From: a bacterium | Lineage (GTDB): Bacteria > AUK180 | Assembly (NCBI GenBank): GCA_023133295.1 | Contig: JAGLWT010000116.1 | Coordinates: 13,218 to 77,217 of the forward strand | Length of the DNA: 64,000 nucleotides | Direction of reading: 5' to 3' | Shown here: piece by piece, positions 1 to 64,000 of the stretch | How positions within the stretch are numbered: position 1 is the stretch's first letter | How the letters are laid out: each line of letters opens with the position of its first letter | Translations under genes and position numbers: made by a program | Notes under the pieces: generated by a model | The model's database searches: none | Seen by the model: only the letters and a program-made list of their open reading frames with translations | Told to the model about the DNA's origin: nothing

Positions 1-170
1 TTCCTTTTGAGTTTGGCGGGCAGTATCCCTTGCGGGTGATCAAATAAAGCAATTTTCTCTATGACAATTTCATTCTCAGTTTCCGGTAACATAATCGGCG
101 AGTCGGTTGTGGCAGAAATAAAGATTTGAGACATTAAGAGAAATATGATTACTGTGATCCTACTTTTCAT
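1..170 (-). CDS. Hypothetical secreted protein, N-terminal part only (the gene continues past the window start)
   Basis: Reverse-strand reading from about 170 gives MKSRITVIIFLLMSQIFISATTDSPIMLPETENEIV..., a signal-peptide-like N-terminus. It is absent from the ORF track, presumably because it is partial and under 60 aa. Coordinates were derived by hand. Confidence 0.25.
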   Translation of the reverse strand, partial: MKSRITVIIFLLMSQIFISATTDSPIMLPETENEIVIEKIALFDHPQGILPAKLKR

Positions 171-224
171 ACCTTTAATAGTGTAACAGATAAGGCTTCT
201 ATTTCCAAACACAGTAGCCAAGCG

Positions 225-420
225 TGCCCATTGTTCATTGTCAATTGTACATTGTTCATTGATTTTTTCTTCTGGATTCCCCACTTCACATAGGCAAATA
301 GCTGGATCTTTCGTTACACTCAAGATGACAAATCCGGATGTGGGTATTATTCCTATTTTCACCTCGTACTTCGCACCTCGTACATCGTACTGGTTTTTAT
401 GGTGTCGGGATGTCAATACT
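225..420. repeat. Intergenic mosaic repeat island (modules A 'cattgttcattgattttttcttctggattc', B 'ggatctttcgttacactcaagatgacaaatcc', E 'cctcgtacttcgcacctcgtacatcgtac')
   Basis: Module A recurs identically at about 10199-10228. Module B recurs reverse-complemented at about 51971-52003. Module E recurs at about 8655-8675. Confidence 0.6.
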
Positions 421-788
421 GCTAAAAGGCGAGCATGTGGCTGTAATTCACCCGAATCCCGTAACAGGCCCTACCGAAGAGGCAATTATGGTGTTCGATC
501 TCAACTGGCTCTTTGATAAGGATGGGTTCGTTATCGCGGGTGTGGGATTAGGGAGAAGTTATGGCATCTGTAATCTGTTCCTCGAGATAATTTATCACTA
601 TGGCTTCATTGACATTAATGAATCGAATCCGACCGCTGAATACATGAACCGCTCACTGATATTGGAATTCGGTATAGGATTTAAATTGAAATAGACAACA
701 ATTCTGTCCGAAGAAGCTTTCAAATTCTGAACACACTTTGACACATACTTGAGAAATGTTATAATTATTCAGATCATAGGAGTTCGAA

Positions 789-1529
789 ATGAGAAAAAGG
801 GGTTCGTTCAGAGATTGCTATTTCATCCTATTGCTTTCTATATTTTTCATTATATTGGGCAGAACAGGATATTCGGATTCATTGAACATGAACTATGTTG
901 GGGGATTTCTGTGTCATAGAGTTGTAGAAACACATGCGACTACGGATACTCTGTATATAGCAACAGAAGAATTGGTAATAGTTGTTGACATCACAGATGA
1001 GAACTATCCATATCAGAAGGGATTCATTGAGCTCGATGCGTCCGTATATTCTATTGATATTGTTGAAAATATGGCGTATGTCGGAACCTATAACGGTCTG
1101 CGGATTTTTGATATCACAGATATTTCCGCACCGGTGGACCACGGGATGTATTCGACTTCCGAACCGGTTTCCAATTTAGAGGCGCAAGGATCCATGGTGC
1201 TTATGGTAGAAAGGGACGAGGGATTCAGACTGCTCGATGTCTCGGACCCGGCAAATCCCGTACTTGATTTCCAGCTGGATTCCTACAATGCCGAAGATGT
1301 ATGTATTCAGGATACCGCAGCATATATGCTTGAAAACGGCGGGCTTCTTATCTACGATATATCAAATTCTCAATCGCCGGCACTGTTAAGCGATACCACA
1401 TATCACAGCAGTCAACAGATAGATGTGGATAGTGATTTCGGAGCGATAATGGCATACAGCACCGTAAGAGTGTTAGACCTCTCGAATCTTACCGGACCTG
1501 TTCAAACCGATACTTTTTCTTACCAATGA
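789..1529 (+). CDS. LVIVD-repeat (beta-propeller) surface protein, N-terminal segment. It ends at an in-frame TGA and continues in the same frame as 1542..3455
   Basis: N-terminal signal peptide (MRKRGSFRDCYFILLLSIFFIILG). Repeated LVIVD-type units (LVIVVDITDENYP, LRIFDITDISAP, LLIYDISNSQSP, VRVLDLSNLTGP). Confidence 0.6.
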   Translation: MRKRGSFRDCYFILLLSIFFIILGRTGYSDSLNMNYVGGFLCHRVVETHATTDTLYIATEELVIVVDITDENYPYQKGFIELDASVYSIDIVENMAYVGTYNGLRIFDITDISAPVDHGMYSTSEPVSNLEAQGSMVLMVERDEGFRLLDVSDPANPVLDFQLDSYNAEDVCIQDTAAYMLENGGLLIYDISNSQSPALLSDTTYHSSQQIDVDSDFGAIMAYSTVRVLDLSNLTGPVQTDTFSYQ

Positions 1530-1541
1530 GATTTCGAAGAA

Positions 1542-3455
1542 TTGAGCATTTCCGGCAGCAAGGTTTATGTGGCATATGATGATGAGGGATTAAGCATACT
1601 TGACATCAGCGATCCGTATGATGTGGTTGAGATCGGGACCCATGACCCCGGCGACAGATTTCCAACATATCTTACAGCCGAAGTCTTTGGAGAATATGCT
1701 TTTATAGGGACATACAGCGGTGTGCGGATATATGATATATCTGTTTCCTCGGCACCCTCCTATTTATCATATTACAATTCTCCGGAATATCCTCACGAAA
1801 CGGTGTCCGTGGGTAATTACTCGTATACCGCAGCTGATGACGATGGTCTTGTGATAATGGACATCACTGACCGACAGCACCCGAAAGCGATAAATTATGT
1901 CTATTATGATATGGGACATTTCTACGGACTTGATGTAAAGGGAGATTACGCTTATGCCACCGACATCGGAACAATTAATATCGCCGCGCTGAAGGTCTTT
2001 GACATCTCAGACCCCTACAATGTGGATTTTGTCGCGTTCTACCCTATTTCCACCGACTGGTTCTGGGGGGTAACTATCTATGGGGATAATGCGTATATCG
2101 CATGTAAGGACCTGGGAATGCTGATCATCGATATCACTGGAACAGGGGTATTGAGCAAAGTAGGGGAATATGTTCCCTCCGGTGATGTCTATGATATCGC
2201 GATAGAAAATGATATCGCGTATGTCGGACACGCATATGGATTTTCCGTGGTAGATATTTCTGAACCGTCAAATCCCCTTGAGATAGGAACACTGAATTCA
2301 ATTGCTCCTGCGGGAAGTATCACATTAACAGGGGACGGGTACTGTTATATAGCATCTCCAGACCGCTTTTCGGTGGTGGACATTGACGACCCCAGGCATC
2401 CGCAATTTATAAAAAGCATAATTCCGGGAAACAATCTGACGTCTGTTTCCATGACGGGAGATTTTCTCTACGCAAGTACTTTTTATGATTATTATAATTC
2501 CAGGGTTATCGCCTATGATATCAGCGATCGGGAAAACCCCGTGCAGTCCGCCTACATGGATGTTCCCGGCTTGGCAATATACACTTCAGCTCATGGCAAT
2601 GAGATATATGCCGGAAACGCATACAGAGGGCTTTTCCTTCTTGACAATGAGTCCGCCGCTGTAATCGCGGGAACTGTTGTCAATACGATGGGGAGCAAGA
2701 TCTCGGAAGTCAAACTTGAGTTCACCACCGCGGGAGGCAGGAAGGTCCTTTGTAAATCGGATGAGGAGGGATACTATTTCACACATTTGAAAAAAGGTGC
2801 GGACTTCGCAGTCACGCCTTTCCATCCGATGTATTATTTGGAACCCGACAGCCGTACATATACGGCGATCAACGGCGATTTTTTAAATGATACTTATACT
2901 GCAATACCGAAAACGGCTTATACGCTTTCTGGGGATATTAAGGATCAGAATGATCAGGGTATTCCTGACGTTGAACTCGATATATATGTCCTCGGGGACC
3001 TGTTCAGGACGGTATTAACGACCGGAACAGGAAGTTATAGCTTCTCAGAACTTTTCGAAGGAGCAACATATACCGTTATCCCGGAAAGGGATTTCTTCCG
3101 GTTTGAACCCGGGCAGGTGGTTATTCCAGGTGTTTCAGGAGACCATATCCAGGATTTTACCGGATTTACGATCAAATCACTTGAATTTGTAAAAGCCTAT
3201 CCGAATCCTGTTATCTACCCCGATGAAGTATATGAGATCGCTTTTGAAGGATACACAGAGGATTGTACAATAAGAATCTTCACTATTTCCGGGGAACTGA
3301 TAATAGAGTTGACACCCGTAGGCCCACAGACCTTCTGGGACCTTAAGAACGATGAAGAGAAACTTATTGCCTCAGGCGTGTATATCTACTCGATCACGGA
3401 TCCTGAAGGCAATAGAATGGCCGGTAAGTTCGCTGTGATCAAAAGCGGGAATTAG
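1542..3455 (+). CDS. LVIVD-repeat protein (continuation) with two carboxypeptidase-regulatory-like domains and a T9SS C-terminal sorting domain
   Basis: More than ten LVIVD-like repeats (LSILDISDPYD, VRIYDISVSSAP, LVIMDITDRQHP, LKVFDISDPYN, LIIDITGTG, SVVDISEPSNP, SVVDIDDPRHP, IAYDISDRENP). CarboxypepD_reg-like segments (GTVVNTMGSKISEVKLEF...GYYFTHL; LSGDIKDQNDQGIPDVELDIYV). C-terminus YPNPV...TIRIFTISGELI...ASGVYIYSI...KFAVIKSGN matches a Por_Secre_tail type-A CTD. The track start is TTG. Probably the same gene as 789..1529. Confidence 0.7.
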   Translation: MSISGSKVYVAYDDEGLSILDISDPYDVVEIGTHDPGDRFPTYLTAEVFGEYAFIGTYSGVRIYDISVSSAPSYLSYYNSPEYPHETVSVGNYSYTAADDDGLVIMDITDRQHPKAINYVYYDMGHFYGLDVKGDYAYATDIGTINIAALKVFDISDPYNVDFVAFYPISTDWFWGVTIYGDNAYIACKDLGMLIIDITGTGVLSKVGEYVPSGDVYDIAIENDIAYVGHAYGFSVVDISEPSNPLEIGTLNSIAPAGSITLTGDGYCYIASPDRFSVVDIDDPRHPQFIKSIIPGNNLTSVSMTGDFLYASTFYDYYNSRVIAYDISDRENPVQSAYMDVPGLAIYTSAHGNEIYAGNAYRGLFLLDNESAAVIAGTVVNTMGSKISEVKLEFTTAGGRKVLCKSDEEGYYFTHLKKGADFAVTPFHPMYYLEPDSRTYTAINGDFLNDTYTAIPKTAYTLSGDIKDQNDQGIPDVELDIYVLGDLFRTVLTTGTGSYSFSELFEGATYTVIPERDFFRFEPGQVVIPGVSGDHIQDFTGFTIKSLEFVKAYPNPVIYPDEVYEIAFEGYTEDCTIRIFTISGELIIELTPVGPQTFWDLKNDEEKLIASGVYIYSITDPEGNRMAGKFAVIKSGN

Positions 3456-3699
3456 CGCAGTTATTTCAAGATAGCGAATTTTCCAGACTTATTTTCAGTT
3501 GAATGCCTTTGTGTTCTTCACTGTTAGGGCGAAGTATCCGATCTTGTCCGTAAGCGCCGATACACTTCAGCCAAAGTCATCCGACTGATGAGGATGGTTG
3601 TCCCGATATCTGCAAACTGCTACGGGATAAATTGCGTTTATTGCAAATTGCTTTATCATCAGATATGATCTCCCATTATCATTATAATTATGTATCATT

Positions 3700-3800
3700 T
3701 TCAGATTGTAATGCAAGAATTGTCTCCATTCCCTGCAGGAGATGGAGTCCCGATCAAGCCGGGAATGACGGAGGACAGGTCAAGCCCTGTCCCTACGATT
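3700..3800. repeat. Intergenic repeat modules C ('gtaatgcaagaat...ccattccctgcaggagatgg') and D ('ccgatcaagccgggaatgacggaggacaggtcaagccctgtccctacg')
   Basis: Near-identical copy at about 8467-8560. Module D recurs reverse-complemented at about 51866-51900, and its first half recurs at about 54813-54835. Confidence 0.6.
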
Positions 3801-3865
3801 TTGCGACAAATGCCATTTATCCAGCACTTTTCAAGAGTGCTGGACTACCGCCACTATTACTTTCC

Positions 3866-4636
3866 CTAAAGTCTTATTATCCAGTTCGCTCCCTTATTGT
3901 TATCACATTCCCCTTTTTCATTAAGGAAAGTGAATTCTACGGTATTAGTTCCTTCAGGTATCTTTATTATGATGATCCACAGATCATCGGAAATATTAAT
4001 CATTCTCCTGTCATGAATGTCCTGCCAGTCATTGAAGCCGGAATGCAGCTTCATCTTGCCCGCTGTGGGAAAGATCGTTCTATAAAGGATATTCGCTTCA
4101 TTCCCCTCTTCATGCGCTGATATTGAAAAACTGATGCTTCCTTTTTCCTTTACTTCCTCCAGCTGCAGGAGTCCGAAGATATCCTTTAGTATCTGCTCTT
4201 TGAATTCACTGCCGGGCTCCCTTTTAAGAAACTCATAATAGTTGGAAATAGTTTCGTTCTTCCGGCGGTTCAAAAGATGGAGGTTGGCGAGATAATAGTA
4301 CGGATCCGGAAAATCCTTGTCCCTATCGATAGAGTTAGTGAACTCCTTCTCCGCTATATCAAGCTTGTCCATCAGATAATAAAGCAGGCCTACATCGAAA
4401 TGAAGTTGGGAATCATCCTCTCCCAATTCAAGAAGTGTGTTGTAATACTTTAGCGATTTATCATAATCAGTCTTTAAATAATATGAATACGCAAGGGAAT
4501 TCAGTACATCAATGTTCTTGCTGTCAATGTCATAAGCTTTCCGAAACTCTTTCAGGGCTTCATCAACAGAATTGTCCTCTAAATACAGTTCTCCCATTTC
4601 GATAAGATCGTTGATATTGCTTTTGTTTTCTTCCAT
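3866..4636 (-). CDS. TPR-repeat protein with a C-terminal CBM48/AMPK-beta-like (glycogen-binding-type) domain
   Basis: N-terminal TPR-like repeats (ALKEFRKAYDIDSKNIDVLNSLAYSYYLKTDYDKSLKYYNTLLEL...). C-terminal region HSGFNDWQDI...W...PEGTNTVEFTFLNEKGECDNNKGANWII resembles a CBM48/CBM20 fold. It lies 30 nt downstream of the second bactofilin gene. Confidence 0.45.
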   Translation of the reverse strand: MEENKSNINDLIEMGELYLEDNSVDEALKEFRKAYDIDSKNIDVLNSLAYSYYLKTDYDKSLKYYNTLLELGEDDSQLHFDVGLLYYLMDKLDIAEKEFTNSIDRDKDFPDPYYYLANLHLLNRRKNETISNYYEFLKREPGSEFKEQILKDIFGLLQLEEVKEKGSISFSISAHEEGNEANILYRTIFPTAGKMKLHSGFNDWQDIHDRRMINISDDLWIIIIKIPEGTNTVEFTFLNEKGECDNNKGANWIIRL

Positions 4637-4666
4637 TTCTTTACACCACTTTGCACAAGACTTATG

Positions 4667-5209
4667 CTATTTCCTTTTCTTGCGCTTAATATTTGGCCCC
4701 ACATTCTTCTTTTCGGATTTCACCTCTGTCTTTTCTTCATTTTTCACTTCTTCTTTCTCTTCTTTCTTTGCTTCGGCTTCTTTTTCCGCTACAGGCTCTT
4801 CTTTCACTTCTTCAACGGGTGCAGGTTCTACTTTTTTCTCTTCGGCAGGCCCGTCCTTTTTGGGAGAAATTTTAAGATCCCCCATATCAATTTTCATCAT
4901 ATCAATATTACCGCGAAATTTAGCTCCATCCTTGATAACAAGCCTTGGTGCCTTGATGTCCCCTATCATTCTACCGGATTCGGTTATCTCGATCTTATCA
5001 TTTACTGTAATGTTCCCGTTTATCCGACCACTGATCTCGGTGTTTTGAGTCTGAACATCCGCCTCAAGCACACCCGTCTCCATTATTGTAAGATTCTTAT
5101 TTAACTTGATCGATCCCTCAACTCTTCCTTCAATGATCAGATCTTCATCACCTTCAAGCTCTCCCTTGATAACAATCGTTTTTCCAATGACAGTATGTTT
5201 ATCTTCCAT
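4667..5209 (-). CDS. Bactofilin-family cytoskeletal protein with a Lys/Glu-rich C-terminal tail
   Basis: Bactofilin beta-helical repeat pattern (VIGKTIVIKGELEGDEDLIIEGRVEGSIKLNKNLTIMETGVLEADVQTQNTEISGRINGNITVNDKIEITESGRMIGDIKAPRLVIKDGAKFRGNIDM). RBS GGAGGA upstream of the ATG at 5209. KE/PAE-rich tail. Confidence 0.85.
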   Translation of the reverse strand: MEDKHTVIGKTIVIKGELEGDEDLIIEGRVEGSIKLNKNLTIMETGVLEADVQTQNTEISGRINGNITVNDKIEITESGRMIGDIKAPRLVIKDGAKFRGNIDMMKIDMGDLKISPKKDGPAEEKKVEPAPVEEVKEEPVAEKEAEAKKEEKEEVKNEEKTEVKSEKKNVGPNIKRKKRK

Positions 5210-5227
5210 GTCCTTCCTCCGTTTGGA

Positions 5228-5632
5228 TTATTCCTTGTCTTCCGCGCTTTTCTGCATATCGATACTCCCACGGAATACCGCACCGTCAGCTAAAACAACT
5301 CTGGGAGATTTGATATCTCCGGTCATTTTTCCATGATCCGTTATCTCAACGCGGTTGGTCGCTATGATATTTCCTGTGAGTTTTCCCGAGACCTTGATCT
5401 CCGAAGTATCAATATCAGCCTTGACATCTCCCGTCATATCAATAAGAAGATGTTTCTTCAAATTAATATTTCCCTCGATCTTACCTTTAATAATAAGATC
5501 CTCTTTACCAGATACCTCCCCTCTTATCAGTATGGATTCTCCAATGACGGTGGGTTTGGATTCGCTTGACGCACCGGTGTTTTTGTATCCCCCGGGCTTA
5601 CCTTGCTCATTTACTTTTCTATTATCATCCAT
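5228..5632 (-). CDS. Bactofilin-family cytoskeletal protein (paralog). Start revised to the internal ATG
   Basis: Bactofilin repeats (VIGESILIRGEVSGKEDLIIKGKIEGNINLKKHLLIDMTGDVKADIDTSEIKVSGKLTGNIIATNRVEITDHGKMTGDIKSPRVVLADGAVFRGSID). The track ORF runs to 5719, but the ATG at 5632 (MDDNRKVNEQ...) is preceded by GAGGAG at -8. Confidence 0.8.
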   Translation of the reverse strand: MDDNRKVNEQGKPGGYKNTGASSESKPTVIGESILIRGEVSGKEDLIIKGKIEGNINLKKHLLIDMTGDVKADIDTSEIKVSGKLTGNIIATNRVEITDHGKMTGDIKSPRVVLADGAVFRGSIDMQKSAEDKE

Positions 5633-5954
5633 GGTTCTATCTCCTCGTAAAATTCTAACACATAACCCGGGATATGTCAATTCTTTGATTGATGCCTGAT
5701 TTGATTGATGCCATAACATATTGACTTTTGCTTCCGATCCATATAGTTCTCCATGTAATACTCTATCGCTGACATTTTCCTTTCCTTTTTACCGATAACG
5801 GACATCTTTATTGAAATATTCCTGCTGTCTTTTCATAATTCCAGCGGACCATCTTTTCTCTCTTGCACATAATGGCGCTCTGTCCTTTTCATGTATGTTA
5901 TCTATTTGTGATAATAACAATTGAATAAGAAAAGCATTTTTGGTATAATTCACC

Positions 5955-8012
5955 ATGATAAACAAGGATCGCTTGCCAAAACTTGATAAACTGCCTTCAT
6001 ATGGCAAATTCGGCTCCCTGATCAAGCTTAATGAGGTAGAGAAACTTGTTTCAAGATACCTTATGGCATTCGACGAACTTTTTAATGAAATTGAAAAATC
6101 GAGAGAATTAAAATCACAGTTCAAAGAATTGAGAGCTGAACATCAAAAGATCCTGAAAAAGAAAGATAGGAATGAGGAAGAATTGCAGAGAAAACTTGGA
6201 CTTGCCAAAGATAGATTCCTGAATATGAAAAGTGAGATCAAGGACCTTAACAAGCAGATCAGCGGCCTCAAAAAACAAACCGACTCGGCAGGCGCATCCT
6301 TTGAAGAAATTGAAAAAGACCGTAATGAAATATACAATGAACTCAAAGCCCTTGAAAATAGCAGTGACGGGGTGAAAAACGACCTGAAGGACACGAAGAA
6401 AGAGAATAGACGGCTGTTAAAGGAAAACACAACCGCGGTGGATGCTTTGGAAAAACTGGAGAATGATCAGAAAGAAAAGACTTCCGAGATTTCCGGATTA
6501 AGATTAAAGATCGACGAGATTCAAGCTGAGAAAGAAAGAATTCAAAACGAGTTCGATGGTCTGAACAATAATTTGTCCGATTATGCTTTTGACAAGGAGA
6601 ACCTGAGCGAGCAGCTTGAAAAGGTCACAACTAAACTATCGGATAATGAAAGCGCTTTGAAGAACAACAACAATATCATCAAAAATCTGAGTGCGACCAT
6701 AGGTGAGCTCAGAGGTGAAATAAAAGACCTTGATAAGGACAAGGATGATCGCAGAATAGAAGTGAAGGAATTGAAATCACTTCAGAAGGCCGCTGACAAA
6801 GATAAGGTAAAACGGGAAAATAAAATTGTCAAATTTGAAAATAAAATTGAAAAACTGGAGTCAGAGAAAAGGGCTGTTGCCAATGAAAGGGATTCTATTT
6901 CAGAAGACTTGAAAAAACAAATAGATAAACTGAATAGCGATATCTCTGAATTTGAGGAACTGCTTTCCGATTCCGAGGTCGACCATGATCGTTTAAAAGG
7001 CGATACCGAAGAAAGTAAAGCTCACATTAAAGAACTTAAGGCTACTATAGATAGCCTCAGAAAGAGTCTTGAAGAAAATGATGAAAAACTAAAAGAGAAC
7101 GAAGCAGAAAAAGAAAGGTGCACTTCTGAACTGAAGAATAATCTAGAATCAAGAGACAGTGAGATCTTAAAAATCAGCAAAGAACTCGATGCAATCACGC
7201 AGGACGATTTAACGGCACAGAATGAGCTCAAGGGAAAAGAACAAGGTATAACCATGCTGAGCACGGAGATAGAAGACAAAGATAAGCAGATCGATCGGCT
7301 CGGAATAAAGCTTGAGGAATTATCCAAGGACGACCTTGATATAAAATCGGAGCTTAAAGAAAAGGCGTCGCTTATTGACAAACTGAGTAAAAACATTTTT
7401 GAAATGACTTCTGAAAATTCCGGGCTTAAGGATGACCTGGAAAAACTGGGCAATGAAAGAGACGAAAAAGAAACTCTTGTCTCAGAGCTGAGTGAAAGGA
7501 TCGGTCAGCTTGAAGGCCAGGACGGCAATATAAAAAGCAGTATTGCTGAAAAAGAAGGGTTGATCGCAAATCTGGAAAAGACTAATGCGGATATCCTGAA
7601 AGAGAGGGAGGATCTTAGTAAAGAAATAAAGATTATCCTCGAAGAGATCAAAAAGGAAAAAGAAAATAACAAAGAATTGAGTAAACAATTGAAATTAAAA
7701 GAAAAGGAAATGGAAGGACTTCTTAAGAAGATAGACGAGGTTCTGGGGACTCAACTTAAGGAGGTCGAGGATCCCCTTGCGGAATATCTGAATCTCCAGA
7801 AACTGGAACCAGAGGAAATACCCAGCGACAAACAAACAACTGGCGGAGATGAATCGGATATGCAAAACAAATTGATGAATACCATGAAGGAAAATAAGGA
7901 ATTGAGAGAGCAGATGACAGAACTGCAGGATATCCTGCAATCCAGGGGGAATGAGATAATCCGTTTCAAAGAGCAAGTGGAAGCTCTTCAGAAAAAACTC
8001 GATGGATCTTGA
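5955..8012 (+). CDS. Long coiled-coil protein (685 aa, Lys/Glu/Leu-rich heptad-like sequence, no ATPase motifs seen)
   Basis: Continuous coiled-coil-type low-complexity sequence (ELKSQFKELRAEHQKILKK..., KELKATIDSLRKSLEENDEKLKENEAEKER...). No Walker A motif, so not a canonical SMC. Divergently transcribed from the bactofilin pair. TATAAT at about 5944-5949, immediately before the ATG. Confidence 0.6.
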   Translation: MINKDRLPKLDKLPSYGKFGSLIKLNEVEKLVSRYLMAFDELFNEIEKSRELKSQFKELRAEHQKILKKKDRNEEELQRKLGLAKDRFLNMKSEIKDLNKQISGLKKQTDSAGASFEEIEKDRNEIYNELKALENSSDGVKNDLKDTKKENRRLLKENTTAVDALEKLENDQKEKTSEISGLRLKIDEIQAEKERIQNEFDGLNNNLSDYAFDKENLSEQLEKVTTKLSDNESALKNNNNIIKNLSATIGELRGEIKDLDKDKDDRRIEVKELKSLQKAADKDKVKRENKIVKFENKIEKLESEKRAVANERDSISEDLKKQIDKLNSDISEFEELLSDSEVDHDRLKGDTEESKAHIKELKATIDSLRKSLEENDEKLKENEAEKERCTSELKNNLESRDSEILKISKELDAITQDDLTAQNELKGKEQGITMLSTEIEDKDKQIDRLGIKLEELSKDDLDIKSELKEKASLIDKLSKNIFEMTSENSGLKDDLEKLGNERDEKETLVSELSERIGQLEGQDGNIKSSIAEKEGLIANLEKTNADILKEREDLSKEIKIILEEIKKEKENNKELSKQLKLKEKEMEGLLKKIDEVLGTQLKEVEDPLAEYLNLQKLEPEEIPSDKQTTGGDESDMQNKLMNTMKENKELREQMTELQDILQSRGNEIIRFKEQVEALQKKLDGS

Positions 8013-8033
8013 TCCGGATATTATCAGGGACGG

Positions 8034-8390
8034 TCAGTCCGAATTTTCATCGATATAATCTGAAATCAATCTGACATCGGTGTCAGACATATTTTTGAAT
8101 TCTATACCGAAATCATACAGAGTCTTATTATTTTCGTGTTTTGTGAAAACCCTCACCACCTGACCCTGACATTCGATTACCTTATCTTCAAATTCAAGAT
8201 CAAAGACAAGCGGTTTAAATACAGAAAGTTCGATCACACTGTCAGTTTCAAGATCTAACTCCAGACAGGTTCCCCCTCCGCTTATATTAATCAATTTGGC
8301 CGAATATTCCTTTTCATCTCCGCCAAACATGAATTTAATATCTGCGCTATGAGTGTGCAACCGTTCATGTTTTCTCTTATTCTCATTCAT
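8034..8390 (-). CDS. PilZ-domain protein (c-di-GMP receptor type). Start revised to the internal ATG with RBS
   Basis: PilZ signature: KRKHERL (RxxxR-like), then DIKFMF, then AKLINISGGGTCLE (DxSxGG-like). The ATG at 8388-8390 is preceded by AAAGGAG at -13 to -7. The track ORF extends to 8501, which runs into a repeat island. Confidence 0.6.
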   Translation of the reverse strand: MNENKRKHERLHTHSADIKFMFGGDEKEYSAKLINISGGGTCLELDLETDSVIELSVFKPLVFDLEFEDKVIECQGQVVRVFTKHENNKTLYDFGIEFKNMSDTDVRLISDYIDENSD

Positions 8391-8464
8391 ATGAATTCTC
8401 CTTTGTATAAAAGCAGTATATAACAAAATACCCGGATTATCAAGATAGCCTGATCCAAAGTTGG

Positions 8465-8690
8465 AGTATTGTAATGCAAGAATCATATCCATTACCTGCA
8501 AGAGATGGATCCTTCGCTCCGCTCAGGATGACGAAAGACCGGTCAAGCCCTGTCCCTACGAAGATCCTCTATTATTTCTCATTTCCCACTTGTGCCCTTG
8601 TCACTTGTGCACTTGTGCTCTGCGAAGCATGTCCATTGTACATTTCTCTTTATCCACCTCGTACTTCGCACTTGCAATAAAACTGGATCC
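8465..8690. repeat. Intergenic mosaic repeat island (modules C, D, E plus 'cacttgtgc' micro-tandem)
   Basis: It matches 3706-3800 (modules C and D) and 358-395 (module E, the cgtac-rich unit). Internal 'cacttgtgcccttgtcacttgtgcacttgtgc' repeats occur at about 8588-8620. Confidence 0.6.
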
Positions 8691-8745
8691 CACGGTCACA
8701 AGCTCCTTCTGGATGACGGAGGACGGGATAAGCTCCGTCTCTATA

Positions 8746-9207
8746 TCAGATGCCAATCCTGTAAACTTTTTGGAAACGCGCAAGGAACCATTTGTATGTC
8801 GCTGATTCGTCCCATGGCAAATATTTTACATTCACATTTTTTATCATTTTCCGGGCTATCGAAATATCCTTTTCCTTACGATTTTTCCTCAAGTCCGATA
8901 CAAATGCATTGTCGTCAAATACTTTCTCAAAGTATAATAGATACAGAAGAAAATTTCCCGGATCGTGGTTGATCTCATCCTCAAGTCTCTGGAGATATGT
9001 CAGATAAATAGGTTTTTTGATCGTACCAGCAGTTAGTCCGGGGCCGATCTTTTGGACATGATAGCCTCGGAGTGATTCCCATTTCGCACTTTTATACAAA
9101 GAACGATAAATAACACTATCGTCTGTTCTTTTATAACTGATAATCAGTGCGAGAACTCCAACTAACAACGCAATTATTGAAATAATTAATGATATTTTTA
9201 TTTTCAT
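8746..9207 (-). CDS. Hypothetical membrane-anchored protein (single N-terminal TM)
   Basis: MKIKISLIISIIALLVGVLALIISY TM anchor followed by a soluble domain. The likely start is the internal Met, placed immediately after the stop of the upstream gene. No recognisable family. Confidence 0.35.
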   Translation of the reverse strand: MKIKISLIISIIALLVGVLALIISYKRTDDSVIYRSLYKSAKWESLRGYHVQKIGPGLTAGTIKKPIYLTYLQRLEDEINHDPGNFLLYLLYFEKVFDDNAFVSDLRKNRKEKDISIARKMIKNVNVKYLPWDESATYKWFLARFQKVYRIGI

Positions 9208-9209
9208 AA

Positions 9210-10022
9210 TCATTCCATTGTGTTGCATACATGCGCACAGTCTACAGTTGAAGAAGTATCTGCCGATCCTTGAGTGCAAGTTACCTGATCACCATATATT
9301 TCTGCACACTTAATTTGACAAGCATCATGCCAATCAATTCCTTCCTTCATATTGGCTTCAACCCCCCAGCCTTTACACAGTTCATTCATTGCGACCTGTT
9401 TGTGCGTGTGACACGCACAGACCAAAATTGTTTGAGGTAAATAAAGATTGCCATCAGGATTCTCTACCATCCAATAAGTGGCCTCTAAATACATTTTGAA
9501 GATTGTCTCAAATTCTGGGTCCTGGATCCATGTTGTATGAATATATAATTCTTCAATCCGCTTCATGGCCGAAAAAAATTGTTTTTTATTTATCAAATGG
9601 GTTACAGCGTTAATTTTATGAGAAACTGCTTTTAAGTGACCAGCAGTATCAAAGCCGACCCAACCAAGATCAATGAAAGTTTGCATTCTTTCCAAAAAAG
9701 CAAAAAACTTAGGGTCTACAGGGATATATTCTCTATCATGCAAATCCCCCTCATCGCCTTTCAAGAAAGGGTTTTGGACCCTATCATGATCCACAGATAT
9801 TTGAATTTGGCATGGGTCTTCTTCATAAAGAAAAATGATATAGCCATTGTCATCAATTTCAAGAATATCAATCATATCTGAGAATTCACTATAATGAAGC
9901 GAATACTCACTACTTGTATTGAACCTATACAATGACTCTTCAGGTGTGGTTAATTCCTTATGTTCCTGACACCCTAAAAAAAAGACACCTAGGAAAACTA
10001 TAATAAGTAGATATTTTCTCAT
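9210..10022 (-). CDS. Hypothetical lipoprotein with a Cys/His-rich C-terminal region
   Basis: MRKYLLIIVFLGVFFLGCQ lipobox-type signal peptide. AGGAGG RBS before this ATG (the track ORF start is at 10070). The C-terminus CACHTHKQ...CKGWG...CQIKC...CTQG...CAHVCN suggests a metal- or disulfide-rich domain. Confidence 0.4.
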   Translation of the reverse strand: MRKYLLIIVFLGVFFLGCQEHKELTTPEESLYRFNTSSEYSLHYSEFSDMIDILEIDDNGYIIFLYEEDPCQIQISVDHDRVQNPFLKGDEGDLHDREYIPVDPKFFAFLERMQTFIDLGWVGFDTAGHLKAVSHKINAVTHLINKKQFFSAMKRIEELYIHTTWIQDPEFETIFKMYLEATYWMVENPDGNLYLPQTILVCACHTHKQVAMNELCKGWGVEANMKEGIDWHDACQIKCAEIYGDQVTCTQGSADTSSTVDCAHVCNTME

Positions 10023-10194
10023 ATCTCCTCCTACTGCCAGCAGTATAACACGGTCTACGATTAATAGCAAGCACCGTTTCTTCCTTTACAGACAATACAT
10101 TCTCCCGCTAAAATGTGGCAGAATGAAAGGCAAAGGGATGGATTCCTGATATTAAACCTTGTCCCTGGGGCATTGGTCCACTGGGTCACTGCTT

Positions 10195-10315
10195 TCAGCA
10201 TTGTTCATTGATTTTTTCTTCTGGATTCTTCTCGTGACACGCTCCACGCCACACCGTATGTGTTTCTATTCTCCTTCCTCAACTATTCACTGTTCACTAT
10301 TCATTATTCACTATT
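10195..10315. repeat. Intergenic repeat island (module A identical to 250-281; module G 'ttcactgttcactattcattattcactat')
   Basis: A 30-nt exact match to 250-281. Module G recurs at about 52150-52210 ('cactattcgttgttcactatactt...cactattcattat'). Confidence 0.6.
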
Positions 10316-10322
10316 TTTAGAT

Positions 10323-10411
<89 letters not shown>

Positions 10412-10450
10412 GATTTGAAAAGGATGCTTTTTCAGCTTCCTTTGAGTTTG

Positions 10451-10861
10451 TTATTTATTGTCTGGCTTTGCTGCCGGAGCAGGTTCTGCTGTTCCTGCCT
10501 TTTCTGCGGGCTCAGGTGTCTCTGTGACCGGTATTGCCGCTGTCTCGCCCTGTCCGGGTAAAGGCATTTCACTTTCCTGTTGAACCTCTGTCTGGCCGGT
10601 TGTCCCCGCCTTTTTCATAAGAGAGGTTTCCGCCTTCTGGGTATTACTCGCAAGGATCAAAGAGATCACAAAAAAGAGTATGGCCAATATGGTCGTAAGT
10701 CTGTTCAGGAACTTGTTCCCTCCGGTAGCACCGAAGAATGAATCTCCGCCGCCGCCGCCAAACAAACTTGACATATTTCCACCCTTGCCTGATTGTAAAA
10801 GAACAGAAATAATGAGTATTATACAAACAATAATGTAGATTGTCAATAAAAGTGCAAACAT
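10451..10861 (-). CDS. secG: Preprotein translocase subunit SecG (with a C-terminal Pro/Ala/Glu-rich extension)
   Basis: MFALLLTIYIIVCIILIISVLLQSGKGGNMSSLFGGGGGDSFFGATGGNKFLNRLTTILAILFFVISLIL is the canonical SecG signature. It sits downstream of tpiA, as in many bacteria. Confidence 0.85.
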   Translation of the reverse strand: MFALLLTIYIIVCIILIISVLLQSGKGGNMSSLFGGGGGDSFFGATGGNKFLNRLTTILAILFFVISLILASNTQKAETSLMKKAGTTGQTEVQQESEMPLPGQGETAAIPVTETPEPAEKAGTAEPAPAAKPDNK

Positions 10862-10863
10862 TC

Positions 10864-11610
10864 TTAATCCTCCCTTGAAAGTCTAGTGATCTGTGCGAAG
10901 GTTTCTGAAGATAAGCTTGCGCCGCCCACCAAAAAACCGTCTATATCTTTCATATTCATTAATTGTTTTGTGTTATCCGGCTTAACGCTGCCGCCATATA
11001 ATATGGATGTGGCATCACCGCAGCCTTTACAGAGTTTTTCAACCGTTTTACGGACAAAAGCATGTGCTTCCTGGGCGATTTCCGGCGTAGCCGTTTCACC
11101 TGTTCCGATAGCCCATACCGGTTCATACGCAATTATCAGGTCTGAGATACATCCGATGGATCTCAAGCCTTCTTTAAGTTGGCGGCCAAGAACATCAAAT
11201 GTTTTGCCTGATTTTCTTTCTTCCAGCGTTTCTCCAATACAGAATATCGGAATAAGATTGTTCTTCAAAGCGGAAATGACTTTGCGATTTAATAATTCGT
11301 CTTTCTCTCCGAAGACATGCCTTCTTTCAGAATGGCCGACAAGGATATATTTGCATCCAAGGTCACGGAGCATTCCGGGAGAGATCTCGCCTGTGAACGC
11401 ACCCTTTTCCTTATCATACATATTTTCTCCGCCATAAAGCATCTTGTCCTGCTCCTGAAAAAGGTGAAGGTAGATCGAAGGAGGAAAAATAATGTTCTTC
11501 ACACCCTCAATATCCGCCACCAATTGCGGAAAATCTTTAATGAAATCGGCAATCGCCAATGAATTCAAATTCATCTTCCAATTGCCTGCAACTATTTTTT
11601 CTCTCATCAT
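10864..11610 (-). CDS. tpiA: Triosephosphate isomerase
   Basis: IVAGNWKMN..., GHSERR, AYEPVWAIGTG and GGASL motifs. Its start overlaps the pgk stop as ATGA. Confidence 0.95.
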   Translation of the reverse strand: MMREKIVAGNWKMNLNSLAIADFIKDFPQLVADIEGVKNIIFPPSIYLHLFQEQDKMLYGGENMYDKEKGAFTGEISPGMLRDLGCKYILVGHSERRHVFGEKDELLNRKVISALKNNLIPIFCIGETLEERKSGKTFDVLGRQLKEGLRSIGCISDLIIAYEPVWAIGTGETATPEIAQEAHAFVRKTVEKLCKGCGDATSILYGGSVKPDNTKQLMNMKDIDGFLVGGASLSSETFAQITRLSRED

Positions 11611-12791
11611 TCCTCCAATGCCCTGAATCCGGGAAGGTTCACTCCCGATAACATCCCCAGCGAAGCTCCACCGCCGGTTGAGATGTGGGACATTTTATCA
11701 CTTTTATTAAATTTCTTTACCGACGAGGCGGAATCTCCTCCACCCACTACGGTAATGCCCTCGCACTCTGCCATCGCGTCAATAACGGCAACAGTGCCCC
11801 GGGCGTATTCATCTATTTCAAAGATCCCCATGGGGCCGTTGAATACAACAGAACCCGATTTAACTATCAGGCCGCTGAATAATTCACAGGTCCGCGGACC
11901 GATATCCACTCCGATATCCGAATCCTGCATGGCATTGACATCCCGGATCTCCTTGTACTTCGGAGATTCAATACTGTCAACCGCGAGAGTATCCAAGGGA
12001 AGTACTAGTTTATCACCCGCTCTTTCCATTATTCTCGATGCGATGTCAAGAGATTCCTCTTCCAGCAAAGACTTTCCGACATTATATCCCTTTGCCTTCA
12101 GGAAAGTGAACATCATTCCACCGCCGATAAGTATATGGTCGGCCTGCACTATCATTGTTTCCAATAGTCCTATCTTGTCCTTGACCTTTGCTCCTCCGCT
12201 TATCACCGAATACGGCCTTTCCGGTGTTGTGAGCTTTTCATTCAAATACATATACTCTTTTTCCACAAGGAAGCCCATCGCTTTGTTCTCCATGGGAAAA
12301 AGTCCGGGCAGAGTGAAGACGGAAGCATGTTCTCTGTGCATTGTACCAAAGGCATCATTCACATAGAATTTCGCGCCGAGGGCAGATAATTGTTTCGCAA
12401 ATTCTGTATCGCCTTTTTTCTCGGCCTTGTGAAACCGGAGATTCTCAAGCAAGAGAATTTGGCCCGGCTGAAGGTCAGAAACGCGGCTGTTGACATCCTC
12501 TCCGATCACTTGCTTCGAATATTTAACATTCGCGCTGCCAAGATACTCCTGTAATTTCTCAAATACGGGCTTCAGAGAAAATCCCTCTTCATAACCGATA
12601 CCGGAAGGGCGGCCCAAATGCGAAGCCACTATTATCCTAGCGTCTTTTTCCAGTAGATATTTGATCGTCGGCAGGGCGGCATCTATCCTTTTAGTATCTT
12701 TAATAATACCGTCTTTAACCGGGACATTGAAATCCACCCTAAGAAAAACTACATCGGCTTTCCCGATGGTAAGCCGCTTTATCGAGTTCAT
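11607..12791 (-). CDS. pgk: Phosphoglycerate kinase
   Basis: ASHLGRP, FHKAEKK, TGGGASL, GGGDS and NGPMG motifs typical of Pgk. Confidence 0.95.
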   Translation of the reverse strand: MNSIKRLTIGKADVVFLRVDFNVPVKDGIIKDTKRIDAALPTIKYLLEKDARIIVASHLGRPSGIGYEEGFSLKPVFEKLQEYLGSANVKYSKQVIGEDVNSRVSDLQPGQILLLENLRFHKAEKKGDTEFAKQLSALGAKFYVNDAFGTMHREHASVFTLPGLFPMENKAMGFLVEKEYMYLNEKLTTPERPYSVISGGAKVKDKIGLLETMIVQADHILIGGGMMFTFLKAKGYNVGKSLLEEESLDIASRIMERAGDKLVLPLDTLAVDSIESPKYKEIRDVNAMQDSDIGVDIGPRTCELFSGLIVKSGSVVFNGPMGIFEIDEYARGTVAVIDAMAECEGITVVGGGDSASSVKKFNKSDKMSHISTGGGASLGMLSGVNLPGFRALEE

Positions 12792-13805
12792 TTATTCTTT
12801 ATCTGCCATGTATTTTATGAGGTCGGCCATTCTACAGGAATAACCCCATTCATTGTCGTACCATGAGAATATCTTTGCCGTCTTTCCCATCACTCTGGTC
12901 ATTGCAGGATCAAATATTGAGGAGTGTGAATTACCGATAAAATCGGTTGAGACCAGCGGATCTTCTTCATATTCCAAAATTCCCTTCAATTCTCCATTGG
13001 CGTATTCTTTCATCTTACCATTGAGCTCTTCTACTGTAACTTCTTTGTTAAGCTCTACCGTAAGGTCGACCATAGAAGCGTCCGGAGTAGGAACTCTGAC
13101 AGCAAGGCCGTCAAGTTTTCCATCCAATTCAGGAATTACAAGGCCAACGGCTTTTGCGGCACCGGTGGTGGTGGGGATCATGGACATAGCCGCGGCACGG
13201 CCTCTTCTGAGGTCACTATGGGGCAGGTCAAGGATCTTCTGATCGTTCGTATAGGCATGTATCGTTGTCATGAACCCGTGGTCCAGTCCGAATTCCTTAT
13301 TCAGAACATAGGCAACAGGGGCAAGACAATTTGTCGTACAGGAAGCATTCGAGATAATGAAATGTTTTGCCGGGTCATAATTTTTATGGTTAACACCCAT
13401 TACAAAGGTCGCGTCCGCACCGGGGGAACCTTTTGCGGGAACACTCAGAACAACACGCTTTGCGCCTGCCTGAAGATGAAGGGATGCCTTCTCATGCGTT
13501 CTGAAGATACCCGTGCATTCCAGCACATAATCTACTCCCAATTCCTTCCAGGGAAGTTTTGAGGGGTCTCTTTCTTTGTATATTCTGTACTTTTCTCCGC
13601 TTATGTTCAGGAAATCGCCCTCAACCTTTACCGGATGGGGAAATTTTCCGTGAACACTATCATATTTCAGAAGATGAGCCAATGTTGCGGGATCGGTCAG
13701 ATCATTAATAGCAACTACATCTATATCCGAAAAGCGATCACAGCTCAATAACCTCTTGAAAACAAGGCGGCCGATTCTACCAAAACCATTAATTGCAACT
13801 TTCAT
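12792..13805 (-). CDS. gap: Type I glyceraldehyde-3-phosphate dehydrogenase
   Basis: [13 protein letters not shown]ossmann start. Catalytic [20 protein letters not shown]-terminal signature. Confidence 0.95.
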
Positions 13806-13831
13806 AAAATAAATCCTCCAATCAAAATAGT

Positions 13832-14782
13832 CTATCTAAACAATAAACTGATTCCTAAATGATTTGTCTCGCCGAGATCACCGAAGGGAACATAGGCATA
13901 ATCGAACTGCAGAGTAAGAATATCAACCTTTCTGTTGCCCTGGGTTTTCTGGAAAGTATGATCAAAACCAAATCCAAAGCCTATACTTCCTATCTCCACA
14001 TTGGAATATCCCACACGAAGAGGAATGGCGCTGAACAAGGAATACTCAAGGCCCACAGAGATCACCGCAGGATTACCCGAAGGTATGGATGCCTGAAGCG
14101 AAAGATCCATTCCTTTGATGAGATTATAATTTCCGCCGATAGTAATATTCATAGGTATCTTTTCTGTCGGTATTTCATAATCGCCCGTGACATCCCGCTC
14201 GTATAAGAGGCCTGAGCCGAGATTCGAAATAGCAAGACCGACATTTCCATTGCCTATCTTATACTTCATACCGATATCCATAAGAAAGGTCTCTGCGAGA
14301 ACATTCGCAAGTTCTTCTTTGTAAAATTTACCCGCAACGGCAAAGGAGAAGTTATCTCCTAATTTTTTCCCGTATGTCAAAAAGAATTGATTGTAACTCA
14401 CATCGAACTGCTCTACCGACTCTTCCCAGCTTCCCCATGTAAATGCGTCTATGGGCTCTGTAAAAAACACATTGACCGCAAGGCCGAAGAAATCTGTTTC
14501 CGTGAAGGGAATGCAGAACGCGAAATATTCCATGGATGTATCCACGAGGTAATTTGTCTGGCCGATTGAAACAGAAGCCGCGGTAAATGATGTTACATTC
14601 GCGGGGTTGTAGAATATCGCCAAGGGTTCATTGCTTGAGGTGACCATAGCATTTCCCAGTGAGAACGCCTTTGCTCCGATGGGCATTAAGAGAAATGATC
14701 CGGAGGTCTCACCGTTAGAAACCGCAAATGTGGATACTGCAAAAAGGATGACCGCCAGCGTTATTATTATTTTTTTCATCAT
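13832..14782 (-). CDS. Outer-membrane beta-barrel protein, FadL/TodX/PorV-like (NPA hatch motif). Putative cognate partner of the upstream T9SS cargo
   Basis: Signal peptide [23 protein letters not shown]-terminal [22 protein letters not shown] motif, like the FadL NPA hatch. Alternating hydrophobic beta-strand pattern. Ends in an aromatic-rich C-terminus. Lies 8 nt downstream of the 1081-aa CTD protein. Confidence 0.5.
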
Positions 14783-14789
14783 TATCTCC

Positions 14790-17700
14790 TTATCTCACTA
14801 TTACAAGTTTCCCTTTCATGACATCCTCGTCATCATCAGGGTTGGTTATAACATAGAAATACAATCCGGTAGCTATCGCTTTGCCGTCCTCATTCATCAG
14901 GTCCCACTTCTCGCCGCCGTCACCATAAGTAGTTTCACTGGTGGCGGAATGCTCAATAGTTCTGATAAGACCGCCCTTAATATCGTAAATAGTAATGGTC
15001 GCATTTTCGGTCAGCTGCACGAATACCATATGATTGTTTTCCTGAAGAGCGTCTGCTGTTCCGTAGATGAAAGGATTGGGAACACAATGCGCCAGTTCAA
15101 GATTCTGCTCCTTATCAAAGTCCTTGGAAACCGTAGCGATATTAGACGGCTTACTTTCAAGATCCGTGGTTCTGTTAAAGGAGGTCACAAAATAGTAATA
15201 TGTAGCATACTCATCAATATAAGTATCAACGAATGTATAGGTGTCGGCTCCCGTGGAAGCCACGGCACCGATTTTCTCGATATAATCCTCATCCAAAGGC
15301 TCTACACTATCGTATATCGCGGCAGTGGAACATCTGTAAACATAGTATCGGAAAATATCTCCGGAAGCCTTATTAAAAGTGAGCGTGACGCTTTTATTGG
15401 TGTCTATAGCAACAAGATTTGTGGGATAGTCCGGATTTGTAAAAACACTCCCTGTTTCTACCGGCAATTCTCCTAATGAAGTGTGGTAGTCATACTTTTT
15501 AACCGTATAATTAACGGTAATGTCTCCGGATAGCTCCGGATATACCCAATCAACCATTATTTCCGGATAAGATGTTAGATACAATGTAGTATCCTGCACC
15601 CAACTATAGCCGTTAGGAAGATCCCACAAAGAATATATTTTTGAACCATCGCTTACTCTGTAAAAAGTAGCACCCCAATCGTCAAGACTTTCCCAAACCA
15701 TTTTCTGTGTATTGGTTTCATAAAAGACGGTTTTAGTAGTCCCATATCCTTCCCAAAAATAATTGACCGGGGAGGTATCTGAAGTGGAAATGGTAAAAGG
15801 CGTACTATTCGCAATTTCCTGCAGACAGAAATTGTTCACAATAATCTTCTCAATATTATTCCCAGCAGAGTAATTATACTCTGAGAGGTCAATTAGCACT
15901 TCCGTAAGAGATGATGTATCAATGTAAGTAACATCACTTAAATTGAATCTGTAATCTTCATCACCATATTTGGCATAAACCACATGATCCGTGGCCGCAG
16001 ATTGCAGATATTCATATGCGCCGTTCTGAACATATACTGTGTGAGCGAGCACGGCATTTCTGGTAATTTCATACTTTTCAATGTCCTTTTCCCGTGAGAG
16101 CGGCTCCGTCCACATCAAACGGAATATATTCGAATTATCGTCCAGATAAAAACTAATCTCACCTATTGCGGTAGTAAAATACGGTTCAAAGGTCATCTCT
16201 AGAAGATACGCGGGAACACTCTCATTAAAATACCCTGAGTAAAAATCCGCAAGATCGGTAGAATAGTTGTAATATGCATCATCATGAGCGGATATGCCGA
16301 AGTTGTATTCACCAGATGCACTTGACACATAATCTGTTGACGACAAAACATAAGAGGTTGAAGTGTACACCGCATAAGACGTCGGAGAATTACTCAGGTA
16401 TCCAGTCAGTCGTTGGAGACCTCCATTATCCCCCAATCTGTGAAAACGGAAATCAGCTTTTCCTCCTGCAAACATAAACACCTGATAACCCGCAGCATAT
16501 GGAACTGTTTCGGACGAATTGAAATCAGCAGGATCCCAGATAAGCCGGAATTCAGTCAAGCAGGTTTCTGGGTTATAATACTCATAGTAATTTGTAAGCG
16601 AGGGGGCGGCCGGAGGGGCAATATCTGCGTAGTTCAGTCCGACATTATGCATATCGGCCATTGCGTCATATGAGGCATCAAGGGCATCAATAGCTGCATC
16701 CAGAGTATCTCCCATGGATTTACCAATAGCAAAAAATACTACTTTCGATTCACCCGCTTCGAGCTCATAAGGACCCGCTGTAAGCGCGATAGCGTAATTG
16801 CCTTTTACAGCTGTATTCGAATCAAATCCTTGACCTACAAAATCGCTATAAGTGGCCACCATAGGGTTCCACGGCATGAGTCCGAATTCTTGTGAACTTA
16901 TGCTGTCGCCAAGAGGCCTGTCAATGGCGTAAGCGACCGGAATATTGTCATCGATCCCATTGGAATCTATGTCAGAATAAGCGGGGTCATAGCTAATTAT
17001 CTTGAATCCTGCTGGAGATTCATCCTTATTGAGAAGTTTTACTCCGAGAACAAAATAAGGATTCTCTCCTGCAGTGGACTGCTCATCATATATCACGCCG
17101 AAATTGCCGGTACGATTGAAGTCGGGCTCAACCCAGGCGGCCATATCATCATTTTGCCCTCCATCGGGTATATAAAAACCAAGTGTTTCGGGCGATCCGG
17201 TGCTATACTCATAGTCTACAACTACAGCCGCCTCACTCCATCTTGTCCTGATATCTGCATCAAGACGCTGGGTAACAAAAACCTCTTTCTCTGAATCACT
17301 ATTATTTGTTATTACATACGCCTTTAGCATGATATTATCAAAATCGGGGTGGTAAAACGCAGGGTTGATATCATAATCCGCCCAATCCAAGGCGACACTT
17401 TCAAAGAAATTATTCGCATTTTCTGATGTATAGGAAAAAGTACGGGCATCGACAGATATTCCTTGAGGACTGTGAGAATATTTGTCCATTATTTTACAGT
17501 ATGACTCCAATGGCGCGTAGATTGCATGTCGAGGCGCAAAGTGCCGGTCATATCTGACCATACCCCAAAAACTATCATTGGCGACCGGACCGCCGCCCTG
17601 ATCCAGAAAATAGTCATGTTCCTGAAGAAAATATGTTTGAATGAAGTTGGCATGGCTGAAATCATTTGCATTCCCATTGCTGCCTTGTAAAAGCCAGCTT

Positions 17701-18035
17701 CCAGAAGAATCAGAAACGATCAAACTTCCCATGTACAGGTGATCATAATCCATATACTCATAATAAGCGCCATAGGCCCCCCAGTCCCTTCCCTGGAAGG
17801 AAGTACCCACGCCAAGGTCGGTGGCGCCCGTAACAAACTGATGATCGAAATAACCGCCGAGAAAAGAAAAATTGGTGCCGTCACATCCAGAATAGATGTA
17901 ATCTGCAAGCCAATGTGTCATATACGGCTTATTCCCGTCATTTCCCCACACCCACTCAGGGGTTTCGTAAGAACAAATTGAAACGCTGAACGCGATTAGC
18001 AAAAGGGACAATAGAACTTTCTTTAAAGCTCCCAT
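14790..18035 (-). CDS. Large secreted protein (1081 aa) with a T9SS C-terminal sorting domain; catalytic or adhesive function unknown
   Basis: Signal peptide MGALKKVLLSLLLIAFSVSICS. C-terminus PNPF...ATITIYDIKGGLIRTI...GLYFYVI...KGKLVIVR matches a Por_Secre_tail type-A CTD. The N-terminal 900 aa are Gly/Tyr/Asp-rich beta-type sequence with no recognised catalytic motif. Confidence 0.7.
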   Translation of the reverse strand: MGALKKVLLSLLLIAFSVSICSYETPEWVWGNDGNKPYMTHWLADYIYSGCDGTNFSFLGGYFDHQFVTGATDLGVGTSFQGRDWGAYGAYYEYMDYDHLYMGSLIVSDSSGSWLLQGSNGNANDFSHANFIQTYFLQEHDYFLDQGGGPVANDSFWGMVRYDRHFAPRHAIYAPLESYCKIMDKYSHSPQGISVDARTFSYTSENANNFFESVALDWADYDINPAFYHPDFDNIMLKAYVITNNSDSEKEVFVTQRLDADIRTRWSEAAVVVDYEYSTGSPETLGFYIPDGGQNDDMAAWVEPDFNRTGNFGVIYDEQSTAGENPYFVLGVKLLNKDESPAGFKIISYDPAYSDIDSNGIDDNIPVAYAIDRPLGDSISSQEFGLMPWNPMVATYSDFVGQGFDSNTAVKGNYAIALTAGPYELEAGESKVVFFAIGKSMGDTLDAAIDALDASYDAMADMHNVGLNYADIAPPAAPSLTNYYEYYNPETCLTEFRLIWDPADFNSSETVPYAAGYQVFMFAGGKADFRFHRLGDNGGLQRLTGYLSNSPTSYAVYTSTSYVLSSTDYVSSASGEYNFGISAHDDAYYNYSTDLADFYSGYFNESVPAYLLEMTFEPYFTTAIGEISFYLDDNSNIFRLMWTEPLSREKDIEKYEITRNAVLAHTVYVQNGAYEYLQSAATDHVVYAKYGDEDYRFNLSDVTYIDTSSLTEVLIDLSEYNYSAGNNIEKIIVNNFCLQEIANSTPFTISTSDTSPVNYFWEGYGTTKTVFYETNTQKMVWESLDDWGATFYRVSDGSKIYSLWDLPNGYSWVQDTTLYLTSYPEIMVDWVYPELSGDITVNYTVKKYDYHTSLGELPVETGSVFTNPDYPTNLVAIDTNKSVTLTFNKASGDIFRYYVYRCSTAAIYDSVEPLDEDYIEKIGAVASTGADTYTFVDTYIDEYATYYYFVTSFNRTTDLESKPSNIATVSKDFDKEQNLELAHCVPNPFIYGTADALQENNHMVFVQLTENATITIYDIKGGLIRTIEHSATSETTYGDGGEKWDLMNEDGKAIATGLYFYVITNPDDDEDVMKGKLVIVR

Positions 18036-18258
18036 AGGACCTCCTATAATAATTGTTTAGATATTATACCAAATATATGTTTTGAATTCAATATGTCAAA
18101 ACTTATTGAGCGGTATTAAGATGCTGAAAAATAATTTCTGCAGTTTTCCTTTCTCCTTCCGAAGTAAAATGAAAATTCTGAGGGTCTCACCATTTCACTC
18201 TCAACTTAATTTTACTTTTGTGGAGCGGCCGGTTTTGGAGATCCGTGAATAATAAGTA

Positions 18259-18591
18259 TTAGTTCTCCTGCTTATTCTCCAGAATAATTTCTATATAGGG
18301 ATTTTTCTCAGAATAAATATCGTTGAGGCCGACATATCTCCATTGCTGTCTGTTTGGAGTTCCGGTACTATCATGCAAAAAAATCAATATTGGCTTATAT
18401 GCTTCTTTGAATTTCAGATAGCATATTAACGTATTTTCATCCTTTCGAAAACTGTACCCCTGAAAAACTACTGGGCCACAATCTCTATTAATCATAATAT
18501 CCGGAGATAAATCTATTTCTGACTTACTTTTCGCACATTTCTGCAGATAGAACTCTGTTGATAACCTATCGAAATAAAATGGATACGCCAA
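18259..18591 (-). pseudogene. Orphan or truncated copy of the C-terminal domain shared by the GT-C-like membrane proteins at 21108..24877
   Basis: YLKFKEAYKPILIFLHDSTGTPNRQQWRYVGLND aligns with FLRFEKYKPIYLFFHDNFEKPTYQKWRYIDYKLLD from the C-terminus of the 601-aa protein. There is no membrane domain upstream. Confidence 0.5.
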
Positions 18592-18884
18592 CTCTGATTT
18601 CGATTCAAAAAAGCTTTCCCGAGAAAAAGGTCGATGGCAGGATCAATGTCACTTCTAAATACTCTTTTATTTTAAAATATCATATGAGTATTGAAGTTAA
18701 CTGAAAGGTTCTCCGAAGAGAGTAAGATCATATCGCTTCTTAATTCTGAAAATATCACCTCGCTGAATCCTATATTGTGAAACCGCCAACGCAGATACCC
18801 GTCAGATATGACTTTAATATTGTGTGGGGACTCAAATGATGGCATTTTTTCAATTAAACCTCTATTGTTGGTATTTTTCCTGCT

Positions 18885-20231
18885 TTGATGTATAATTTAC
18901 CTATGAAGGCAGTAATAATTGGCGCGGGATTAGCCGGTATCAGCGCGGCAAAATCCTTGCATGAAACAACTTTGTTCGACATGATCACATTGCTGGAAAA
19001 GAATCCGTATATTGGCGGAAGCGCCCACTCATTTTCCTTTGACGGTCTTCTATTTGACACTGGACCGCATCGTTTTCACACGCATAGCAAAGAGCTTAAA
19101 TCCGAAATAATATCTCTCTTTCGTGAAAGTGAGTTGGTATTGAAGAAAAAATCCAGCTCGATTTTTTTCAGAGAAAAAATATTGAACTACCCGATAGAAA
19201 TGAGTGATGTTCTCTTCAAACTACCATTAACCGATTCCGTTTCTTCGCTTAGTTCCTACTTATCTTCAAAGATCAGAAATGGCTTCAGACAGCAGGAACC
19301 CGCGAATTTCGAGGAGTATATAATTTCTAATTTCGGAAGAAAACTATATAATATCTATTTCCGCCCGTACACCGAAAAAATGTGGCATATGCCCGCCAAG
19401 GACATCTCCTCTCTCTGGGCAACGGAGAGGATCCCTTTGGCATCTTTTTCAAAGCTACTTCTAAAAACTGTCGTATCTCTATTCAAGCGGCGTTTCAAAG
19501 AGAGCCACCCTCACTCTCCATATGAAACCCTTTTTCTTTATCCCGAAAACGGCATAGAGATGATCTCACAGCGCCTGATACCCGGGGGCATTGAATTATT
19601 AAAAGGATTTGAAGTAAAGAGTGCTGTAAATAACGGAGATAGGCTGACCGCTGTATCTAACGGAGACATGATAGTTGAAGGCGACCTTTTCATTTTTACA
19701 AATCCGCTGCCGCAAACCGCACGGATGTGTTTAAACACCGACGCAGCAGATCTGAAATACCTGCCGATACATATGTTTTTTATTCCGATCGAAACCGCAC
19801 GGATATCCCGTAACCACTGGATATATTTTCCGGATACAAAAGATGTTTTCTACAGGGTATCAGAGATGAAAAATTTCACAAACACATACCCGGAGAACAG
19901 GACCTCGCTCATTGTTGAAGTTGGAGAATTGCACAATGACAGCGTGGACGAAACTTTCGAGCTCATTATCAAGCAGCTTTCAGAAAAGGGACTCCTGCAA
20001 GCCCGGCATATCCGTAAGGGTAATTTTAAATATCATTTTCTGAAGAACGGATATCCTATATATAAAAAGGGTTTTGAAGCAAAAAGGGAAATGATGTACT
20101 CAAAACTCGGCCATATAAAAAATGTAGGCATTGCGGGCAGGCAGGGGCTGTTCTCATATTTGAATATGGACGCGGCAATACTATCCGGCAGAAGGACGGC
20201 GGAAAATTTACTTACAGAGCTTAAGAACTGA
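18885..20231 (+). CDS. FAD-dependent oxidoreductase, UDP-galactopyranose-mutase (Glf)-like
   Basis: MKAVIIGAGLAGISAA dinucleotide-binding motif (the likely true start is the ATG at 18903). GGSAHSFSFDGLLFDTGPHRFHT closely resembles the Glf GG..(x)..GPHIFHT motif. At 448 aa it is longer than canonical Glf. Confidence 0.5.
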   Translation: MMYNLPMKAVIIGAGLAGISAAKSLHETTLFDMITLLEKNPYIGGSAHSFSFDGLLFDTGPHRFHTHSKELKSEIISLFRESELVLKKKSSSIFFREKILNYPIEMSDVLFKLPLTDSVSSLSSYLSSKIRNGFRQQEPANFEEYIISNFGRKLYNIYFRPYTEKMWHMPAKDISSLWATERIPLASFSKLLLKTVVSLFKRRFKESHPHSPYETLFLYPENGIEMISQRLIPGGIELLKGFEVKSAVNNGDRLTAVSNGDMIVEGDLFIFTNPLPQTARMCLNTDAADLKYLPIHMFFIPIETARISRNHWIYFPDTKDVFYRVSEMKNFTNTYPENRTSLIVEVGELHNDSVDETFELIIKQLSEKGLLQARHIRKGNFKYHFLKNGYPIYKKGFEAKREMMYSKLGHIKNVGIAGRQGLFSYLNMDAAILSGRRTAENLLTELKN

Positions 20232-20819
20232 TAATCGTCCTGAAAACGATGAAGCCGTCTTTTTCATATACTTTTTCAAAATTCAGATCTGCAGTCTTTT
20301 CCACCAGGAAGGGTTTTTCAGGGATCCATTGATTAGAATATGCCCGCATATCTTCAAGGCTCACTACCTCTAAAGGAATGAGATTGTTCTTTTTCCCGAA
20401 AAAATACGGGTTGGGAACTATATAATTGATCCGGTTCCTTAAAACCATCTTTTTCATCTCTGCAGGGGTGATATCGGGATGGAAAAAGTCATCGTATTCC
20501 CTTTTTCTATGAAGAACATCCGCGGCCGCGGGATTTGCCACCAGCGGCCATACATGGAATGCGTAATTGTCCGTGGATGTGGCGATATGATAGGCTGTCC
20601 ATTCATCGGAAAGAATATTTTTTTCTCTATTTTATTGTCTGTAAAATAAGTAATGACGCCGGGGAGTTTCGCTTGATCACCCTTGGGTATATGGCGGTTT
20701 AGCAGTGAGAAATTCCGCTTAATGTTGCCTGTATTGAAAAACATCAAAAGGAGTATAATGATACAGATAGTTCCGATAATATAGGGCCGCTTAATTTTCT
20801 TCAGAAGTAACGCCGCCAC
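20221..20819 (-). pseudogene. Frameshifted, N-terminally truncated paralog of the 773-aa membrane protein (26215..28536)
   Basis: Two overlapping track ORFs in different frames. One reads KGDQAKLPGVITYFTDNKIEKK. The other reads NILSDEWTAYHIATSTDNYAFHVWPLVANPAAADVLHRKREYDDFFHPD...NYIVPNPYFF. Together they align collinearly with residues about 500-773 of the 773-aa protein (KLPEIIRYFNKNNIKGGNIISDHWTSYHMAIFTNNYAFAIWPLVADPNAKDVLQREKDYRIFFNE...YIILNPYFY). The frame switches within an A7 homopolymer near 20622-20630. Confidence 0.65.
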
Positions 20820-21107
20820 ATAAGCAATAATAAGAAATACCGTGATAATGTTCGGGAGCTTTGATGCGTATGCACTTGAAATCAGTTTTGATATCAGAGG
20901 AACAAAAAATGGGTTATCGGGTCCCCGATGTAATCGGGGTTTCCAAGGTCACACGCTCAATAACGATAATGACAGTACTTTTTTAGTCATTCCTGTCCCA
21001 TATTAAGCATGTACTCAACTTGATTGGTTGTGCGGGGTAAACTGCATCGTGATAATCTCATTTTCAATTCTTTCCTTATCAACCTACCAACCTATCAACT
21101 TATTTAC

Positions 21108-22913
21108 TTAATTCACTGATATTTCCATTTTGTAATTATTTTTATCTCCAACGGGATAAATGGGCTTCAAATTATCATCGGTAAACAGAATATAGCCATT
21201 TTTGACATCACCTTTAATCTCCATATCAATTTTTACATTTTTTTCTGAATCAAGTAACTTATAGTCAATATATCTCCATTTTTGATAGGTAGGTTTTTCG
21301 AAGTTATCATGAAAAAACAAATATATCGGTTTATATTTTTCAAATCTTAAAAAAGTGATCAGTGTCTTTTTTTCTTCCTTTATTTTTATTGAATAACCTC
21401 TAAATCTAAAATATTTAAAATCCTTATTCAATATATTTTCCGGATTCATTTCAATTCTTTTGTTATTTGCAACTCTATACAATTTTGTATCAATTAAACT
21501 CCGTTCAAAGATAATCGGGAAGGTGTTGTTCCCACATATAAATGTTCCTTTTATAAAAAGATCAAAAGGAAGTTTCGTTTTTCTACTGTAAGATTTCATT
21601 AACATAATATTATACGGTAATTCATTCTTTATAATTAAATTTTCTAAATTTGCATTTGTAGCGATTAACATATCCGCTTTCATTTTTCCAAAATCAAGTT
21701 CCGGAATATTATTTTTATAAAACAAATACCTACTTGCTTCACCGCTTACAGCATAGATTTTCTTATTTTCGTTATCGTTAATTACTTTGTTTCCGACCTC
21801 CGCTGCCGTCTTTGAGTAATCGTAAAATCCTGTAATAAATATTAGAGAAAATGAGATTGCAAATATTAGTTCAAATACACTAAATTTTCTTTTAAATAGA
21901 TTATCTCTTGAATAAAATATAATGAACGGAAATATTAAAGAAAAATTCCTTACCGTTGGCTGCGGATACACAATTATAATTGCAAAAGATATAAAAAGTA
22001 ACCACAAAATATTTTTAAGATCAAATAGCAAAAGGATAGAAATAAGCAAATAGAGAGAAATAATGAATGCAATAATTTTTGAAATATCCGTATTCAAATA
22101 GATACAAAGAAATAATATAGGTAAAAGGAAAAAATACATTTTCTTTTTTCGGGATAAATAGATTAGGATTGGTAATGTAAGAATAGCTAAGTTAATTGGA
22201 ACCGAAAATACTTTTTGAAAAAATCCTATCCTATTTCCGTAATGGTAATCTCCTCTCCATACCAAGGCATCCAAAATAACATTTCCCCCTTTTTCAATAT
22301 AACATATTAGGATATAAAGAAAAATAACAATGATTGGAAAAAAGTAAATGTATACTTTCTTATCTTTTCGTATGATCATATCTATTAGAAAAAACAAGGC
22401 AACTAAAATTATAGCGTAATTTGTTAGAAGTGAAAAGGACAAAAACAAAGATGATAGAATAATATCTTTTAATTTTCTACTTTTTTTATAATCTTCATAT
22501 TTTAAGAAACTTAATATCAGAAAAACAAAGCAGTATGCTTCATGCATAAATGAATTAACAAACAACAAAACAATTGGTGAAATAAATACCAGAAATATTA
22601 GATATTTTTTAGCGGTATATTTTCTAATTATCAGCATAAACACAAAAAGGTAGAGCAAACTTGAAAAAAGATAAAATAAAAATATGTCCTCCTGAATTGG
22701 GAAAAGCGAGGCAAAGAGTAATAAAAGCGGCGGATGCGTATCATTATATACATAAGATTCTTTACCGTAATATGAAAAAGAAGCATTAAATAAACCGCCA
22801 TTTTTGATTGATATCGCGCTAATTAAGTTTTTGGAACTATCCCAAAAGGGAGGGATGAAAATAGTTACTAACACCAGTACGGTTAAAATTATAATGAGAT
22901 ATTTCTTTTTCAC
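21108..22913 (-). CDS. Multi-TM membrane protein, GT-C fold ArnT/PMT-like (GT39/GT83-type) putative glycosyltransferase with a conserved C-terminal soluble domain
   Basis: More than ten predicted TM helices. The first extracytoplasmic loop contains NDTHPPLLLLF, like the HPPL motif of PMT_2/ArnT-type GT-C enzymes. The C-terminal about 110 aa (FLRFEKYKPIYLFFHDN...YQKWRYI...VKNGYILFTDDNLKPIYPVGDKNNYKMEI) is shared with the protein encoded at 22925..24877. Confidence 0.45.
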   Translation of the reverse strand: MKKKYLIIILTVLVLVTIFIPPFWDSSKNLISAISIKNGGLFNASFSYYGKESYVYNDTHPPLLLLFASLFPIQEDIFLFYLFSSLLYLFVFMLIIRKYTAKKYLIFLVFISPIVLLFVNSFMHEAYCFVFLILSFLKYEDYKKSRKLKDIILSSLFLSFSLLTNYAIILVALFFLIDMIIRKDKKVYIYFFPIIVIFLYILICYIEKGGNVILDALVWRGDYHYGNRIGFFQKVFSVPINLAILTLPILIYLSRKKKMYFFLLPILFLCIYLNTDISKIIAFIISLYLLISILLLFDLKNILWLLFISFAIIIVYPQPTVRNFSLIFPFIIFYSRDNLFKRKFSVFELIFAISFSLIFITGFYDYSKTAAEVGNKVINDNENKKIYAVSGEASRYLFYKNNIPELDFGKMKADMLIATNANLENLIIKNELPYNIMLMKSYSRKTKLPFDLFIKGTFICGNNTFPIIFERSLIDTKLYRVANNKRIEMNPENILNKDFKYFRFRGYSIKIKEEKKTLITFLRFEKYKPIYLFFHDNFEKPTYQKWRYIDYKLLDSEKNVKIDMEIKGDVKNGYILFTDDNLKPIYPVGDKNNYKMEISVN

Positions 22914-22924
22914 ATCAATAATCT

Positions 22925-24877
22925 TTATTTTATCTCCATTTTACAGTTATTTTTATCTCCAATGGGATAAATGGGTTTCAAATTATCATTGGTAAACAGG
23001 ATATAACCGTTTTTGACACCACTTTCAATCTCCAGATCAATTCTTACATTTCCGTTCAGATCAAGCAAGTAGTGAGCAATATATTTCCATTTTTGATAAT
23101 CAGGTTTTCCGATATTATCATGAAAAAAAGCATAAGTCGGTTTATATTTTTCAAATCGTACGAAAAGACTCAATATCTTTTCTTGTTCATTCTCTTCAAT
23201 TGAGTAGCCTATAAATTTAAAATACTTAAAATTCATATTTATAATATGTTCCGGTTTCACTTTTCTTGTCTTTATTTTAGCGAAGTGATTTTGTCTATCA
23301 AATCTGAAAATATTAATATTTTCCAATTCAACATTGGATAATGAGTACGGTAATATTCCTAAGTTATTATCATAAAATCCTGCATGTGCCTTGGCGTTCA
23401 TTATTCTATATGGAAACTTACTTTTATAAATAACTTTTTCTATGTGAAGCAGATCCGGTCTAATACTATTTTTTAATTCAGCTGGACATGAATAAGTTGG
23501 AATGATCATTATATCATTTTCCTTTAATTCATTTGAATTCCAGCAATAATATTTAGCATCTATCTTCTCTAAATAGTATCTAAAGCCCCATTCACCCATA
23601 AACCAGACTCTGTTGTTTTTAACAGTAGATTTGATTTCATCAGCAAATCTTTTATAGCTTTCTGCAAATCTATAATCAGCATAAGTAATGCCGATGGTAT
23701 TTCCTAATGTAAGTATTAGCGTAATTGCAATGAACACTTTTTTTAATACTAAATTTAAATTCAAATTTATTAGATCATACGAAATAATAATTGTAATAAC
23801 CGGCAATGTAATTAATAAATATCTTGCAATGCCCAACGGCATAATTAAAGTACAAATGATTAAATACAAAAGAAAGCAAATTGATAAGAATTTTGTAACA
23901 GAATTATTGGGTCTTATAAATTCTTTAATAATTCTAAACATAATTAATAATCCGGAAAATAGAAATATTATAAATAATGACCTGCTTATAAAATTGAAAT
24001 TCCTGGTAAAAAATATCGTACAAGCGATAGTTATTAGTAATTGAATTATTAATAACTTTTTATTTACCGACTTAAGAAGATACAGAGCTATTATTGATAT
24101 GGGGAAAATAGTGGTGGAGCCTATCACTATAATATTTGAAATAAATTTAGGAATGAGCATTGATATAGCCCTTAGCTTTAAATTTGTGTCACCGGGCCAC
24201 ATTAACGCATATAATGGATGTGGAAATCCAAATTTTATTGTTGTGAAGATTATCCAGATCAATATTGATGATAAACAAATTAAAAAGGGTATATAATAAA
24301 TAAATTTCTTTTTTTTGAAAATAAGATAGTACAAAACAAACAAAAAAAGTAGAAATATACCCCGATAATCAATTCCCCATGATATTATTGAAGTAAGTCC
24401 TGATAAAATTAAGAGTAACACATTGTCGTTTTTTACTCCTTTTATAAAAAACAAAAATGCTAATAAAAAAAATGAAAACATTGGAACATCACTCATTATA
24501 CTAATTGACGAAGTAAACAGTATTGAAGAGAAGGAAAACAGAAAGATTGCTGTAAAAGAAAACAAATCAAATTCCTTTAGTATAAAGTACATAGAAACAA
24601 TAGATAAAATATAGAAAATAATATAAAATAAATGAAAATAAGTTTCATTTACCTCTCCTACAATTATATAACAGAAATGACAGTATAAAAAGTTTAGAGG
24701 TGGCTTGGTAAATTTGTAATACGGTACAGTTTCACCAAGAAAATATACATAATTCTCCTTCGAAAAGAAATTCTTTATAGGAACTTGACCATAAGGTGTC
24801 CTCTGAATAGATTCAATTGTCTTATGGTCATCTATATTGAATGGTTTGTTTACAAAAATTAACTGGACTGATAACAT
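22925..24877 (-). CDS. Multi-TM GT-C-like putative glycosyltransferase, tandem paralog of 21108..22913
   Basis: Same architecture. Loop motif YKFTKPPLNFLY. C-terminus FVRFEKYKPTYAFFHDNIGKPDYQKWKYI...GVKNGYILFTNDNLKPIYPIGDKNNCKMEIK. The 3' ends are about 85-90% identical to 21108..22913 at the nucleotide level (compare 21125-21200 with 22935-23010). Confidence 0.45.
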   Translation of the reverse strand: MLSVQLIFVNKPFNIDDHKTIESIQRTPYGQVPIKNFFSKENYVYFLGETVPYYKFTKPPLNFLYCHFCYIIVGEVNETYFHLFYIIFYILSIVSMYFILKEFDLFSFTAIFLFSFSSILFTSSISIMSDVPMFSFFLLAFLFFIKGVKNDNVLLLILSGLTSIISWGIDYRGIFLLFLFVLYYLIFKKKKFIYYIPFLICLSSILIWIIFTTIKFGFPHPLYALMWPGDTNLKLRAISMLIPKFISNIIVIGSTTIFPISIIALYLLKSVNKKLLIIQLLITIACTIFFTRNFNFISRSLFIIFLFSGLLIMFRIIKEFIRPNNSVTKFLSICFLLYLIICTLIMPLGIARYLLITLPVITIIISYDLINLNLNLVLKKVFIAITLILTLGNTIGITYADYRFAESYKRFADEIKSTVKNNRVWFMGEWGFRYYLEKIDAKYYCWNSNELKENDIMIIPTYSCPAELKNSIRPDLLHIEKVIYKSKFPYRIMNAKAHAGFYDNNLGILPYSLSNVELENINIFRFDRQNHFAKIKTRKVKPEHIINMNFKYFKFIGYSIEENEQEKILSLFVRFEKYKPTYAFFHDNIGKPDYQKWKYIAHYLLDLNGNVRIDLEIESGVKNGYILFTNDNLKPIYPIGDKNNCKMEIK

Positions 24878-25390
24878 GATGATCAGTAATAAAAAAAACT
24901 TAATTCCTTTTAAATTATATTTTTCTATAATAACTAACCATCCTTTTCTTTAAGGAACCTTTTCTCGCTTCCTTCGGTCATTTCAGATTTTTTTAAATCT
25001 CCTTCTCTATCGTAAGTCTGCTCCTTTTTGACATATTGCCTTCATTTCATCCGAAAGGACGAATTCCATTTCGCTACGCTGCATTCCATTCGCCCTTCAT
25101 GGTGTAAACTATTGTTTGTCTCACTTTCAAGGGAGAGCAGGACATTGTGACCTATCAGATTAGTTGAAATATATCGGATTTTTCAGAAAAAGTCAAATAA
25201 TTTATTGTTTCTATATATCAAAATATGCGTTTTTTTATTCTAACCATTTTGATTTGATAATATTTTTAAGTTCACGATTGCCTTTAACATTTAAATGATA
25301 AGTTTTATCGAGAGAGAGTTTATCCGGAATAAAAATGCAACTTTTTATATCTAATTCCTTATTAATTTTTTCAATATCATCCACCATTTT

Positions 25391-26218
25391 TTAAAAAAAA
25401 TAATACTTATTATCTTTTTTGTTCTGTGTCAACATATAATTCCCAAGTATAATAATTGACAAATTGTATTCATTCTGAATCTTTTTTATAAGATACCTAT
25501 ACCTATTTAATCCTTCATTATAATCTTTACTGTACTTTTTAAAATATTCATAACTGTCTTCTCCTTGATAGTATTGGCTTTTCTTTTTGTCTTTAATATT
25601 TAATGATAAATACATCGGGTGCAAAAGAGCAATCAATGGATCATTATTTATAATCCAGGGAAATGCTCTTTTATTGGGATAAACTATTGAATATTCATTC
25701 CCATTTTTAACTATTGTCGGGGCTGATCCTGGATAACGAAAGAACTCTCCAAAATCATTTCCTATATAGAAAATAATAAGCACATTTGAACCTTTTGAGA
25801 TATTATATTTTTTAAGTAAAAGATACTCTTGTATCGGCGAATATGTAATAACCCCGAAATTATAAAAATAATACCCATTCCCCTCTTTATTTAACAGAGA
25901 TGTAAAGAGATTGTTGTTTATAACATAATTATCAGTTTGAGAATCTCCCAATACATATATAGGAATCTCATTATCTCTTATTTTTCTGCAATTTCGATTA
26001 CCATATTTCCCTGTTTTGATCTTTGCCTTTGATCGTCGAGCCTGATAAAATTCATTGTGTTTAATTCCAAGTATATTATCATAAACATAGGAACCATATC
26101 CATTTTTACCCTTATTAAAACCACTGATATTACAATGAACAAATAAAATAATATCCAATAATAAAAAACAAATTATAATAAAAAGTAGTATCTTTAAAGC
26201 TTTTTTGAAGATATTCAT
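25391..26218 (-). CDS. SGNH/GDSL-family hydrolase-like protein (possible glycan O-acyl esterase or transferase)
   Basis: N-terminal TM anchor. IPIYVLGDSQTDNYV gives a GDS(x) block-I motif. Overlaps the upstream 773-aa gene by 4 nt. Confidence 0.45.
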   Translation of the reverse strand: MNIFKKALKILLFIIICFLLLDIILFVHCNISGFNKGKNGYGSYVYDNILGIKHNEFYQARRSKAKIKTGKYGNRNCRKIRDNEIPIYVLGDSQTDNYVINNNLFTSLLNKEGNGYYFYNFGVITYSPIQEYLLLKKYNISKGSNVLIIFYIGNDFGEFFRYPGSAPTIVKNGNEYSIVYPNKRAFPWIINNDPLIALLHPMYLSLNIKDKKKSQYYQGEDSYEYFKKYSKDYNEGLNRYRYLIKKIQNEYNLSIIILGNYMLTQNKKDNKYYFF

Positions 26219-28536
26219 TTTAAGTTCACCATTATAAATCTTTTATTTCTAATGGGTAAATACGGTCTATGATTCCTATCTGTAAAAATGATTTTATAGT
26301 CTCCATTATTCTTAGATATCTTAATATGACATTTAACAAAAGACCATACACCCATTTCTTCCATAGTTAATGAGTGCCAATTTTGTACTACAAGTTTATC
26401 ATCCTTATAATTATGAATAAACATAACCAGATCATCATCTATTTCCTTCATCTTTAAATATATTTCATAGATATAATTATTTTCTTTTTCAATCTTGTTA
26501 TACCCTAAAAAAATGAATTTTCTATAATTTAAATTTACTTTATGTTTATAATCCAAAGCTATTTTTTTGCTTTTATCTAACATTTGATTGCTATGGAAAT
26601 TCATCTTAAAAATATAATATCCATTTTCACAAAAAACCTGTTCTGCATTTAACTTTAAAACTTTATCTACAATAAAATTCCGATCCGGGCCCCATTGTAA
26701 AGAGTGTTTCCACATATTTTCAATAGAATTTACTTCAATGGCTTTAACATTTCGTTCCGGTTTATAAAAATAGGGATTTAATATTATATACTTTATACCC
26801 CATTTTTTTAAGATTTCATCCATTTCTTTTACTTTAGTTTTCTCATTAAAAAAGATTCTATAATCTTTCTCCCGTTGTAGAACATCTTTGGCATTGGGAT
26901 CAGCTACGAGTGGCCAAATTGCGAAAGCATAATTATTTGTAAATATAGCCATGTGATATGAAGTCCAGTGGTCTGATATTATATTTCCCCCTTTTATATT
27001 ATTTTTATTAAAATATCGTATAATTTCGGGCAACTTGCTTTTTTGTGATACACCTATATTATTCTTTATCAGTTTATAATCGCGTACCAAATTCTTAAAG
27101 ATTTTGGGACTTATAATCAGCAAAAAACATATTAGCAAAAAACCGAAATATTTTGTCTTCAATTTCTTTTTCAATTCAAGAATTATAAAAGCCAAAATTA
27201 AAAAAGCAGGTACAAATATACTTAATTTCGAAGCATAAGCACTACTGATTATTTTTGATAAACCTACTACAAGAATTGGATTTAACAACAACAAAGGAGA
27301 AAGGACTGCTGTTGATATCATAAATTGTAAAGTAGTGTTTCTTCTAATTTTTTTAATAAAAAACAATATTCCTAAAAAAGCTATCAATGGAGTAATCGGA
27401 TAAATTGTAGGTGGTAGTGTAAACATAATATAGATTTGGCGAAAGACAAATTTTGGATGAATAATAAACAGATTTTTTGTAAGAAAGACGAGGTGATCCG
27501 GAAGAAAGAAAGCTTGCTGTGCAAGTTGTGGATCATAATGTAATGGATTGTGAATACCATAAGATAACCATTTTAGAATGTAATAAGGAATATTGAAAAT
27601 CGTAACATAGAAAAAGATCTCTATAACCCTTCTATTACTTTTATCCCTCAATAATATTTTCACAAGAAATATCGCAAAGAGCGAAAGATAGAAAAGAATC
27701 ATATAGAATATCTGAAATTCCGTCAATATCAAAGAAATAATTATTGTAGTCCAAAGGTATTTTTTATCACTGCTGTCAAGGTATTTAATCATTTCAATTA
27801 GTGCCAACGGCAATATCGTATACATTGCAATAGCATCCGCGAGTGCAAATTTTCTCAATATCAATCGCTCATACCCTATTCCCCCGAAATGAAAAATAAA
27901 TACTAATACTACAAGTAAACCACCAAGATTTTTCTTCAAAAGATGTTTCCCAAAACAATATTGGGCAAATATAGCAATAAAGCTCATATACGCCGGAAGA
28001 TTTATCCATATTTTTAAAGGATCCAATCCGGAAATTTTGCTGTAAATCAATATCATAAAATGGTAAAGGCTAAAAGAGAATCTCGGATCCATCCCTTCAT
28101 TACTATAGACAAAATTCTTGTTTTGCACTATATTGTTAAAAAGAGATTTGTAAATTATGGAAAGGTTGTTAAGATCGTTTGCAATATCTCCTTTAATAAT
28201 ATAAAGCAATATTACATAAACCAGTGCTATACCAATTGTAACAGATGAATAAGTGTTAAGCGGTATGATTTTTGTGCTTTTTATTTTTTTTGAAAGCAAT
28301 AGAAACAAAAAGAACATTACTAATAAAATATATATTACATATACTAAAAATACCGTTTTTTTAAGCGATAGCTCAAAAAGAAACCCTAAACCACAAGGGA
28401 TATAATAAATTAAAAGGGAAAGCACAAAGAAATACGGAACTTTTTCAATACCTAATTCCTGAGAAAAGAAAATTCTATATATGACGATGCCTGGAACAAT
28501 AAATAAAAAAATAAAATAGAGTAATTCAATTATCAT
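26215..28536 (-). CDS. Large multi-TM membrane protein (773 aa), GT-C/YfhO-like putative glycosyltransferase, with a related C-terminal soluble domain
   Basis: About 14 TM helices followed by a roughly 280-aa C-terminal soluble region. The last 80 aa (DDLVMFIHNYKDDKLVVQNWHSL...GDYKIIFTDRNHRPYLPIRNK) resemble the C-terminal domain of the 601-aa and 650-aa proteins. The pseudogene at 20221..20819 is a paralog. Confidence 0.4.
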   Translation of the reverse strand: MIIELLYFIFLFIVPGIVIYRIFFSQELGIEKVPYFFVLSLLIYYIPCGLGFLFELSLKKTVFLVYVIYILLVMFFLFLLLSKKIKSTKIIPLNTYSSVTIGIALVYVILLYIIKGDIANDLNNLSIIYKSLFNNIVQNKNFVYSNEGMDPRFSFSLYHFMILIYSKISGLDPLKIWINLPAYMSFIAIFAQYCFGKHLLKKNLGGLLVVLVFIFHFGGIGYERLILRKFALADAIAMYTILPLALIEMIKYLDSSDKKYLWTTIIISLILTEFQIFYMILFYLSLFAIFLVKILLRDKSNRRVIEIFFYVTIFNIPYYILKWLSYGIHNPLHYDPQLAQQAFFLPDHLVFLTKNLFIIHPKFVFRQIYIMFTLPPTIYPITPLIAFLGILFFIKKIRRNTTLQFMISTAVLSPLLLLNPILVVGLSKIISSAYASKLSIFVPAFLILAFIILELKKKLKTKYFGFLLICFLLIISPKIFKNLVRDYKLIKNNIGVSQKSKLPEIIRYFNKNNIKGGNIISDHWTSYHMAIFTNNYAFAIWPLVADPNAKDVLQREKDYRIFFNEKTKVKEMDEILKKWGIKYIILNPYFYKPERNVKAIEVNSIENMWKHSLQWGPDRNFIVDKVLKLNAEQVFCENGYYIFKMNFHSNQMLDKSKKIALDYKHKVNLNYRKFIFLGYNKIEKENNYIYEIYLKMKEIDDDLVMFIHNYKDDKLVVQNWHSLTMEEMGVWSFVKCHIKISKNNGDYKIIFTDRNHRPYLPIRNKRFIMVNLK

Positions 28537-28786
28537 TTTTAGTTATTATATAAATCTTGGAAATCCCGAAAAACCATGAATAAGCATTTTTTATCAGGGA
28601 TTTTATGATTTTTTTAAAGCGGAGTGTAACAATACTGATATAATTTTCCTTATTATGGTAAGGGCTTTTTATCCCAAAAAGTAAACGAAAATATGGATTT
28701 GAATTTAAAACAAATCTGGACTGTATCCATGTAAACTTAAATATCAGTTTATTTTGAAATATTCTTTCTATTACGGTCATAGTCAT
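28526..28786 (-). CDS. Small hypothetical protein (86 aa) whose start and stop both overlap the neighbouring genes
   Basis: The ORF overlaps the start of the 773-aa gene (28526-28536) and the stop of the methyltransferase gene (28783-28786), consistent with translational coupling. No recognisable family. It could also be a spurious bridging ORF. Confidence 0.3.
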   Translation of the reverse strand: MTMTVIERIFQNKLIFKFTWIQSRFVLNSNPYFRLLFGIKSPYHNKENYISIVTLRFKKIIKSLIKNAYSWFFGISKIYIITKNDN

Positions 28787-29646
28787 CTACCCTCTACTTT
28801 TTTTGCATAAATTGTTGCCACATCAAAAAGATTGAGATATATTTTAATCTTTCCTATCTTATTTTTCAATAAAAATAAATATATCGCTTTAAATATAGGA
28901 AATTTTCTTTGAATATGATAAAAGATATGTCTTGAATAATAAAATTTCCCGTAATATTTAATAGATTTAATTTCAAACCCATTATTATTACAAAAGTATT
29001 TAATACTTTTCTTTGTAAAATAATTTAAATGATATGGGGGTATAAAAAGGTACCATTTTCTCCCCATTATTCGAGCAAATAGTGAATCTATCAGAGGAAC
29101 TGTTAATATGAGCGCTCCATTTGCATTAAGATCTTTACCTATGTTACGGAGCATTCGCGCGGGGTATTTTACATGTTCAAATATATCAAATGCGGTGATA
29201 ATATCATATTTCGTATCTTGTGAAGAGGTTTCGTAATTATGAACTTTCAGGTCAAGAAAGTATCTTTCCTTTCCAAGGGCAATAATCTCCTCTCCTATAT
29301 CAACACCCTGAAGCTGCATATTCGAAATTTCGGAAATGGAGTAAAGAAACTCACCGGAAGCACAACCGATATCTAAAAGAGAAGATGCTCGCTTGGAAAC
29401 ATGTTTCACAAGCCTTCTGAAAATCTGACACCAATTTCCATCAATGCAATCGTCAATATAATTTCCGTATCCTTCGTCACTATTTGGATTTACAAAGGAG
29501 TCCAGATTATATAGATCGTCATATCGTATATCTGCAAAACCCTCATAGAACACCGAGCCGCAATTTGAACATTTTACATGCTTTTTCACAATCTCTCTTT
29601 TCAATATCATAAGGGAGTTGCAGCCGCATAATTTACATTTTTTCAT
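28783..29646 (-). CDS. Class I SAM-dependent methyltransferase with an N-terminal zinc-ribbon (sugar C/O-methyltransferase-like)
   Basis: CKLCGC...CSNCGS zinc ribbon. LLDIGCASGEFL matches motif I (GxGxG-like). A later D..FEH(V) acidic motif is typical of Methyltransf_11/12-family enzymes. Confidence 0.65.
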   Translation of the reverse strand: MKKCKLCGCNSLMILKREIVKKHVKCSNCGSVFYEGFADIRYDDLYNLDSFVNPNSDEGYGNYIDDCIDGNWCQIFRRLVKHVSKRASSLLDIGCASGEFLYSISEISNMQLQGVDIGEEIIALGKERYFLDLKVHNYETSSQDTKYDIITAFDIFEHVKYPARMLRNIGKDLNANGALILTVPLIDSLFARIMGRKWYLFIPPYHLNYFTKKSIKYFCNNNGFEIKSIKYYGKFYYSRHIFYHIQRKFPIFKAIYLFLLKNKIGKIKIYLNLFDVATIYAKKVEGR

Positions 29647-29750
29647 ATTTAAATATTTAGTTTTCCATGATTCTGAACAACTCTACTCCTTCACATCGAG
29701 GAGAAGAGAAATAATTATTGTAAAGCAAAAGACTGCTTTTGCTATTTATT

Positions 29751-31412
29751 TCATTTCTCAATTTTATAATCTCCCATTACGAGAATATCGATCCCTGTGC
29801 CGCTAAATGTATTTATCGCATCCTGAGGAGTGCATACGATCGGCTCTCCCCTGATATTGAAAGAGGTATTCAAAACCAACGGGATGCCCGTAAGTTTTTC
29901 AAATTCCCGTATTAGAGAATAATATCTCCCATTCTGTTCTTTACTTACCGTTTGAACCCTTGCCGTTCCGTCGACATGTACAACTGCAGGTATTTCTTTC
30001 CGCTTTTGCTGAACTGTATCGAAAACAATTGTCATATAAGGAGATTTACCGCAGCCGATAAAATAATCTCCGGCTTTTTCCTCAAGAACACTTGGTGCAA
30101 ACGGGCGGAAACCCTCTCGATGCTTGACCTTTTCATTAATAAGGTCTTTCATGTCCTTCTTTCTGGGATCCGCAAGAATGCTTCTGTTGCCGAGGGCGCG
30201 TGGTCCGAATTCCATTTTCCCCTGATACCAACCGACTATTTTCCCCCTGCTTATTTCCAAAGCCGTATCCTTTTCTATTTCACTTGATCTTGTAAAATGA
30301 AGTTTATTCTTTTTGAGAACATTCAATATCTCTTCATTGTCAAAAGCAGGACCCAGATAGGCATTATTCAACGGCAATTTACTTTCATTACCAAGTATAT
30401 TATAGTATCCGTACAGAGCGGCGCCAAGCGAAGTTCCCGCGTCATTGGAAGCGGGCTGGACATACATATCTTCGATATCGGTTTCTCTGAGCAACCGTCC
30501 ATTAGCAACCGAGTTCAGGGCGACGCCTCCTGCCATACAGAGATATTTCAAGGAGTATTTGTTGAGATAATACCGTACTACCTCTAGAAGCACTTCCTCT
30601 GTAACTTTTTGTAAAGAAGCGGCCATATCCATTTCAAGATCCGTAAATTCAGTAGCATTGTCATGGGGATAGAAGTTATGCTTTCTTTCAAATTTTTCAG
30701 TGATATAACTCTCCCAGCCATGTGAGAGATTGAATTTTGAAAGATCAAAAGAAAACCGTCCTTTGCCTACCCTTACAAGTGACATGATCTCAGAAAAATA
30801 CTTCGGTGTACCGTAAGGAGCCAGGCCCATGAGCTTACCTTCTCCATTATGTGCTTTGAACCCAAGATACTGAGTGATATCAGAATACAGCATTCCCAGG
30901 GAATGAGGGTAGTTCACATGTGCCACCTGTTCAATAAGGTTACCCCTTCCGATTCCAACGGTCATCGTCTCGAATTCCCCTGAATGATCAATTGATAGTA
31001 TAAGGGATTCGTCGAAGCCGCTCGGATAGAAAGCGGAGGCCATATGCGCCATATGATGTGATATCTTGACAAAGCGGGCATCTCTTAATATATCAATAGC
31101 CCTTACCTTTTTCCTGATGCCCAAAAGAGATGATACATATGAGCTCCTGGAATGAAGGTATTTTAACGATGAGGGAAATCGCAGCAGAAGAAATCCCGCC
31201 CGCTGAAACAGCATGGGAGTATTGAGCCAGGGAAAAACGATCAGCTCAGGAGAAGTATCATACTTGTTGCCGATAAGCTCAAGGGATTCATGCGGAAAAA
31301 CCGATGTATGTTTTTCTCTTGAAAGACGCTCCTCCTCGATCGAGAATACGGATTCCCCTGAGATCACAGTTATAGAAGAATCATGTGTATAACAATTCAA
31401 TCCCAGTATCAT
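29751..31412 (-). CDS. Carbamoyltransferase, NodU/CmcH family
   Basis: MILGLNCYTHDSSITVI...EEERLSREKH...HHMAHMASAFYPSGFDESLILSIDHSGE...ALNS...SFN matches the NodU/CmcH N- and C-terminal domains along its length. Confidence 0.85.
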   Translation of the reverse strand: MILGLNCYTHDSSITVISGESVFSIEEERLSREKHTSVFPHESLELIGNKYDTSPELIVFPWLNTPMLFQRAGFLLLRFPSSLKYLHSRSSYVSSLLGIRKKVRAIDILRDARFVKISHHMAHMASAFYPSGFDESLILSIDHSGEFETMTVGIGRGNLIEQVAHVNYPHSLGMLYSDITQYLGFKAHNGEGKLMGLAPYGTPKYFSEIMSLVRVGKGRFSFDLSKFNLSHGWESYITEKFERKHNFYPHDNATEFTDLEMDMAASLQKVTEEVLLEVVRYYLNKYSLKYLCMAGGVALNSVANGRLLRETDIEDMYVQPASNDAGTSLGAALYGYYNILGNESKLPLNNAYLGPAFDNEEILNVLKKNKLHFTRSSEIEKDTALEISRGKIVGWYQGKMEFGPRALGNRSILADPRKKDMKDLINEKVKHREGFRPFAPSVLEEKAGDYFIGCGKSPYMTIVFDTVQQKRKEIPAVVHVDGTARVQTVSKEQNGRYYSLIREFEKLTGIPLVLNTSFNIRGEPIVCTPQDAINTFSGTGIDILVMGDYKIEK

Positions 31413-32374
31413 TCAATTCTCCGTATATGATCGGCCAGAACCCCTGCAATATATCTATTGCCTTCCGGAGAAAAGTGAATATCATCCACATAAAGGTCAT
31501 CATAAAGCAAGAGATCGGTTTTGCGCATTTCCTGTGAGATATCCACAAAATCTACTCTGCATTCCTGAAACACTTCCCTCATTACTTCCTGATATGAAAA
31601 GTCCGCTCTATTGAGTAATTGATATCTTAGCGGAGTAATTATAAATATGGGGTGGATCTTTCTCTTCTCGCAGGTCATTTTTATTCTCTCTATCTTCTTT
31701 GTCAGATCTTTGCGCAAATACGGATCATTATATTTCATGGCAGCGGAAGCGTAAAATTCTTTGCTGTTATAAGCTTTTTCATAATTTCCGGCAAAGAGGA
31801 GCTTTGCTAATGCAAATAAATATGAATACGAAAAAGGGCGCTTTGTTACTATAACCTCGGCGTCTGTGTCAAGTTCCAGAAAACCTATCCCGTTCAGATG
31901 AAATGCATAAAGTATATCATCGATAAAATACTGCCATACTACAATTTCGGGGGGATTTTTCTGGAGATTCTTCTCCAATATCACAATATTTTGATCAAGT
32001 CCATAGCCGCAAACCCCCATATTGTGAACATTGAATTCTTTCAATTCGCCTTGAAGAAACACCGGGTAGGTTTCATCGTCCTCAACTCCCAGGCCGGCAG
32101 TAATGGAATCGCCTATGCAGATAATGTTTTTTTCTGACTTCTCTATGGTATTCAAATTCCTGTACCCTGATGAATTTATTGTAAATTTCTTATTTCGCCA
32201 CATATATGACGATGATTTTCTATAACGATATCCAAGTTCACTGTCTTTTTCGAAAATTCTTCTGTCATAATCCTGTAGCTTTGATATGGGGTCCAATAGT
32301 CTTGCAAGGCCTTCAAAAAGCAGAAAAAGGATCAAAAAAAACAATAAATACTTAGACAGCCGTTTTATCAACAA
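31409..32374 (-). CDS. SGNH/GDSL-family hydrolase-like protein
   Basis: N-terminal TM. IICIGDSITAGLGV block-I motif. Later DDIHFSPEG, similar to the DxxH catalytic block. Overlaps both flanking carbamoyltransferase genes. Confidence 0.55.
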   Translation of the reverse strand: MLIKRLSKYLLFFLILFLLFEGLARLLDPISKLQDYDRRIFEKDSELGYRYRKSSSYMWRNKKFTINSSGYRNLNTIEKSEKNIICIGDSITAGLGVEDDETYPVFLQGELKEFNVHNMGVCGYGLDQNIVILEKNLQKNPPEIVVWQYFIDDILYAFHLNGIGFLELDTDAEVIVTKRPFSYSYLFALAKLLFAGNYEKAYNSKEFYASAAMKYNDPYLRKDLTKKIERIKMTCEKRKIHPIFIITPLRYQLLNRADFSYQEVMREVFQECRVDFVDISQEMRKTDLLLYDDLYVDDIHFSPEGNRYIAGVLADHIRRIE

Positions 32375-34043
32375 TTAAATAATCTCCTAATATAAGCACA
32401 TCAATATCTGTTTTCAAGAATGTCTCTATCGCCTCGGCAGGAGAGTTGACGATAGGTTCTCCCCTGATATTAAATGAGGTGTTCAATACAACCGGAACAC
32501 CTGTGATCATTTCAAATTCTCTGATAAGATCATAGTATCCCGGATTTTGCTTTCTATTTACCGTCTGAACCCTGGCCGTACCGTCAATATGCACTACCGC
32601 GGGAATATCATTTTTCTTTTCATCCAATACATCAAAAACAAAAAGCATAAATGGAGAAGAGACACACCCTTTAAAATACTCCCCTGCCTTCTCTTCGAGA
32701 ATGCTCGGCGCAAAAGGTCGAAATCCCTCGCGATGCTTTACCCTTTCATTCAGAATATCTTTCATTTCCCCTTTTCGGGGATCCGCAAGAATACTTCTAT
32801 TGCCAAGGGCGCGGGGGCCGAATTCCATCTTTCCCTGATACCAGCCGACTATCTTGCCGCGGCTTAATTCCTGAGCTGCTGCTTTTTCAATATTAGCCCG
32901 CTTACTATAGGGAAGTTTATTCTTATGGAGTTGAATCTTGATATCATCATCACTGTAGCTGGAACCAAGGTATGCATTATCCATGATATATTTCCGTTCC
33001 CGCCCCAATATTGAATGTTGAACATATAGCGCTGCTCCGAGCGCGGTTCCCGCATCATTTGCCGACGGTTGAACAAAAATATCCTCAAAGGGACCTTCCC
33101 TTTGAATGAGACCGTTTGCAACCGAGTTCAGCGCCACGCCCCCAGCAAGGCAGAGTTTTTTCTCGCCGGTCTCTTCATAGAGATTCTCGGAAAGCAAAAG
33201 CATATACTTCTCCAGTATTCTCTGAAGGGATGCTGCCATATTCTCATGGAATGTTGTTATTTCGCTTTCCGGGTCTCTTCTTGGACCGAATCGGCGGATG
33301 AACTTCTTTGAGATATCCCTTTCTACTGAATTCTGAAATTCAAAATAACTGAGGTCTATTCTCATCCTATTTTCCTTCACGGTGATCATCTCATCAAGAT
33401 CATTGAAATACTCCGGCTTTCCGTAAGAAGAAAGGCCCATTACCTTTCCATCGCCGGAATGCACCTGAAACCCCAGATATCTTACAATGGCGGAATAAAA
33501 ATAGCCTAATGAATGGGGAAATGGATTTTCGTATATTTTCTCGATACGGTTTTTCGATCCCTTTGCCAAAAGATAGGTGGATCTTTCTCCGGAACCGTCA
33601 ATTGACAATATTGCCGCGCTGTTAAAAGGTGTGGGAAAGAAAGAAGATGCCGCATGGGCAAGGTGATGTTCTACAAAATATGTCTTTTTTACTTTCAGCG
33701 GAATATATTTTCTGACATTCAGCATCTTAAAAAAATCTCCGCCATGTGTTCTACCCCAACTCAGGCTTTTTGGGAAATTCCTTATTATGGTGGGTAGTCT
33801 TCCCTGAATTCCCAGGAGAGGTTTCACATAATATGCAAGGATAATCTCCTCATCCTTTGCCAATATTCCATTTTTAAAAAGATAATCAAATATTCCATGC
33901 GGAAATTTTCCGGTGTATTTTTCTCTGTTGAAACGCTCCTCTTCGGCTGCGAAGAGGATACTGCCGCCTTCATCGATGACGGCAACAGAGCTAAGATGCC
34001 TAAAGCAATTCAATCCGATTATTTTCATCTGTAAATTATACAT
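32352..34043 (-). CDS. Carbamoyltransferase, NodU/CmcH family (paralog)
   Basis: IIGLNCFRHLSSVAVIDEGGSILFAAEEERFNREKYTGKFPH...HHLAHAASSFFPTPFNSAAILSIDGSGE. The C-terminal 170 aa are nearly identical to the first carbamoyltransferase (RALGNRSILADPRK...KHREGFRPFAPS...LNTSFNIRGEPIV). Confidence 0.85.
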   Translation of the reverse strand: MYNLQMKIIGLNCFRHLSSVAVIDEGGSILFAAEEERFNREKYTGKFPHGIFDYLFKNGILAKDEEIILAYYVKPLLGIQGRLPTIIRNFPKSLSWGRTHGGDFFKMLNVRKYIPLKVKKTYFVEHHLAHAASSFFPTPFNSAAILSIDGSGERSTYLLAKGSKNRIEKIYENPFPHSLGYFYSAIVRYLGFQVHSGDGKVMGLSSYGKPEYFNDLDEMITVKENRMRIDLSYFEFQNSVERDISKKFIRRFGPRRDPESEITTFHENMAASLQRILEKYMLLLSENLYEETGEKKLCLAGGVALNSVANGLIQREGPFEDIFVQPSANDAGTALGAALYVQHSILGRERKYIMDNAYLGSSYSDDDIKIQLHKNKLPYSKRANIEKAAAQELSRGKIVGWYQGKMEFGPRALGNRSILADPRKGEMKDILNERVKHREGFRPFAPSILEEKAGEYFKGCVSSPFMLFVFDVLDEKKNDIPAVVHIDGTARVQTVNRKQNPGYYDLIREFEMITGVPVVLNTSFNIRGEPIVNSPAEAIETFLKTDIDVLILGDYLIVDKTAV

Positions 34044-34083
34044 TATCTAATAATTTATGCAAGATTCTTCCGATTGGAGGAAA

Positions 34084-34788
34084 TCATTTTTTCAGTCTTT
34101 CGCTGAAGAGGACAAAAAAGGCATAAATAGCATCTATCCAATGAATTTTGCTTTCCTCGACCTTTCTCGGAGTATAAGATATCGGGATCTCACAGAATCT
34201 ATAATTGAATTTAAAGATCTTTGCTGTGATCTCACACTCCATTTCAAATCCGTCATATTTCAGATTCAACGACTCCAGAATGCCTTTTCTGAACACCTTA
34301 TAGCCCGATGCTTCATCTGTAATATTTTTTCCATATAGTATCCGCACCGTCAGATTAATGAGTTTATTCGCCAGGAGCCGGGGAATTGATTTCATTTTTA
34401 CTTTTTTCAAAAATCTTGAACCGTATACAACATCGGCCTGCCCTGCTATGATCGGGAGTAACAAACCGGATATCTCTTCCGGATAATACTCCAGATCGGC
34501 ATCCTGAATAACAACAATATCACCGGAAGACACTTTCAAGCCTTTTTTTATTGAATAACCCTTTCCTCTGTTCACGCGGTTTTCACAAAGGATATCATAA
34601 AGATTGAAGTTCTCTTTCAATATTGCGTTCGAACTGTCTGTCGAACCGTCGTCCACTACGATGACTTCATGTTTAAATGAAAGCTTGGCGATCCGCTCAA
34701 GGACCTTCAGGATAGTTTCCGATTCATTGAAAGCCGGAATGATTATCGAGATCATCGCGTCAAATTCCGCGTTCTTCATATTTCTCAT
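34084..34788 (-). CDS. Family-2 glycosyltransferase, polyprenol-phosphate sugar synthase (Dpm1/ArnC/GtrB)-like
   Basis: ISIIIPAFNESETI, VIVVDDGSTDSS, VVIQDADLEYYPEE (DAD) and GSRF motifs at 234 aa are typical of Dpm1-like GT2 enzymes, which supply lipid-linked monosaccharide donors to GT-C enzymes. Confidence 0.7.
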   Translation of the reverse strand: MRNMKNAEFDAMISIIIPAFNESETILKVLERIAKLSFKHEVIVVDDGSTDSSNAILKENFNLYDILCENRVNRGKGYSIKKGLKVSSGDIVVIQDADLEYYPEEISGLLLPIIAGQADVVYGSRFLKKVKMKSIPRLLANKLINLTVRILYGKNITDEASGYKVFRKGILESLNLKYDGFEMECEITAKIFKFNYRFCEIPISYTPRKVEESKIHWIDAIYAFFVLFSERLKK

Positions 34789-37310
34789 TTTTCATCCCAT
34801 AAGATCCGGTACAATAAGGGGTAGTTGCTTCTATCTTCTATTGTGATATCGGGAAGGGATGATCCTTGGTCATTAAAATCGTAGTAGGTGAACAAATATC
34901 TAAAATAATCCTCCATTACAAGCGTCTTAGCACTCGCAAATTCATTGTATATCTTCAATGAATCAGCAGGACCCCAATCCTTATCAATATATTTTTTTGT
35001 GTACATCTCAATGGTAGTCCTTATAAGATCTTTTTCATCCTGATTCAGTCTTTTCTCCTCCTTTAGAAGAAAGGGAAAAAGTTCAGGAAAAAATAGACCG
35101 ACAGAACGAAGATCCCTGATAAACCCCTCGCCCAGGACAGAATATGTGTTTCCGTATAATTTATTATGACGCAGAGCAAAGCGGCAAGGTTCAATAATGC
35201 TACTTTTCATTATTTTTTCGTAAAGTTCCTTGAAAGCAGAACTTTCCGAAGGATTTATCAGGTATTTAAGATAGGGATATTCTGAAAATTCTCCTTCAAG
35301 TATCATACTCGCAAAAGAACTGGTGCAATCTGGATCGATCCTGTACGGGAGATTCCATATGGTGTAAAGCGGCCCTTTCAGGTAGGAGTAGGAAGAGAAA
35401 TATTCCGCTAAGACAACGATATTCTCTTTTTCGGCAATCTTCGTATCGAAATTAAATAAGTAATAGAGCGGATTGAAAATATTCTCTTCGGAATCCTTCA
35501 GAAAAGGAGGAAAAGGGCTGTAAAGGTCTTTCAGGAGAAGATATTTTCTGTCTTTTTCAATTCTAACGAGAGCCGATATTTTATCAAATCTCTTTTTGCC
35601 AAATCCAAATGGTGAATTTCTTAAGGATATTATTTCCTCGATCTCCTTCCTTCTGTCTGATAATTCCCCATAAGTCCTTGCGGCTTCATAATTTCCAAGC
35701 AGTATATTTATTACCGCTATATTTTCTGTGGTATATATCGGTTTGCGAAGCAGTCCTTTTCCCTCGCCGTATTCACCTGTTCGGAATTTAGCGATTGCCA
35801 ATGAAAAAAAGTTTTCCGCGGAGGGGTCGTATTTGACCAGCTCCTCAAGTTCGTCTGAGATCTGCTGCCATCTATTTTCAAAGCGGTAGTATTTCAAAAG
35901 CATTTTCCTTGTGTGTTTCAGTTCCGGTACCAGATATTTAGAAAAAAGGAGTAATTCTTCCGCCTCGCTTTTCTTTCCGCGCTGAAGCAGAATTTCTGCT
36001 TTCAGATTTAAAAGTTCTGGATAAAGATCCTCATCCAATGCAGAATCAATATATTTAATCGCCTGTTCATAATCACCTTTTTTATAGGATTCCACTGATT
36101 TTGCATTGAATTCAAGATAGCGCTTATAAAAGATCTGATGATTTCCAAGTTCGCCTGTGAACTGGATTATATTAATAGAGATCGGGATCAGCAGGAGTGC
36201 CCATTTTATGCTTCCGGGCAGGGCTATGCTCCGGATTTTATATTTGAACGGATAAAATAGGAGTATGAAGATCAAGACAGCGATCGGCTGATGCAAAGGA
36301 AAATCAAATATAAGGGATATTAAAAATGCCAGAAGGGGGGCGCTTCGGGATGTTGCCTGACCAAGAAGATATTCTGATAAGGAAATAAATACGATCAGAA
36401 ATAAGAAAATGCCGATGAATCCTCCCTCAACACCCATGTGTATGATCTCGCTATGGGCGCGCCTGACCAGAAATTTGGAGGTGGAGTAAAGCCCTTTTTC
36501 TTTACTTACTGCAGCAAGGTTCTTCTTATATGCCGATGGAAACCTGCCTAGGCCGGTGCCGAAAGGATTTTCAATTACTGTTTTCAAGCCGGTCCTGATT
36601 ACGGTTCTTCTGGTATTTAAAGGGTGAGCAACGGTTATTACAAGGAAAAATCCCAGAATGATGGCAGTATAGAATATTATTCTCCTCAGAATACTTTTTT
36701 TGATTAATGAGATCAAAATAGACAGCAGGGTTATTGCTATCATTATTTTAGAAAATGTCATCAAAAGAGCTATCCCTGAAACAAATAGAAAAAAGTAATT
36801 TCTCTTTTTGAAAAAGAACATTTCTGCAAGAAATCCCATCGTCAGTACTACCGCCAGTTCATTAGGATTCCCCATAGTCGAGAACACACGCTTACCCGAC
36901 CAGTCAAATTCCCAGAATGAAAAATCTATCTTGAAAAATTGCAGGACTGCGTACAGCGAAACAAGGAATATCGAAACACGCAGCCAACGATAAAGAATAT
37001 CGGTATTGAAACTGGATTCCGAGATCAAAAGAAAAAGCAATACCTGAACAAGGCAGAAAAATCCACACCAGGATGGATTGACAGCAAAGAAGACCAGAGC
37101 GGCGAAAAAGATCAGAATCGATCTGAATGTAACCCTCTTAATAGTAAAAACCACGGGCAAAAAAGATATTAACAGTAATTTGGGAAGAAGAAAAGAACTT
37201 TTAAGTATTGGAAGAAATATCAGTACCGATAGAAATATCAATGCCCCGGCAAAATGTACGGTATATGTTTTCTTTCCCATTGATTTTTTTTCTACATCTT
37301 GTTTCTGCAT
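34785..37310 (-). CDS. Wzy_C (O-antigen ligase / PglL-type oligosaccharyltransferase)-like polytopic membrane protein with C-terminal TPR repeats
   Basis: About 10-12 TM helices with a HSEIIHMGVEGGFIG loop, resembling the Wzy_C His/Arg catalytic loop. The C-terminal about 450 aa contain TPR-like repeats (YEQAIKYIDSALDEDLYPELLNLKAEILLQRGKKSEAEELL...). Confidence 0.5.
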   Translation of the reverse strand: MQKQDVEKKSMGKKTYTVHFAGALIFLSVLIFLPILKSSFLLPKLLLISFLPVVFTIKRVTFRSILIFFAALVFFAVNPSWCGFFCLVQVLLFLLISESSFNTDILYRWLRVSIFLVSLYAVLQFFKIDFSFWEFDWSGKRVFSTMGNPNELAVVLTMGFLAEMFFFKKRNYFFLFVSGIALLMTFSKIMIAITLLSILISLIKKSILRRIIFYTAIILGFFLVITVAHPLNTRRTVIRTGLKTVIENPFGTGLGRFPSAYKKNLAAVSKEKGLYSTSKFLVRRAHSEIIHMGVEGGFIGIFLFLIVFISLSEYLLGQATSRSAPLLAFLISLIFDFPLHQPIAVLIFILLFYPFKYKIRSIALPGSIKWALLLIPISINIIQFTGELGNHQIFYKRYLEFNAKSVESYKKGDYEQAIKYIDSALDEDLYPELLNLKAEILLQRGKKSEAEELLLFSKYLVPELKHTRKMLLKYYRFENRWQQISDELEELVKYDPSAENFFSLAIAKFRTGEYGEGKGLLRKPIYTTENIAVINILLGNYEAARTYGELSDRRKEIEEIISLRNSPFGFGKKRFDKISALVRIEKDRKYLLLKDLYSPFPPFLKDSEENIFNPLYYLFNFDTKIAEKENIVVLAEYFSSYSYLKGPLYTIWNLPYRIDPDCTSSFASMILEGEFSEYPYLKYLINPSESSAFKELYEKIMKSSIIEPCRFALRHNKLYGNTYSVLGEGFIRDLRSVGLFFPELFPFLLKEEKRLNQDEKDLIRTTIEMYTKKYIDKDWGPADSLKIYNEFASAKTLVMEDYFRYLFTYYDFNDQGSSLPDITIEDRSNYPLLYRILWDEK

Positions 37311-37352
37311 CTATATTTCACCCGAAGAATGATCTACAGGTTCTTTCTGTTA

Positions 37353-40253
37353 TCAGAATTCATGCTGAAGATCCGCGATCTCCATATCGCCCGAGGAATT
37401 GCCGGAAGTAAATCTCAGTAATTTGCCGTCACGGATCTTATATCTTACATAACCCACAGAGAGATCGTAGAAGTTAGTACCGGCCTTATCCTTCAGATAA
37501 CTAAAATCCTTCTGGAATTGAGCAAGTTCCTTGCCCTTGTTGAAATAATCAATATGGAAAAGCATGTCCATGGGCAATGCGAGATTCAGCATATCCTTGA
37601 GTTTGTAATTATACAGAAAGCGTGTGGGCATAAGCACCACATCGACCTTATCGAAATACTGCTTGTATGACATCAATTTATCCACTTCCCCCCTGTCCAG
37701 ATCAGCGGCTAATAAAAACTGTTTTCTTGAGATCTCAATACCCTTTTTCTTCAAGATATAATCGGCCTTAAGTACCATATTATCCTGAAAATAATCCTCT
37801 TTGCCGCTGCTTTCCGGGTATATAGCGTATATCTCAAACACATATTCACTGCTTCCCACTTTCTTACTCTCTTTCAGAATATAATCACCTGCCTTTACCA
37901 CTTCATAGGGTATTTTACTGGACAATAGGGTGTTGCTTACCTTTTGACATGTTTCATATCTGCTTTTTACCCAATAAGCCTGGCCTCTTTCAAGTAAATA
38001 CTCATTATCAGTAGATTTCAAGAAGTCTTCATATGTAGATGCGGATGCTTTTTGCACATTTGTGGGAAGATATACCTTTCCCACGGGATATTCTCTTAGT
38101 ATTGTAGTAACCGCCGAATTATTATCCTGAGAGTAATCCGTCAGGATCAGATCGTCTATGCGGTTGATACCGTAAGACATCAAAATGCTCATGACCACAC
38201 GGTCGGCCTCGTCCCATTCCCTTCTGTTATAGAGAGAATGTTTCCCCGCATTTATCAATACATTTCTCCCCGAAGGCGTTTTGATGAAAACGACATTGCC
38301 TTTGGAAAGGGAGAAGAAGGTTATGTCAACTTCATTATCCCTCTTTGTTGGTATCAGCAGAAGTATGGAGCCCAGAAGTACAATGGCGATTATGATCGCG
38401 GGCAGAAACTTAAATATACGCGCCCTCTTGTCGTGTTTCTGTTTGAATACCGTCAATTTATATTTATAGTCAAGCCATTTACTTTTGATATACGGCAGAT
38501 TGATAATGATAAGCAGCGCTATAAAATAGAATATCAGCCCGCCGAAGGTGAACTTCTTCACATATGGATATGGAAAAGTGGTCGAAAAGAAATGCGCGGA
38601 CTGTATGAAGAGCTTCAACAGCAGATAATTAGCGGCATTGATGAACAGTCCCATATAGATACCGACAACGGGTATCAGAGACAGAATTGCCGCGATCATC
38701 CCCAATTGAACATTGATACCGATGAGGGGTATGGCGATATAATTGGCGTACATACCCGCAATTGGATATCTGCCGAAATAATATGCGGAAAGCGGGATCA
38801 TCATTCCCAGCTGTATCGCGAATTGTGCCGATATAAAGGAGATCAGCCAAGGTGGCATCTTCCTGTAGGATGGAGCGGCAAGTTGCTTTTTTTCCTCAAA
38901 TTTATTGGATAAATACAAAAACACCCCGGAAGCGGCAAAAAATCCCCACAGAAATAGTGAATTAAAGAAATAACTCTTGAAGATGATGATCAGCGCGGTG
39001 AAGGAGGCGAAAACAAAGCAAGCCGCCCAAAAGGTATATCCGATCAGATACTTCTTGAAAATATCATCCAGAAACGGCGTGATAAGGACAAGAGACAGCA
39101 CCGCTCCAAACGATAGAGTAAAGGATGCCTCTCTCAATAGAAGCGGGTTCACAAATAATATCATAAGAGCGGCAACGGAAATACCCACCTCGATCGAGGT
39201 TCGCAGACCCTTGCCGGAAAGTACCCAGGCCATCAGCACGGCACTGTTCATTATTACAGCACGGAGAGTGGATGGCCGTCCGCCGGTGATTATCGCGAAG
39301 ATCACTAAAAAGAGTATTGTAATAACGGCATAAACTCTCCTCGGTACGCCTATCAATGAAAAGATCCCCACAAATAATATCATAAGGATCGTAACATGAA
39401 GCCCCGACACTGCCAGTACATGATTCACGCCCGCCCTTTTGAACTCATCCTTTATCTGATATCGGGCATCGGGCAAGAAGATCCCGTCCATGCCGTATCT
39501 CAGCCCCAGAGTAATACCGCCTAAAAATGCCGACTCCGGGTATTTCACCGTTCTTCGAATGGTCTTCAAGAACTTCTGCTTAATACCCAACGAGAAGGCT
39601 ACAAAGGGATTCTTCTTTGTCAGCTCATCAGGGGTGATGCGTGACGCATCCTTGAAATATGCTGTATAATATACTCCGGTGCTTTCCAGAAATTTTCTAT
39701 AATCAAAGCCGCCCGGATTCGTTGCTTTCTGCGGCCTCTTCAAGTCTGTCTCAAAGGTGATATAGTGGCCGTATGAGAGAAACTCCGGGTATTTGCCTTT
39801 CTTGAACGAATAATTAAGAAGGATCTTCCCCTTTTTTACTTCTTTCGAACGGGCGCCGTTGACCGAGATCTTCAGGGGCTTGATATAAACCCGCATCCTG
39901 TTCTCAAAATATTCGGGCTCTCTGTACACATATCCTTCGACCGTTGCGGATACGAGATCTTCTCCACCGGTAACGGTCAGTATATGCCCTTTTCTGTCAA
40001 TATTCAGAGCATTGTGCGTAAAGGCAAGGCCCAGTACAAATGGCAGAAGGTAAAAAGCCATCAGCATAGGTATCTTCTTGATATAACCCCAGCGCTTATA
40101 GCTATAAAAACCCACAGCTACAGCCGCGAGAAGAATCGCGGCAGAGAGGGCAAAAAAGATAAGCGGAGAGGCCAAAGGAAAGACGCCGAAACTGATGAGG
40201 ATGCCGAGGACAAAGAACAATGTAAAGAGATAGAGTTTATTTTCCCAATACAT
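37353..40253 (-). CDS. comEC: ComEC/Rec2-family DNA internalisation channel with N-terminal DUF4131-like region and a degenerate C-terminal metallo-beta-lactamase domain
   Basis: Competence domain signature AGVNHVLAVSGLHVTILMILFVGIF...RPSTLRAVIMNS. The C-terminal MBL-like fold has DDLILTDYSQDNNSAV where canonical ComEC has LVLTHxDxDHxGG, so the HxHxDH metal ligands are missing. Confidence 0.75.
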   Translation of the reverse strand: MYWENKLYLFTLFFVLGILISFGVFPLASPLIFFALSAAILLAAVAVGFYSYKRWGYIKKIPMLMAFYLLPFVLGLAFTHNALNIDRKGHILTVTGGEDLVSATVEGYVYREPEYFENRMRVYIKPLKISVNGARSKEVKKGKILLNYSFKKGKYPEFLSYGHYITFETDLKRPQKATNPGGFDYRKFLESTGVYYTAYFKDASRITPDELTKKNPFVAFSLGIKQKFLKTIRRTVKYPESAFLGGITLGLRYGMDGIFLPDARYQIKDEFKRAGVNHVLAVSGLHVTILMILFVGIFSLIGVPRRVYAVITILFLVIFAIITGGRPSTLRAVIMNSAVLMAWVLSGKGLRTSIEVGISVAALMILFVNPLLLREASFTLSFGAVLSLVLITPFLDDIFKKYLIGYTFWAACFVFASFTALIIIFKSYFFNSLFLWGFFAASGVFLYLSNKFEEKKQLAAPSYRKMPPWLISFISAQFAIQLGMMIPLSAYYFGRYPIAGMYANYIAIPLIGINVQLGMIAAILSLIPVVGIYMGLFINAANYLLLKLFIQSAHFFSTTFPYPYVKKFTFGGLIFYFIALLIIINLPYIKSKWLDYKYKLTVFKQKHDKRARIFKFLPAIIIAIVLLGSILLLIPTKRDNEVDITFFSLSKGNVVFIKTPSGRNVLINAGKHSLYNRREWDEADRVVMSILMSYGINRIDDLILTDYSQDNNSAVTTILREYPVGKVYLPTNVQKASASTYEDFLKSTDNEYLLERGQAYWVKSRYETCQKVSNTLLSSKIPYEVVKAGDYILKESKKVGSSEYVFEIYAIYPESSGKEDYFQDNMVLKADYILKKKGIEISRKQFLLAADLDRGEVDKLMSYKQYFDKVDVVLMPTRFLYNYKLKDMLNLALPMDMLFHIDYFNKGKELAQFQKDFSYLKDKAGTNFYDLSVGYVRYKIRDGKLLRFTSGNSSGDMEIADLQHEF

Positions 40254-40402
40254 TATTTTTCTTCCAAAAACCCGTAATACGATTCATTGGACCTGAGATT
40301 TCCCTCGATCGTATAATTCTTATCAAAGGCCAGAACCAGGATCGCGGCAATCGCAATGATAATTATCCCTATTAAAATAAAGGCCTTCTTTCCTTTTTTC
40401 AT
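40253..40402 (-). CDS. Small single-pass membrane protein (49 aa), not in the supplied ORF track
   Basis: The reverse complement reads MKKGKKAFILIGIIIIAIAAILVLAFDKNYTIEGNLRSNESYYGFLEEK. Its ATG overlaps the stop of the 663-aa gene as TAATG. Its TAA overlaps the ComEC ATG as TAATG. It fills the only gap in the operon exactly. Confidence 0.5.
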   Translation of the reverse strand: MKKGKKAFILIGIIIIAIAAILVLAFDKNYTIEGNLRSNESYYGFLEEK

Positions 40403-42393
40403 TAACTTCTCCAGTCAAGATAGAATTTGAAAGCCCTCTGCGGAACCGTATTATCAGCCCTTGCCGAATTATCCTGAATATAATACCTTCTTTTGTACCC
40501 TATTTTCAGCTTCAGATTCTTCCACCAGAGTTTTCTGCTGTAATCAACCGACCATTCACGGTATTCCTCAGAGGTGGATGAGTCCGACTTCCTGTAGATA
40601 TTATTATCCGTGGATTTAAACGAGAACAGGAAGTTACCCAGGGCGGGTTTCCAATTCGCCTTCAGCTGATAGGATGCATTGGCCTTTCTCTGAGGCAGAG
40701 AATGTTCCATATAGGTATTGAAGCGGTAAATGCCTGTCAGGCGCAATTTCTCGGACAAGTTGTAATTAAAAGTCACATAAGTCCTTGTGCTTTTGTCCGA
40801 TTCGGAATAATCCGTAATATATGAATCATTCAAGTTCCTTGCTACATCATTATCTTTATACCGCTGCGTCACCGCCATATCAACAAGCGGCGTTATCGGA
40901 TATTGAAATTTTATCGAGCCGTCGAAATTGGTCTGAAGAGTTGAATAATACCTCCAGATATCCGCCTTGGGAGTGATCTCCAATTTTCCCAATTTTAAAA
41001 GCGCATCGAATTTAATACCCCTTTCGTTCTGGGCGGAAAGCTCCGCAGGAGATTCATATGTGGCGAATGTATATGAATAGGGATTTTCAAATTCCCTGTG
41101 GAAATCCCTGTAAATAAAATTGATCCGCGCGGTTTTCTTTTTCATGGTCATCTTCAATAAGAAGCCGTGAGCGCCTGATTCCAATTGCCCGAATTCCGCC
41201 TGAATAGCCGACTTTTTAAAAGGAGTCCACCGCATATTCAATCCCCATACCCATGCATCGAACATGCCTTCAGAGTAATTATTCGGCTTGTAGAGGTCAG
41301 AGGCATAGATCTCCTTATTGTGGTAAACGGTCATTCCGATAAAATTGTCCTCTCCGCCGATGCGCATATGCCCGCCGAAAATGGTCTTGTTAACATAATT
41401 CGGAATGGAAAGAGCGATCGTATCTTCGTCAAAATCGCTCTCTGAATACGCCGATTCATCCGCGCTGAAATCGGCCGAACTGACCAGAAGATGTGAATAC
41501 TGATAGAGCTTGTCCTGTATCTGTGACGCGAAGATGAATATCTCCGCCGGTCCCAGCACCGTTCGCATACCGGCACCAAGGAGGTTCAGATTGAAATCGG
41601 AAGTAACATCACTGGAACGGTCGCCCTTGAAGCCGTACAGATTCTTGTTATCGGATTCATTAAAGACCACGCCAAGACCGAAGCCCGCCATATAATTTCC
41701 CGTGATCAATTGGAAGTTCTTTGTATTCCAGTTTATAAATACCTTAGGCAGAGGCCATACCGTTTTCTTCGGGTCAACGATAACTTCGCCCGGCTGAAGG
41801 AAGATCTCGCCGTTTTCATCATAGGTAACAGGCCCGTCATATTCCTCAAAGCTGTATGTGGCGTATCTGCGTTCCTGAAGAATTCCTATATCCAATACCT
41901 TTCCGAGACGGAAGCGGTATTTGAACTGTACATAAGGCGTCTCTTCTGATTTGGTCGTGGAAGAAACCTCGTCCCTGAATTTAAAGTTGAGGTCGGTTTT
42001 CCTTTTCAATACCTTCTTACCCTTGACCTTCTTTATCTTTACCGGGGGAATGATGCGCATAAATCCCTCAACAAAACTGAAGTCTGTACGCCCGAGGATC
42101 CTTTTGAGGGGCTTGTCATCTTTAAATGGCCGGTTCTTGATGATCTCATCAGCGATCTCAAGGGTTACCTTGGGAAGCCGCAGCAGCTCACTCTTAGGAG
42201 CGCTATTGACCTCTATAGGATTTGAGTAAAGTTCCCAAAGCATAATATACTGCTCTTGATCGATATCTCCGGACTCGTACAGATCGGCGATCTCGTCTTC
42301 CGTAGATATGGGTATCGAAAGATCATAATCCTGAGCAAATGCAAAAGAGGCCAAAAACAAAACGATCAGAAATAGTATTCTACCTTTCATCAT
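40402..42393 (-). CDS. Secreted or outer-membrane protein with an N-terminal ComEA-like helix-hairpin-helix motif followed by a large beta-rich (putative beta-barrel) domain
   Basis: Signal peptide MMKGRILFLIVLFLASFAFA. Then IEVNSAPKSELLRLPKVTLEIADEIIKNRPF, a ComEA-type HhH (NxNxA..eLxxLPGIg.xxAxxIixxR). Then about 550 aa of alternating beta-strand-like sequence rich in Tyr/Phe/Asn. Its start overlaps the stop of the upstream gene as ATGA. Confidence 0.5.
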   Translation of the reverse strand: MMKGRILFLIVLFLASFAFAQDYDLSIPISTEDEIADLYESGDIDQEQYIMLWELYSNPIEVNSAPKSELLRLPKVTLEIADEIIKNRPFKDDKPLKRILGRTDFSFVEGFMRIIPPVKIKKVKGKKVLKRKTDLNFKFRDEVSSTTKSEETPYVQFKYRFRLGKVLDIGILQERRYATYSFEEYDGPVTYDENGEIFLQPGEVIVDPKKTVWPLPKVFINWNTKNFQLITGNYMAGFGLGVVFNESDNKNLYGFKGDRSSDVTSDFNLNLLGAGMRTVLGPAEIFIFASQIQDKLYQYSHLLVSSADFSADESAYSESDFDEDTIALSIPNYVNKTIFGGHMRIGGEDNFIGMTVYHNKEIYASDLYKPNNYSEGMFDAWVWGLNMRWTPFKKSAIQAEFGQLESGAHGFLLKMTMKKKTARINFIYRDFHREFENPYSYTFATYESPAELSAQNERGIKFDALLKLGKLEITPKADIWRYYSTLQTNFDGSIKFQYPITPLVDMAVTQRYKDNDVARNLNDSYITDYSESDKSTRTYVTFNYNLSEKLRLTGIYRFNTYMEHSLPQRKANASYQLKANWKPALGNFLFSFKSTDNNIYRKSDSSTSEEYREWSVDYSRKLWWKNLKLKIGYKRRYYIQDNSARADNTVPQRAFKFYLDWRS

Positions 42394-43868
42394 TCACCTC
42401 CCTGGCCATTATCAACAGCGGGATCGTATTCTCCCGCTTTTATCATATTTCTCATATTCTCAAAGGTCTTGGGACCTATTCTGGGAACATTCATAATATC
42501 CTCTATGTTCTTAAATCCGCCGTTTTGCTTCCTGTAGGAAAGAATGTTCGCCGCTGTCTTCACTCCTACGCGCGGAAGTTTCTGCAGCTCCGCACTGTCC
42601 GCGGAGTTGATATCTATTAACGGTCCGCTGTAAGAGGTTTTCGAGGAGGTGGAAGTGGCCGAGGAACTGCGTGACGGCACAATTTGAGTCGATGACTCAT
42701 ATTTACTGCCAACGGTAATATGGGACCGTATTTTTTCAACGGTCTTAACGCCTATTCTAGAGACATTCTGCAGGTCTTCCACTCTTCTGAACGGCCCGTT
42801 CACCTTCCGGTATTCCACTATACGCTCTGCTGTCTTGCTGCCTATGCCCGGGATCGCGGAAAGCTCCTCCGCATTTGCAAGATTAATATTTATCCTGCCG
42901 TTGATCACCGAGAGTTCGGGTTTGGATTCTTTGTTTCCGAGTCCAAAGGCAAAGGTATGTGTGGCGCCCAGCTCCGGATGTACCTTCAAAGCATATGAAA
43001 CTGCCATTCCGCCGCCGTAAATTCCGAGGCCGGCAGAATAGGAAAAACGCTCCGAGTGAAGATATTCAATGCCGCCAAAGAGAGCAAAGTTATCTGTCAT
43101 ATCGTACTTGATACCAAAATGATATTCGGAGTAAAGGTCCCGTTTAGCCGCGAAATTTTCCAGATATGCGTCATAGTCGGCAAAATCACCGACCGCTTCT
43201 TCTATCTCCGCTTCCTCGGCATCGGTATAACTCCCGAGTCCGTAAGTATGTTTCAGAAACGATGCGGGAATATTCGCGATAAGGTTGAAATAGATATTTA
43301 ATTGGGTAAAAGGGGTATATGAAACCCCTATGCCGACATCCCTCGCCATGTATTCCTGGCCGATATACGGTGCTGAAACATTTCTGAATCTTGCTCCGAA
43401 ATAAAGATCGTTATTTACAAAGAGCACCATTCCCATATCCAGGGCAAGTGTGGATGCCGAACCGATCTCGTCGATAACGACACTCATATACTTCCCCTTG
43501 AAACCAAGCGCGAAATTGGAGCCCACATTGAATGCGCCGGCAAATTGTATTTGCTGTTCCGCATACAGCCATGAGCCGAATTTTACAAGGTTCAGGCCCA
43601 TTGTCATCGAGCCGAAGCGCTTGATATAATTTGCTGAGGTGTTTGCCAGTTCATCCATGCCGTATAGCCGGGATGTGGTAAAATTCAAATGGACATTCTC
43701 CAGATAGGCCAGCATGGCGGGATTATTGTATATCGCCTCAGGTCCCATAAGCACCAGATTGGCTCCACCGGTAGCAAGGTTGAGGGGCATATTCCCCTCA
43801 AATTCAAAGGCAGTCCATCCATTGATGGCTAGAATGATCGAGAAAACTACTATTATTATTTTTTTCAT
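42390..43868 (-). CDS. Fusion protein: FadL/PorV-like outer-membrane beta-barrel (NPA motif) plus two C-terminal ComEA-type HhH DNA-binding domains
   Basis: Signal peptide. GGANLVLMGPEAIYNNPAMLAYLEN N-terminal hatch-like motif, paralogous to the proteins at 13832..14782 and 46947..47831. About 320 aa of barrel-like sequence. Then ININLANAEELSAIPGIGSKTAERIVEYRKVNGPFRRVEDLQNVSRIGVKTVEKI and IDINSADSAELQKLPRVGVKTAANILSYRKQNGGFKNIEDIMNVPRIGPKTFENM, two full ComEA HhH domains separated by a Ser-rich linker. Confidence 0.6.
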   Translation of the reverse strand: MKKIIIVVFSIILAINGWTAFEFEGNMPLNLATGGANLVLMGPEAIYNNPAMLAYLENVHLNFTTSRLYGMDELANTSANYIKRFGSMTMGLNLVKFGSWLYAEQQIQFAGAFNVGSNFALGFKGKYMSVVIDEIGSASTLALDMGMVLFVNNDLYFGARFRNVSAPYIGQEYMARDVGIGVSYTPFTQLNIYFNLIANIPASFLKHTYGLGSYTDAEEAEIEEAVGDFADYDAYLENFAAKRDLYSEYHFGIKYDMTDNFALFGGIEYLHSERFSYSAGLGIYGGGMAVSYALKVHPELGATHTFAFGLGNKESKPELSVINGRININLANAEELSAIPGIGSKTAERIVEYRKVNGPFRRVEDLQNVSRIGVKTVEKIRSHITVGSKYESSTQIVPSRSSSATSTSSKTSYSGPLIDINSADSAELQKLPRVGVKTAANILSYRKQNGGFKNIEDIMNVPRIGPKTFENMRNMIKAGEYDPAVDNGQGGE

Positions 43869-43877
43869 GGCAGCCCC

Positions 43878-46800
43878 CTACATCCTTTTCCCAATGGCAA
43901 CGACTTCTTTCTTATAAATAGATTTCGTTTCATTTCTCAATTCGATATATAGAATATACACACCCATTGGCAGCGGCCGGTTGCGATTATCATCGCCGAT
44001 CCATTTCACAGAGAAAGGCCCCGGCGGAAGAACTGTCTTTTCCGATAATGTCTTTACTTCTCTTCCGGCAATGTCATATACACGCAGCGTGAGCACTCCC
44101 TCGGAAACAACATGCAGGGAGATCTCGGTATATAATCTATTCGGATCGCTGCCGTCATTAACAAAGCTCCTCGGGGAGATCTCGATCTGCGTAATATTGC
44201 CGGCGGGTATCTCCGTTTCATCGCAAGGCCTTCCCATCGTGGGGTTTTCCGTGATCGTCCAATCGGCAAGCGTGTTCGTATCCGTAAATTCCGCATCACG
44301 CGTTATAGATGATTCTTCCTCCACATTATTTGATCTGATGGCATTGGTAGCGGCATAGATCCAATCGTAAATATATCCGCTGTCCGGCTGCTCGCCAAGA
44401 GGATAATCGGGATACTTCGCCATATTGGGGAAAAATTTATAGATCTCTCCGTCCCAATGATATGCTCCTAATTTGGGATCGGATGAAAAATATACCTCAT
44501 AGAAATCGCTGTATTCAATATAAGAGATATCTATCAATTCTGAAACGACCCATGTCGACGCGGCGGGAACCACCTGTCCGTCGGCTATAAGATCGCCGTT
44601 CTCGTCAAAGGGGAATATTTGTTCTTCTGAATTTCTTTCAGCCCATACAACGGCATCTTTGATATTTCCGGAAAAATCCCGGAACTCAAGGTTCTCATCC
44701 GTGCTGGAAAGCGAGAGTTTCGAAAGATAGATCGTTAATATTCCGTCACTTCCCGCGGTAAGTTCGCTGTCATTTTCATTTCCTACGGTGATAATGACAA
44801 ATTCACCGGTTTTCAAGGTCGTTCCGGGCTGAATTATCGCAATTACGCTGTCCGTCAGCATGAAACAACCACCGACATCAACACCTGCTCCGGAATTGCC
44901 GTCATCCTTGCAATAAAGCTCTATCCAATCCGGAAATCCTGAGGGTGAGTAAAAATAAACCTCTGAGATCACGATATCCGTTTCGGCGGGCAATGTATCG
45001 ATCGGATGGCCGTAACCCGGCGTAACGACCAGGGTATTCTTCCAGTCAACTTTATCATTGGTATCCGTATTGTAATAATCTCTGACAATAGAGCCCTTTG
45101 AAAAATCCGATGAAACACAGTCGATCTCTTCGCCGTCAACGGGAGAGCCGTAGCCTATGTTCCATTGGCCGACAGCAAAAGCTTCCTCAAAGTCATCATC
45201 GGACAGGGAGCCGCCCTGATCCGCCCAGCAGACAAGGTCTATCAATTCGCCATTCGGCGTAAATATGCCCATTTGCTCGTCCGAATCGGTTATCCCCGTA
45301 TCGGCGGTCGTCACAAAATACGATGCCTTGGTCAGGGGAAGTTTCCAGTCATCCGCATTATCATATATCAATAATCCGTAATCTCCTGTGCGGAAGATAC
45401 CGGATGAAAGTTTTTTATCGGCTTTTTCGTTCAGGTCCGTAATGGAGGCGCGGGTGCCGTAAGTGGATATCGAATCAAGATCATCAAGATAAAATCCTTT
45501 AAGGTCGATACCGTTTCCATTATTACCGTCATCGATCATGTAAAACTCCACAAAATCCTCGCCATATGTCCCGATAGAATCTACTTCGGTAATTAGGATC
45601 ACAGGGTCCTTTACCGTTATGGACTCTAAATAGTCCGAAACAGAATTTCCGGTGTCCGAGATCGCATTTGCTTTTTGATCCGCTCCCGTGACCCAGAAAC
45701 CTATGATCGAGAGATTGGGTATATCCACGGTAGAACCCTTGGTAAGGTCAGCTCCGCCTTTATAAACCAGGGTATTTCCCCATATAATGCCGTCTTCGCT
45801 GCCGTCAGCGCCGGAGCTGTAGGCGAGTGTTACCGTGCCGGAATCTACGAATACTCCAGTAGAGGTCTTGATCTCATACCATAAACTCAAGGTAGATGTA
45901 TCTTCAATACCGCCCTCTTCTGAAAGTATCAGCTCAAACGATGTGGCTGAAAGAGAAACACGGGGGAAATCTCCCGAAGGAGACATGGAAACAGGAGAGG
46001 GGCCCGTAATATCTATCGGCAAGACCGTAAGGTCCGCGGAAACAATACCATCCACTCCTGTATTTTCCGGTGTTATTTCAATAACTCCCGAAGACAGGCA
46101 TCCGCCGAAATCAACCGTACCCTCACCATTGATCAAGGTCAGCGCGATCGTGTCAGTGCCTCCCGAAAAATGTCCGGTTCCGGCAGGAGAAGCGGATATC
46201 GTAATATCTAGTGTCGGAGACGAGGTATAGACGGAGTAGTTCTCATCAAGAAGCTTAACCGTGACCGTCGTGGTCTCCGGCGTACCCCCGGTAACTTCGA
46301 TCCTTGTGGGGTATACAAAAGCACGGAGATTGATCGAGGACTCGGTAGGCCCGACCGAATTGGGGTGGCGCGGCGTGCCGTAGATAGGGTTGCCCAGATA
46401 ATCGGTGCCGTATATGGTAATAAGATCATTATCCGCCCAATTGGAAGAATCGTTGCCGTCCTTTCCGAGAATGATCTTTTCCATGGAAACGCCGCCCGAC
46501 TGGCCGGCGAACCATCCATCTGAGCAGTCGACTTGATCAATGAGATTAGCGGAGTTATCATACAGGCGGAGGTTTTCTCCGTCATTTGAAAGTTTGCTGT
46601 AGCCAAGGTCTTCAGAATCGCTTTCGATATCGGCGATCGCCTGTTTTACCGGCTCGGTACTGCTTCTGTATTCTATCAGATAATATGCTCCCGATCTGAT
46701 CGTGGTTGTGTTAGCAGTGGTAAGGTCAACAATTATTCCACCGCTATCCCAAATATACCATCCGGTAAGATCGATATCGGAACCCGTGGGATTGTAAAGC

Positions 46801-46940
46801 TCGATCCATTCGTACCCGCTCTGGGCAATGGTCCCGCTCCATGAAAGCTCTGAAATAACAACATCACCGCTTGAAGCGGAATGTATCGCAAGGGGCAGTA
46901 TCGAAAGGATGATCAACAATGCTAATATTTTTTTCATCAT
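43878..46940 (-). CDS. Large secreted multi-domain protein (1020 aa) with at least three lamin-tail-domain (LTD) repeats and a T9SS C-terminal sorting domain
   Basis: Signal peptide. LTD signatures: GDVVISELSWSG...GYEWIELYNPTGSDIDLTGWYIWD; PVILITEVDSIGTYGEDFVEFYMIDDGNNGNGIDLKGFYLDD; DIVISEVYFYSPSGFPDWIELYCKDDGNSGAGVDVGGCFML. C-terminus LTLRVYDIAGREVKTL...GVYILYIEL...KKEVVAIGKRM matches a Por_Secre_tail. Confidence 0.65.
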   Translation of the reverse strand: MMKKILALLIILSILPLAIHSASSGDVVISELSWSGTIAQSGYEWIELYNPTGSDIDLTGWYIWDSGGIIVDLTTANTTTIRSGAYYLIEYRSSTEPVKQAIADIESDSEDLGYSKLSNDGENLRLYDNSANLIDQVDCSDGWFAGQSGGVSMEKIILGKDGNDSSNWADNDLITIYGTDYLGNPIYGTPRHPNSVGPTESSINLRAFVYPTRIEVTGGTPETTTVTVKLLDENYSVYTSSPTLDITISASPAGTGHFSGGTDTIALTLINGEGTVDFGGCLSSGVIEITPENTGVDGIVSADLTVLPIDITGPSPVSMSPSGDFPRVSLSATSFELILSEEGGIEDTSTLSLWYEIKTSTGVFVDSGTVTLAYSSGADGSEDGIIWGNTLVYKGGADLTKGSTVDIPNLSIIGFWVTGADQKANAISDTGNSVSDYLESITVKDPVILITEVDSIGTYGEDFVEFYMIDDGNNGNGIDLKGFYLDDLDSISTYGTRASITDLNEKADKKLSSGIFRTGDYGLLIYDNADDWKLPLTKASYFVTTADTGITDSDEQMGIFTPNGELIDLVCWADQGGSLSDDDFEEAFAVGQWNIGYGSPVDGEEIDCVSSDFSKGSIVRDYYNTDTNDKVDWKNTLVVTPGYGHPIDTLPAETDIVISEVYFYSPSGFPDWIELYCKDDGNSGAGVDVGGCFMLTDSVIAIIQPGTTLKTGEFVIITVGNENDSELTAGSDGILTIYLSKLSLSSTDENLEFRDFSGNIKDAVVWAERNSEEQIFPFDENGDLIADGQVVPAASTWVVSELIDISYIEYSDFYEVYFSSDPKLGAYHWDGEIYKFFPNMAKYPDYPLGEQPDSGYIYDWIYAATNAIRSNNVEEESSITRDAEFTDTNTLADWTITENPTMGRPCDETEIPAGNITQIEISPRSFVNDGSDPNRLYTEISLHVVSEGVLTLRVYDIAGREVKTLSEKTVLPPGPFSVKWIGDDNRNRPLPMGVYILYIELRNETKSIYKKEVVAIGKRM

Positions 46941-46946
46941 ATACTC

Positions 46947-47831
46947 CTACCACCGATACCCAAGGCCGGCTGATACCGTTCCCGGTAAAAGCGATCCGAA
47001 CCCGTATGAGACATCGATCTCCAGCTTGTTCAATCCGATCTGAACACCGAAGAGAATATTTCTTGTGGTATCATTCAATGCATCACTCGCGCCGAATCTC
47101 AATTTTATCCATTTAGTAATATTAAAAGCTAAGCCCGAATTCAAGATCATTGAAGATTCCCTGATAACCGCCTGTGTCAAGAGGGTCAGCGCCATGCCTC
47201 CGTCACCCATTTGCCGTTTATATCGAAAGCCGATACCTCCGGATATAGAAGGGAACGCGCCTTCCTGTTCAAATTCCAGCTTCGTACCCCAATTATTTAC
47301 AAAAAGTCCTATCAGAAGCTTTTTCATCTTAAAGGCAAGGCCGAGGTCAATTAAAAAAGAGTCCGCTGTATATGTATCGATACGGCTGAAAAGGTATTTT
47401 ATATTTACACCGGCATATGTATTCTGGCCGATGGCATCGCCGAAAGAAAGCACAAGTCCAAGGTCGGAAGAATGGAATTGCCCGGTAACCGTGCCTATCT
47501 CATCCCGGGAATCCTGATATCCCCAATTGCCGTAAATGGCAGAGATCCCGACATTGCCGAAATTCTCAAGATACACCGCCGTTGATATTAAAGAGACATC
47601 CATCTCCTCATAATATTTTCTGTAGCTGGTTTTAAAATAATTCCAGCCCGAGATAGGCATCAATGCCGGATTGACCAGTATGGAACCAAAATCATCAATA
47701 TCAACGCCGAGAACGGACCCGCTGCCGCGTGCTCCCGAAGTCGGGTCAATATTAAAAACATTGGAAGAGCCCATTGCGGCAATGCAAACCGAGATCAAGA
47801 GAACCATTATGAATATTACAGATCTCTTCAT
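46947..47831 (-). CDS. Outer-membrane beta-barrel protein, FadL/PorV-like (NPA motif). Putative partner of the adjacent LTD cargo proteins
   Basis: Signal peptide MKRSVIFIMVLLISVCIAA. GSILVNPALMPISG NPA motif. Beta-strand alternation. C-terminal ...GLGYRW. Paralog of the proteins at 13832..14782 and the N-terminal domain at 42390..43868. Confidence 0.5.
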   Translation of the reverse strand: MKRSVIFIMVLLISVCIAAMGSSNVFNIDPTSGARGSGSVLGVDIDDFGSILVNPALMPISGWNYFKTSYRKYYEEMDVSLISTAVYLENFGNVGISAIYGNWGYQDSRDEIGTVTGQFHSSDLGLVLSFGDAIGQNTYAGVNIKYLFSRIDTYTADSFLIDLGLAFKMKKLLIGLFVNNWGTKLEFEQEGAFPSISGGIGFRYKRQMGDGGMALTLLTQAVIRESSMILNSGLAFNITKWIKLRFGASDALNDTTRNILFGVQIGLNKLEIDVSYGFGSLLPGTVSAGLGYRW

Positions 47832-47834
47832 GAT

Positions 47835-50800
47835 CTACCTCACCACCGAGAACTTAACCATCGCGGTGAAGCTATCCGCTTTTACCAGGCCGAAATATAT
47901 CCCCGCGGGGATCTTTCTCCCGTATCTGTCCTTCAAATCCCAACTTATCTGATGGAATCCCGCAGAAAGCACAGCATCGTGTATCTCAATCACCTTTCTC
48001 GCATCCAATGTCAAGATCGTCAGCGTAACATTGGATTCTTCCAGTATGTTTATCTCAAATGTTATCGTGTCGACATCCGGAGTTGCCGGATTCGGATATG
48101 GAGTATATATATTATTCCCGTCAAATGAGGTGTCAATGAAATACTCCAGCAGGTCAACACATGTGAATTCAACTATATGCTTTCCCGCCTCGGAGGCCAG
48201 GGTCAATGTGAATGACGCCGAGCCGTCGGTGCCGGTCCGGGCGGAGGATGGGGCGATAGACGCACCCAAAGGAGTGTCGATAAGAGAGGTGGCGACATCC
48301 GCACCATACAATCCCAATCCGGTATCAGAAGTGATATAGACCAAGATATCCCGATCCTTCCCGGGAGCGGTATGCGGATCTTCCGCGGGGTCAAATGTCA
48401 TTACCGCGGGAGAAAGGACATCAAATTCAGGCGAATTCAGTTCAACAAGGTCTGTACCGTTCTCTAAAATGCTTATCCCGAATTCGTATATTCCTTCCGC
48501 ATCAGGGAAATCATAACCATTGAAATCTATGCTCACCGAGCTTGCCGCGGTTATCCCGGGAATGGTAATGGTGGAGCCGGAAACCGTATAGGCGACCGTA
48601 TTGGAAGCATCGACGGTTACCGTCAGATTTGCCAATGTGGGTTGAGTAAAACTTGAATGAACAACAATATACAGATCATCGTCTCCATCCAGCTTGGGAT
48701 AACCTACCGTATAATCAATACCCAGATCTCCATTGCCGCCTTGGCAAAGCGGGACATTGGGAGTTTTTGAAATGCCATAAGAGCCGGAAACCGCAGAATC
48801 CACATTGCCGAAAGGCGAGGAATTGCCTGATTCATCAAGGGCCTTCACCGAAATATAATATGTTGTGCCGGCAGGCAGCATCGTCAGTGCATGCTCCTCT
48901 GTCTGAGTCGGCAGAAGCGGTGTTATCCCCGAAGTATCGTATTTATCCGCAGCGATAAAGTCAGCGTCATCAGAGATCGGGGCGGTGGAATAAGCGATCT
49001 CATAACTATCACATTGAGATACGCCAAGTCCGTTCTCGCCCACTGCGGTAAAGTTTATTCTGATACCGCCGATCGTAGGATGGGAATATGCGCTAAGGTC
49101 ATTGATCACCGATGGCGATCGATTATCGATGGTATTGAAAGAGAAGAGATAATCTCCACCGGGAGCGCCGTCATTATCTCCGTCAAGGCCGTTGCCTGAT
49201 ATATCCATCGCTCTAGAGTAAACGGTAATATCATATGAGGTGTCTTCTGTAAGCGGAGCCGTAAGGGTCATCGTTAATGTCTCATTGCCGGCATCCCAGG
49301 AAAGCGTATATGCTACAGCCGGCACTATCTCAAGCGATAAATCCACCGATACGGTATTCATTTCCTCTGAGAATGTGATGATAATATCGGTCACTGTATC
49401 TATATTCACTCCCGAATCGATCGGAGATGTGTATAGAACGGTCGGTGAGGCATAATCTCCACAGCTTGTACTGTAATTTGAGTTTTCAGCACAGGGTGTG
49501 GCATTAAGCGGATTATTGTCGGCATCAAGGCCGTTTATTGTAATTCCGTCATTGGAACCCCAGTTACCGGCGACCGAACCGCCGACACATGGATCTATTC
49601 TCTCCATTGTGAAATAATTAGGGGATCCCGTACCTGCGTACCAACCGGCACTACAATCGACCAGATCAACTGTCACATTGGATGAATTCTTTAAAGTTAT
49701 CGTCACACCGGTGTTGCTCAAACTGAGAGATGTATCCACAAGTCCGCCCGCAACATCATTCACGGTATCCTCGGAATTTTCAATAAGGTAATATCCGAAA
49801 GCGGGAATAGTTCCCGAAAGCGTTTCCGTCGAGAACCCGACTCCCTGAACATACCAGCCGGTAAGGTCGATCCCCTCACCTGTCGGATTGTACAGCTCTA
49901 TCCACTCATCGGAAGATGAGTGCAATGTACCGCCGAAGGCGACTTCATTTACAACAACCTTTCCGGTCATTGACTCATATACTTCGATCAAGGGAGATGC
50001 TCCGATCGCCGAAAGCGTCCCTGTGCCTTTTGATCTTACGGTATAGGTATATGTTCCGAGCGTGTCGCACATAGCACCGGGCGAACCCGAAGACATATCT
50101 CCATAAATGAATACTAATGTATTTCCGGTATCGAGCGTAGTAATATCCGCTATTATCTCCCAACCAGTGGTCTCATTTCCCGTAATGGAAGCGATCGATG
50201 CCGCGGCATCGCCGGAAAGGGAAAGATATCCTTCCGATGCAGGAGCTCCGTCCTGCGGCTGTGACCAATTCGCGGGAATATATAGCGCGACCTGCCCGCC
50301 TGCCATATCAAGCGATGCGGTATAGATCACATTTACGCTCTGATGATTATCCTTGAGAATATTAGAGGGATATGCGACCGCCGTACCGGTACCGTCACCG
50401 TATTGCGATGTCTGAAAACTGAATGTATATGTATCTCCGCCCGAATCATCCACTGAAGCGGAGTCAGCCAGCGTATTGCCCGCTACATCCGCAACTATGG
50501 TCTTATCGATCTCAATATAATATGTCGCCCCGAATGACAGTGTATTATGTGTGATCGTAAGTGTTTGTGTAGTATTTGACCATGCATATCCTTCTCCTCC
50601 GGGTGAGGGTGATATAATTATCCCCAAAGTGGAGGTATCCGCCATTTCCTCGTCAAAATCTATTGTGATATCGGCCAAGGGGTTGACCGCCGACGCGCCG
50701 TTAACCGGGGCCGTCGCGGTTATGGTCGGAGCTTGCGTATCCGCAGCTGCACCGCCGCAGGTCGAAACCATACAGGAATTGTCCTGACCTGGAGTACCGT

Positions 50801-51371
50801 GAATGGCATTTGAACCAGAATCCGCTCCATTTATGGTAACTCCATCATTTGTAGCCCAATTGGAACACACATTTCCGGGCGAGCACGGGTCTATCCTTTC
50901 CATCGTATATTCTCCGGTAGTATTTCCTGCACACCATGCCCCGCTATTGTCATCAGCAACATCGATCACATTGCCGGTAGCGTCCTGGCCATCGTATAAG
51001 ATAATACTGTCTCCGCCGGCGTTCATTCCTATCGTAAGGTCCCAGATCTCAATTGTAGCTCCCGAAGTGAATACTCCGGCATCATTTGCGTATATCAGAT
51101 AGCCATTGGCGGGAATGATAGTGGTATTGTTTCCGTCGGCTGCTGAAATATTCAGGACAACCCCGGTATCAGCGCCATAGATCGACCAAGCGGCTATATC
51201 GATCGGTGCATCTGTGGTATTATAGAACTCTATCCATTCATCACTTGCCGAATCCGTGGTTCCGTCATAGGCGATCTCATTGATGACAACATCACCGGGA
51301 GTCGCCGCTTCCGCGATCTGCATAGATATCAAAAGCAAGGCGGCAATAAATATGATCGTTATTTTCTTCAT
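47835..51371 (-). CDS. Large secreted protein (1178 aa) with two lamin-tail-domain (LTD) modules, Ig-like/beta-rich repeats and a T9SS C-terminal sorting domain
   Basis: Signal peptide MKKITIIFIAALLLISMQIAEA. LTD signatures: GDVVINEIAYDGTTDSASDEWIEFYNTTDAPIDIAAWSIYG and GKVVVNEVAFGGTLHSSSDEWIELYNPTGEGIDLTGWYVQG. C-terminus VTLTILTLDARKVIEIH...ISWDL...GIYFGLVKAD...KFSVVR matches a Por_Secre_tail. Confidence 0.65.
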   Translation of the reverse strand: MKKITIIFIAALLLISMQIAEAATPGDVVINEIAYDGTTDSASDEWIEFYNTTDAPIDIAAWSIYGADTGVVLNISAADGNNTTIIPANGYLIYANDAGVFTSGATIEIWDLTIGMNAGGDSIILYDGQDATGNVIDVADDNSGAWCAGNTTGEYTMERIDPCSPGNVCSNWATNDGVTINGADSGSNAIHGTPGQDNSCMVSTCGGAAADTQAPTITATAPVNGASAVNPLADITIDFDEEMADTSTLGIIISPSPGGEGYAWSNTTQTLTITHNTLSFGATYYIEIDKTIVADVAGNTLADSASVDDSGGDTYTFSFQTSQYGDGTGTAVAYPSNILKDNHQSVNVIYTASLDMAGGQVALYIPANWSQPQDGAPASEGYLSLSGDAAASIASITGNETTGWEIIADITTLDTGNTLVFIYGDMSSGSPGAMCDTLGTYTYTVRSKGTGTLSAIGASPLIEVYESMTGKVVVNEVAFGGTLHSSSDEWIELYNPTGEGIDLTGWYVQGVGFSTETLSGTIPAFGYYLIENSEDTVNDVAGGLVDTSLSLSNTGVTITLKNSSNVTVDLVDCSAGWYAGTGSPNYFTMERIDPCVGGSVAGNWGSNDGITINGLDADNNPLNATPCAENSNYSTSCGDYASPTVLYTSPIDSGVNIDTVTDIIITFSEEMNTVSVDLSLEIVPAVAYTLSWDAGNETLTMTLTAPLTEDTSYDITVYSRAMDISGNGLDGDNDGAPGGDYLFSFNTIDNRSPSVINDLSAYSHPTIGGIRINFTAVGENGLGVSQCDSYEIAYSTAPISDDADFIAADKYDTSGITPLLPTQTEEHALTMLPAGTTYYISVKALDESGNSSPFGNVDSAVSGSYGISKTPNVPLCQGGNGDLGIDYTVGYPKLDGDDDLYIVVHSSFTQPTLANLTVTVDASNTVAYTVSGSTITIPGITAASSVSIDFNGYDFPDAEGIYEFGISILENGTDLVELNSPEFDVLSPAVMTFDPAEDPHTAPGKDRDILVYITSDTGLGLYGADVATSLIDTPLGASIAPSSARTGTDGSASFTLTLASEAGKHIVEFTCVDLLEYFIDTSFDGNNIYTPYPNPATPDVDTITFEINILEESNVTLTILTLDARKVIEIHDAVLSAGFHQISWDLKDRYGRKIPAGIYFGLVKADSFTAMVKFSVVR

Positions 51372-51595
51372 ATATTTCCTCTCGAACCCTCATTGAGTTC
51401 ATCTTTTATTTTTTTCATTTTCTCCAGACGGGCCTTCGTCTCGTCCGCGTCAATGGAAATGTCAACATTCAGAACATCTCCTTCCTTAACCCCTTGCGGA
51501 AGATGCGCGATGGGGATGAGCATTTCTCCGCCACGGTCAAGGACCACAACGGCGAGCTCTTCTTCAAATCTGTCTATAACTGCTGTGAGAATCAT
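51368..51595 (-). CDS. Small DUF3006-like protein (75 aa)
   Basis: MILTAVIDRFEEELAVVVLDRGGEMLIPIAHLPQGVKEGDVLNVDI resembles the DUF3006 consensus (IDRFEGdfAVlel.dG..l.vP...LP.gakEGDVL). Its start overlaps the stop of the upstream LTD gene by 4 nt. Confidence 0.4.
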   Translation of the reverse strand: MILTAVIDRFEEELAVVVLDRGGEMLIPIAHLPQGVKEGDVLNVDISIDADETKARLEKMKKIKDELNEGSRGNI

Positions 51596-51849
51596 AGGTC
51601 TCCTCCATATTTATTTATTATTTTGCGTAGTTTGGGATTGCGCGCCTGCGGCGCAGGCTGTGAACTCAAGAGAAACATCGATAATGTTGTCTTTCTCATA
51701 TATTTTCAGTTAAATTCTAACCTTTTTGAGAATGAAATGCAAATAAATATGGTTCTTTATTATCCTTATAGTGTTCTGACAGACTATATAAGGCAATGCA
51801 AGACAAAGAAATACTAAATACCAAAAACGATTTCACTTACAGCGGAAAT

Positions 51850-52260
51850 ATTGGTAGAATGAATTATCACAGGGACAGAGATTGACCTGTCCTCCGTCAT
51901 TATCGTTATTGGGCGTGTCACCTTGGAAACCCCGATTACATCGGGGACCCGATAACCCATCTTTCTTGCTGTTTGTCAGCTTGAGTGTAACGAAAGATCC
52001 ATCTTTATTTCCTTCTCTCCAGCTTTTAACCTTGAACATTTGAACTTTTGAACAATCCTATCCGTTTCACACGAAAACATTCTCCACACATCTTTGATTG
52101 TCATTCCAGCGAAAGCGGGAATCCATCTGATATTTGCTTCTTGTGTTTTCCCCACTATTCGTTGTTCACTATACTTAAGCCTATCAACCATTTCTACACT
52201 ATTCATTATATTCTGTCATCCTGAGCTTCTCCGCGAAGGATCCTTCCCCCCGGAAGTTCG
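51850..52260. repeat. Repeat-rich intergenic island: reverse-complement copies of modules D and B, palindromic 'gtcattccagcgaaagcgggaatcc', 'gtcatcctgagcttctccgcgaaggatcc', and module G
   Basis: About 51866-51896 is the reverse complement of 'atgacggaggacaggtcaa(g/t)c(c/t)ctgtccctg' (compare 3768-3800). About 51971-52003 is the reverse complement of 301-333. The 52097-52124 unit is an inverted repeat (gtcattcc...gggaatcc). About 52150-52210 matches 10283-10312. Confidence 0.6.
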
Positions 52261-52509
52261 CTAATTCAATTCAAATAAAAAATAAAGACAAGTGATCTTA
52301 TCTTAATTTGCAACAAATGCAATTTATCCCGTAGCTGCTTGGAGGTATCGGGACAACCATCCCCGTCAGTAGTCCCCGTCAGTACCCAGTCAAGCCTTCT
52401 TCTCAATTACGATATGGAATATTTTTTCAAGAAAGCTTTTTTCGTTATCCATCAAAACCCCCGACATTTGTATAGAAAATCTGGAGACCGGAGAGCAGCG
52501 CCTGTATTT

Positions 52510-54663
52510 CTATCTGTTGTTGATGATGCCAACAGTTTCCTCAATGGAAAAGGTCCCATCTTTCATTATTCGGAGTCTGCTTTCAGGTCCTGATCTCTCT
52601 TTATTAAAAATACCAATTACAACCTTGTATTTGCCCTTTGGGGCATCTTTTGGAAATATGAAGGCTAGATTTTCTCTGATGAATCCCCTTCCGGAAATGA
52701 TTTGGTTTGAGAGAAAATCCATATGGGGTTCATGGTCAATATTATACCGGTATGCCTTTTCATTATAGTCCATTTCTATATGTACCATGATAGAAAAAGC
52801 TCTATCGATAACCTCTTTGGGTTCCCAGTAGAAGTCAAAGTCGAACATTCCATTGGAATCATTGTAGCTATGTTTAAATCCCCGGAAAAGGACTTTTCCT
52901 TCAAAATCCAGCGTAGTATCTTCAATGCTGTCAGGAAGTTCAGACAGGATCGCATCACCTTCAGTGAAGAGCTTTCCTTTGTTGACTTTGTATAATGTGA
53001 ATGATAACTCAAATTCTTTCAATAAATCCCGTATAATTTCTTTGCTGTTGCGAATCTTCTTATATGACGGAAGGTCAAACCATGTATCAAGATTGTCAGC
53101 TGAATATTTCCCCATGTATGTCAGAAAGTCTGTTTCGTCGTTCTCCCTGTCAAGAAAATCGAGTTTTTCATTAACAAGCCACCAGCCAGTGTTCGCCCGA
53201 TTAAACAGTAAATAGTCGGGATTTGTTTTCATGAGATACCGCTTCAAGTCATCTATATCCATACCATGGACATAAGTCACTTCCTCTCCCTCAGCATAAA
53301 AGATGATCTCAGGAGGAAACGCCATTATTTTGGAATGTTCCGGAATATTTGATCTAATATCCAGGCCGATGTTTTTTGCCATCATCCCCAGCTTGAGATA
53401 ATACTCGAAGTTGTTTGCCTTGGGGGGGATATTGAACAGAGAGAAAAGGAGAAATACAGCCATAGTAATAACCGATATCAGCTTGGAACGTTCAGATAAA
53501 AGAAATATCACATATGCCTGAATCCCTGCTATCAAAGGAAGAAGGTATATCAAATATCGGGTAGCTAGTGACTTCCATGGCACAAAGAATGGGATGGTCA
53601 TCGTAAAAAGCATTACAGGGGTAAGCAGTTTCAGCAAAGGACTCTTCTTGTATATGATAATCAGAAAACCGAAGATCAGAAGCAGTATTTTCAGTATATT
53701 GTTGTTGAAGAGCTTTGGAATTACCCAGCCAAACATCTGACTCAGGTTGTTTATGTATCTAAGTGAGAGGTTTTTTACATCTGAAAGGGTAAGTTCTCTC
53801 CGATTATGCATGAGGTGCATCTTGGATATGTTCTGGTCATCATCGTATTCATAGAGGGTTTCTGTGTAAGTGGAATCCTTGAAGAACCTCCTCAAAGCGT
53901 GGGTTTTGCCGCTCAAGGTCCATCGTCCGGTTTTCTTATGTAAGAAGTTTATATATGGCAAGGAAAAAATAGTAAAGATTAACATATACAATAAAACGAC
54001 CGGTAGGTATCTCTTAAGACTGACTTTGCCCAACCCTTTCGTCAGAAAAATGAATATGGGGATAATAAAGAGTAGAAAAAAACCTTCAACCCTGGTCATA
54101 TAAGCAAGCGAAGACGCTATCCCCGAAAAGAAAATAAGCAGGACGCCTTTTCTGCAGTCAAGGCTCATGACGGTAAACATCAATGAAAGAAAGAATAAAA
54201 ACGCAAAGACAGTGCTTTCCCCGTTCTGAATTGAATATTCGATCAGGATCGGATCAAATGTTAGAAGTACTACGAAAAGGATCGCGGCGGGCCGGTTTAG
54301 GAGTTTTTTCAAAATTGCATAAGCAGGAATAAACACAGCACTACCGAAAATGATCGCGGGGATCTTCGCTGCAAGAATCGGGATATCGGTGATTTTTAAC
54401 ATGACGGCCAGGAGGAAGGGGAAAACAGGAGGTTTAAATACATTGAAGAGAGCTCCATTGCCATCTAGCCAGTTGGTCGCGATTTGATACTTCACAATAT
54501 CGTCAAAATTGGTAAAGAAAGTGAAATAGTCAATGAGAGACAGCCTGATCGCCACATTTACGAATAGTACCGCCAGAAGAAAATACTTATCGGCCTTGAG
54601 GGGTTTATGGCTAAAAATGAACGAGTTTACTGGCTTAAAAATTCCCATAATGATTCTATCCAT
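52510..54663 (-). CDS. Multi-TM GT-C-like (ArnT/PMT-type) putative glycosyltransferase with a C-terminal soluble domain (native-composition paralog)
   Basis: About 12 TM helices. The first-loop motif NVFKPPVFPFLLAV compares with HPPL/KPPL in the other GT-C-like proteins. The C-terminal about 250 aa are beta-rich and soluble. The likely start is the ATG at 54661-54663 (MDRIIMGIFKP) with AGGAG upstream; the track ORF extends to 54756. Confidence 0.4.
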   Translation of the reverse strand: MDRIIMGIFKPVNSFIFSHKPLKADKYFLLAVLFVNVAIRLSLIDYFTFFTNFDDIVKYQIATNWLDGNGALFNVFKPPVFPFLLAVMLKITDIPILAAKIPAIIFGSAVFIPAYAILKKLLNRPAAILFVVLLTFDPILIEYSIQNGESTVFAFLFFLSLMFTVMSLDCRKGVLLIFFSGIASSLAYMTRVEGFFLLFIIPIFIFLTKGLGKVSLKRYLPVVLLYMLIFTIFSLPYINFLHKKTGRWTLSGKTHALRRFFKDSTYTETLYEYDDDQNISKMHLMHNRRELTLSDVKNLSLRYINNLSQMFGWVIPKLFNNNILKILLLIFGFLIIIYKKSPLLKLLTPVMLFTMTIPFFVPWKSLATRYLIYLLPLIAGIQAYVIFLLSERSKLISVITMAVFLLFSLFNIPPKANNFEYYLKLGMMAKNIGLDIRSNIPEHSKIMAFPPEIIFYAEGEEVTYVHGMDIDDLKRYLMKTNPDYLLFNRANTGWWLVNEKLDFLDRENDETDFLTYMGKYSADNLDTWFDLPSYKKIRNSKEIIRDLLKEFELSFTLYKVNKGKLFTEGDAILSELPDSIEDTTLDFEGKVLFRGFKHSYNDSNGMFDFDFYWEPKEVIDRAFSIMVHIEMDYNEKAYRYNIDHEPHMDFLSNQIISGRGFIRENLAFIFPKDAPKGKYKVVIGIFNKERSGPESRLRIMKDGTFSIEETVGIINNR

Positions 54664-54938
54664 GTCTTCATAGCTCCTATAATGAACATTTATCATAAAA
54701 TGAGAAAAATTGCAAAGCATTTCGCAAATACATGTTTTCGATTTGATCGAGGCCAACCCGCAACTTAAGCAACTTGTTGGGCGGGAGAAGTGAGAGGGTG
54801 AGGCCTGGATTCCCGATCGAGCCGGGAATGACGAATGGAAAGAAGATAGGTGCCCGATCCACGATAGTAAGCAGGATTCCTGAAGTCACAGGCTTAGGAA
54901 TGGCGAAATATATTATTTAACCCGAGATATTTCCCTAA

Positions 54939-56510
54939 CTAGACCGATGGAGGAATTCTTTTTCTGAATATCCTGATAAATTTGGAAGGCCCGACAAAGA
55001 GCATATACGGAAGCATATTGATCATAAGCAGTACTATGGATATTAATGTATTAGCAAAAAATACCGGCATTCTCGGCGTAAAGAACGCATTCAGATGAGC
55101 ACCGGAATATTTTAAAAGAAAATACGAGACAGCAAACGCGGGGATCAATTTGATCATCTTGGAAATATTCAATGTCAGTCCGAACATTTTCTTCAGATAG
55201 ATCCATAGGAACACCACATTTACAGCAGCCGATAGCGCAGATGCCAAGGCGAGTCCGGACGCTCCCATATATCGTATGAATATCATATTCAATTCAATAT
55301 TTATCAGCATCGCAACTGATGTGAATATCACAGGATATTTCACCTGCTTGTAGGCATAAAATACCTGGCCAAATAATTTTGCCAGCGAGTAAAATATGAT
55401 CCCCGCAGCATAAAAGGTGAGCAGAGAAGCGGTTATAGCCGAGGAGGCAAGGTCGAACTCCCCTCTTTGAAAAAGTGCCTTGACGGGGTAAATTCCCGCT
55501 GCCATAAGATAACTGGATACGGGCAGTATCACATACATAAGGGAATTAAAGCTCGTCTGCAAGTCTTTTTGGGGGCTTTCCCCCTTGGAGACTTTTCTGG
55601 AAAAGATCGTCAGTGATACTGTCGCTATGCTGATCGCGAATATTCCCATCGGAAGCTGCATAAGACGGGTCGAATAATACATCGCGGAAATGACACCCGA
55701 GGATAACATCACAGCAAAGAGATTATCCGCGATCAGATTTATCTCGATGATGGCTTGGCCGAATATGGCAGGTGTTATTATCTTCACCAAGCGCTTGATC
55801 GCTGGTCTCTCCTCTTTCAGATTAAACTTGAACGGCCGTTTGAGGCGGGAAGAAAAATACCATTGAGAAAGCATTTGAACTCCGCCGGCACCGATCACGC
55901 CCCATGCGGCAATATATATCTGCCGTATCTGATCCTTCTCCTTGAAGAGCATCAGCAGGATCAGAATAAAAGTTATATTATAAAATATCTGTCCCGCAGC
56001 CGGGCGGGCAAAGGAATTGTGCGATTGCTGAACACCCATGAAAAAAGCAGAGATACCGACCAGAATAAGATACCAGAAAGTTATGCGCAGCAATCCCGTT
56101 GCATTGTCCCGGAATATATGATTATCCGGAGCGAATACCGTTATCGCCTTGATGATATACGGTGACAGCAATGTACCCGCAAGAGATACCAGAAAAAGGA
56201 CAAATGAAAAGCGCAGAAAGAGATTGCCGAGAAAGAGGCCTTCGCGCCTCTTGTCATCTTTGCTTACATATCCGGAATATACCGGAATGAACGCGGAGTT
56301 GAAGGCGCCCTCTCCCAAAAGGCTTCTTAGTGTATTGGGTATTCTATATGCCAAAAAATACGCATCAGCAAGTGTTGAAGTGCCAAAGAAAGCTGCCAGA
56401 ATGATATCTCTTAGAAATCCGAATATCCGGGAAATAAAGACCATTATGCTCATCAAAAGCGAGCTACGGTAAAAATTCTTTTCCCGCATCGGGATTCTCC
56501 ATAAAAACAA
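54939..56510 (-). CDS. murJ: Lipid II flippase MurJ (MviN)
   Basis: SRIFGFLRDIILAAFFGTSTLADAYFLAYRIPNTLRSLLGEGAFNSAFIPVYS is the canonical MurJ N-terminal signature. 14-TM topology. The likely start is the second Met (MREKNF...) at about 56489. Confidence 0.85.
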   Translation of the reverse strand: MFLWRIPMREKNFYRSSLLMSIMVFISRIFGFLRDIILAAFFGTSTLADAYFLAYRIPNTLRSLLGEGAFNSAFIPVYSGYVSKDDKRREGLFLGNLFLRFSFVLFLVSLAGTLLSPYIIKAITVFAPDNHIFRDNATGLLRITFWYLILVGISAFFMGVQQSHNSFARPAAGQIFYNITFILILLMLFKEKDQIRQIYIAAWGVIGAGGVQMLSQWYFSSRLKRPFKFNLKEERPAIKRLVKIITPAIFGQAIIEINLIADNLFAVMLSSGVISAMYYSTRLMQLPMGIFAISIATVSLTIFSRKVSKGESPQKDLQTSFNSLMYVILPVSSYLMAAGIYPVKALFQRGEFDLASSAITASLLTFYAAGIIFYSLAKLFGQVFYAYKQVKYPVIFTSVAMLINIELNMIFIRYMGASGLALASALSAAVNVVFLWIYLKKMFGLTLNISKMIKLIPAFAVSYFLLKYSGAHLNAFFTPRMPVFFANTLISIVLLMINMLPYMLFVGPSKFIRIFRKRIPPSV

Positions 56511-57315
56511 TTCTTTTCTCCGCGTTCACATTCTCGGACATCTCTTTGAGCTTCTTATATACCTTTTGTCTTTCGGCAAATACATATCTGTACTTCCCGT
56601 CTTCTCCAAGAAATAATTCACCCCTTAGGCGGCCGCGCATCGGAGTTTGCGACACCCTCTGCAAAAATATATCCTTCATCCCCTTGGTGAGGCGGAGAAG
56701 TCCTATCCCCAATCTGTCAATATGATCAAAAGCGCTTTCAATTGATCTGAATATCTGAATATACTCTTTTTCCCAGTCATCGTACAGGATCACAGGGTCT
56801 AAAATAACGCCGATCCTATAGCCCTTTTGCTGAAATTTCTTCAAAGCGGAAATACGCTGATCGACCGGTGATGTGCCTTTCTCAAGATAATGTGAGATCG
56901 CGTATCCTGAAATCGTAGAGGTAAAGACAATATTTTCCGGGGGGCTGAATTTTAATAATTCAAGAACACCGCCGCTTTTAAACCGTATCTCAAAGGTCTT
57001 CTGCGGAAAGCGGGAAAGGATCTTGAATACTGCTGAGATATCGTCCTTCAAAAGAGGCAGCATGCTTCCGTCGCATGTAACCGTGAGATTGAATTCGTCG
57101 CCGCTGCTTTCTTGAAGCTCTTTTTCCAGATCCATGGGGTTTGAAAATATGACAATAAGGTCTGCATTGAGATAGTCATCCAGAAAGCAGTAAGCACAAT
57201 GCGAGGAGCATCCCTCGATCAGGTCGATCTGATATCTGCAGCCCGGAGGATATTCCGGATGAGAAGTGAAATCCTTTATGAATCTCCCTTTATTTTCTCT
57301 GGTGTTCTGCTTCAT
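56464..57315 (-). CDS. Radical SAM protein, SplB/DNA-photolyase-like family
   Basis: CSSHCAYC fits CxxxCx(Y)C, the 4Fe-4S radical-SAM cluster motif. At about 283 aa with a downstream GYRIGVILDP, it resembles COG1533-type enzymes. Confidence 0.45.
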   Translation of the reverse strand: MKQNTRENKGRFIKDFTSHPEYPPGCRYQIDLIEGCSSHCAYCFLDDYLNADLIVIFSNPMDLEKELQESSGDEFNLTVTCDGSMLPLLKDDISAVFKILSRFPQKTFEIRFKSGGVLELLKFSPPENIVFTSTISGYAISHYLEKGTSPVDQRISALKKFQQKGYRIGVILDPVILYDDWEKEYIQIFRSIESAFDHIDRLGIGLLRLTKGMKDIFLQRVSQTPMRGRLRGELFLGEDGKYRYVFAERQKVYKKLKEMSENVNAEKRIVFMENPDAGKEFLP

Positions 57316-57329
57316 AAATCCGCTGACAA

Positions 57330-57760
57330 TTGTTCGCGAGGGTTCGCGTGTAACGTATGACGTGTAACGTGTGAGGTGGAAATGAAAACAATATCCACAT
57401 CCGTAACCGAATATAGATATGGGACATGTCGTACGCCACCGGCGTTCGTCTGTCCCGATGTAAAAGTACCAAGCAAAGAGTTGACAGGAAGCGGAGCGTG
57501 TAAACTCTTTGCCTCGCTAGAACCACCTGGAAACAGTATCCGCATATGTTTTTCCGTTATTTCCGCTTTCGCGGGAATGACAGAGGAAATGGATTCTTCG
57601 GTCGCTACCGCTTTTTCAGAATGACAAATATAATGCTTCTCAGCTTCACAATTATTCATTCTTTTTTCCTATTCATTGTATTTTCCCACTTTACACTTCA
57701 CACTTGCTTTTGTATTTATTCCCCTCTGCACTAACCTCCAACCTCCAACCTCATATTTAT
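57330..57760. repeat. Repeat-rich intergenic island ('cgtgtaacgt' tandem, reverse-complement copy of the 'gtcattcccgcgaaagcgg' module, 'cctccaacctccaacctc' tandem)
   Basis: About 57565-57592, 'cgctttcgcgggaatgacagaggaaatgg', is the reverse complement of the 52097-52124 module type. Short tandem motifs lie at 57340-57380 and 57730-57750. The track ORFs here are probably spurious. Confidence 0.5.
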
Positions 57761-58027
57761 GGAGCTGCTCGCTAGTGTCCTGTCTCGTAAATACAATGGC
57801 AATGGAATGTTTAGATTTGAGGCAATTCCAACGAACAAGGAGCGTTGCGTACCCTTTGTGGTCCGTAAGCGAAGAGAGAGGAAGAAATTGACCAAAGATG
57901 ATATTCCCTTCGGGCTGAAGCTCTTTTTCGGTCTTTTCATACCGCAGTGGGTATTCGGAGTTCACTGCGCCTCTCATGCTGAATATAATAGCTTCAGCCA
58001 TTGTAAATGTATTTACGAGACAGTACA

Positions 58028-60685
58028 CTATTGAATACTCTCAAGATTCTCTTCGATCCTCTTTATAAGCTCCTGATTCGCCCTTAATGTCTCGCGAACA
58101 CCTTCTACAACTGATTTCGGAGCTTTGTTAATAAAATTTTCATTAGACAATTTATTTTCACTCATGGAGATGAACTTATCCACCTCGGCTCTCTGGGCTT
58201 TCAGCCGGGATCTTTCCTTTTCAATATCAATGAGCCCTTGAGCCGGAATATACGATGTAATGCCTTCTGTGATCACATTTATACTGCCGCCGGGTTTCTC
58301 TGTCATTGTAAAATCCAAGGCGGATGCTTTAACAAATGTTGTCAGCTCCTCATTCATTTGGAGCATCAATTTCTTTATCTTTTCATCCGCTTGCAAGATA
58401 ACCTTTAATTCCGATGACGGCTTGATATTGAACTCCTTTCTTGATCTTCTTACCGCTGTGATCCATTCGAGGATTGAAGCCATCAGTTCCTCTCCGGAGA
58501 TATCGATATCGTCCTTTTTAGGCATAAAGACGGGTTCGTCCATTATCCCGGTGTCCGTGCGGAAATTTTTCGGAAGATAGTCATATAGAACTTCACTGAG
58601 AACAGGCATTGCCGGATTAAGATATATCAGAAATCGCTTTGCGATATACAGTAGATTCTGCAGAGTTTCCTTTTTATCCAGATTCTTTTTGCTTGCCTCT
58701 ATATACCAATCGCAGAACTCATCCCAGAAGAAGTGATAAAGCGTATCCGCATATTCAGAAAAATTGTATTCGTCGAGAGCGGCCTTCATCTTCGCGGCTG
58801 CTTGGGAGAATCGTGAATATATCCACTTGTCAAATGGAGTTCTTTGATTGAATTCATCGACATACTCAACGCTTTCATCGATATTCATCAAGATAAAACG
58901 CATGGCGTTCCATATTTTATTGGAAAAATTTCTACCCATTTGAAATTTATTCTCCGACAAAGAGATATCCTGGCCGAATGTTGTGAGAGATATCAATGAA
59001 AAACGAACCGCGTCTGCGCCGTATTTATCCGCCATCTCGATCGGATCGATCCCATTGCCCAATGATTTAGACATCTTTCTTCCTATCTCATCAAGTATGG
59101 TGCCGTGAATATAAACATCAAAAAACGGTTTCTTGTCCATGAATTTCAGGCCCATCATTATCATTCTCGCGACCCAGTTAAAAATGATGCCCCGATCCGT
59201 TATCAATACCGAGGTAGGATAATATTCGCTGAGGAGTTCTGTTTTCTCCGGCCAGCCCATTGTTGAGAACGGCCACAATGCGGATGAGAACCAGGTGTCA
59301 AGAACATCTTCGTCCTGATGGATATCGGAGGATCCGCATTTCGGGCATTCTTGCGGAACTTCCTTGGAAACCCATTTTTCATCGCATTCATCGCAGTAGA
59401 AAACCGGGATCCTGTGTCCCCACCAGAGTTGCCTTGATATACACCAGTCCCTGATATTCCGCATCCAATTCAAGTAATATTTTTTCCATTTCTCGGGATA
59501 GAAGGTTATCGAGCCGTCCTCCACGGCCTTGATCGCGGGCTGCGCCAGGCTTCTCATGGACACGAACCATTGATTTGACACCAAGGGCTCTAAAATAGTA
59601 TCACAGCGGTAACATGTCGAAACAGAATGTACATGCTCTTCTGTTCTTACAAGATAGCCCTTTTCCTTCAGGAGTTTAACTATCACCGTCCTTGCGTTAT
59701 CGCGGTCAAGATTCTCAAAGTCCGGAGGTATATCTCCGGTCATCATACCTTCTTCATCAATGACCTTGACAAATTCAAGCGCATGTCTTTTTCCCATTTC
59801 ATAATCATTGGGGTCGTGATAAGGCGTGACCTTGACAGCGCCTGTGCCGAATTCCATCTCAACTGCAGAATCGCCTATTATCGGTATCTCCTTGTCCTGT
59901 ATCGGCAGGATCAGTGTTTCACCGATCAGGAATTTATATCTTTCGTCTTCGGGGTTCACTGCAACCGCGGTATCGCCAAGCATTGTTTCCGGACGAGTTG
60001 TGGCAACCGTCAGATGTGTCAGGCCTTTGATCTCCTTTTTTAACGGATATTGAATATACCAGAGATTGCCATTGCGCTCCATATGCTCCACTTCCGTATC
60101 CGCCAATGCCGTTTGACATCTTGGGCACCAATTGATTATATAATTTCCTTTATAAATGAGGCCTTCCTCAAAAAGCGTTTCAAAAACCTTATATACCGCA
60201 TGGGACAAACCCTCATCAAGAGTGAATCTTTCCTTTGACCAGTCGGGGAGAACGAGTATTCTTCTCAATTGCTTCATAATAATATCGCCCGATTCCTCTT
60301 TCCATTTCCAGATCTCTTTGACAAAATCTTCCCTTCCGATGTCCCATCTTGTCTTTCCCTCTTCCTTTGCCAATTTCTTCTCGACAACCGTATGGGTGGC
60401 AATGCCGGCATGATCCATGCCCGGGATCCAGAGCGAGTTCTCTGACAGATGACGGTGGTATCTGATGAGTATATCCTGAAGCGTATTATTCAGCGCATGA
60501 CCGATGTGCAGCATACCGGTGACATTCGGCGGCGGCATTACGATAGAATAATTCCCGTTCTTCGCTGTACCTTTGACCTTGAAGGCCTCTGTTTTTTGCC
60601 AGTTCTCATAAATTCTCCGCTCATGCTCTTTTGGTATATAGTGTTTCTCTAATTCCATAACTACCTCACATATTTTCCGGGGCAT
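58028..60685 (-). CDS. valS: Valine--tRNA ligase
   Basis: PPPNVTGMLHIGHALNNTLQD (HIGH motif), KMSKSLGN (KMSKS motif), the editing-domain region and the C-terminal coiled coil are typical of ValS at 885 aa. Confidence 0.95.
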   Translation of the reverse strand: MPRKICEVVMELEKHYIPKEHERRIYENWQKTEAFKVKGTAKNGNYSIVMPPPNVTGMLHIGHALNNTLQDILIRYHRHLSENSLWIPGMDHAGIATHTVVEKKLAKEEGKTRWDIGREDFVKEIWKWKEESGDIIMKQLRRILVLPDWSKERFTLDEGLSHAVYKVFETLFEEGLIYKGNYIINWCPRCQTALADTEVEHMERNGNLWYIQYPLKKEIKGLTHLTVATTRPETMLGDTAVAVNPEDERYKFLIGETLILPIQDKEIPIIGDSAVEMEFGTGAVKVTPYHDPNDYEMGKRHALEFVKVIDEEGMMTGDIPPDFENLDRDNARTVIVKLLKEKGYLVRTEEHVHSVSTCYRCDTILEPLVSNQWFVSMRSLAQPAIKAVEDGSITFYPEKWKKYYLNWMRNIRDWCISRQLWWGHRIPVFYCDECDEKWVSKEVPQECPKCGSSDIHQDEDVLDTWFSSALWPFSTMGWPEKTELLSEYYPTSVLITDRGIIFNWVARMIMMGLKFMDKKPFFDVYIHGTILDEIGRKMSKSLGNGIDPIEMADKYGADAVRFSLISLTTFGQDISLSENKFQMGRNFSNKIWNAMRFILMNIDESVEYVDEFNQRTPFDKWIYSRFSQAAAKMKAALDEYNFSEYADTLYHFFWDEFCDWYIEASKKNLDKKETLQNLLYIAKRFLIYLNPAMPVLSEVLYDYLPKNFRTDTGIMDEPVFMPKKDDIDISGEELMASILEWITAVRRSRKEFNIKPSSELKVILQADEKIKKLMLQMNEELTTFVKASALDFTMTEKPGGSINVITEGITSYIPAQGLIDIEKERSRLKAQRAEVDKFISMSENKLSNENFINKAPKSVVEGVRETLRANQELIKRIEENLESIQ

Positions 60686-62252
60686 TGAACCCGATCATAT
60701 TAAGAATATCTTTGACCATCGTACCCAGAGCGGAGACGAATTTTAAATATTCTGCCTCTTCATCCGAACCGATGATCTTGCTTTCGTGATAAAAACGGTG
60801 AAACTCCGTGGCAAGGGCATTCAGATAAGTGATCACCATCGCAGGCTCCCTTTTTAAGAGCGCTTCTTTCATCGCGTTTTCAAAAAGGAATATCGAATAC
60901 AGGAGTTTTTTCTCGGCATCAAGCACTTTACTGATCCCGTCTTTGTCCGGGCGGCCCGCCTTTTCCAAGATGCTGTTGATACGAGCAAACATATATTGAA
61001 CATAGAATACCGGTGATTTTTCCCCTTCTTTCTCAAAACGGTCCAATGAAAAATCCACATGCTGATTAGCGCCCTTGGAAAGGAAGAAATACTTGGCGGC
61101 ATCCGCGCCGACGCTATCTACTATGTCATTTAACTGAATATAATTGCCGCTTCTTTTGGACATCACCAGTTTTTCTCCATCCTTGATAAGATTGACCTGC
61201 TGAAGAATAATGATCTCCAGAAAATCCTCGGGAATATCGAAGGCGGTGAGGGCAAGTTGAAGCCGGCGAACACCGCCGTGATGGTCCGGGCCCCAGATAT
61301 TTATCGCCTTATCGAATCCCCTCTCGAATTTATTGATATGATACATAATGTCTCCGAAAAGGTATGTGTATTCGCCGTTGGATTTTTTCAACACCCAGTC
61401 CTGAGAATCTCCCAAAGCGGTATTTTTAATAAAGAGAGCGCCGTCCTTTTCATATGAAAGGGATTTTTCCTTCAATATCGATAATACGCGATCGGCTAAT
61501 TGGGCATTCTCATATAAAGAAGATTCGGAGAACCACACATCGAAAGAGAGGTCTATTCTCTCCAGTATCTTCTTGTTCAATGCTACCGTATGGCCGATAG
61601 CAGCATCTTTTAAAAAGGCCTTGGGGTCGGACGCGGACCGTATCTCTTCGCTGAAATGCTCCGCAAGCTCACGGACATAGGCATTATTGTATTCATTTTC
61701 CTCAAAGTTCACCGTTTGTTTCTCGAATTTCTCCAGATACGCCTTATAAATAGAATTTGTGAAGATATTTATCTGATTACCGGCATCGTTGATATAGTAT
61801 TCTTTTGTAACTTCCCAACCTGCATATTCAAAAAGGTACGACAATGCCCTGCCAAAAGCGGCGGCACGGCCGGATACCACATTCAGCGGCCCGGTGGGAT
61901 TGGCGGAGATGAATTCGATATTGACTTTTTTACCGTTCTTGCTGCGGCAAATGGAAGAAAAATCATTGAAATGTTGAAGGTAGACATTTTCTGAAAGGGT
62001 GATATTCAGAAATCCGGGCTTTACGGCTTCCAGGCGGATAATTCCATCCGCCTCTATGGATGTAAGCTCCTCGGCGATCTCCAATGGAGATCTTTTCAGT
62101 TCGCGGGAGAGCTGCAGGGGAAGCGATGTGTAGAATTCAACGCCCTCGATCGTTCCCTTTTGTATTACGGGATCGACCGTGAGAGAATATTTATCTTTGA
62201 AATGATTTTTTATCCGCTGTGAAAGGCCTTTAAGAATATCTCTATCTGACAT
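60666..62252 (-). CDS. argS: Arginine--tRNA ligase
   Basis: FISANPTGPLNVVSGRAAAFGRAL (class I HIGH-region variant of ArgS) and the C-terminal DALR-type anticodon-binding region. Confidence 0.9.
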   Translation of the reverse strand: MSDRDILKGLSQRIKNHFKDKYSLTVDPVIQKGTIEGVEFYTSLPLQLSRELKRSPLEIAEELTSIEADGIIRLEAVKPGFLNITLSENVYLQHFNDFSSICRSKNGKKVNIEFISANPTGPLNVVSGRAAAFGRALSYLFEYAGWEVTKEYYINDAGNQINIFTNSIYKAYLEKFEKQTVNFEENEYNNAYVRELAEHFSEEIRSASDPKAFLKDAAIGHTVALNKKILERIDLSFDVWFSESSLYENAQLADRVLSILKEKSLSYEKDGALFIKNTALGDSQDWVLKKSNGEYTYLFGDIMYHINKFERGFDKAINIWGPDHHGGVRRLQLALTAFDIPEDFLEIIILQQVNLIKDGEKLVMSKRSGNYIQLNDIVDSVGADAAKYFFLSKGANQHVDFSLDRFEKEGEKSPVFYVQYMFARINSILEKAGRPDKDGISKVLDAEKKLLYSIFLFENAMKEALLKREPAMVITYLNALATEFHRFYHESKIIGSDEEAEYLKFVSALGTMVKDILNMIGFNAPENM

Positions 62253-62631
62253 AGGTCTTTCCTTTTGATGTGCAGTAGAATCTGTAAAGCTGTTCCATGA
62301 ACATCAGCACCGTCAGCTCGGATGTCATTGTCAACGGTGACAGTGAGATCATTTTCTTCGACGGAATATCTTCTTTAAACCCGGAAGGCGGGCCGATAAG
62401 AAAACCTACGGGCGCGCCCTTGCTGCCTTTTACAAATAATGAAGAAAGTTCTTCCGGGCCGATAGCCCTTCCCCTTTCCGAAAGTATGTAGTCGGTATCA
62501 CCGGCGGTTTTATGATTTTCACGGAGATTCACCTGCCAGCCCTTGGTATTGATCCTTTTCAGGTATTCATTGACGCCCTGACGGATAAAATCATTCTTTA
62601 TTTTACCCATATAACGGATATCAATCCTCAA
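62242..62631 (-). CDS. rlmH: 23S rRNA (pseudouridine1915-N3)-methyltransferase RlmH (SPOUT family)
   Basis: [25 protein letters not shown] matches E. coli RlmH [38 protein letters not shown]...[24 protein letters not shown] matches LLIGGPEGL...[24 protein letters not shown]. Confidence 0.8.
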   Translation of the reverse strand: [129 protein letters not shown]

Positions 62632-62959
62632 AACTTATCCTTTTTCCACTCCCCCAGATACGCTCCAGGTCATAATACTCCCTTTTTTCGGCAGAAAAAC
62701 AGTGAACAATTATGTCATTATAATCAATGATTATCCAGCCGGATGCGGGGTCACCCTCCATGCTGAGGGGAAGCTCATCCTCTTCATGTTTCATATCATA
62801 CTTCACCTCTTCCTTCAATTGTTTAAGATGAGGAGTGGACATTGCTCCGGTAATGATGAAGTAATTTGCAAATGTAGCCATTTCGCTGATGTCAATGATT
62901 ACAGTATTCTGGCCGTTCTTGGCCTCGAGCAAACGATAAAGTTTTTCAAGTCTTTCCAT
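62621..62959 (-). CDS. rsfS: Ribosome silencing factor RsfS (Iojap family)
   Basis: DYFIITGAMSTPHLKQL...GWIIIDYNDIIVHCFSAEKREYYDLERIW matches the DUF143/RsfS consensus (gWvllDygdvvvHvf..e.ReyYdLE.lW). Sits upstream of rlmH as in many bacteria. Confidence 0.85.
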   Translation of the reverse strand: MERLEKLYRLLEAKNGQNTVIIDISEMATFANYFIITGAMSTPHLKQLKEEVKYDMKHEEDELPLSMEGDPASGWIIIDYNDIIVHCFSAEKREYYDLERIWGSGKRISFED

Positions 62960-63959
62960 GTTTTAGTATTTCTTCTCCGGCGATCGAGATCTTTTCAAGC
63001 ATGCTGTAAAGTATTCCCGTCCCCAATGTAACAGTAGGCAGAATAATCTCTTCTTCAACTATACTGCCGCAGGAAAATGTAAAAAGGCCCATATCAAAAG
63101 TGGGCGTGCCGGAGGCATTTATCAATGAGCCGTCCAGAGGAAGCCCTGTTTCAATAGGCAATAATGTGATCTTCTCCATTTTCGCAATATCATTTACGGT
63201 ACTCTCAAAGAATTCTCTCAATATTCCACCCATTGGATTGGCTCTCGGGCCGATCCGCTGTACTATATTAAAATCCGCACCAGTGGATTTCAGGTAATTT
63301 TTTAACTTTTTAATAAGAAATGAAGGTTCTAATTTCGGAGAGGAAAATAGAAGATCGCCAAAGGCCATTTTCGGAATAATGCCCTTCCGACCCTGATGAA
63401 TGAGTTTTTTTATCATTACATGCCAGTCCGTTGTACTTTTTTCTATTTCATAAAGCATTTTACACAACTCGAAATACGGGTCCTTTCTTCCTGAGTTCTT
63501 ATACACGCGCAAATGCACATATGACAAGGGTTTGATGCCCATTCTGTTAACCGAGTGCTGATTCATGGTAAGGCATATGTCAAAGGTCCTGTTCTTCAGG
63601 AAATAATGCAGCCCTTCATTGTTGGAATTCTGTCCCCGGTGAAATAGAAAAGTGATCTTCAGGCCTTTTAAAAGTTTTTCTTTTTCTATCACCGAAAGAA
63701 ATTTGATCAGTATAACAAGGCGAATATCATCAATAATACCGATACCAAATAAATTCTTTTTATATATCTTGATCCTTCGGTCGATTGAGGCGAAAATGCC
63801 ATCATCGAGTCCGGCGGCAATGCATATATGCAGCGGGCCCGAGCCCAATGTACAGGTAATGTTGCCTACCTCATCTTTATTAGCGGAAGCAGGAAGACGA
63901 TGAATAATAAAATTCTCTCTTTGTTCGGTGTCCATCATCGAGCCGTTAAACGAGGTCAA
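62946..63959 (-). CDS. Hypothetical protein (337 aa, family not recognised)
   Basis: A long ORF in operon position upstream of rsfS. No motif I can assign with confidence. Starts about 40 nt from the window end. Confidence 0.3.
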   Translation of the reverse strand: MTSFNGSMMDTEQRENFIIHRLPASANKDEVGNITCTLGSGPLHICIAAGLDDGIFASIDRRIKIYKKNLFGIGIIDDIRLVILIKFLSVIEKEKLLKGLKITFLFHRGQNSNNEGLHYFLKNRTFDICLTMNQHSVNRMGIKPLSYVHLRVYKNSGRKDPYFELCKMLYEIEKSTTDWHVMIKKLIHQGRKGIIPKMAFGDLLFSSPKLEPSFLIKKLKNYLKSTGADFNIVQRIGPRANPMGGILREFFESTVNDIAKMEKITLLPIETGLPLDGSLINASGTPTFDMGLFTFSCGSIVEEEIILPTVTLGTGILYSMLEKISIAGEEILKHGKT

Positions 63960-64000
63960 TTTATAAAAATCATCGATTATCTCGCTATTTCTTTCTTTAA

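Follow-up and report, generated by a model that had tools for sequence, protein, structure and literature searches.

Gene content of the locus

The window we analyzed, a 64,000-nt stretch of DNA from an uncultivated bacterium, carries between about 18 and 37.3 kb a series of genes with homology to glycan-modifying enzymes, all on the minus strand unless stated otherwise. At one end, wzy841 (34785..37310) encodes an 841-residue protein with a Wzy_C membrane domain and a TPR region (35691-36113), both identified by Pfam searches, and an additional C-terminal domain of ~300 residues. Its Wzy_C score was 22.7 bits, under the 31.7 cut-off; the motif H286/E295/G297/G300 is common to wzy841, an 841-residue Wzy_C protein of a sister genome and a Wzy_C+TPR protein of Elusimicrobiota. 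Since this family motif is kept, homologs of wzy841 score on Wzy_C, and the NCBI name ('O-antigen ligase family protein') agrees, the initial annotation of a Wzy_C+TPR protein holds. Its description of the locus as exporter-free was also correct, as none of the ORFs between 18 and 37.3 kb matched a Wzx, Wzz, Wza or ABC exporter domain; a search of the island for a GtrA, SMR or MATE flippase likewise found none.

The adjacent gene (34084..34788) begins at the wzy841 stop, with a 4-nt overlap. It encodes a soluble 234-residue GT2 (Glycos_transf_2, 106.7 bits) of the polyprenyl-phosphate glycosyltransferase type (Dpm1/ArnC/AglJ-like), with the DAD (96-98) and GSRF (123-126) motifs kept and, by TM prediction, no counterpart of the TM or anchor helices that GtrB, ArnC and archaeal DPMS possess. 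While it scored far under every NCBIfam equivalog cut-off, its top four NCBIfam matches (AglJ, ArnC, PpgS and Dol-P-hexose transferase) and its four best solved relatives, including DPMS (5mlz, 2.5e-22) and ArnC (5e-17), are all polyprenyl-phosphate glycosyltransferases, with ordinary Leloir GT2s scoring much lower. These being its closest characterized relatives, the Dpm1-like reading stands.

Two ORFs with 51% identity to each other, cbm553 (29751..31412) and a second paralog (32352..34043), encode cytoplasmic O-carbamoyltransferases of the TobZ/NodU/CmcH family, as initially annotated. Both had Carbam_trans_N and Carbam_trans_C matches of 190-253 bits and no predicted TM segments; cbm553 has an HHMAH metal motif at residues 119-123, and the second paralog had full-length PDB matches to GdmN (1.3e-89), NovN and TobZ (about 1e-80). 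We found no description in the literature of two carbamoyltransferase paralogs in one operon beside a polyprenyl-phosphate GT2. The closest carbamoyltransferase relative elsewhere (50% identity, locus L007) is flanked by a short GT2 and a PMT_2 GT-C that are only distantly related to those of the island (27% identity; hhalign probability 31%), and in six other loci of comparable size with carbamoyltransferase relatives we found no relative of the island GT2 or GT-Cs. The initial claim that carbamoylated surface glycans are rare overlooks Pseudomonas LPS cores, in which a 7-O-carbamoyl heptose made by WapO is conserved (PMC8005017), and WapO shows cell-envelope glycans to be among the targets of this family.

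Between the carbamoyltransferase genes lies an intact SGNH/GDSL hydrolase (31409..32374; Lipase_GDSL_2 51.9 versus 32.9, GDS at 88-90, DDIH at 297-300), whose N-terminal membrane anchor (TM 1-31) places the catalytic domain outside the cytoplasm. The gene at 28783..29646 encodes a cytoplasmic class I SAM methyltransferase without a predicted TM segment; its Methyltransf_23 score (80.3 bits) and the two CxxC pairs (residues 4-7 and 26-29) of an N-terminal four-Cys zinc ribbon bear out its annotation.

The membrane paralogs are GT-C enzymes, as had been proposed. m601 (21108..22913) is an intact PMT_2/GT39-like protein with about 11 TM segments in residues 1-364, a periplasmic region and a C-terminal beta-sandwich (21111-21464). 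Its paralog m650 (22925..24877; PMT_2 26.4 versus the 26.1 cut-off) carries the same C-terminal domain (22928-23272) and is named 'glycosyltransferase family 39 protein' by NCBI (PGAP). The structure model of m601 was of low confidence, and assignment of the pair to GT-C comes from PMT_2, a PMT/PMT_2 homolog and 30% full-length paralogy. Alignment showed that TM1 of m601 is absent from m650, and no TM1 coding was found in the sequence or ORFs upstream, so m650 is probably 5'-truncated. The acidic motif of loop 1, canonically DE, reads DD in m650 and WD in m601. m773 (26215..28536), an intact GT-C of a DUF6077/DUF6541-type family, has about 15 TM segments, an OST-like periplasmic domain (26602-27054) and again the shared C-terminal domain (26218-26589). 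Two methods gave it a GT-C fold, STT3/DPY19/AftA-like, with no detectable sequence similarity to STT3/AglB/PglB or DPY19. The beta-sandwich is thus common to GT-Cs of two different families, and it is specific to the cassette that these genes occupy.

Damaged genes and the Glf-like gene

Three reading frames in the region are damaged. Besides m650 without its TM1, there is an SGNH-like gene (25235..26218) whose product starts with a membrane anchor. An in-frame TAA (25391-25393) cuts this gene ahead of the His block (YHLN), leaving an ORF (25391-26218) that ends short of this catalytic block; the read-through translation aligns across the stop to a 349-residue protein of the sister. The third is a fragmented fourth GT-C gene. 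One piece (18193..18591) is a remnant of the shared C-terminal domain, with tblastn matches to m601 residues 464-586 and m650 residues 533-650 and an E-value of 6e-41 with a local domain HMM; ORF 18259-18591, from which the initial annotation had started the locus, is part of this wreck together with 20236-20915. The latter (20236..20915) was left by a resident GT-C gene of the m773 family; it is frameshifted, has native-like GC (GC3 0.465) and corresponds to m773 residues 419-645 (tblastn 43% and 36% identity, with HMM matches). The multiple GT-C and two SGNH genes of the initial annotation are therefore all present, but damaged genes had been counted, and only two GT-Cs and one SGNH are intact.

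On the plus strand between the two dead GT-C fragments is a UDP-galactopyranose-mutase-like flavoenzyme (18885..20231) with NAD_binding_8, Amino_oxidase and GLF (26.9 versus the 26.3 cut-off) matches and native-like GC3 (0.468). Among solved structures, UDP-galactopyranose mutases matched it best (T. cruzi UGM 4dsg, E=3.5e-20). The proposed Glf-like enzyme is thus present, but orthology to Glf was ruled out (TIGR00031, 68.6 bits versus the 303.75 cut-off), and its strand and position make its membership in the pathway doubtful.

It might be argued that most of the region is in decay, a patchwork of glycan genes that arrived by horizontal transfer and now do little or nothing. The truncation of m650, the SGNH nonsense codon (the truncated product also occurs in the NCBI, Logan and ENA assemblies, so it is reproduced independently), the fourth GT-C split around the Glf-like gene, and the finding that island proteins were singletons at 90% clustering all point this way. 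Ten genes, however, are intact long ORFs with catalytic motifs kept, the genes from wzy841 to cbm553 have the compact, tight or overlapping junctions of an operon, and pseudogene debris commonly adjoins working genes in variable glycan loci; we regard wholesale decay as very unlikely.

A strain-variable island with a foreign cassette

Blastn found no similarity to window positions 15436-37352 in sister loci (L010-L016), whereas the flanks (10298-15435 and 37353-50253) had 92.6-95% nucleotide identity to them; by tblastn, flanking proteins were 95-98% identical and island proteins 29-41%. Positions 15436..37352 are thus a 21.9-kb strain-variable surface-glycan island. Its chromosomal site is fixed, with comEC on one side and a porV-like/gap-pgk-tpi block on the other, and in sister genomes the same site holds a different glycan gene set, such swaps between strains being the usual behavior of surface-sugar loci. 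The sister set again includes an 841-residue Wzy_C protein (only 29% identical to wzy841), a 238-residue GT2, an m773-family GT-C, an SGNH-like protein and a methyltransferase, which suggests that the functional theme is conserved while the chemistry genes change.

The left border falls within a gene (14790..18035) for a 1081-residue secreted protein with a T9SS-type C-terminal domain (FlgD_ig and CHU_C matches, below cut-off). Blastn and tblastn showed its C-terminal ~215 residues to be conserved in the sister and the remainder to be only 41% identical, suggesting that replacement takes its variable ectodomain together with the glycan genes, as one block. The surface role initially proposed fits this joint replacement. 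Protein O-glycosylation matched to the co-varying surface protein could explain it: PMT-like m601 and STT3/DPY19-like m773 would glycosylate the 1081-residue protein or other secreted proteins, and wzy841 would be a PglL-type O-oligosaccharyltransferase whose TPR, a protein-binding module, binds protein substrates. PMT_2 relatives do include protein O-mannosyltransferases. However, the WWDYG peptide-binding motif of oligosaccharyltransferases was not found in the m773 family, which has SD in its place, the shared beta-sandwich resembles carbohydrate-binding or Ig-like modules rather than peptide binders, and shared diversifying selection alone can link two variable surface loci. We consider protein O-glycosylation unlikely.

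Composition profiles and per-gene values divided the island further. Five genes form a low-GC cassette (21108..29646; GC 0.26-0.32, GC3 0.23-0.28 versus about 0.45-0.54) that presumably came from a low-GC donor, while the wzy841-to-cbm553 block is native-like (GC3 0.39-0.46). At the junction of the native-GC remnant and the cassette is a plus-strand 65-bp repeat with an internal hairpin (20911..20975), found by blastn, alignment and pattern search, with a second copy on the minus strand at 51896-51960 (two copies found versus 0 expected by chance). The locus is therefore a mosaic, a foreign low-GC cassette within a strain-variable island, and its initial treatment as one coherent pathway unit does not hold.

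As the GT-C cassette and the GT2/carbamoyltransferase block differ in origin, they need not belong to a single pathway. An ordinary Leloir GT2 might extend an Und-PP-linked repeat unit that wzy841 polymerizes or ligates, the carbamoyl- and methyltransferases modifying this unit or nucleotide sugars, and the GT-C cassette would be separate, with donors from elsewhere. Besides the GC3 split, the missing GT2 anchor and sub-equivalog scores are consistent with this, as is a further PMT_2 GT-C outside the island (52510-54756), which means that donors for GT-Cs may be supplied genome-wide. Against it are the exclusively polyprenyl-phosphate top matches of the GT2, the native GC of the m773-type remnant, which indicates that a GT-C was in the locus before the cassette arrived, and the pairing of a GT2 with an m773-family GT-C in the sister island. 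Unconnected halves seem to us quite unlikely.

Proposed function

We favor, at a little better than an even chance, a reading of the island as a three-component-type system for glycan modification outside the cytoplasm, with carbamoyl and methyl tailoring inside it. Family and fold assignments, topology, the mosaic and variable makeup of the island and the gene damage are direct observations; the steps, including the sugar, their order and the acceptor, we infer from family membership and topology. The soluble GT2 would make a polyprenyl-phosphate monosaccharide at the cytoplasmic face. The ATP- and carbamoyl-phosphate-dependent O-carbamoyltransferases, and perhaps the methyltransferase, must act in the cytoplasm and would tailor this sugar on its lipid carrier, or its nucleotide precursor, ahead of export. 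A flippase encoded outside the locus would carry the donor across the membrane, where m601 and m773 could pass the sugar on to an acceptor outside the cytoplasm; the beta-sandwich found in both might bind this acceptor, common to the two enzymes, in the manner of a CBM. The membrane-anchored SGNH may edit ester groups outside the membrane, and wzy841 may ligate or polymerize an Und-PP-linked glycan built elsewhere. Three-component systems have been described, as have the cytoplasmic tailoring of undP-sugars ahead of export and a GT-C whose Ig-like CBM binds the acceptor glycan (PMC11127046). The surroundings of the L007 relative and the recurring theme of the sister set also speak for this reading. 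Against it stand the missing flippase gene, the GT2 with no anchor and with scores far under the equivalog cut-offs, the distant relationship of the L007 proteins and the lack of GT2 or GT-C relatives in the six other loci, the different origins of cassette and native-like block, the three damaged frames and the low-confidence m601 model.

Comparison with known systems

The STT3/AglB/PglB oligosaccharyltransferases and the DPY19 C-mannosyltransferases are structural neighbors of m773, which differs from them in its TM number (about 15 versus 13), its extra C-terminal beta-sandwich and the lack of WWDYG. wzy841 resembles the Wzy_C family (WaaL O-antigen ligases, PglL/PilO O-oligosaccharyltransferases, some Wzy polymerases) in its multiple TM segments and an H-x8-E-x-G-x2-G motif in a periplasmic loop, and departs from it in its sub-threshold score and added TPR and C-terminal domains. 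The carbamoyltransferases are like TobZ/NodU/CmcH, GdmN and NovN in having both Pfam domains over cut-off, full-length alignment and a kept HHxAH; they are not orthologs of NodU (173.5 bits versus 1000).

With the Dpm1/Ppm1 + PMT systems that O-mannosylate proteins in eukaryotes and actinobacteria, and with archaeal Dol-P-hexose synthases of the AglJ type, the island shares its best solved GT2 relative (P. furiosus DPMS) and best NCBIfam match (AglJ). The catalytic subunits of human DPM1 and mycobacterial Ppm1 are soluble, as the GT2 is, and m650 and m601 match PMT_2; unlike those systems, scores were well under ortholog cut-offs, there is no MIR domain, and the loop-1 motif is not DE. The ArnC-ArnD-ArnT pathway for lipid A aminoarabinose has the same logic, in which an Und-P-sugar is made, modified on the cytoplasmic side, flipped and transferred by a GT-C, and the island has both an ArnC-related GT2 and a GT-C of PMT_2/ArnT type. 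The GT2, however, scored 77.7 against the ArnC equivalog cut-off of 529, ArnA, ArnB, ArnD, ArnE and ArnF are absent, and carbamoylation would take the place of deformylation.

Three-component periplasmic systems include GtrA/GtrB/GtrC of Salmonella and Shigella, CsbB/GtcA/YfhO, and GT136 of Citrobacter youngae (Kelly et al. 2024, PMC11127046). The island differs from these in having no flippase gene, a GT2 without a membrane anchor, and carbamoyltransferases and a methyltransferase as its tailoring enzymes; going by their PMT_2-like and DUF6077/DUF6541-type assignments, its GT-Cs belong to families other than GtrC, YfhO and GT136. Like them, it pairs a polyprenyl-phosphate sugar synthase with GT-C transferases in a strain-variable surface-glycan locus. 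ORF12 is a precedent for a GT-C with a C-terminal Ig-like/CBM domain, and the ORF13 epimerase is a precedent for tailoring a lipid-linked sugar in the cytoplasm before export (PMC11127046), as we propose for the island.

Gene content and setting of the locus

Every gene from 21108 to 40253 is carried on the minus strand. In the direction of transcription, comEC (37353-40253; Competence and DUF4131 domains) has its stop codon 42 bp from the start of the glycan island, where the first gene encodes wzy841, a membrane protein of 841 aa that matches Wzy_C weakly and has TPR (34785-37310). Then come a 234-aa GT2 glycosyltransferase (34084-34788), the start of which overlaps the preceding stop by 4 nt, the carbamoyltransferase cbm563 (32352-34043), the membrane-anchored SGNH hydrolase sgnh321 (31409-32374), a second carbamoyltransferase, cbm553 (29751-31412), and a methyltransferase whose N-terminus carries four Cys (28783-29646). 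These are followed by the membrane proteins m773 (773 aa; 26215-28536), m650 (650 aa; 22925-24877) and m601 (601 aa; 21108-22913), with a second SGNH-like gene (25391-26218) after m773. A Glf-like flavoenzyme gene on the plus strand (18885-20231) has gene fragments on either side of it (20236-20915 and 18193-18591). Housekeeping genes flank the region, namely those for TIM, PGK and GAPDH (10864-13805) and for ValRS and ArgRS (58-62 kb), and the region is therefore chromosomal. The window is part of a metagenome scaffold of 125.5 kb. Some relatives of the flank proteins with at least 90% identity carry the label Candidatus Calescamantes. The domain calls of the initial annotation were borne out by Pfam, NCBIfam and PDB-sequence searches; Rfam found nothing but a tRNA-Leu across the window, and promoter and terminator scans were uninformative. 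A conserved block encoded in the same direction as the glycan genes lies upstream of the island (37353-51371). Along with ComEC and a 663-aa protein it contains a ComEA-like HHH_3 protein and two very large lamin-tail proteins with T9SS-type C-termini, and it resembles a neighbourhood devoted to DNA uptake or surface nucleases.

Replacement of the island at a fixed site

Sister genomes were identified from the clusters that ComEC and PGK form at 90% identity. In blastn, two stretches of the window, 10298-15435 and 37353 onward, aligned with them at a nucleotide identity of 92.6-95%; position 37353 is the final base of the comEC stop codon, and for 15436-37352 no alignment to them was obtained. 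The same division was seen in the proteins: in the flanks, ComEC (97.5% identity to the sister), the 663-aa protein (97.7%), GAPDH (98.5%) and a PorV-like protein (94.9%) were well conserved, whereas in the island a 1081-aa surface protein (40.8%), wzy841 (29%) and the GT2 (29%) were not. On 90% clustering the island proteins were singletons, whereas flank proteins had 8-9 cluster mates. The left border of the island falls inside the gene for the 1081-aa secreted protein (14790-18035), the last ~215 residues of which, including a T9SS-type C-terminal domain, match the sister at the nucleotide level, while the protein outside this region is only 41% identical. The locus is a replaced island in which a surface-protein ectodomain was swapped as well, and it illustrates cleanly, in nature, how cassettes are exchanged at one fixed site between flanks of about 93-95% nucleotide identity. 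Protein O-glycosylation of this co-varying surface protein fits such a joint swap; we consider it unlikely to be the function of the locus.

The sister gene order at the site is SGNH-like, Acetyltransf_6, methyltransferase, WbqC, a spermine-synthase-like membrane protein and an 841-aa Wzy_C protein, then 339-, 703- and 558-aa proteins, two GT2 and a 1110-aa surface protein. The 703-aa protein is a member of the m773 family, and both a carbamoyltransferase and a Glf-like gene are absent from the sister's set at the site. Thus, a theme of Wzy_C, short GT2, GT-C, SGNH and methyltransferase is kept between the genomes, but the chemistry differs.

Separately, a ~0.85-kb segment (9416-10240) beside the tRNA-Leu (10323-10411) had 78% identity to a sister locus (L014, 17416-18262) at a shifted relative position, which points to a second small rearrangement there.

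Mosaic composition and damaged genes

The island is compositionally mosaic. In the cassette (21108-29646), whose five genes run from m601 to the methyltransferase, GC3 is 0.23-0.28, compared with 0.39-0.46 in the wzy841-to-cbm553 block and about 0.44-0.54 in the flanks. Taken by itself this contrast would suit two unrelated half-loci brought side by side, which we judge quite improbable; the sister likewise has a short GT2 and an m773-family member together at this site. Just past the cassette is a frameshifted m773-type remnant of native GC (20236-20915), 43% identical to residues 515-645 of m773, which makes it seem that a resident GT-C was displaced when the cassette came in. Exactly at the junction of this remnant with the low-GC cassette we found one copy (20911-20975, plus strand) of a ~65-bp repeat with an internal hairpin (CGGGTCCCCGATGTAATCGGGG). 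The other copy (51896-51960, minus strand) is intergenic, upstream of the second PMT_2 gene, and the two are 96.6% identical over 58 aligned bp (blastn). Candidate identities for the repeat are a recombination site, a REP or MITE-like element, and a small RNA.

Several genes in the island are damaged. The second SGNH gene is split by an in-frame TAA (25391-25393), past which a 50-codon ORF in the same frame (25235-25387) holds the catalytic His block; the read-through translation aligns with the sister homologue to its end, and the shortened product was found in three assembly sources (NCBI, Logan and ENA). A fourth GT-C survives as fragments only, on either side of the Glf-like gene. These lesions are what a decaying mosaic would leave behind, an explanation of the locus as a whole that we hold to be highly unlikely; glycan loci that sit at fixed sites and are variable, low in GC and partly decayed are classical, and a mosaic state is the norm for them.

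Upstream of the probably 5'-truncated m650, the non-coding stretch 24940-25234 yielded neither a repeat nor an Rfam match. Within it a patch at about 24990-25180 appeared by eye to be richer in GC than the cassette (27% GC), and the intergenic region 24878-25234 overall has 32% GC.

Putative donor-synthesis and tailoring enzymes

The GT2 scored 106.7 bits against Glycos_transf_2, with DAD at residues 96-98 and GSRF kept. Its best four NCBIfam matches were AglJ, ArnC, PpgS and a haloarchaeal Dol-P-hexose transferase, and its best four solved relatives in the PDB were the P. furiosus Dol-P-Man synthase (2.5e-22) and three ArnC structures, so that it has a GT-A domain with DxD and is closest to the polyprenyl-phosphate glycosyltransferases. 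The description "Dpm1-like" thus holds as resemblance but not as orthology, since all equivalog cut-offs were missed (AglJ 128 bits vs 325, ArnC 77.7 vs 529, PpgS 70.8 vs 370). No hydrophobic segment was predicted in the GT2, which therefore lacks the anchor of C-terminal TM helices found in GtrB, ArnC and PfDPMS. Soluble catalytic subunits exist in this subgroup, as in human DPM1 and mycobacterial Ppm1, and the missing anchor therefore does not exclude activity. Across all ORFs of 18-37.3 kb, no GtrA, SMR or MATE flippase domain turned up. An 84-aa ORF in the public annotation (28526-28780) was considered as a GtrA-like flippase and rejected, as it has no TM segment. The sole MOP-family protein in the window is MurJ (54939-56510), outside the island; this lipid II flippase gene adjoins that of a PMT_2-type GT-C, also outside the island (52510-54756; 748 aa, 44.4 bits).

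Both carbamoyltransferases have the two domains of the TobZ/NodU/CmcH family above cut-offs (190-253 bits), align over their full length with GdmN, TobZ and NovN (for cbm563, over residues 5-560, GdmN at 1.3e-89 and TobZ at about 1e-80), and keep the metal-binding His motif HHxAH (as HHLAH and HHMAH). As established for TobZ, the family depends on ATP and carbamoyl phosphate, and no TM segment was found in either protein; they must therefore act in the cytoplasm. A genome scan with cbm563 returned eight loci, among them the closest carbamoyltransferase relative found (50% identity), in the uncultured bacterium binchicken_co125_1166 (L007, 6409-10274). There the gene is flanked by those for a 247-aa GT2 and a 471-aa PMT_2 GT-C, with a Wzx-like flippase and methyltransferases upstream and two B12-radical-SAM genes downstream. 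It is possible that L007 represents a second example of a GT2-carbamoyltransferase-GT-C module, although its GT2 and GT-C are only distant relatives of the proteins here. As L007 was the only one of the eight loci with GT2 and GT-C beside the carbamoyltransferase, we dropped the idea of a widely conserved trio.

Two SGNH hydrolases had been proposed in the initial annotation, of which sgnh321 is intact (GDS at 88-90 and DDIH at 297-300, i.e., blocks I and V in one frame; Lipase_GDSL_2 51.9 bits vs 32.9), but the second gene (25391-26218) fell short of the family (18.6 vs 23.6) and is cut by the stop codon between GDS and the His block. The Wzy_C+TPR protein, wzy841, missed the Pfam Wzy_C gathering score (22.7 bits, below 31.7; E=9e-5) but has the His/Glu/Gly loop motif and homologues that do score: the sister 841-aa protein (PF04932) and a distant homologue, P0002 (PF04932 and TPR), both share H286, E295, G297 and G300 without change. 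The PGAP name of wzy841 is "O-antigen ligase family protein". The "Glf-like" enzyme resembles UDP-galactopyranose mutases, its best solved relatives being eukaryote-type UGMs (E=3.5e-20), and it narrowly passed Pfam GLF (26.9 vs 26.3) but not the equivalog TIGR00031 (68.6 bits, cut-off 303.75); on these matches it is a UGM-like protein.

GT-C membrane proteins and their shared C-terminal domain

Membrane protein m773 had no Pfam, NCBIfam or PDB-sequence match, including to any of the solved OSTs. Exhaustive searching with phmmer yielded 125 homologues, which cover residues ~5-595, and Pfam annotation of 40 of these gave DUF6077 in nine, DUF6541 in seven, DUF1616 in two and PTPS_related in one. 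An AlphaFold2 model built from the homologue alignment was confident (pLDDT 80.1, pTM 0.81), and all 18 Foldseek matches to it at E<=2e-4 were to DPY19, STT3, AftA or PglB. Two fold-comparison methods concur on a multi-pass GT-C membrane fold, and the doubt hanging over the initial annotation, that the membrane paralogs might not be GT-C enzymes, was thereby lifted for m773. Residue D121, a candidate for the acidic residue that GT-C enzymes keep in their first large extracytoplasmic loop, lies where the loop following TM4 begins and is invariant in 40 of 40 family members. At the WWDYG site m773 has "IISDHWTSY", of which "SD" alone is conserved across the family; with WWDYG absent after the last TM helix, a true oligosaccharyltransferase was ruled out. 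Fold matches and missing motif together therefore mark m773 as a GT-C of OST-like architecture that lies outside the oligosaccharyltransferase family.

The other two proteins are PMT-like GT-C enzymes, as first annotated. Over the whole PMT_2 model m650 passed narrowly (26.4 bits, cut-off 26.1). For m601 there was no direct PMT_2 match, and its assignment comes from paralogy (30% identity to m650 over 631 aa) and from a joint m601+m650 profile, which in a word-indexed search found itself and one PMT+PMT_2 protein (E=7e-21). The N-terminal module of m650 is incomplete: aligned with m601, the protein begins 11 residues inside TM1, and the region upstream does not encode this helix. The loop-1 motif is "FWDSS" in m601, where TM1 is present, and "NIDDH" in m650. 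Queried with m601, m650 and m773 in phmmer, the PDB sequences gave no meaningful match, and metagenome scans with wzy841 and with the m601+m650 alignment found no relatives in either case. Word-indexed homologue searches, which returned m773 alone for m773 and one distant protein for wzy841, were nearly blind for these AT-rich membrane proteins.

All three proteins end in a beta-sandwich that is cassette-specific and sits on GT-C enzymes of two unrelated families; in m601 it spans residues 484-601. It had no Pfam match and no PDB sequence match, and was found nowhere else in the material searched. A likeness noted by eye to the C-terminus of the PMT_2 protein at 52510-54756 was dropped at an hhalign probability of 0.4%. 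This domain may be an acceptor-recognition module, a candidate role that is testable.

Proposed pathway and comparison with known systems

We lean, with a little better than even confidence, toward a three-component-type extracytoplasmic glycan-modification system. The GT2 would make a polyprenyl-P-sugar, which would receive carbamoyl and methyl tailoring in the cytoplasm and then be flipped over the membrane, there being no flippase gene in the locus. The intact GT-C enzymes would transfer the sugar, with their common CBM-like domain as guide, the periplasmic SGNH enzyme would edit the product, and the Wzy_C+TPR protein would handle an Und-PP-linked glycan of other origin. The analysis itself consists of family, fold, topology and comparative-genomic statements only, and the sugar, the carbamoyltransferase substrate and the acceptor are what we infer. 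Each unusual element of the mechanism has a published precedent: a cytoplasmic enzyme acts on undP-Ribf ahead of export, and the acceptor O-polysaccharide is bound by an Ig-like CBM on a GT-C (PMC11127046), while WapO, a carbamoyltransferase-family member, carbamoylates an envelope glycan (PMC8005017).

A more elaborate version, which we regard as very doubtful, joins these elements into an allele-matched surface protein/glycan pair, with the shared beta-sandwich as targeting module and carbamoylation of a polyprenyl-phosphate monosaccharide. In it, exchange would have taken the glycosylation cassette and the T9SS-type protein's variable ectodomain together, the cassette-specific beta-sandwich would target both GT-C enzymes to the co-inherited acceptor, and both carbamoyltransferases would act on the polyprenyl-phosphate monosaccharide. 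Such carbamoylation, if true, would be a hitherto undescribed way of putting carbamoyl on an extracytoplasmic glycan, analogous to the ArnD or undP-Ribf epimerase steps.

Should the three-component model be right, "three-component" periplasmic modification logic would reach a deeply uncultivated lineage and would gain a new tailoring chemistry, the carbamoylation of a lipid-linked sugar. Three features are unusual: two TobZ-type carbamoyltransferases beside a Dpm1/ArnC-like GT2 and GT-C enzymes, a combination on which we found no paper in the literature; a cassette-specific domain common to two GT-C families; and exchange of the block along with the ectodomain of a surface protein having a T9SS-type C-terminal domain. 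Each enzyme nevertheless is a member of a known family or shares the fold of one, and current understanding is not overturned.

Follow-up and report, generated by a model that had tools for sequence, protein, structure and literature searches.

Two interrupted coding sequences lie on either side of an intact gene for a Glf-like flavoenzyme in a 64,000-nt stretch of DNA (the window) from an uncultured FCB-group bacterium of a South China Sea cold seep. Are they dead remnants of glycosyltransferase genes, the halves of one gene split by an insertion, a gene that merely looks broken because of an error in the sequence, or a gene that can be switched on by slippage in a homopolymer?

Fragment A is truncated and frameshifted

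The two sequences, here called fragments A and B, resemble parts of a 773-aa protein (p773) encoded in the same window (26215-28536, minus strand). When p773 was compared with the window by tblastn, fragment A (minus strand, 20239-20915) was found as a match to residues 419-644 in two frames: residues 419-523 align with 20915..20577 in frame -3 (36% identity, E 5.8e-14), and residues 518-644 with 20619..20239 in frame -2 (44% identity, E 3.8e-31). Both pieces were also detected when the window was searched in six frames with a profile of the 33-member family (E 1.5e-8 and 5.3e-20); beyond fragment A and the p773 gene, the profile matched nothing else there. A previous sequence-only reading had described a two-frame match at 20221..20819 to residues 500-773. 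The two frames were correctly recognized, but the residues are about 419-644, and the homology extends ~100 bp further, to ~20915.

The proximal frame (20619..20918, minus strand; p773 residues 419-523, positions 420-529 of the family HMM) comprises the last predicted membrane helices and the beginning of the periplasmic domain; in the structural model of p773, the helices at 420-497 fall within this region. The distal frame (20221..20619, minus strand; residues 518-644, HMM positions 526-630) corresponds to the periplasmic alpha/beta domain. Nucleotide 20619 is common to the two frames, and the switch between them is confined to gagaaaaaaatat, an A7 run of the minus strand which reads T7 at 20618-20624 on the plus strand. 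Insertion of one A into the run mends the frame and gives FTDNKIEKKNILSDEWTAYH, which aligns with FNKNNIKGGNIISDHWTSYH of p773 without a gap. These results bear out the earlier placement of the frame change in the A7 run, and are consistent with the loss of one A from an ancestral A8.

The N-terminal half had been reported as missing, and indeed p773 residues 1-418 have no counterpart in fragment A, which is truncated at its 5' end. The missing 5' part of the gene amounts to ~1.25 kb, and only ~170 bp separate the start of the homology from the stop codon of the next gene (21108). Upstream of fragments A and B, tblastn and profile searches of the window revealed no further family signal in any frame. 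Fragment A thus shows both kinds of damage by which a pseudogene is recognized: parts of the gene are missing, and the A-run inside the homologous stretch is one nucleotide short. Decay was to be given up as an explanation if the homopolymer proved to be a basecalling error and a full-length intact gene existed; this outcome is precluded, since the missing 1.25 kb would not fit into the space available.

The stop codon of fragment A (20221-20223) is in the 11 bp that the fragment shares with the 3' end of the Glf-like gene. In 24 of the 33 family members the strand 'GYIIFKV' is followed by the end of the protein within 2-15 residues, and fragment A ends 4-6 residues past 'GFIVFRT', its equivalent of this strand. 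Because most family members stop shortly after the same terminal strand, the stop of fragment A is taken as the native stop of the family. The C-terminal domain described below is not part of fragment A.

The intact homologue is a predicted GT-C glycosyltransferase

The AlphaFold model of p773 (pLDDT 77.5 overall) is mostly confident over residues 1-649, with the exception of loops 494-500 and 591-615. Its top Foldseek matches in the PDB were DPY19, STT3/PglB/AglB, ArnT and AftA (probability 1.0, E 2.5e-7 to 1e-5), and by this model p773 is a predicted glycosyltransferase of the GT-C fold. The likeness to these enzymes covers the whole membrane core and the soluble domain and includes an acidic residue in the first periplasmic loop region (Asp121), which is invariant across the 33-member family alignment, whereas sequence identity to the solved structures is 8-13%. 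In contrast to GT-C enzymes, fragments A and B wholly lack the catalytic core; the region of Asp121 is absent from fragment A, and the conserved acidic residue characteristic of the fold is thus present in p773 and not in the fragment.

Comparison of p773 with Pfam and NCBIfam gave no matching family, and its relatives match only DUF6541, DUF6077, DUF1616 and PTPS_related. The family is rare: a profile search using an alignment of p773 and the two window-exact frames of fragment A as query found 122 members among 1.84 billion cluster representatives. In this collection fragment A and p773 are mutually closest (42% amino acid identity), the next best value being 25%. A C-terminal domain of ~125 residues is common to p773, fragment B and two other intact proteins encoded on the minus strand, p601 (21108-22913) and p650 (22925-24877); this extra domain was found nowhere beyond this contig, and other representatives of the family lack it. 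The same locus also encodes a GT2 enzyme, two carbamoyltransferases, SGNH/GDSL proteins, a methyltransferase and a Wzy_C/TPR protein.

Authenticity and significance of the A7 run

Indel errors typically arise in homopolymers, and the perfect repair of the frame by one added A could mean that fragment A is in reality one uninterrupted reading frame, broken only in the assembled sequence. This is very unlikely. The reads are of the Illumina HiSeq X Ten 2x150 type (PMC9357000), and the ENA scaffold and the Logan contig, generated with different assembly software, are 100% identical over 10.6 kb, the A7 run included. The assembled tract is A7 in both of these assemblies of the same run, and a third assembly is consistent with it. 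This third one, the NCBI MAG contig (77.9 kb), carries consecutive protein accessions in the same order, and there the 106-aa distal-frame ORF of fragment A is called as a gene of its own (KAU32_08700), as expected if the frame is broken upstream. Moreover, A/T runs of 7-8 nt are common in the window (n=41, none longer than 8), and 32 of the 41 are located in intact long ORFs whose frames are unbroken in the same assembly. Nor would correction of the run alter the verdict of a pseudogene, since the ORF would then still be without residues 1-418.

Glycosyltransferase genes that are phase-variable through homopolymer tracts are well known as contingency loci in Campylobacter, Haemophilus and Neisseria, and slipped-strand phase variation had been suggested for this A-run as an alternative to decay. 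As in those loci, a surface-glycan gene is broken here at a mononucleotide run. The frames can be joined by one added A or by a -1 shift on G_AAA_AAA, and a GTG at 20819 could start an ORF of ~200 aa, so that slippage of the DNA, the transcript or the ribosome might switch on a short protein consisting of a membrane anchor and the periplasmic domain. In contrast to contingency genes, in which an unusually long tract interrupts an otherwise intact gene, the tract here is a short one of 7 nt, a length matched or exceeded by dozens of other runs in the window and nothing unusual for this genome, no variation in its length was seen between assemblies, and the gene carrying it is already headless, without its first 418 codons. 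As a site of programmed frameshifting G_AAA_AAA is only partly slippery, and a stimulatory structure is absent from the downstream 88 nt (folding z = +0.53 relative to shuffled sequences). The product would be devoid of the catalytic GT-C core, the adjacent fragment B has plainly decayed, as its nonsense codon shows (see below), and among the 1.84 billion representatives covered by the profile search the sole short protein that closely matched fragment A by BLASTP was the fragment's own ORF. A switch operating at this run is therefore hardly credible.

None of four alternative versions of the fragment ORFs was present in a protein collection queried for exact matches. In a word-indexed search the repaired A+B sequence matched none of 5.8 billion proteins, not even p773; the index is insensitive for this query.

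Fragment B carries a nonsense codon

Fragment B (18187..18600, minus strand) was identified by tblastn, a domain HMM and alignment as the 5'-truncated C-terminal accessory domain of a p601/p650-type gene. Positions 18190-18600 match the domain common to the 601-, 650- and 773-aa proteins: in tblastn, 18585..18220 aligned with p601 residues 465-586 (35% identity, E 6.5e-19), and a profile of the three C-terminal domains matched with E 3.7e-19. The interval 18259..18591 had been assigned to the shared C-terminal domain, and this assignment is correct, but the end point is not. The triplet at 18259-18261 is a premature in-frame TAA, aligned to a Gly of p601 and p650, and past it the homology runs for 23 more codons (YLLFTDLQNRPLH...LRVKW vs YILFTDDNLKPIYP...) to a final stop at 18187-18189, which is aligned with the paralogues' own stops. 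Fragment B is thus also damaged in the two ways expected of a pseudogene, covering only the last ~120 residues of p601 and being interrupted by the TAA.

Fragment B opens with its own copy of the terminal strand (YPFYFDR, compared with NIFRFDR in p650), and it is more similar to p601 (35% identity) and p650 (33%) than to p773 (24%). These two observations suggest that fragments A and B come from two source genes.

One gene or two

The gene located between fragments A and B (18888..20231), on the opposite, plus strand, is intact and encodes an FAD-dependent oxidoreductase of the PRK07208 / amine-oxidase type (Pfam, NCBIfam). In Pfam it matches NAD_binding_8 and Amino_oxidase, with GLF borderline (26.9 vs cutoff 26.3). 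Against TIGR00031 (UDP-galactopyranose mutase) it scores 68.6 bits, far from the cutoff of 303.75, and the best NCBIfam models, PRK07208.1-4, at 195 bits, are below cutoffs too. Judged by these scores, 'Glf' is over-specific for this flavoenzyme, and 'Glf-like' is a loose label.

The position of this gene raises the possibility that an inverted 1.6-kb insertion carrying the Glf-like gene split a single p773-like gene into two halves, fragments A and B. The fragments share one strand and are collinear with p773 (residues 419-644, then 647-758), the 1.65-kb gap between them contains only the Glf-like gene and its upstream region, and p773, the nearest kin of fragment A, is the one family representative that has the C-terminal domain. 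Collinearity on the same strand is, however, weak evidence, because almost every gene of the region is on the minus strand. The split-gene idea is weakened by the alignments, in which fragment A ends at the native terminus, the natural stop of most family members, and in which the terminal strand of the periplasmic domain is present twice, as GFIVFRT in A and YPFYFDR in B. It is also at variance with the closer relationship of fragment B to p601 and p650 (see above) and with the absence of a target-site duplication or terminal repeats from the Glf segment, around which a search for direct, inverted and terminal repeats and for a target-site duplication gave only chance-level matches. Finally, a convergent arrangement of the two gene types occurs in another genome: on the contig of the nearest Glf homologue (47% identity) Glf is likewise convergent with a GT-C (PMT_2) gene. 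Taken together, a single split gene appears unlikely. By tblastn, nothing resembling p773, p601, p650 or the fragments was found on the contigs of the Glf homologues with 47% and 43% identity, and among the GTDB species genomes the best match to the Glf protein had 34% identity, a close relative being absent.

A low-GC block and a repeat at the truncation point

The intact homologues are located in a block of low GC content (21050..29050, minus strand; GC 0.26-0.28, GC3 0.23-0.28), which comprises p601, p650, a 275-aa protein (p275, 25391-26218, minus strand), p773 and, at its right end as judged by composition, the 3' third of the methyltransferase gene (minus strand). This 8-kb block is the only one of its kind in the 64-kb window, and both edges are sharp: GC changes between 0.40-0.45 and 0.24-0.28 within ~100 bp at ~21.05-21.11 kb and at ~29.05 kb, the right edge lying inside the intact methyltransferase ORF, where GC3 drops from 0.33 to 0.18. 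GC3 is 0.23-0.28 in p601, p650, p275 and p773 (0.26 in p773), 0.39-0.47 in fragments A and B (0.42-0.47 in fragment A), 0.47 in the Glf-like gene and 0.41-0.47 in host genes. The block thus has the compositional break with sharp borders of a genomic island. As to hallmarks of mobility, no integrase, transposase, tRNA target or flanking direct repeats were found at the block, the Pfam scan for recombinases having covered the genes within about 12.8-54.8 kb other than the island's 84-aa ORF; the sole tRNA gene of the window is at 10323-10411. Low GC is typical of membrane-protein and glycan genes in general and is no proof of transfer.

Fragment A had been termed a frameshifted paralog. Homology to p773 is beyond question, but a recent duplication within the genome fits poorly with GC3 values of 0.42-0.47 vs 0.26 and an identity of 42%. 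Since the one is host-like and the other low in GC3, and the two are nevertheless mutually closest, fragment A and p773 look like divergent alternative cassettes of one locus.

A dispersed repeat of ~70 nt (20903..20973), containing the hairpin CCCCGAT-tac-ATCGGGG, marks the point where fragment A is cut off at its 5' end. Another copy, in inverted orientation, is at 51896-51968, and the two are 94.5-97% identical. The repeat had no Rfam match and no tRNA identity, and its fold is not exceptional. An inversion between the copies, which would have moved the missing 5' half to 51.9 kb, was considered and rejected: near that position only a 7.6-bit HMM match (51713-51832, minus strand, E 0.12) and an opposite-strand tblastn match (E 0.16) were found, and these signals are at noise level and mutually inconsistent.

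The Logan contig breaks at 20938, inside the repeat and near the GC step, and an inverted copy of the repeat lies 31 kb away, so the junction between host-GC and low-GC sequence could be conceived as a chimera of the metagenome assembly, with the truncation of fragment A created by a false join. This is highly improbable, as host-GC sequence is present on both flanks of the block, the right edge is within an intact methyltransferase ORF, and the ENA scaffold (125.5 kb) and the NCBI contig both traverse the block and agree in gene order. Exact repeats of at least 34 nt are places where a k-mer assembler should break, and the contig size classes for p773 fit breaks at both repeat copies.

Related genomes were of little help. 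An intact version of the gene in relatives had been proposed as a check, but public data contain no intact orthologue. Relative GCA_030596505.1 (94.5% nucleotide identity, GAPDH contig) was seen as a 5.2-kb contig ending inside p1081, and in a relative at 71% GAPDH identity, too distant to be informative, none of these genes is beside the p1081 orthologue. No JGI metagenome contig matched p1081. The 90%-identity clusters of ten window proteins contained members of this population only, except for two short proteins, a 50-aa JGI/IMG fragment (p650 cluster) and a 178-aa ENA protein from a 1.1-kb contig (methyltransferase cluster). A second population with this locus did not come to light.

Cassette turnover in a surface-glycan locus

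Fragments A and B are probably non-functional relics of two membrane glycosyltransferase genes, left behind by successive cassette replacement in a surface-glycan locus. Recombination or turnover had been suggested before, and the anatomy agrees with it: each fragment has lost its 5' end and carries one further lesion, and they are found at the edge of a foreign-looking block. Gene A would have been a member of the rare p773 family (GT-C fold) with ~650 codons, of which fragment A represents the 3' 35%. Its first ~418 codons, encoding the catalytic membrane core, appear to have been lost, and later one A from an A8 run; what was retained is the final membrane helices, the periplasmic domain and the family's own stop codon. 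Of gene B only the C-terminal accessory domain of roughly 125-135 residues would have survived, everything upstream being lost and a nonsense codon gained. The low-GC block may have arrived by horizontal transfer or recombination, displacing the 5' part of a resident p773-type gene, with one junction at the 70-nt repeat and the other within the methyltransferase gene; an earlier event, which brought the Glf-like gene and possibly gene A, would already have removed the 5' part of gene B. Neither fragment is likely to give rise to a working protein now. A related genome with the pre-replacement arrangement was not found in public data, so the order of these events is read from composition and anatomy alone. 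As p773 and fragment A are mutually closest in all public data, any donor must share the gene pool of this lineage, or else the block may be an old resident with deviant composition.

The closest parallel is provided by the galactose-initiated O-antigen clusters of Salmonella, in which remnants of wzy and an H-repeat remnant at a recombination junction have been described, and in which the glycosyltransferase, wzx and wzy genes have 28-37% GC in a genome of 51-52% GC (PMC3715488). In both systems truncated membrane glycan-assembly genes adjoin intact equivalents, the variable genes are low in GC (here 26-28% vs about 43%), a small repeat element is found at one junction, and separate fragments tell separate deletion histories. 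The systems differ in that the genes encode Wzy polymerases in Salmonella and GT-C-fold transferases of an uncharacterised family here, no IS or H-repeat-type element is recognizable here, and the present lineage, an uncultured one of the FCB group, comes without serotype data or alternative alleles from which the exchange could be reconstructed.

A bolder and quite improbable extension would make the locus a hot spot that swaps low-GC glycan cassettes, with the hairpin repeat at the block edge as a dedicated site of recombination or capture, and the lineage-restricted GT-C family with its unique C-terminal domain as exchanged specificity modules. If this were true, one replacement after another could be read off the stacked relics of this uncultured deep FCB lineage.

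In practical terms, KAU32_08700, annotated as a 106-aa 'hypothetical protein' in the NCBI MAG, is part of a pseudogene and ought to be left out of gene counts. The analysis opens no long-standing question, but it draws attention to a rare, uncharacterised GT-C family. The findings point to commonplace turnover of genes at a surface-sugar locus rather than to a switch, and cassette turnover, known from the O-antigen and capsule loci of cultured pathogens, probably takes place in an uncultured cold-seep bacterium of the FCB group as well.

Results

The region studied is part of a long series of genes on the minus strand. When the intact 773-residue membrane protein p773 (26215-28536, minus strand) and its distant relatives p650 (22925-24877, minus strand) and p601 (21108-22913, minus strand) were used as tblastn queries against the whole window, two gene fragments were detected. 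Fragment A (20221-20918, minus strand) matched p773 in two frames: residues 419-523 at 20915..20577 in frame -3 (36% identity, E 5.8e-14) and residues 518-644 at 20619..20239 in frame -2 (44% identity, E 3.8e-31). Fragment B (18187-18600, minus strand) matched residues 465-586 of p601 at 18585..18220 (frame -2, 35% identity, E 6.5e-19) and residues 647-758 of p773 at 18552..18226 (frame -2, 25% identity, E 0.005). A p773-family profile (33 members), searched against the six-frame translated window, recognized nothing but p773 and, at E 5.3e-20 and 1.5e-8, both frames of fragment A. A profile made from three C-terminal domains picked out only p601, p650 and p773, together with fragment B at E 3.7e-19. 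Since tblastn and both profile searches agree, the observation made in the sequence-only reading is real. The two-frame similarity of fragment A to p773 stands, but its extent, given there as residues 500-773, is actually about 419-644 and excludes the C-terminal domain. The assignment of 18259..18591 to the common C-terminal domain is borne out by the p601 and profile matches of fragment B.

The two frames of fragment A have nucleotide 20619 in common. In the upstream direction the distal frame reaches only to a stop four codons before NILSDEW, and in the proximal frame homology disappears directly after IEKK; therefore the shift lies within gagaaaaaaatat (T7 on the plus strand, 20618-20624), the only site left by these limits and the one originally proposed. 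One A added to the run allows alignment to p773 without gaps, and the simplest history of the frameshift is that an A8 run lost one A. Upstream of about 20918 no homology was found in any frame, and only about 170 bp separate this point from the p601 stop at 21108, thus about 418 codons are missing, in agreement with the reported lack of the N-terminal half. Fragment B contains an in-frame TAA (18259-18261) opposite a Gly of p601 and p650 in the alignment. Past it the same frame continues (YLLFTDLQNRPLH..KSKIKLRVKW) to a stop at 18187-18189, and this end aligns with the p601 end YILFTDDNLKPIYPVGDKNNYKMEISVN-stop. Neither tblastn nor the domain profile revealed anything similar to the remainder of a p601/p650-type protein upstream of about 18600. 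Each fragment is thus truncated at the 5' end and carries one more disabling mutation.

The source of the window is ENA scaffold ZHAN22-2_SAMN18200500 scaffold_46 (125.5 kb). Its sample, RS_12 (SAMN18200500), belongs to the Site-F series of cold-seep metagenomes from the South China Sea and was sequenced on Illumina HiSeq X Ten (2x150; PMC9357000). An independent Logan assembly of SRR13892600 was 100% identical over window positions 10330-20938, A7 run included. In the 77.9-kb NCBI MAG contig (locus tags KAU32_) gene order is unchanged and the 106-aa distal-frame ORF has its own annotation as a hypothetical protein, which is what a break farther upstream in the frame of fragment A would produce. 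The window contains 41 A/T runs of 7-8 nt (longest 8); because 32 of them lie inside intact long ORFs, the assembler copes correctly with such runs and the A7 tract is unremarkable. The 88 nt downstream of it have no exceptional structure (z = +0.53). Slipped-strand phase variation, suggested previously, thus found no support, the tract being ordinary for the window and the catalytic core absent. Programmed frameshifting is unsupported as well, since fragment A without the catalytic core leaves nothing useful to switch on.

No Pfam or NCBIfam model matches p773. Its family is small, with 122 proteins reaching E <= 1e-3 in a full HMMER search of 1.84 billion cluster representatives, and 9 of these E <= 1e-30. 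Some members match DUF6541, DUF6077, DUF1616 or PTPS_related. The AlphaFold model of p773, computed from the 33-member alignment (pLDDT 77.5), is mostly confident over residues 1-649, two loops excepted, and its best PDB matches in Foldseek were all GT-C glycosyltransferases (DPY19, STT3/PglB/AglB, ArnT and AftA; probability 1.0, E 2.5e-7 to 1e-5). Asp121 is invariant across the family. p650 has a weak PMT_2 match and the NCBI name 'glycosyltransferase family 39 protein'. Fragment A starts at the model helix that begins at residue 420 and keeps nothing beyond the final membrane helices plus the alpha/beta domain in the periplasm. Even with its frame mended, it could not be a transferase. Apart from p601, p650, p773 and fragment B, nothing was found to carry the C-terminal domain (roughly 120-147 aligned residues), the other 121 p773-family representatives included. 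AlphaFold did not model it (pLDDT below 40), because the alignment lacked that domain. In eight longer family members its place is taken by another extension, about 190 aa long.

Between the fragments lies an intact FAD oxidoreductase gene, the Glf-like gene (18888-20231, plus strand). With 68.6 bits against TIGR00031 (cutoff 303.75) it was rejected as a UDP-galactopyranose mutase equivalog; it scores best against PRK07208-type FAD oxidoreductases that carry the annotation hypothetical, and its closest homologues are only 47% and 43% identical. The first is in another glycan cluster, where it adjoins a GT-C gene; the 3.5-kb contig of the second carries no glycan genes.

Fragments A and B could be halves of a single p773-like gene split by insertion of the Glf-like gene, as they are collinear with p773 and the 1.65 kb between them contains this plus-strand gene only. 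However, 24 of the 33 p773-family members stop 2-15 residues past the terminal strand 'GYIIFKV', and fragment A stops 4-6 residues past its 'GFIVFRT', from which we conclude that its stop is native. Moreover, fragment B opens with its own copy of the terminal strand (YPFYFDR; NIFRFDR in p650), is much closer to p601 and p650 (35% and 33% identity) than to p773 (24%), and the nearest Glf homologue is likewise convergent with a GT-C gene on its own contig. Taken together, these points make derivation from two source genes probable, with the split gene as the less likely alternative. Under either model, the Glf-bearing segment must now fill the former site of the 5' part of the parent gene of fragment B.

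Composition was the most informative result for explaining the fragments. GC3 is 0.41-0.47 in flanking host genes, 0.47 in the Glf-like gene, 0.42-0.47 in fragment A and 0.39 in fragment B; in p601, p650, a 275-aa protein and p773 it is 0.23-0.28 (overall GC 0.26-0.28). The 64-kb window has one low-GC block only, and both its edges are sharp: the left (~21.05-21.11 kb) coincides with the p601 stop, and the right (~29.05 kb) falls within an intact, compositionally mosaic class I SAM methyltransferase ORF (28783-29646, minus strand). GC3 of this ORF is 0.33 in codons 1-190 and 0.18 in codons 191-288, and since the step coincides with the block edge, it may mark a point of in-frame recombination. 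p773 and fragment A (42% identity) are mutually closest in the representative library, the next best match being 25%. Inside the block, 513 bp between p650 and the 275-aa gene (24878-25390) contain no ORF of at least 60 codons.

The interval from the left block edge to the point at which fragment A breaks off contains a repeat of about 70 nt, whose second copy is inverted at 51896-51968. The surrounding 1.1 kb (51372-52509) is a gene-free patchwork of short modules, which recur inverted in other intergenic regions (303-332, 3592-3649, 3764-3794 and 20909-20973) as copies of 30-65 nt, 90-97% identical. Several have hairpins (e.g. GGACAGG..CCTGTCC, CCCCGAT-tac-ATCGGGG) together with REP-like motifs ('GTCATTCC..GGGAATC' and 'GTCATCCTGAGC..GAAGGATCC'). 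The modules had no Rfam match and resemble dispersed REP/MITE-like elements of one family. Adjoining the second repeat copy, a 40-codon open frame (51713-51832, minus strand) scored 7.6 bits against p773-family profile positions 320-351 (E 0.12 among 2379 fragments), probably noise.

T9SS-type features in the window (a PorV-like protein, and a 1081-aa protein, p1081, with a CHU_C/Por_Secre_tail-like end) and GAPDH relatives of 63-68% identity in Cloacimonadota, Calditrichota and Aegiribacteria together point to a deep FCB-group lineage as host. An intact orthologue of either fragment was sought in related genomes and none was found in the searched collections, including the 1.84 billion cluster representatives. 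The nearest contigs, from GCA_030596505.1 (94.5% nucleotide identity, 5.2 kb) and GCA_030622125.1 (GAPDH 76% identity), end inside p1081. In a relative with 71% GAPDH identity (ERZ795125 NODE_1, 1-8989, compared with window 14790-51371) a 2896-aa LTD/Big_5 protein directly adjoins the p1081 orthologue, with none of the window's glycan genes beside it. In the window, the LTD/Big_5 proteins (43878-46940 and 47835-51371) are separated from p1081 by 26-33 kb, a distance that includes the glycan cluster, ComEC and the HhH proteins. The difference suggests that one of the two lineages underwent a large insertion or rearrangement.

Discussion

The glycan locus also has a GT2 enzyme, two carbamoyltransferases, SGNH/GDSL proteins, the methyltransferase and a Wzy_C/TPR protein. 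Taking into account the composition, the repeat, the kinship of p773 with fragment A and the restricted distribution of the C-terminal domain, the fragments look like earlier occupants of a variable glycan locus, and the low-GC block looks like an alternative, incoming cassette from the same specialised gene pool. The incoming cassette would have displaced resident glycosyltransferase genes of this surface-glycan locus, leaving relics at its edge. The same pattern is seen in Salmonella O-antigen clusters, which contain non-functional wzy remnants, GT/wzx/wzy genes of 28-37% GC in a genome of 51-52% GC and, at one recombination junction, what remains of a repeat element (PMC3715488). That the fragments are inert relics of two genes is probable; the specific history, displacement by an incoming cassette, has somewhat better than an even chance. 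The earlier view of turnover among glycosyltransferase genes is supported by the truncations, the extra lesions and the position at the block edge.

The finding is ordinary biology of a well-known kind, two GT-C-type pseudogene relics bordering a low-GC block, the presumed replacement cassette. The value of the two relics lies in annotation, and they serve as a pointer to the p773 family, a rare uncharacterised GT-C family.

Follow-up and report, generated by a model that had tools for sequence, protein, structure and literature searches.

Probable lateral import of an AT-rich glycosyltransferase gene block into a strain-variable, O-antigen-like surface-glycan locus of an uncultured bacterium

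Surface-polysaccharide gene clusters of enterobacteria are the closest described parallel to the locus analyzed here. The O-antigen clusters of Salmonella include segments of 28 to 37% GC in a genome of 51 to 52% GC, and these segments have been attributed to lateral transfer (PMC3715488). Like the low-GC clusters of Salmonella, and like the rfb genes between galF and gnd in Escherichia coli, our locus is hypervariable between conserved housekeeping genes, and its strains carry either unrelated gene sets or "alleles" of about 29% identity for one role (Wzy_C/TPR, GT2). Both also hold lower-GC segments ascribed to lateral transfer, with remnants of earlier genes at the junctions. In contrast to the enterobacterial clusters, the host here is an uncultured cold-seep bacterium, the putative imports are GT-C enzymes of a near-orphan family instead of wzx, wzy, or GT-A/B genes, and the low-GC segment is nested in a variable region of otherwise host-like GC.

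Xenologous gene displacement and homology-facilitated illegitimate recombination have been described for natural transformation in Acinetobacter and Streptococcus pneumoniae. As in these processes, a foreign homolog appears to adjoin a truncated resident copy, mobile-element genes are missing, one junction lies in a shared gene, here encoding a methyltransferase, and the other is nonhomologous; a difference is the host-GC spacer with a repeat found at the nonhomologous end of our locus. The gene for the DNA uptake protein ComEC borders the locus, which would be in keeping with natural transformation. Classical genomic islands, tRNA linked and integrase bearing, share with our block the atypical composition, the sharp borders, and the strain-specific presence, but the block has no integrase, tRNA target, or direct repeats and lies within an operon, fused in frame to what is probably a resident gene.

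Our analysis covered a window of 64,000 nucleotides, the whole stretch of DNA under study, whose features are collected in Table 1. A two-change-point likelihood fit delimits a block of 7,985 bp with a GC content of 0.270, compared to 0.405 in its local surroundings; the genome has about 43% GC, and the values around the block are about 0.40 to 0.46. The original prediction of an AT-rich island at roughly 25 to 30% GC is therefore borne out in its core. In 1-kb windows, GC ranges from 0.253 to 0.293 across 21 to 29 kb and from 0.352 to 0.503 in all others. The 14 windows of the island reach at most 0.299 and fall entirely below the 103 outside windows (mean, 0.431; standard deviation, 0.032; minimum, 0.369), which corresponds to a z-score of -4.8. 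The tetranucleotide and codon comparisons proposed with the prediction likewise set the island apart: the tetranucleotide r is 0.685, versus 0.86 to 0.96 for native DNA outside, and GC3 is 0.23 to 0.28 in island genes and 0.32 to 0.54 in every other gene of the window. The composition-normalized dinucleotide delta* is 104 for the island, compared to 29 to 88 for native 8-kb chunks.

Table 1. Coordinates of the AT-rich block, its genes, and neighboring features in the window
Feature	Position	Strand	Basis or remarks
Strain-variable surface-glycan locus, 21.9 kb, enclosing the island	15436..37352	.	blastn versus sister strain
Decayed remnant of the C-terminal module of GTC601/GTC650/GTC773	18220..18588	-	tblastn; GC 0.36, intermediate
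NAD(P)-binding amine-oxidase/UDP-galactopyranose-mutase-like gene, intact, host GC	18885..20231	+	Between the two remnants
GTC773' remnant, pseudogene	20236..20925	-	tblastn; equivalent to GTC773 residues ~417-645
70-nt dispersed repeat, copy 1	20903..20973	-	Touches remnant truncation point; 78 nt from island edge
AT-rich block, compositional island proper	21051..29035	.	Change-point fit, z-score, 1-kb and 200-nt GC profiles
GTC601, 601-aa polytopic membrane protein	21108..22913	-	~13 hydrophobic segments; GC3 0.256
GTC650, GT39/PMT_2-type GT-C glycosyltransferase, 650 aa	22925..24877	-	Pfam PMT_2; GC3 0.253
Noncoding 200-nt stretch of host-like GC (0.408) inside island	24950..25150	.	GC values; adjoining stretches 0.19 and 0.23
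SGNH/GDSL-like gene, interrupted	25235..26218	-	In-frame TAA at 25391-25393
GTC773, 773-aa GT-C-fold membrane protein	26215..28536	-	Sparse DUF6077/DUF6541-like family
orf86, small ORF overlapping both neighbors	28526..28786	-	ORF list; public annotation
Class I SAM methyltransferase, compositionally mosaic, frame intact	28783..29646	-	Pfam Methyltransf_23; codon-window GC3
70-nt dispersed repeat, copy 2	51896..51968	+	29 nt inside second strain-specific segment, 51,868-54,956

The prediction had conceded that the GC of the island might prove close to the contig mean or be due entirely to the amino acid bias of membrane proteins. Neither is the case. The native polytopic membrane proteins of the window have GC3 values of 0.467 (gene 52510-54756) and 0.510 (MurJ), and since the low GC3 of the island genes stands out against these as well, membrane-protein bias does not explain it. 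If the island proteins were encoded with native codon usage, a GC of about 0.35 would result, whereas about 0.27 is observed; the deficit thus stems roughly half from amino acid content and half from synonymous codon choice. For the island genes, the observed GC differs from the expected value by -0.074 to -0.083; the native standard deviation is 0.017.

The block comprises three GT-C genes, a disrupted SGNH gene, orf86, and the 3'-terminal ~85 codons of a gene for a SAM methyltransferase. Its glycosyltransferases have a GT-C fold, and they differ from solved GT-C enzymes such as AftA, ArnT, PglB/STT3, and PMT/GT39, to which they show only 6 to 13% identity and beyond which all three extend by a C-terminal module of about 125 amino acids. 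This module, described as periplasmic in GTC601 and located at about residues 648 to 773 of GTC773, is predicted with a pLDDT below 50 and is missing from most relatives. GTC650, named "glycosyltransferase family 39 protein" by NCBI, matches Pfam PMT_2 at 26.4 bits (cutoff, 26.1). GTC601, a paralog of GTC650 with 30% identity over the full length (E = 2e-45), has no match in Pfam or NCBIfam, and no curated family was matched by either GTC773 or GTC601; the 3' 333 nt of the GTC650 gene are 79% identical to the GTC601 gene. The SGNH/GDSL-like gene consists of a 275-codon ORF and a 50-codon tail in the same frame, the tail bearing the C-terminal D..H motif; it reaches 18.6 bits against Pfam Lipase_GDSL, under the cutoff, and a sister-strain protein (R349) aligns continuously past the stop codon, from 26086 to 25349. 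The small ORF orf86, which the public annotation calls as a gene of 84 aa, has no family matches.

The right edge had been placed at 29.7 kb but lies at about 29,035 to 29,046, within the methyltransferase ORF. Codons 1 to ~200 of this gene have a near-host GC of 0.37 and codons ~200 to 287 a GC of 0.20, with GC3 dropping at about codon 200 from a range of 0.27 to 0.43 (the low end of host values) to one of 0.13 to 0.20. We infer that the 5' part is resident; the sister strain has no ortholog of the gene. An assembly chimera, that is, an AT-rich fragment of another organism wrongly joined to the scaffold, has to be considered here, given that the window is a metagenome scaffold, that the proteins of the block have no relatives tying them to the host lineage, and that the left junction is documented solely by assemblies of one sample. 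However, the right GC step is crossed by a contig from a second sample (L011; SAMN18200499) at 99.9% identity, a single mismatch over 1,121 nt, and both the reading frame and the Methyltransf_23 domain (1.7e-22, residues 72 to 227) are intact across the step. The same gene order is found in the NCBI (77.9 kb), ENA (125.6 kb), and Logan assemblies, and a chimera would presuppose two wrong joins, with DNA of the same host operon flanking each of them. We therefore regard this explanation as extremely improbable.

Beyond the left edge, the GTC773' remnant is truncated at its 5' end, at the invariant N-P motif of the family, and carries one frameshift and zero internal stops. In its two frames, tblastn finds 43% and 36% identity to GTC773; after repair of the frameshift, identity is 41% over 230 amino acids, the next family member reaching at most 25%, and the remnant is the neighbor-joining sister of GTC773. 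Among 1.84 billion representative proteins, the best match to GTC773 has at most 30% identity, and at most 28% over the region of the remnant. As mutual nearest relatives at 41% identity, GTC773 and the remnant must have diverged in different lineages. Although the two pseudogene fragments had been taken to be as AT rich as the island, this one has 0.38 to 0.42 GC (20,236 to 20,915) and a GC3 of 0.43 to 0.47, the same codons in GTC773 having 0.24, and the other (18,220 to 18,588) has 0.36 GC. The latter shows 35% identity to residues 464 to 586 of GTC601 (E = 1.6e-16) and 31% to GTC650. The intact gene between the remnants matches Pfam NAD_binding_8, Amino_oxidase, and GLF and the NCBIfam family PRK07208.

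The locus that encloses the island extends from the stop codon of comEC to the conserved 3' end of a gene for a 1,081-aa surface protein. In a blastn comparison to the sister strain, represented by one haplotype, the flank that reaches 37353 is 92.6% identical and the one from 15435 downward is 93.7% identical, and no match covers the interval between them; in its place, the sister strain has 18.1 kb of unrelated genes and no AT-rich block.

These data allow us to weigh the possibility, also raised in the original prediction as a different mutational or selective pressure, that the genes have long been resident or were duplicated locally and turned AT rich in place, through rare-codon or low-expression selection or a local mutational bias. 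Such an origin has at times been invoked for wzx and wzy genes. It would agree with the amino acid share of about half the GC deficit and with the position of the nearest relative of GTC773, which adjoins it as a tandem duplication predicts; processing and membrane genes are, moreover, often the lowest in GC of polysaccharide clusters (PMC3715488). Against it, AT-richness is not confined to the membrane protein genes: it is just as strong in the gene for the soluble SGNH protein, in orf86, at the 3' end of the methyltransferase gene, and in most noncoding DNA of the block. The GC steps are abrupt, taking place within tens of nucleotides and in one case inside an intact ORF. In five other loci, GT-C genes of the family lie within about 5 GC points of their flanks (-0.012, -0.054, -0.005, +0.013, and -0.048, compared to about -0.15 in the window), which demonstrates that AT-richness is not a property of the family, and all variable genes of the sister strain, including that for Wzy_C, have a GC3 of 0.38 to 0.47. 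Finally, the remnant combines host GC3 with only 41% identity to GTC773, a divergence beyond the survival of a pseudogene with a single frameshift; it is too well preserved to be an old one. We consider an origin in place very improbable.

Together, the codon and oligonucleotide signature, the abrupt steps, the remnant, the other loci, and the sister strain favor the horizontal acquisition that had been proposed. Most probably, the block is a low-GC segment of recent import; it lies nested in a surface-glycan locus that is O-antigen-like and variable between strains, where it displaced a resident homolog. The event would be clean and of a familiar kind, a low-GC lateral import into a surface-glycan locus. 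An AT-rich donor is the most likely source, even though no donor turned up: the island GT-C proteins have no close relatives among 15 billion proteins, in JGI metagenome contigs, or in phage and plasmid collections.

Whether the block came as one piece is a separate matter. In a variant of, rather than an alternative to, lateral transfer, two or more imports at different times brought in 21,051-24,949 (GTC650 and GTC601) and 25,151-29,035 (methyltransferase 3' end to SGNH), with a scrap of host-like GC left between them. The composition of this 200-nt stretch, the disruption of the SGNH gene beside it, and the remains of two or more earlier GT-C genes, which point to repeated turnover of the locus, would be consistent with this scenario. 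However, the two halves are alike in GC, GC3, and codon bias, and the same unusual C-terminal module in all three GT-C proteins suggests a single source. The stretch itself matches nothing in the host; neither Rfam nor the rest of the window nor the loci fetched for comparison contain anything similar. With a fold z-score of -2.06, it may simply serve as a promoter or a structured leader. Multiple imports thus seem rather unlikely to us.

Under the favored reading of a lateral import, the resident locus would have had the order methyltransferase, GTC773', and, on the other strand, the oxidase. The incoming DNA would have carried a homologous, highly diverged set of genes, with a methyltransferase 3' end followed by orf86, GTC773, SGNH, GTC650, and GTC601. 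One end would have joined in frame within the methyltransferase gene, yielding a chimeric, intact enzyme, and the other would have taken the place of the first ~417 codons of the resident GTC773', so that the 3' third of that gene persists as a pseudogene. Since a spacer of about 135 nt with host GC (20,916 to 21,050), containing a copy of a dispersed 70-nt repeat, separates the remnant from the island, the truncation may instead have been a separate, earlier event. The route was probably the uptake of foreign DNA, followed by recombination that needed little homology or none.

Judging from the protein families, a neighboring host-GC GT2 that resembles polyprenyl-phosphate sugar synthases (AglJ, ArnC, and PpgS) would supply the polyprenyl-phosphate sugars, and the imported GT-C enzymes would move these lipid-linked sugars onto a surface glycan at the external face of the membrane. 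The glycan might then be carbamoylated, methylated, and handled by the Wzy_C/TPR protein encoded nearby. The import of these enzymes would thereby switch the surface glycan type of the cell.

The 70-nt repeat also raises the question of a mobile element (prophage, ICE, transposon, or integron-like cassette) with the block as its cargo and the repeat as a recombination site. The two copies in the window are 94.5% identical, share an identical 41-nt core for which 0 matches are expected by chance, and both lie at the edges of strain-specific segments with GT-C genes. Nevertheless, their orientations with respect to the GT-C genes are opposite, a copy is present at just one of the two island ends, and the repeat is missing from the sister-strain loci and the JGI contigs. 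No integrase, transposase, or phage genes occur in or beside the block within the window, no tRNA and no terminal or flanking direct repeats were found at its edges, and nothing similar to it turned up among phage and plasmid records. We give this explanation very little weight.

The second of these segments bears the GT-C gene 52510-54756, which had been described as a native paralog of the island genes. Its native composition stands (GC 0.394), but it has no detectable similarity to the island GT-C genes and is accessory, being absent from the sister strain; a phylogeny of the island genes against it, as had been proposed, is not meaningful for these reasons. The pairing of a methyltransferase with a GT-C protein of the family recurs in three other loci (L012, L013, and L015). 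In L013, an oxidase similar to that between the two remnants is also found near a GT-C gene of the family.

The AT-rich compositional island described in the original prediction is real, with a GC of 0.270 against approximately 0.41 to 0.46 around it and a foreign oligonucleotide signature. A two-change-point likelihood fit over 17 to 33 kb placed steps at positions 21,051 and 29,035, with a GC of 0.270 inside and 0.405 outside. GC in 1-kb windows was 0.253 to 0.293 across 21 to 29 kb and 0.352 to 0.503 in the rest of the window. The 14 island windows (maximum, 0.299) did not overlap with the 103 outside windows (minimum, 0.369; mean, 0.431; standard deviation [SD], 0.032), giving the island a z-score of -4.8. 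With base composition factored out, the dinucleotide delta* (x1000) was 104 for the island versus 29 to 88 in native 8-kb chunks, and the tetranucleotide correlation with the native profile was 0.685 versus 0.86 to 0.96 for native chunks.

The original prediction would have fallen if the amino acid bias of membrane proteins explained this drop entirely. The island proteins are indeed rich in K, N, I, F, and Y, an amino acid content typical of low-GC proteomes, and roughly half of the 16-point GC deficit lies in amino acid content; roughly the other half lies in synonymous codon choice. Third-position GC (GC3) was 0.23 to 0.28 in five island genes versus 0.32 to 0.54 in all 39 other open reading frames (ORFs) examined, and native polytopic membrane proteins of similar hydrophobicity reached 0.467 (the GT-C gene near 52.5 kb) and 0.510 (MurJ). 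Reencoding the island proteins with host codons gave an expected GC of approximately 0.35, compared to approximately 0.27 observed; the difference was -0.074 to -0.083, with an SD of 0.017 among native genes. GC3 and the gap between observed and expected GC thus rule out membrane-protein bias as the full cause. An AT content as high as that of the island membrane proteins is also seen in orf86, in the soluble SGNH gene, and in most of the spacers. AT-richness is also not a property of the GT-C gene family, five HMMER matches of which we traced to their own contigs: gene GC minus flank GC at these loci was -0.012, -0.054, -0.005, +0.013, and -0.048, compared to approximately -0.15 in the window.

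Features of the AT-rich block and the surrounding variable locus
Feature	Coordinates	Strand	Remarks
Secreted/surface protein, 1081 aa	14790-18035		C-terminal sorting-type domain
Second remnant	18,220-18,588		more decayed C-terminal module; 35% identity to GTC601, E = 1.6e-16
GTC773' remnant	20,236-20,925		GTC773 residues ~417-645; two frames, one frameshift, no internal stops
70-nt repeat, copy 1	20903-20973		
Host-GC spacer	20,916-21,050		~135 nt, GC 0.444; holds 70-nt repeat
GTC601	21108-22913	minus	last in transcription order; 30% identical to GTC650, full length
GTC650	22925-24877	minus	Pfam PMT_2 26.4 bits versus cutoff of 26.1 (marginal)
Noncoding stretch	24,950-25,150		200 nt, GC 0.408
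SGNH-like gene	25235-26218	minus	fourth in transcription order; then 357-nt spacer
GTC773	26215-28536	minus	third
orf86	28526-28786	minus	second
MT (methyltransferase)	28783-29646	minus	3' end first in transcription order
GT2	34084-34788		host GC
ComEC/Rec2 DNA-uptake gene	37353-40253		conserved right border
Accessory segment	51868-54956		contains GT-C gene 52510-54756
70-nt repeat, copy 2	51896-51968		inverted relative to copy 1
REP-like palindromes	52080-52260		noncoding, downstream of 52.5-kb GT-C gene

The island genes are tightly packed and all lie on the minus strand, and three of them encode GT-C-type membrane proteins (GTC773, GTC650, and GTC601). The GT39/PMT_2 assignment of GTC650 comes from a passed gathering score, that of GTC601 solely from its 30% identity to GTC650. 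For GTC773, a fold search identified the GT-C membrane fold; it has no Pfam or NCBIfam match, so it stands outside the curated GT-C sequence families, and a PDB sequence search with its family profile gave no match. Its relatives match DUF6077, DUF6541, DUF1616, and PTPS_related, and D120, a candidate for the catalytic acidic residue expected in the first external loop, is invariant in the 17-member family alignment. A GT-C fold and a genomic context can now be assigned to this very sparse DUF6077/DUF6541-like family. Word-indexed homology searches with GTC773 or the family alignment returned the query itself and a few weak matches only, as their candidate lists fill up with low-complexity membrane words. 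None of our database searches yielded relatives of the island GT-Cs above 30% identity, and a metagenome-contig scan with GTC650 alone found no relative.

A related C-terminal module of approximately 125 amino acids closes all three GT-C proteins. The 3' ends of GTC601 and GTC650 (21120-21450 and 22931-23263; 333 nt) share 79% DNA identity, while elsewhere the proteins are only approximately 30% identical, which suggests module exchange or gene conversion between tandem paralogues. The SGNH-like gene scores under its Pfam cutoff and is not an intact SGNH/GDSL hydrolase ORF: an in-frame TAA at 25391-25393, in a T/A homopolymer context, cuts its body off from the tail with the catalytic D..H block. 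The sister-strain homologue aligns through this position without a break, and either the gene has recently become a nonsense pseudogene or the TAA is an error in the sequence. Within the 27% GC island, the noncoding stretch of higher GC (coding strand purine-rich; fold z-score, -2.06) gave no sequence match and belongs to no known RNA family; possible readings are a leader or promoter region and a scrap of host DNA left between two imports.

The island does not extend to 29.7 kb, where its right edge had been placed by eye; the step lies at approximately 29,046, within the methyltransferase ORF MT. In 30-codon windows, MT has a GC3 of 0.27 to 0.43 up to approximately codon 190 and of 0.13 to 0.20 from approximately codon 200 onward, and the reading frame and the Methyltransf_23 domain (residues 72 to 227) run unbroken over the step. 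A contig of 1,121 nt from a second sample (SAMN18200499) is identical to 28,627-29,747 except at one position and spans the right GC step, and the gene order agrees among three assemblies made from the source sample (NCBI, 77.9 kb; ENA, 125.6 kb; Logan). An assembly artefact is therefore unlikely, with second-sample support limited to the right junction. The DNA comes from sediment or fluid samples of the Site-F cold seep, South China Sea (PMC9357000).

When the island proteins were compared with the window by tblastn, two remnants were found immediately to the left of the island. The original prediction took these pseudogene fragments to be as AT-rich as the island, and here our data show the reverse: GC is 0.38 to 0.42 at 20,236-20,915 and 0.36 in the second remnant. 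This compositional difference between island and remnants is the most informative feature of the locus. GTC773', a truncated copy of GTC773 with host GC, starts at the near-invariant family motif N418-P419 (remnant, DNPFFVPLISKLISSAYASKL; GTC773, LNPILVVGLSKIISSAYASKL), and its 3' end coincides with the end of canonical family members. With the frameshift repaired, its identity to GTC773 is 41% over 230 amino acids and that to the next family member is no more than 25%; the best database match of GTC773 over the remnant region reaches 28%. The two are sisters in a neighbor-joining tree and mutual nearest relatives; over the same codons, GC3 is 0.43 to 0.47 in GTC773' versus 0.24 in GTC773. The nearest relative known for the AT-rich gene is thus a pseudogene of host composition 130 nt from the island. 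Since a single frameshift indicates that the pseudogene is not old and 41% identity indicates a very long separation, we infer that the copies diverged in different lineages and that the AT-rich copy was imported. The second remnant is evidence of earlier turnover of GT-C genes at the site. Neither the 703-aa nor the 558-aa protein of the sister strain qualifies as a source of the remnants, as no similarity was found.

The sister strain provided a direct comparison of the locus. A ValRS 97% identical to that of the window is encoded on a 1.44-Mb scaffold and in the metagenome-assembled genome (MAG) GCA_030671845.1, and in cluster lookups, flanking proteins (GAPDH, ComEC, and others) had partners of at least 90% identity in the sister genome; no such partner turned up for any protein encoded between ComEC and the 316-aa gene. 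At the DNA level, the two strains align at 92.6% identity as far as the stop codon of ComEC (37,353), and alignment returns from 15,435, inside the gene for the 1081-aa surface protein, at 93.7%. The intervening DNA, 21.9 kb in the window and 18.1 kb in the sister strain, shows no detectable similarity. We fetched the sister locus from both sides, which gives one alternative haplotype. The block is absent from the same site there, replaced by unrelated genes of normal GC (GC3, 0.38 to 0.47 throughout) that encode an SGNH-like 349-aa protein, an acetyltransferase, a methyltransferase, WbqC, a spermine-synthase-like protein, an 841-aa Wzy_C protein, 339-, 703-, and 558-aa proteins, and two GT2s. 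The sole gene links between the two strains are very distant: the 841-aa Wzy_C/TPR protein (29%), a GT2 (29%), and the surface protein (41%).

Its fixed position between conserved genes and its unrelated content between strains characterize this region as a hypervariable locus. Housekeeping genes surround it (GAPDH, PGK, TPI, MurJ, ValRS, and ArgRS), and its clear genes are a GT2, two carbamoyltransferases, SGNH, methyltransferase, and the GT-Cs. The 841-aa protein of the window scores 22.7 bits for Wzy_C, below the cutoff of 31.7, and carries the NCBI name "O-antigen ligase family," while that of the sister strain has a recorded Wzy_C match. As the variable region without the island has a GC of 0.40 to 0.41, the 27% GC block is nested in an O-antigen-like hypervariable locus whose composition is otherwise host-like. 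At the right border, interstrain homology ends exactly at the stop codon of the ComEC/Rec2 gene. At the other, only the last approximately 215 codons of the 1081-aa protein gene are kept in the sister strain (93.7% nucleotide identity), the rest being only approximately 41% identical in protein sequence to the 1110-aa protein of that strain; by this divergence, a hypervariable surface protein forms one border of the glycan locus.

The five other loci of the GT-C family are likewise polysaccharide clusters, with Wzm/Wzt ABC transporter, GT2, GT4, radical-SAM, and methyltransferase genes. In three of the contigs, L012 (8156-10873), L013 (426-3925), and L015 (1992-4615), a Methyltransf_23-type gene directly adjoins the family gene, and L013 also has an NAD-binding oxidase nearby. 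These neighborhoods mirror the set of MT, GTC773', and oxidase in the window, and the recurrent pairing in unrelated clusters suggests a conserved functional module.

Horizontal acquisition, also put forward in the original prediction, is backed by the foreign composition, the mosaic MT, the host-GC GTC773', and the sister strain without the block; we regard lateral transfer as probable and are less confident in the specific order of events. In this scenario, the resident arrangement would have been MT, GTC773', and oxidase, and the incoming DNA would have been a diverged version of the same operon. The import would have replaced the 3' end of MT and the first approximately 417 codons of GTC773', and the in-frame chimeric methyltransferase may have been kept by selection. 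The MT gene is mosaic at one border; at the other, the resident GTC773' is truncated at its 5' end and a repeat-bearing spacer is present. This pattern is compatible with homology-facilitated illegitimate recombination following the uptake of DNA, which it resembles. A DNA-uptake gene, comEC, borders the locus. Given the host-GC spacer between island and remnant, the truncation of GTC773' may be earlier than the import.

Acquisition as a classical mobile genomic island, prophage, or integrative and conjugative element (ICE) was considered and rejected, as no recombinase, border tRNA or att site, repeats, or phage or plasmid match accompanies the block. The island has no flanking or terminal direct repeats, and the only tRNA of the window lies at 10.3 kb. 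No integrase or recombinase domain was found in neighboring ORFs, no similarity to the island in phage and plasmid records, and no known RNA family at the left edge.

With respect to function, the host-GC GT2 is similar to AglJ, ArnC, and PpgS, which are polyprenyl-phosphate sugar synthases, with scores under the curated cutoff in each case. It would feed lipid-linked donors to the GT-C enzymes, and the two carbamoyltransferases, SGNH, methyltransferase, and Wzy_C/TPR protein would act on the same glycan as modifying or processing factors. A change in the type of surface glycan would be the consequence of the import.

In Salmonella, O-antigen clusters are mosaics with segments of 28 to 37% GC in a genome of 51 to 52% GC, read as lateral transfers from lower-GC sources with different histories (PMC3715488). 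The window pattern has long been described in enterobacteria, and our finding leaves the current view of how such loci evolve unchanged. What is particular to the window is its uncultured host, near-orphan GT-C genes, nested structure, still-legible displaced homologue, and chimeric methyltransferase. The pattern of a fixed slot whose glycan genes are replaced by lateral, often low-GC DNA would extend to a deep-sea uncultured lineage, here captured while the event can be read with unusual clarity: beside its foreign replacement, the displaced resident gene remains recognizable, and MT is an in-frame compositional chimera. For binning and annotation, it follows that an 8-kb block 16 GC points lower can truly belong to a MAG.

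A second, smaller variable glycan spot of host-like composition lies between MurJ and DUF3006. In the sister strain, the place of the accessory segment is taken by 966 bp that carry a Methyltransf_23 gene on the opposite strand, and the flanks are 93% identical on one side and 90% on the other. The GT-C gene here had been proposed as the native paralog of the island genes; its composition is host-like as stated, but it has no detectable similarity to the island GT-Cs and is itself strain specific, and a phylogeny of the two was therefore dropped. Downstream of this gene lie REP-like palindromes (gtcattccagcgaaagcgggaatcc and tgtcatcctgagcttctccgcgaaggatcc).

The 70-nt dispersed repeat occurs at edges of strain-specific GT-C segments, one copy at the junction of AT-rich island and remnant and the other 29 nt inside the 51.9- to 55.0-kb segment. 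The copies share 94.5% identity, a 41-nt core without differences (ACCTTGGAAACCCCGATTACATCGGGGACCCGATAACCCAT), and a CCCCGAT-TACA-ATCGGGG hairpin, and could encode a short ORF (MGYRVPDVIGVSKVTR...). The repeat has no Rfam match, folds no better than shuffled sequences, and is absent from the sister-strain loci; an exact scan of JGI contigs for the core was empty. We consider it very improbable that the repeat marks a system dedicated, in this lineage, to the exchange of cassettes with GT-C glycosyltransferase genes. If it did, it could be an integron-like or MITE-mediated recombination site at which foreign glycan-modifying genes are swapped without a linked integrase.

Beyond the sister group, ValRS is at most 64% identical to anything, and named matches of approximately 50% span several phyla; a few fragments of at least 90% identity carry the NCBI label Candidatus Calescamantes. 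The best reference-genome match of the carbamoyltransferase is 46% identical and uninformative for synteny. At 8500-10300, beside a tRNA-Leu (10323-10411), the window is locally rearranged relative to the sister strain, and identity between 9416-10240 and a relocated sister segment is only 78%, compared to 94 to 95% in the adjacent blocks.
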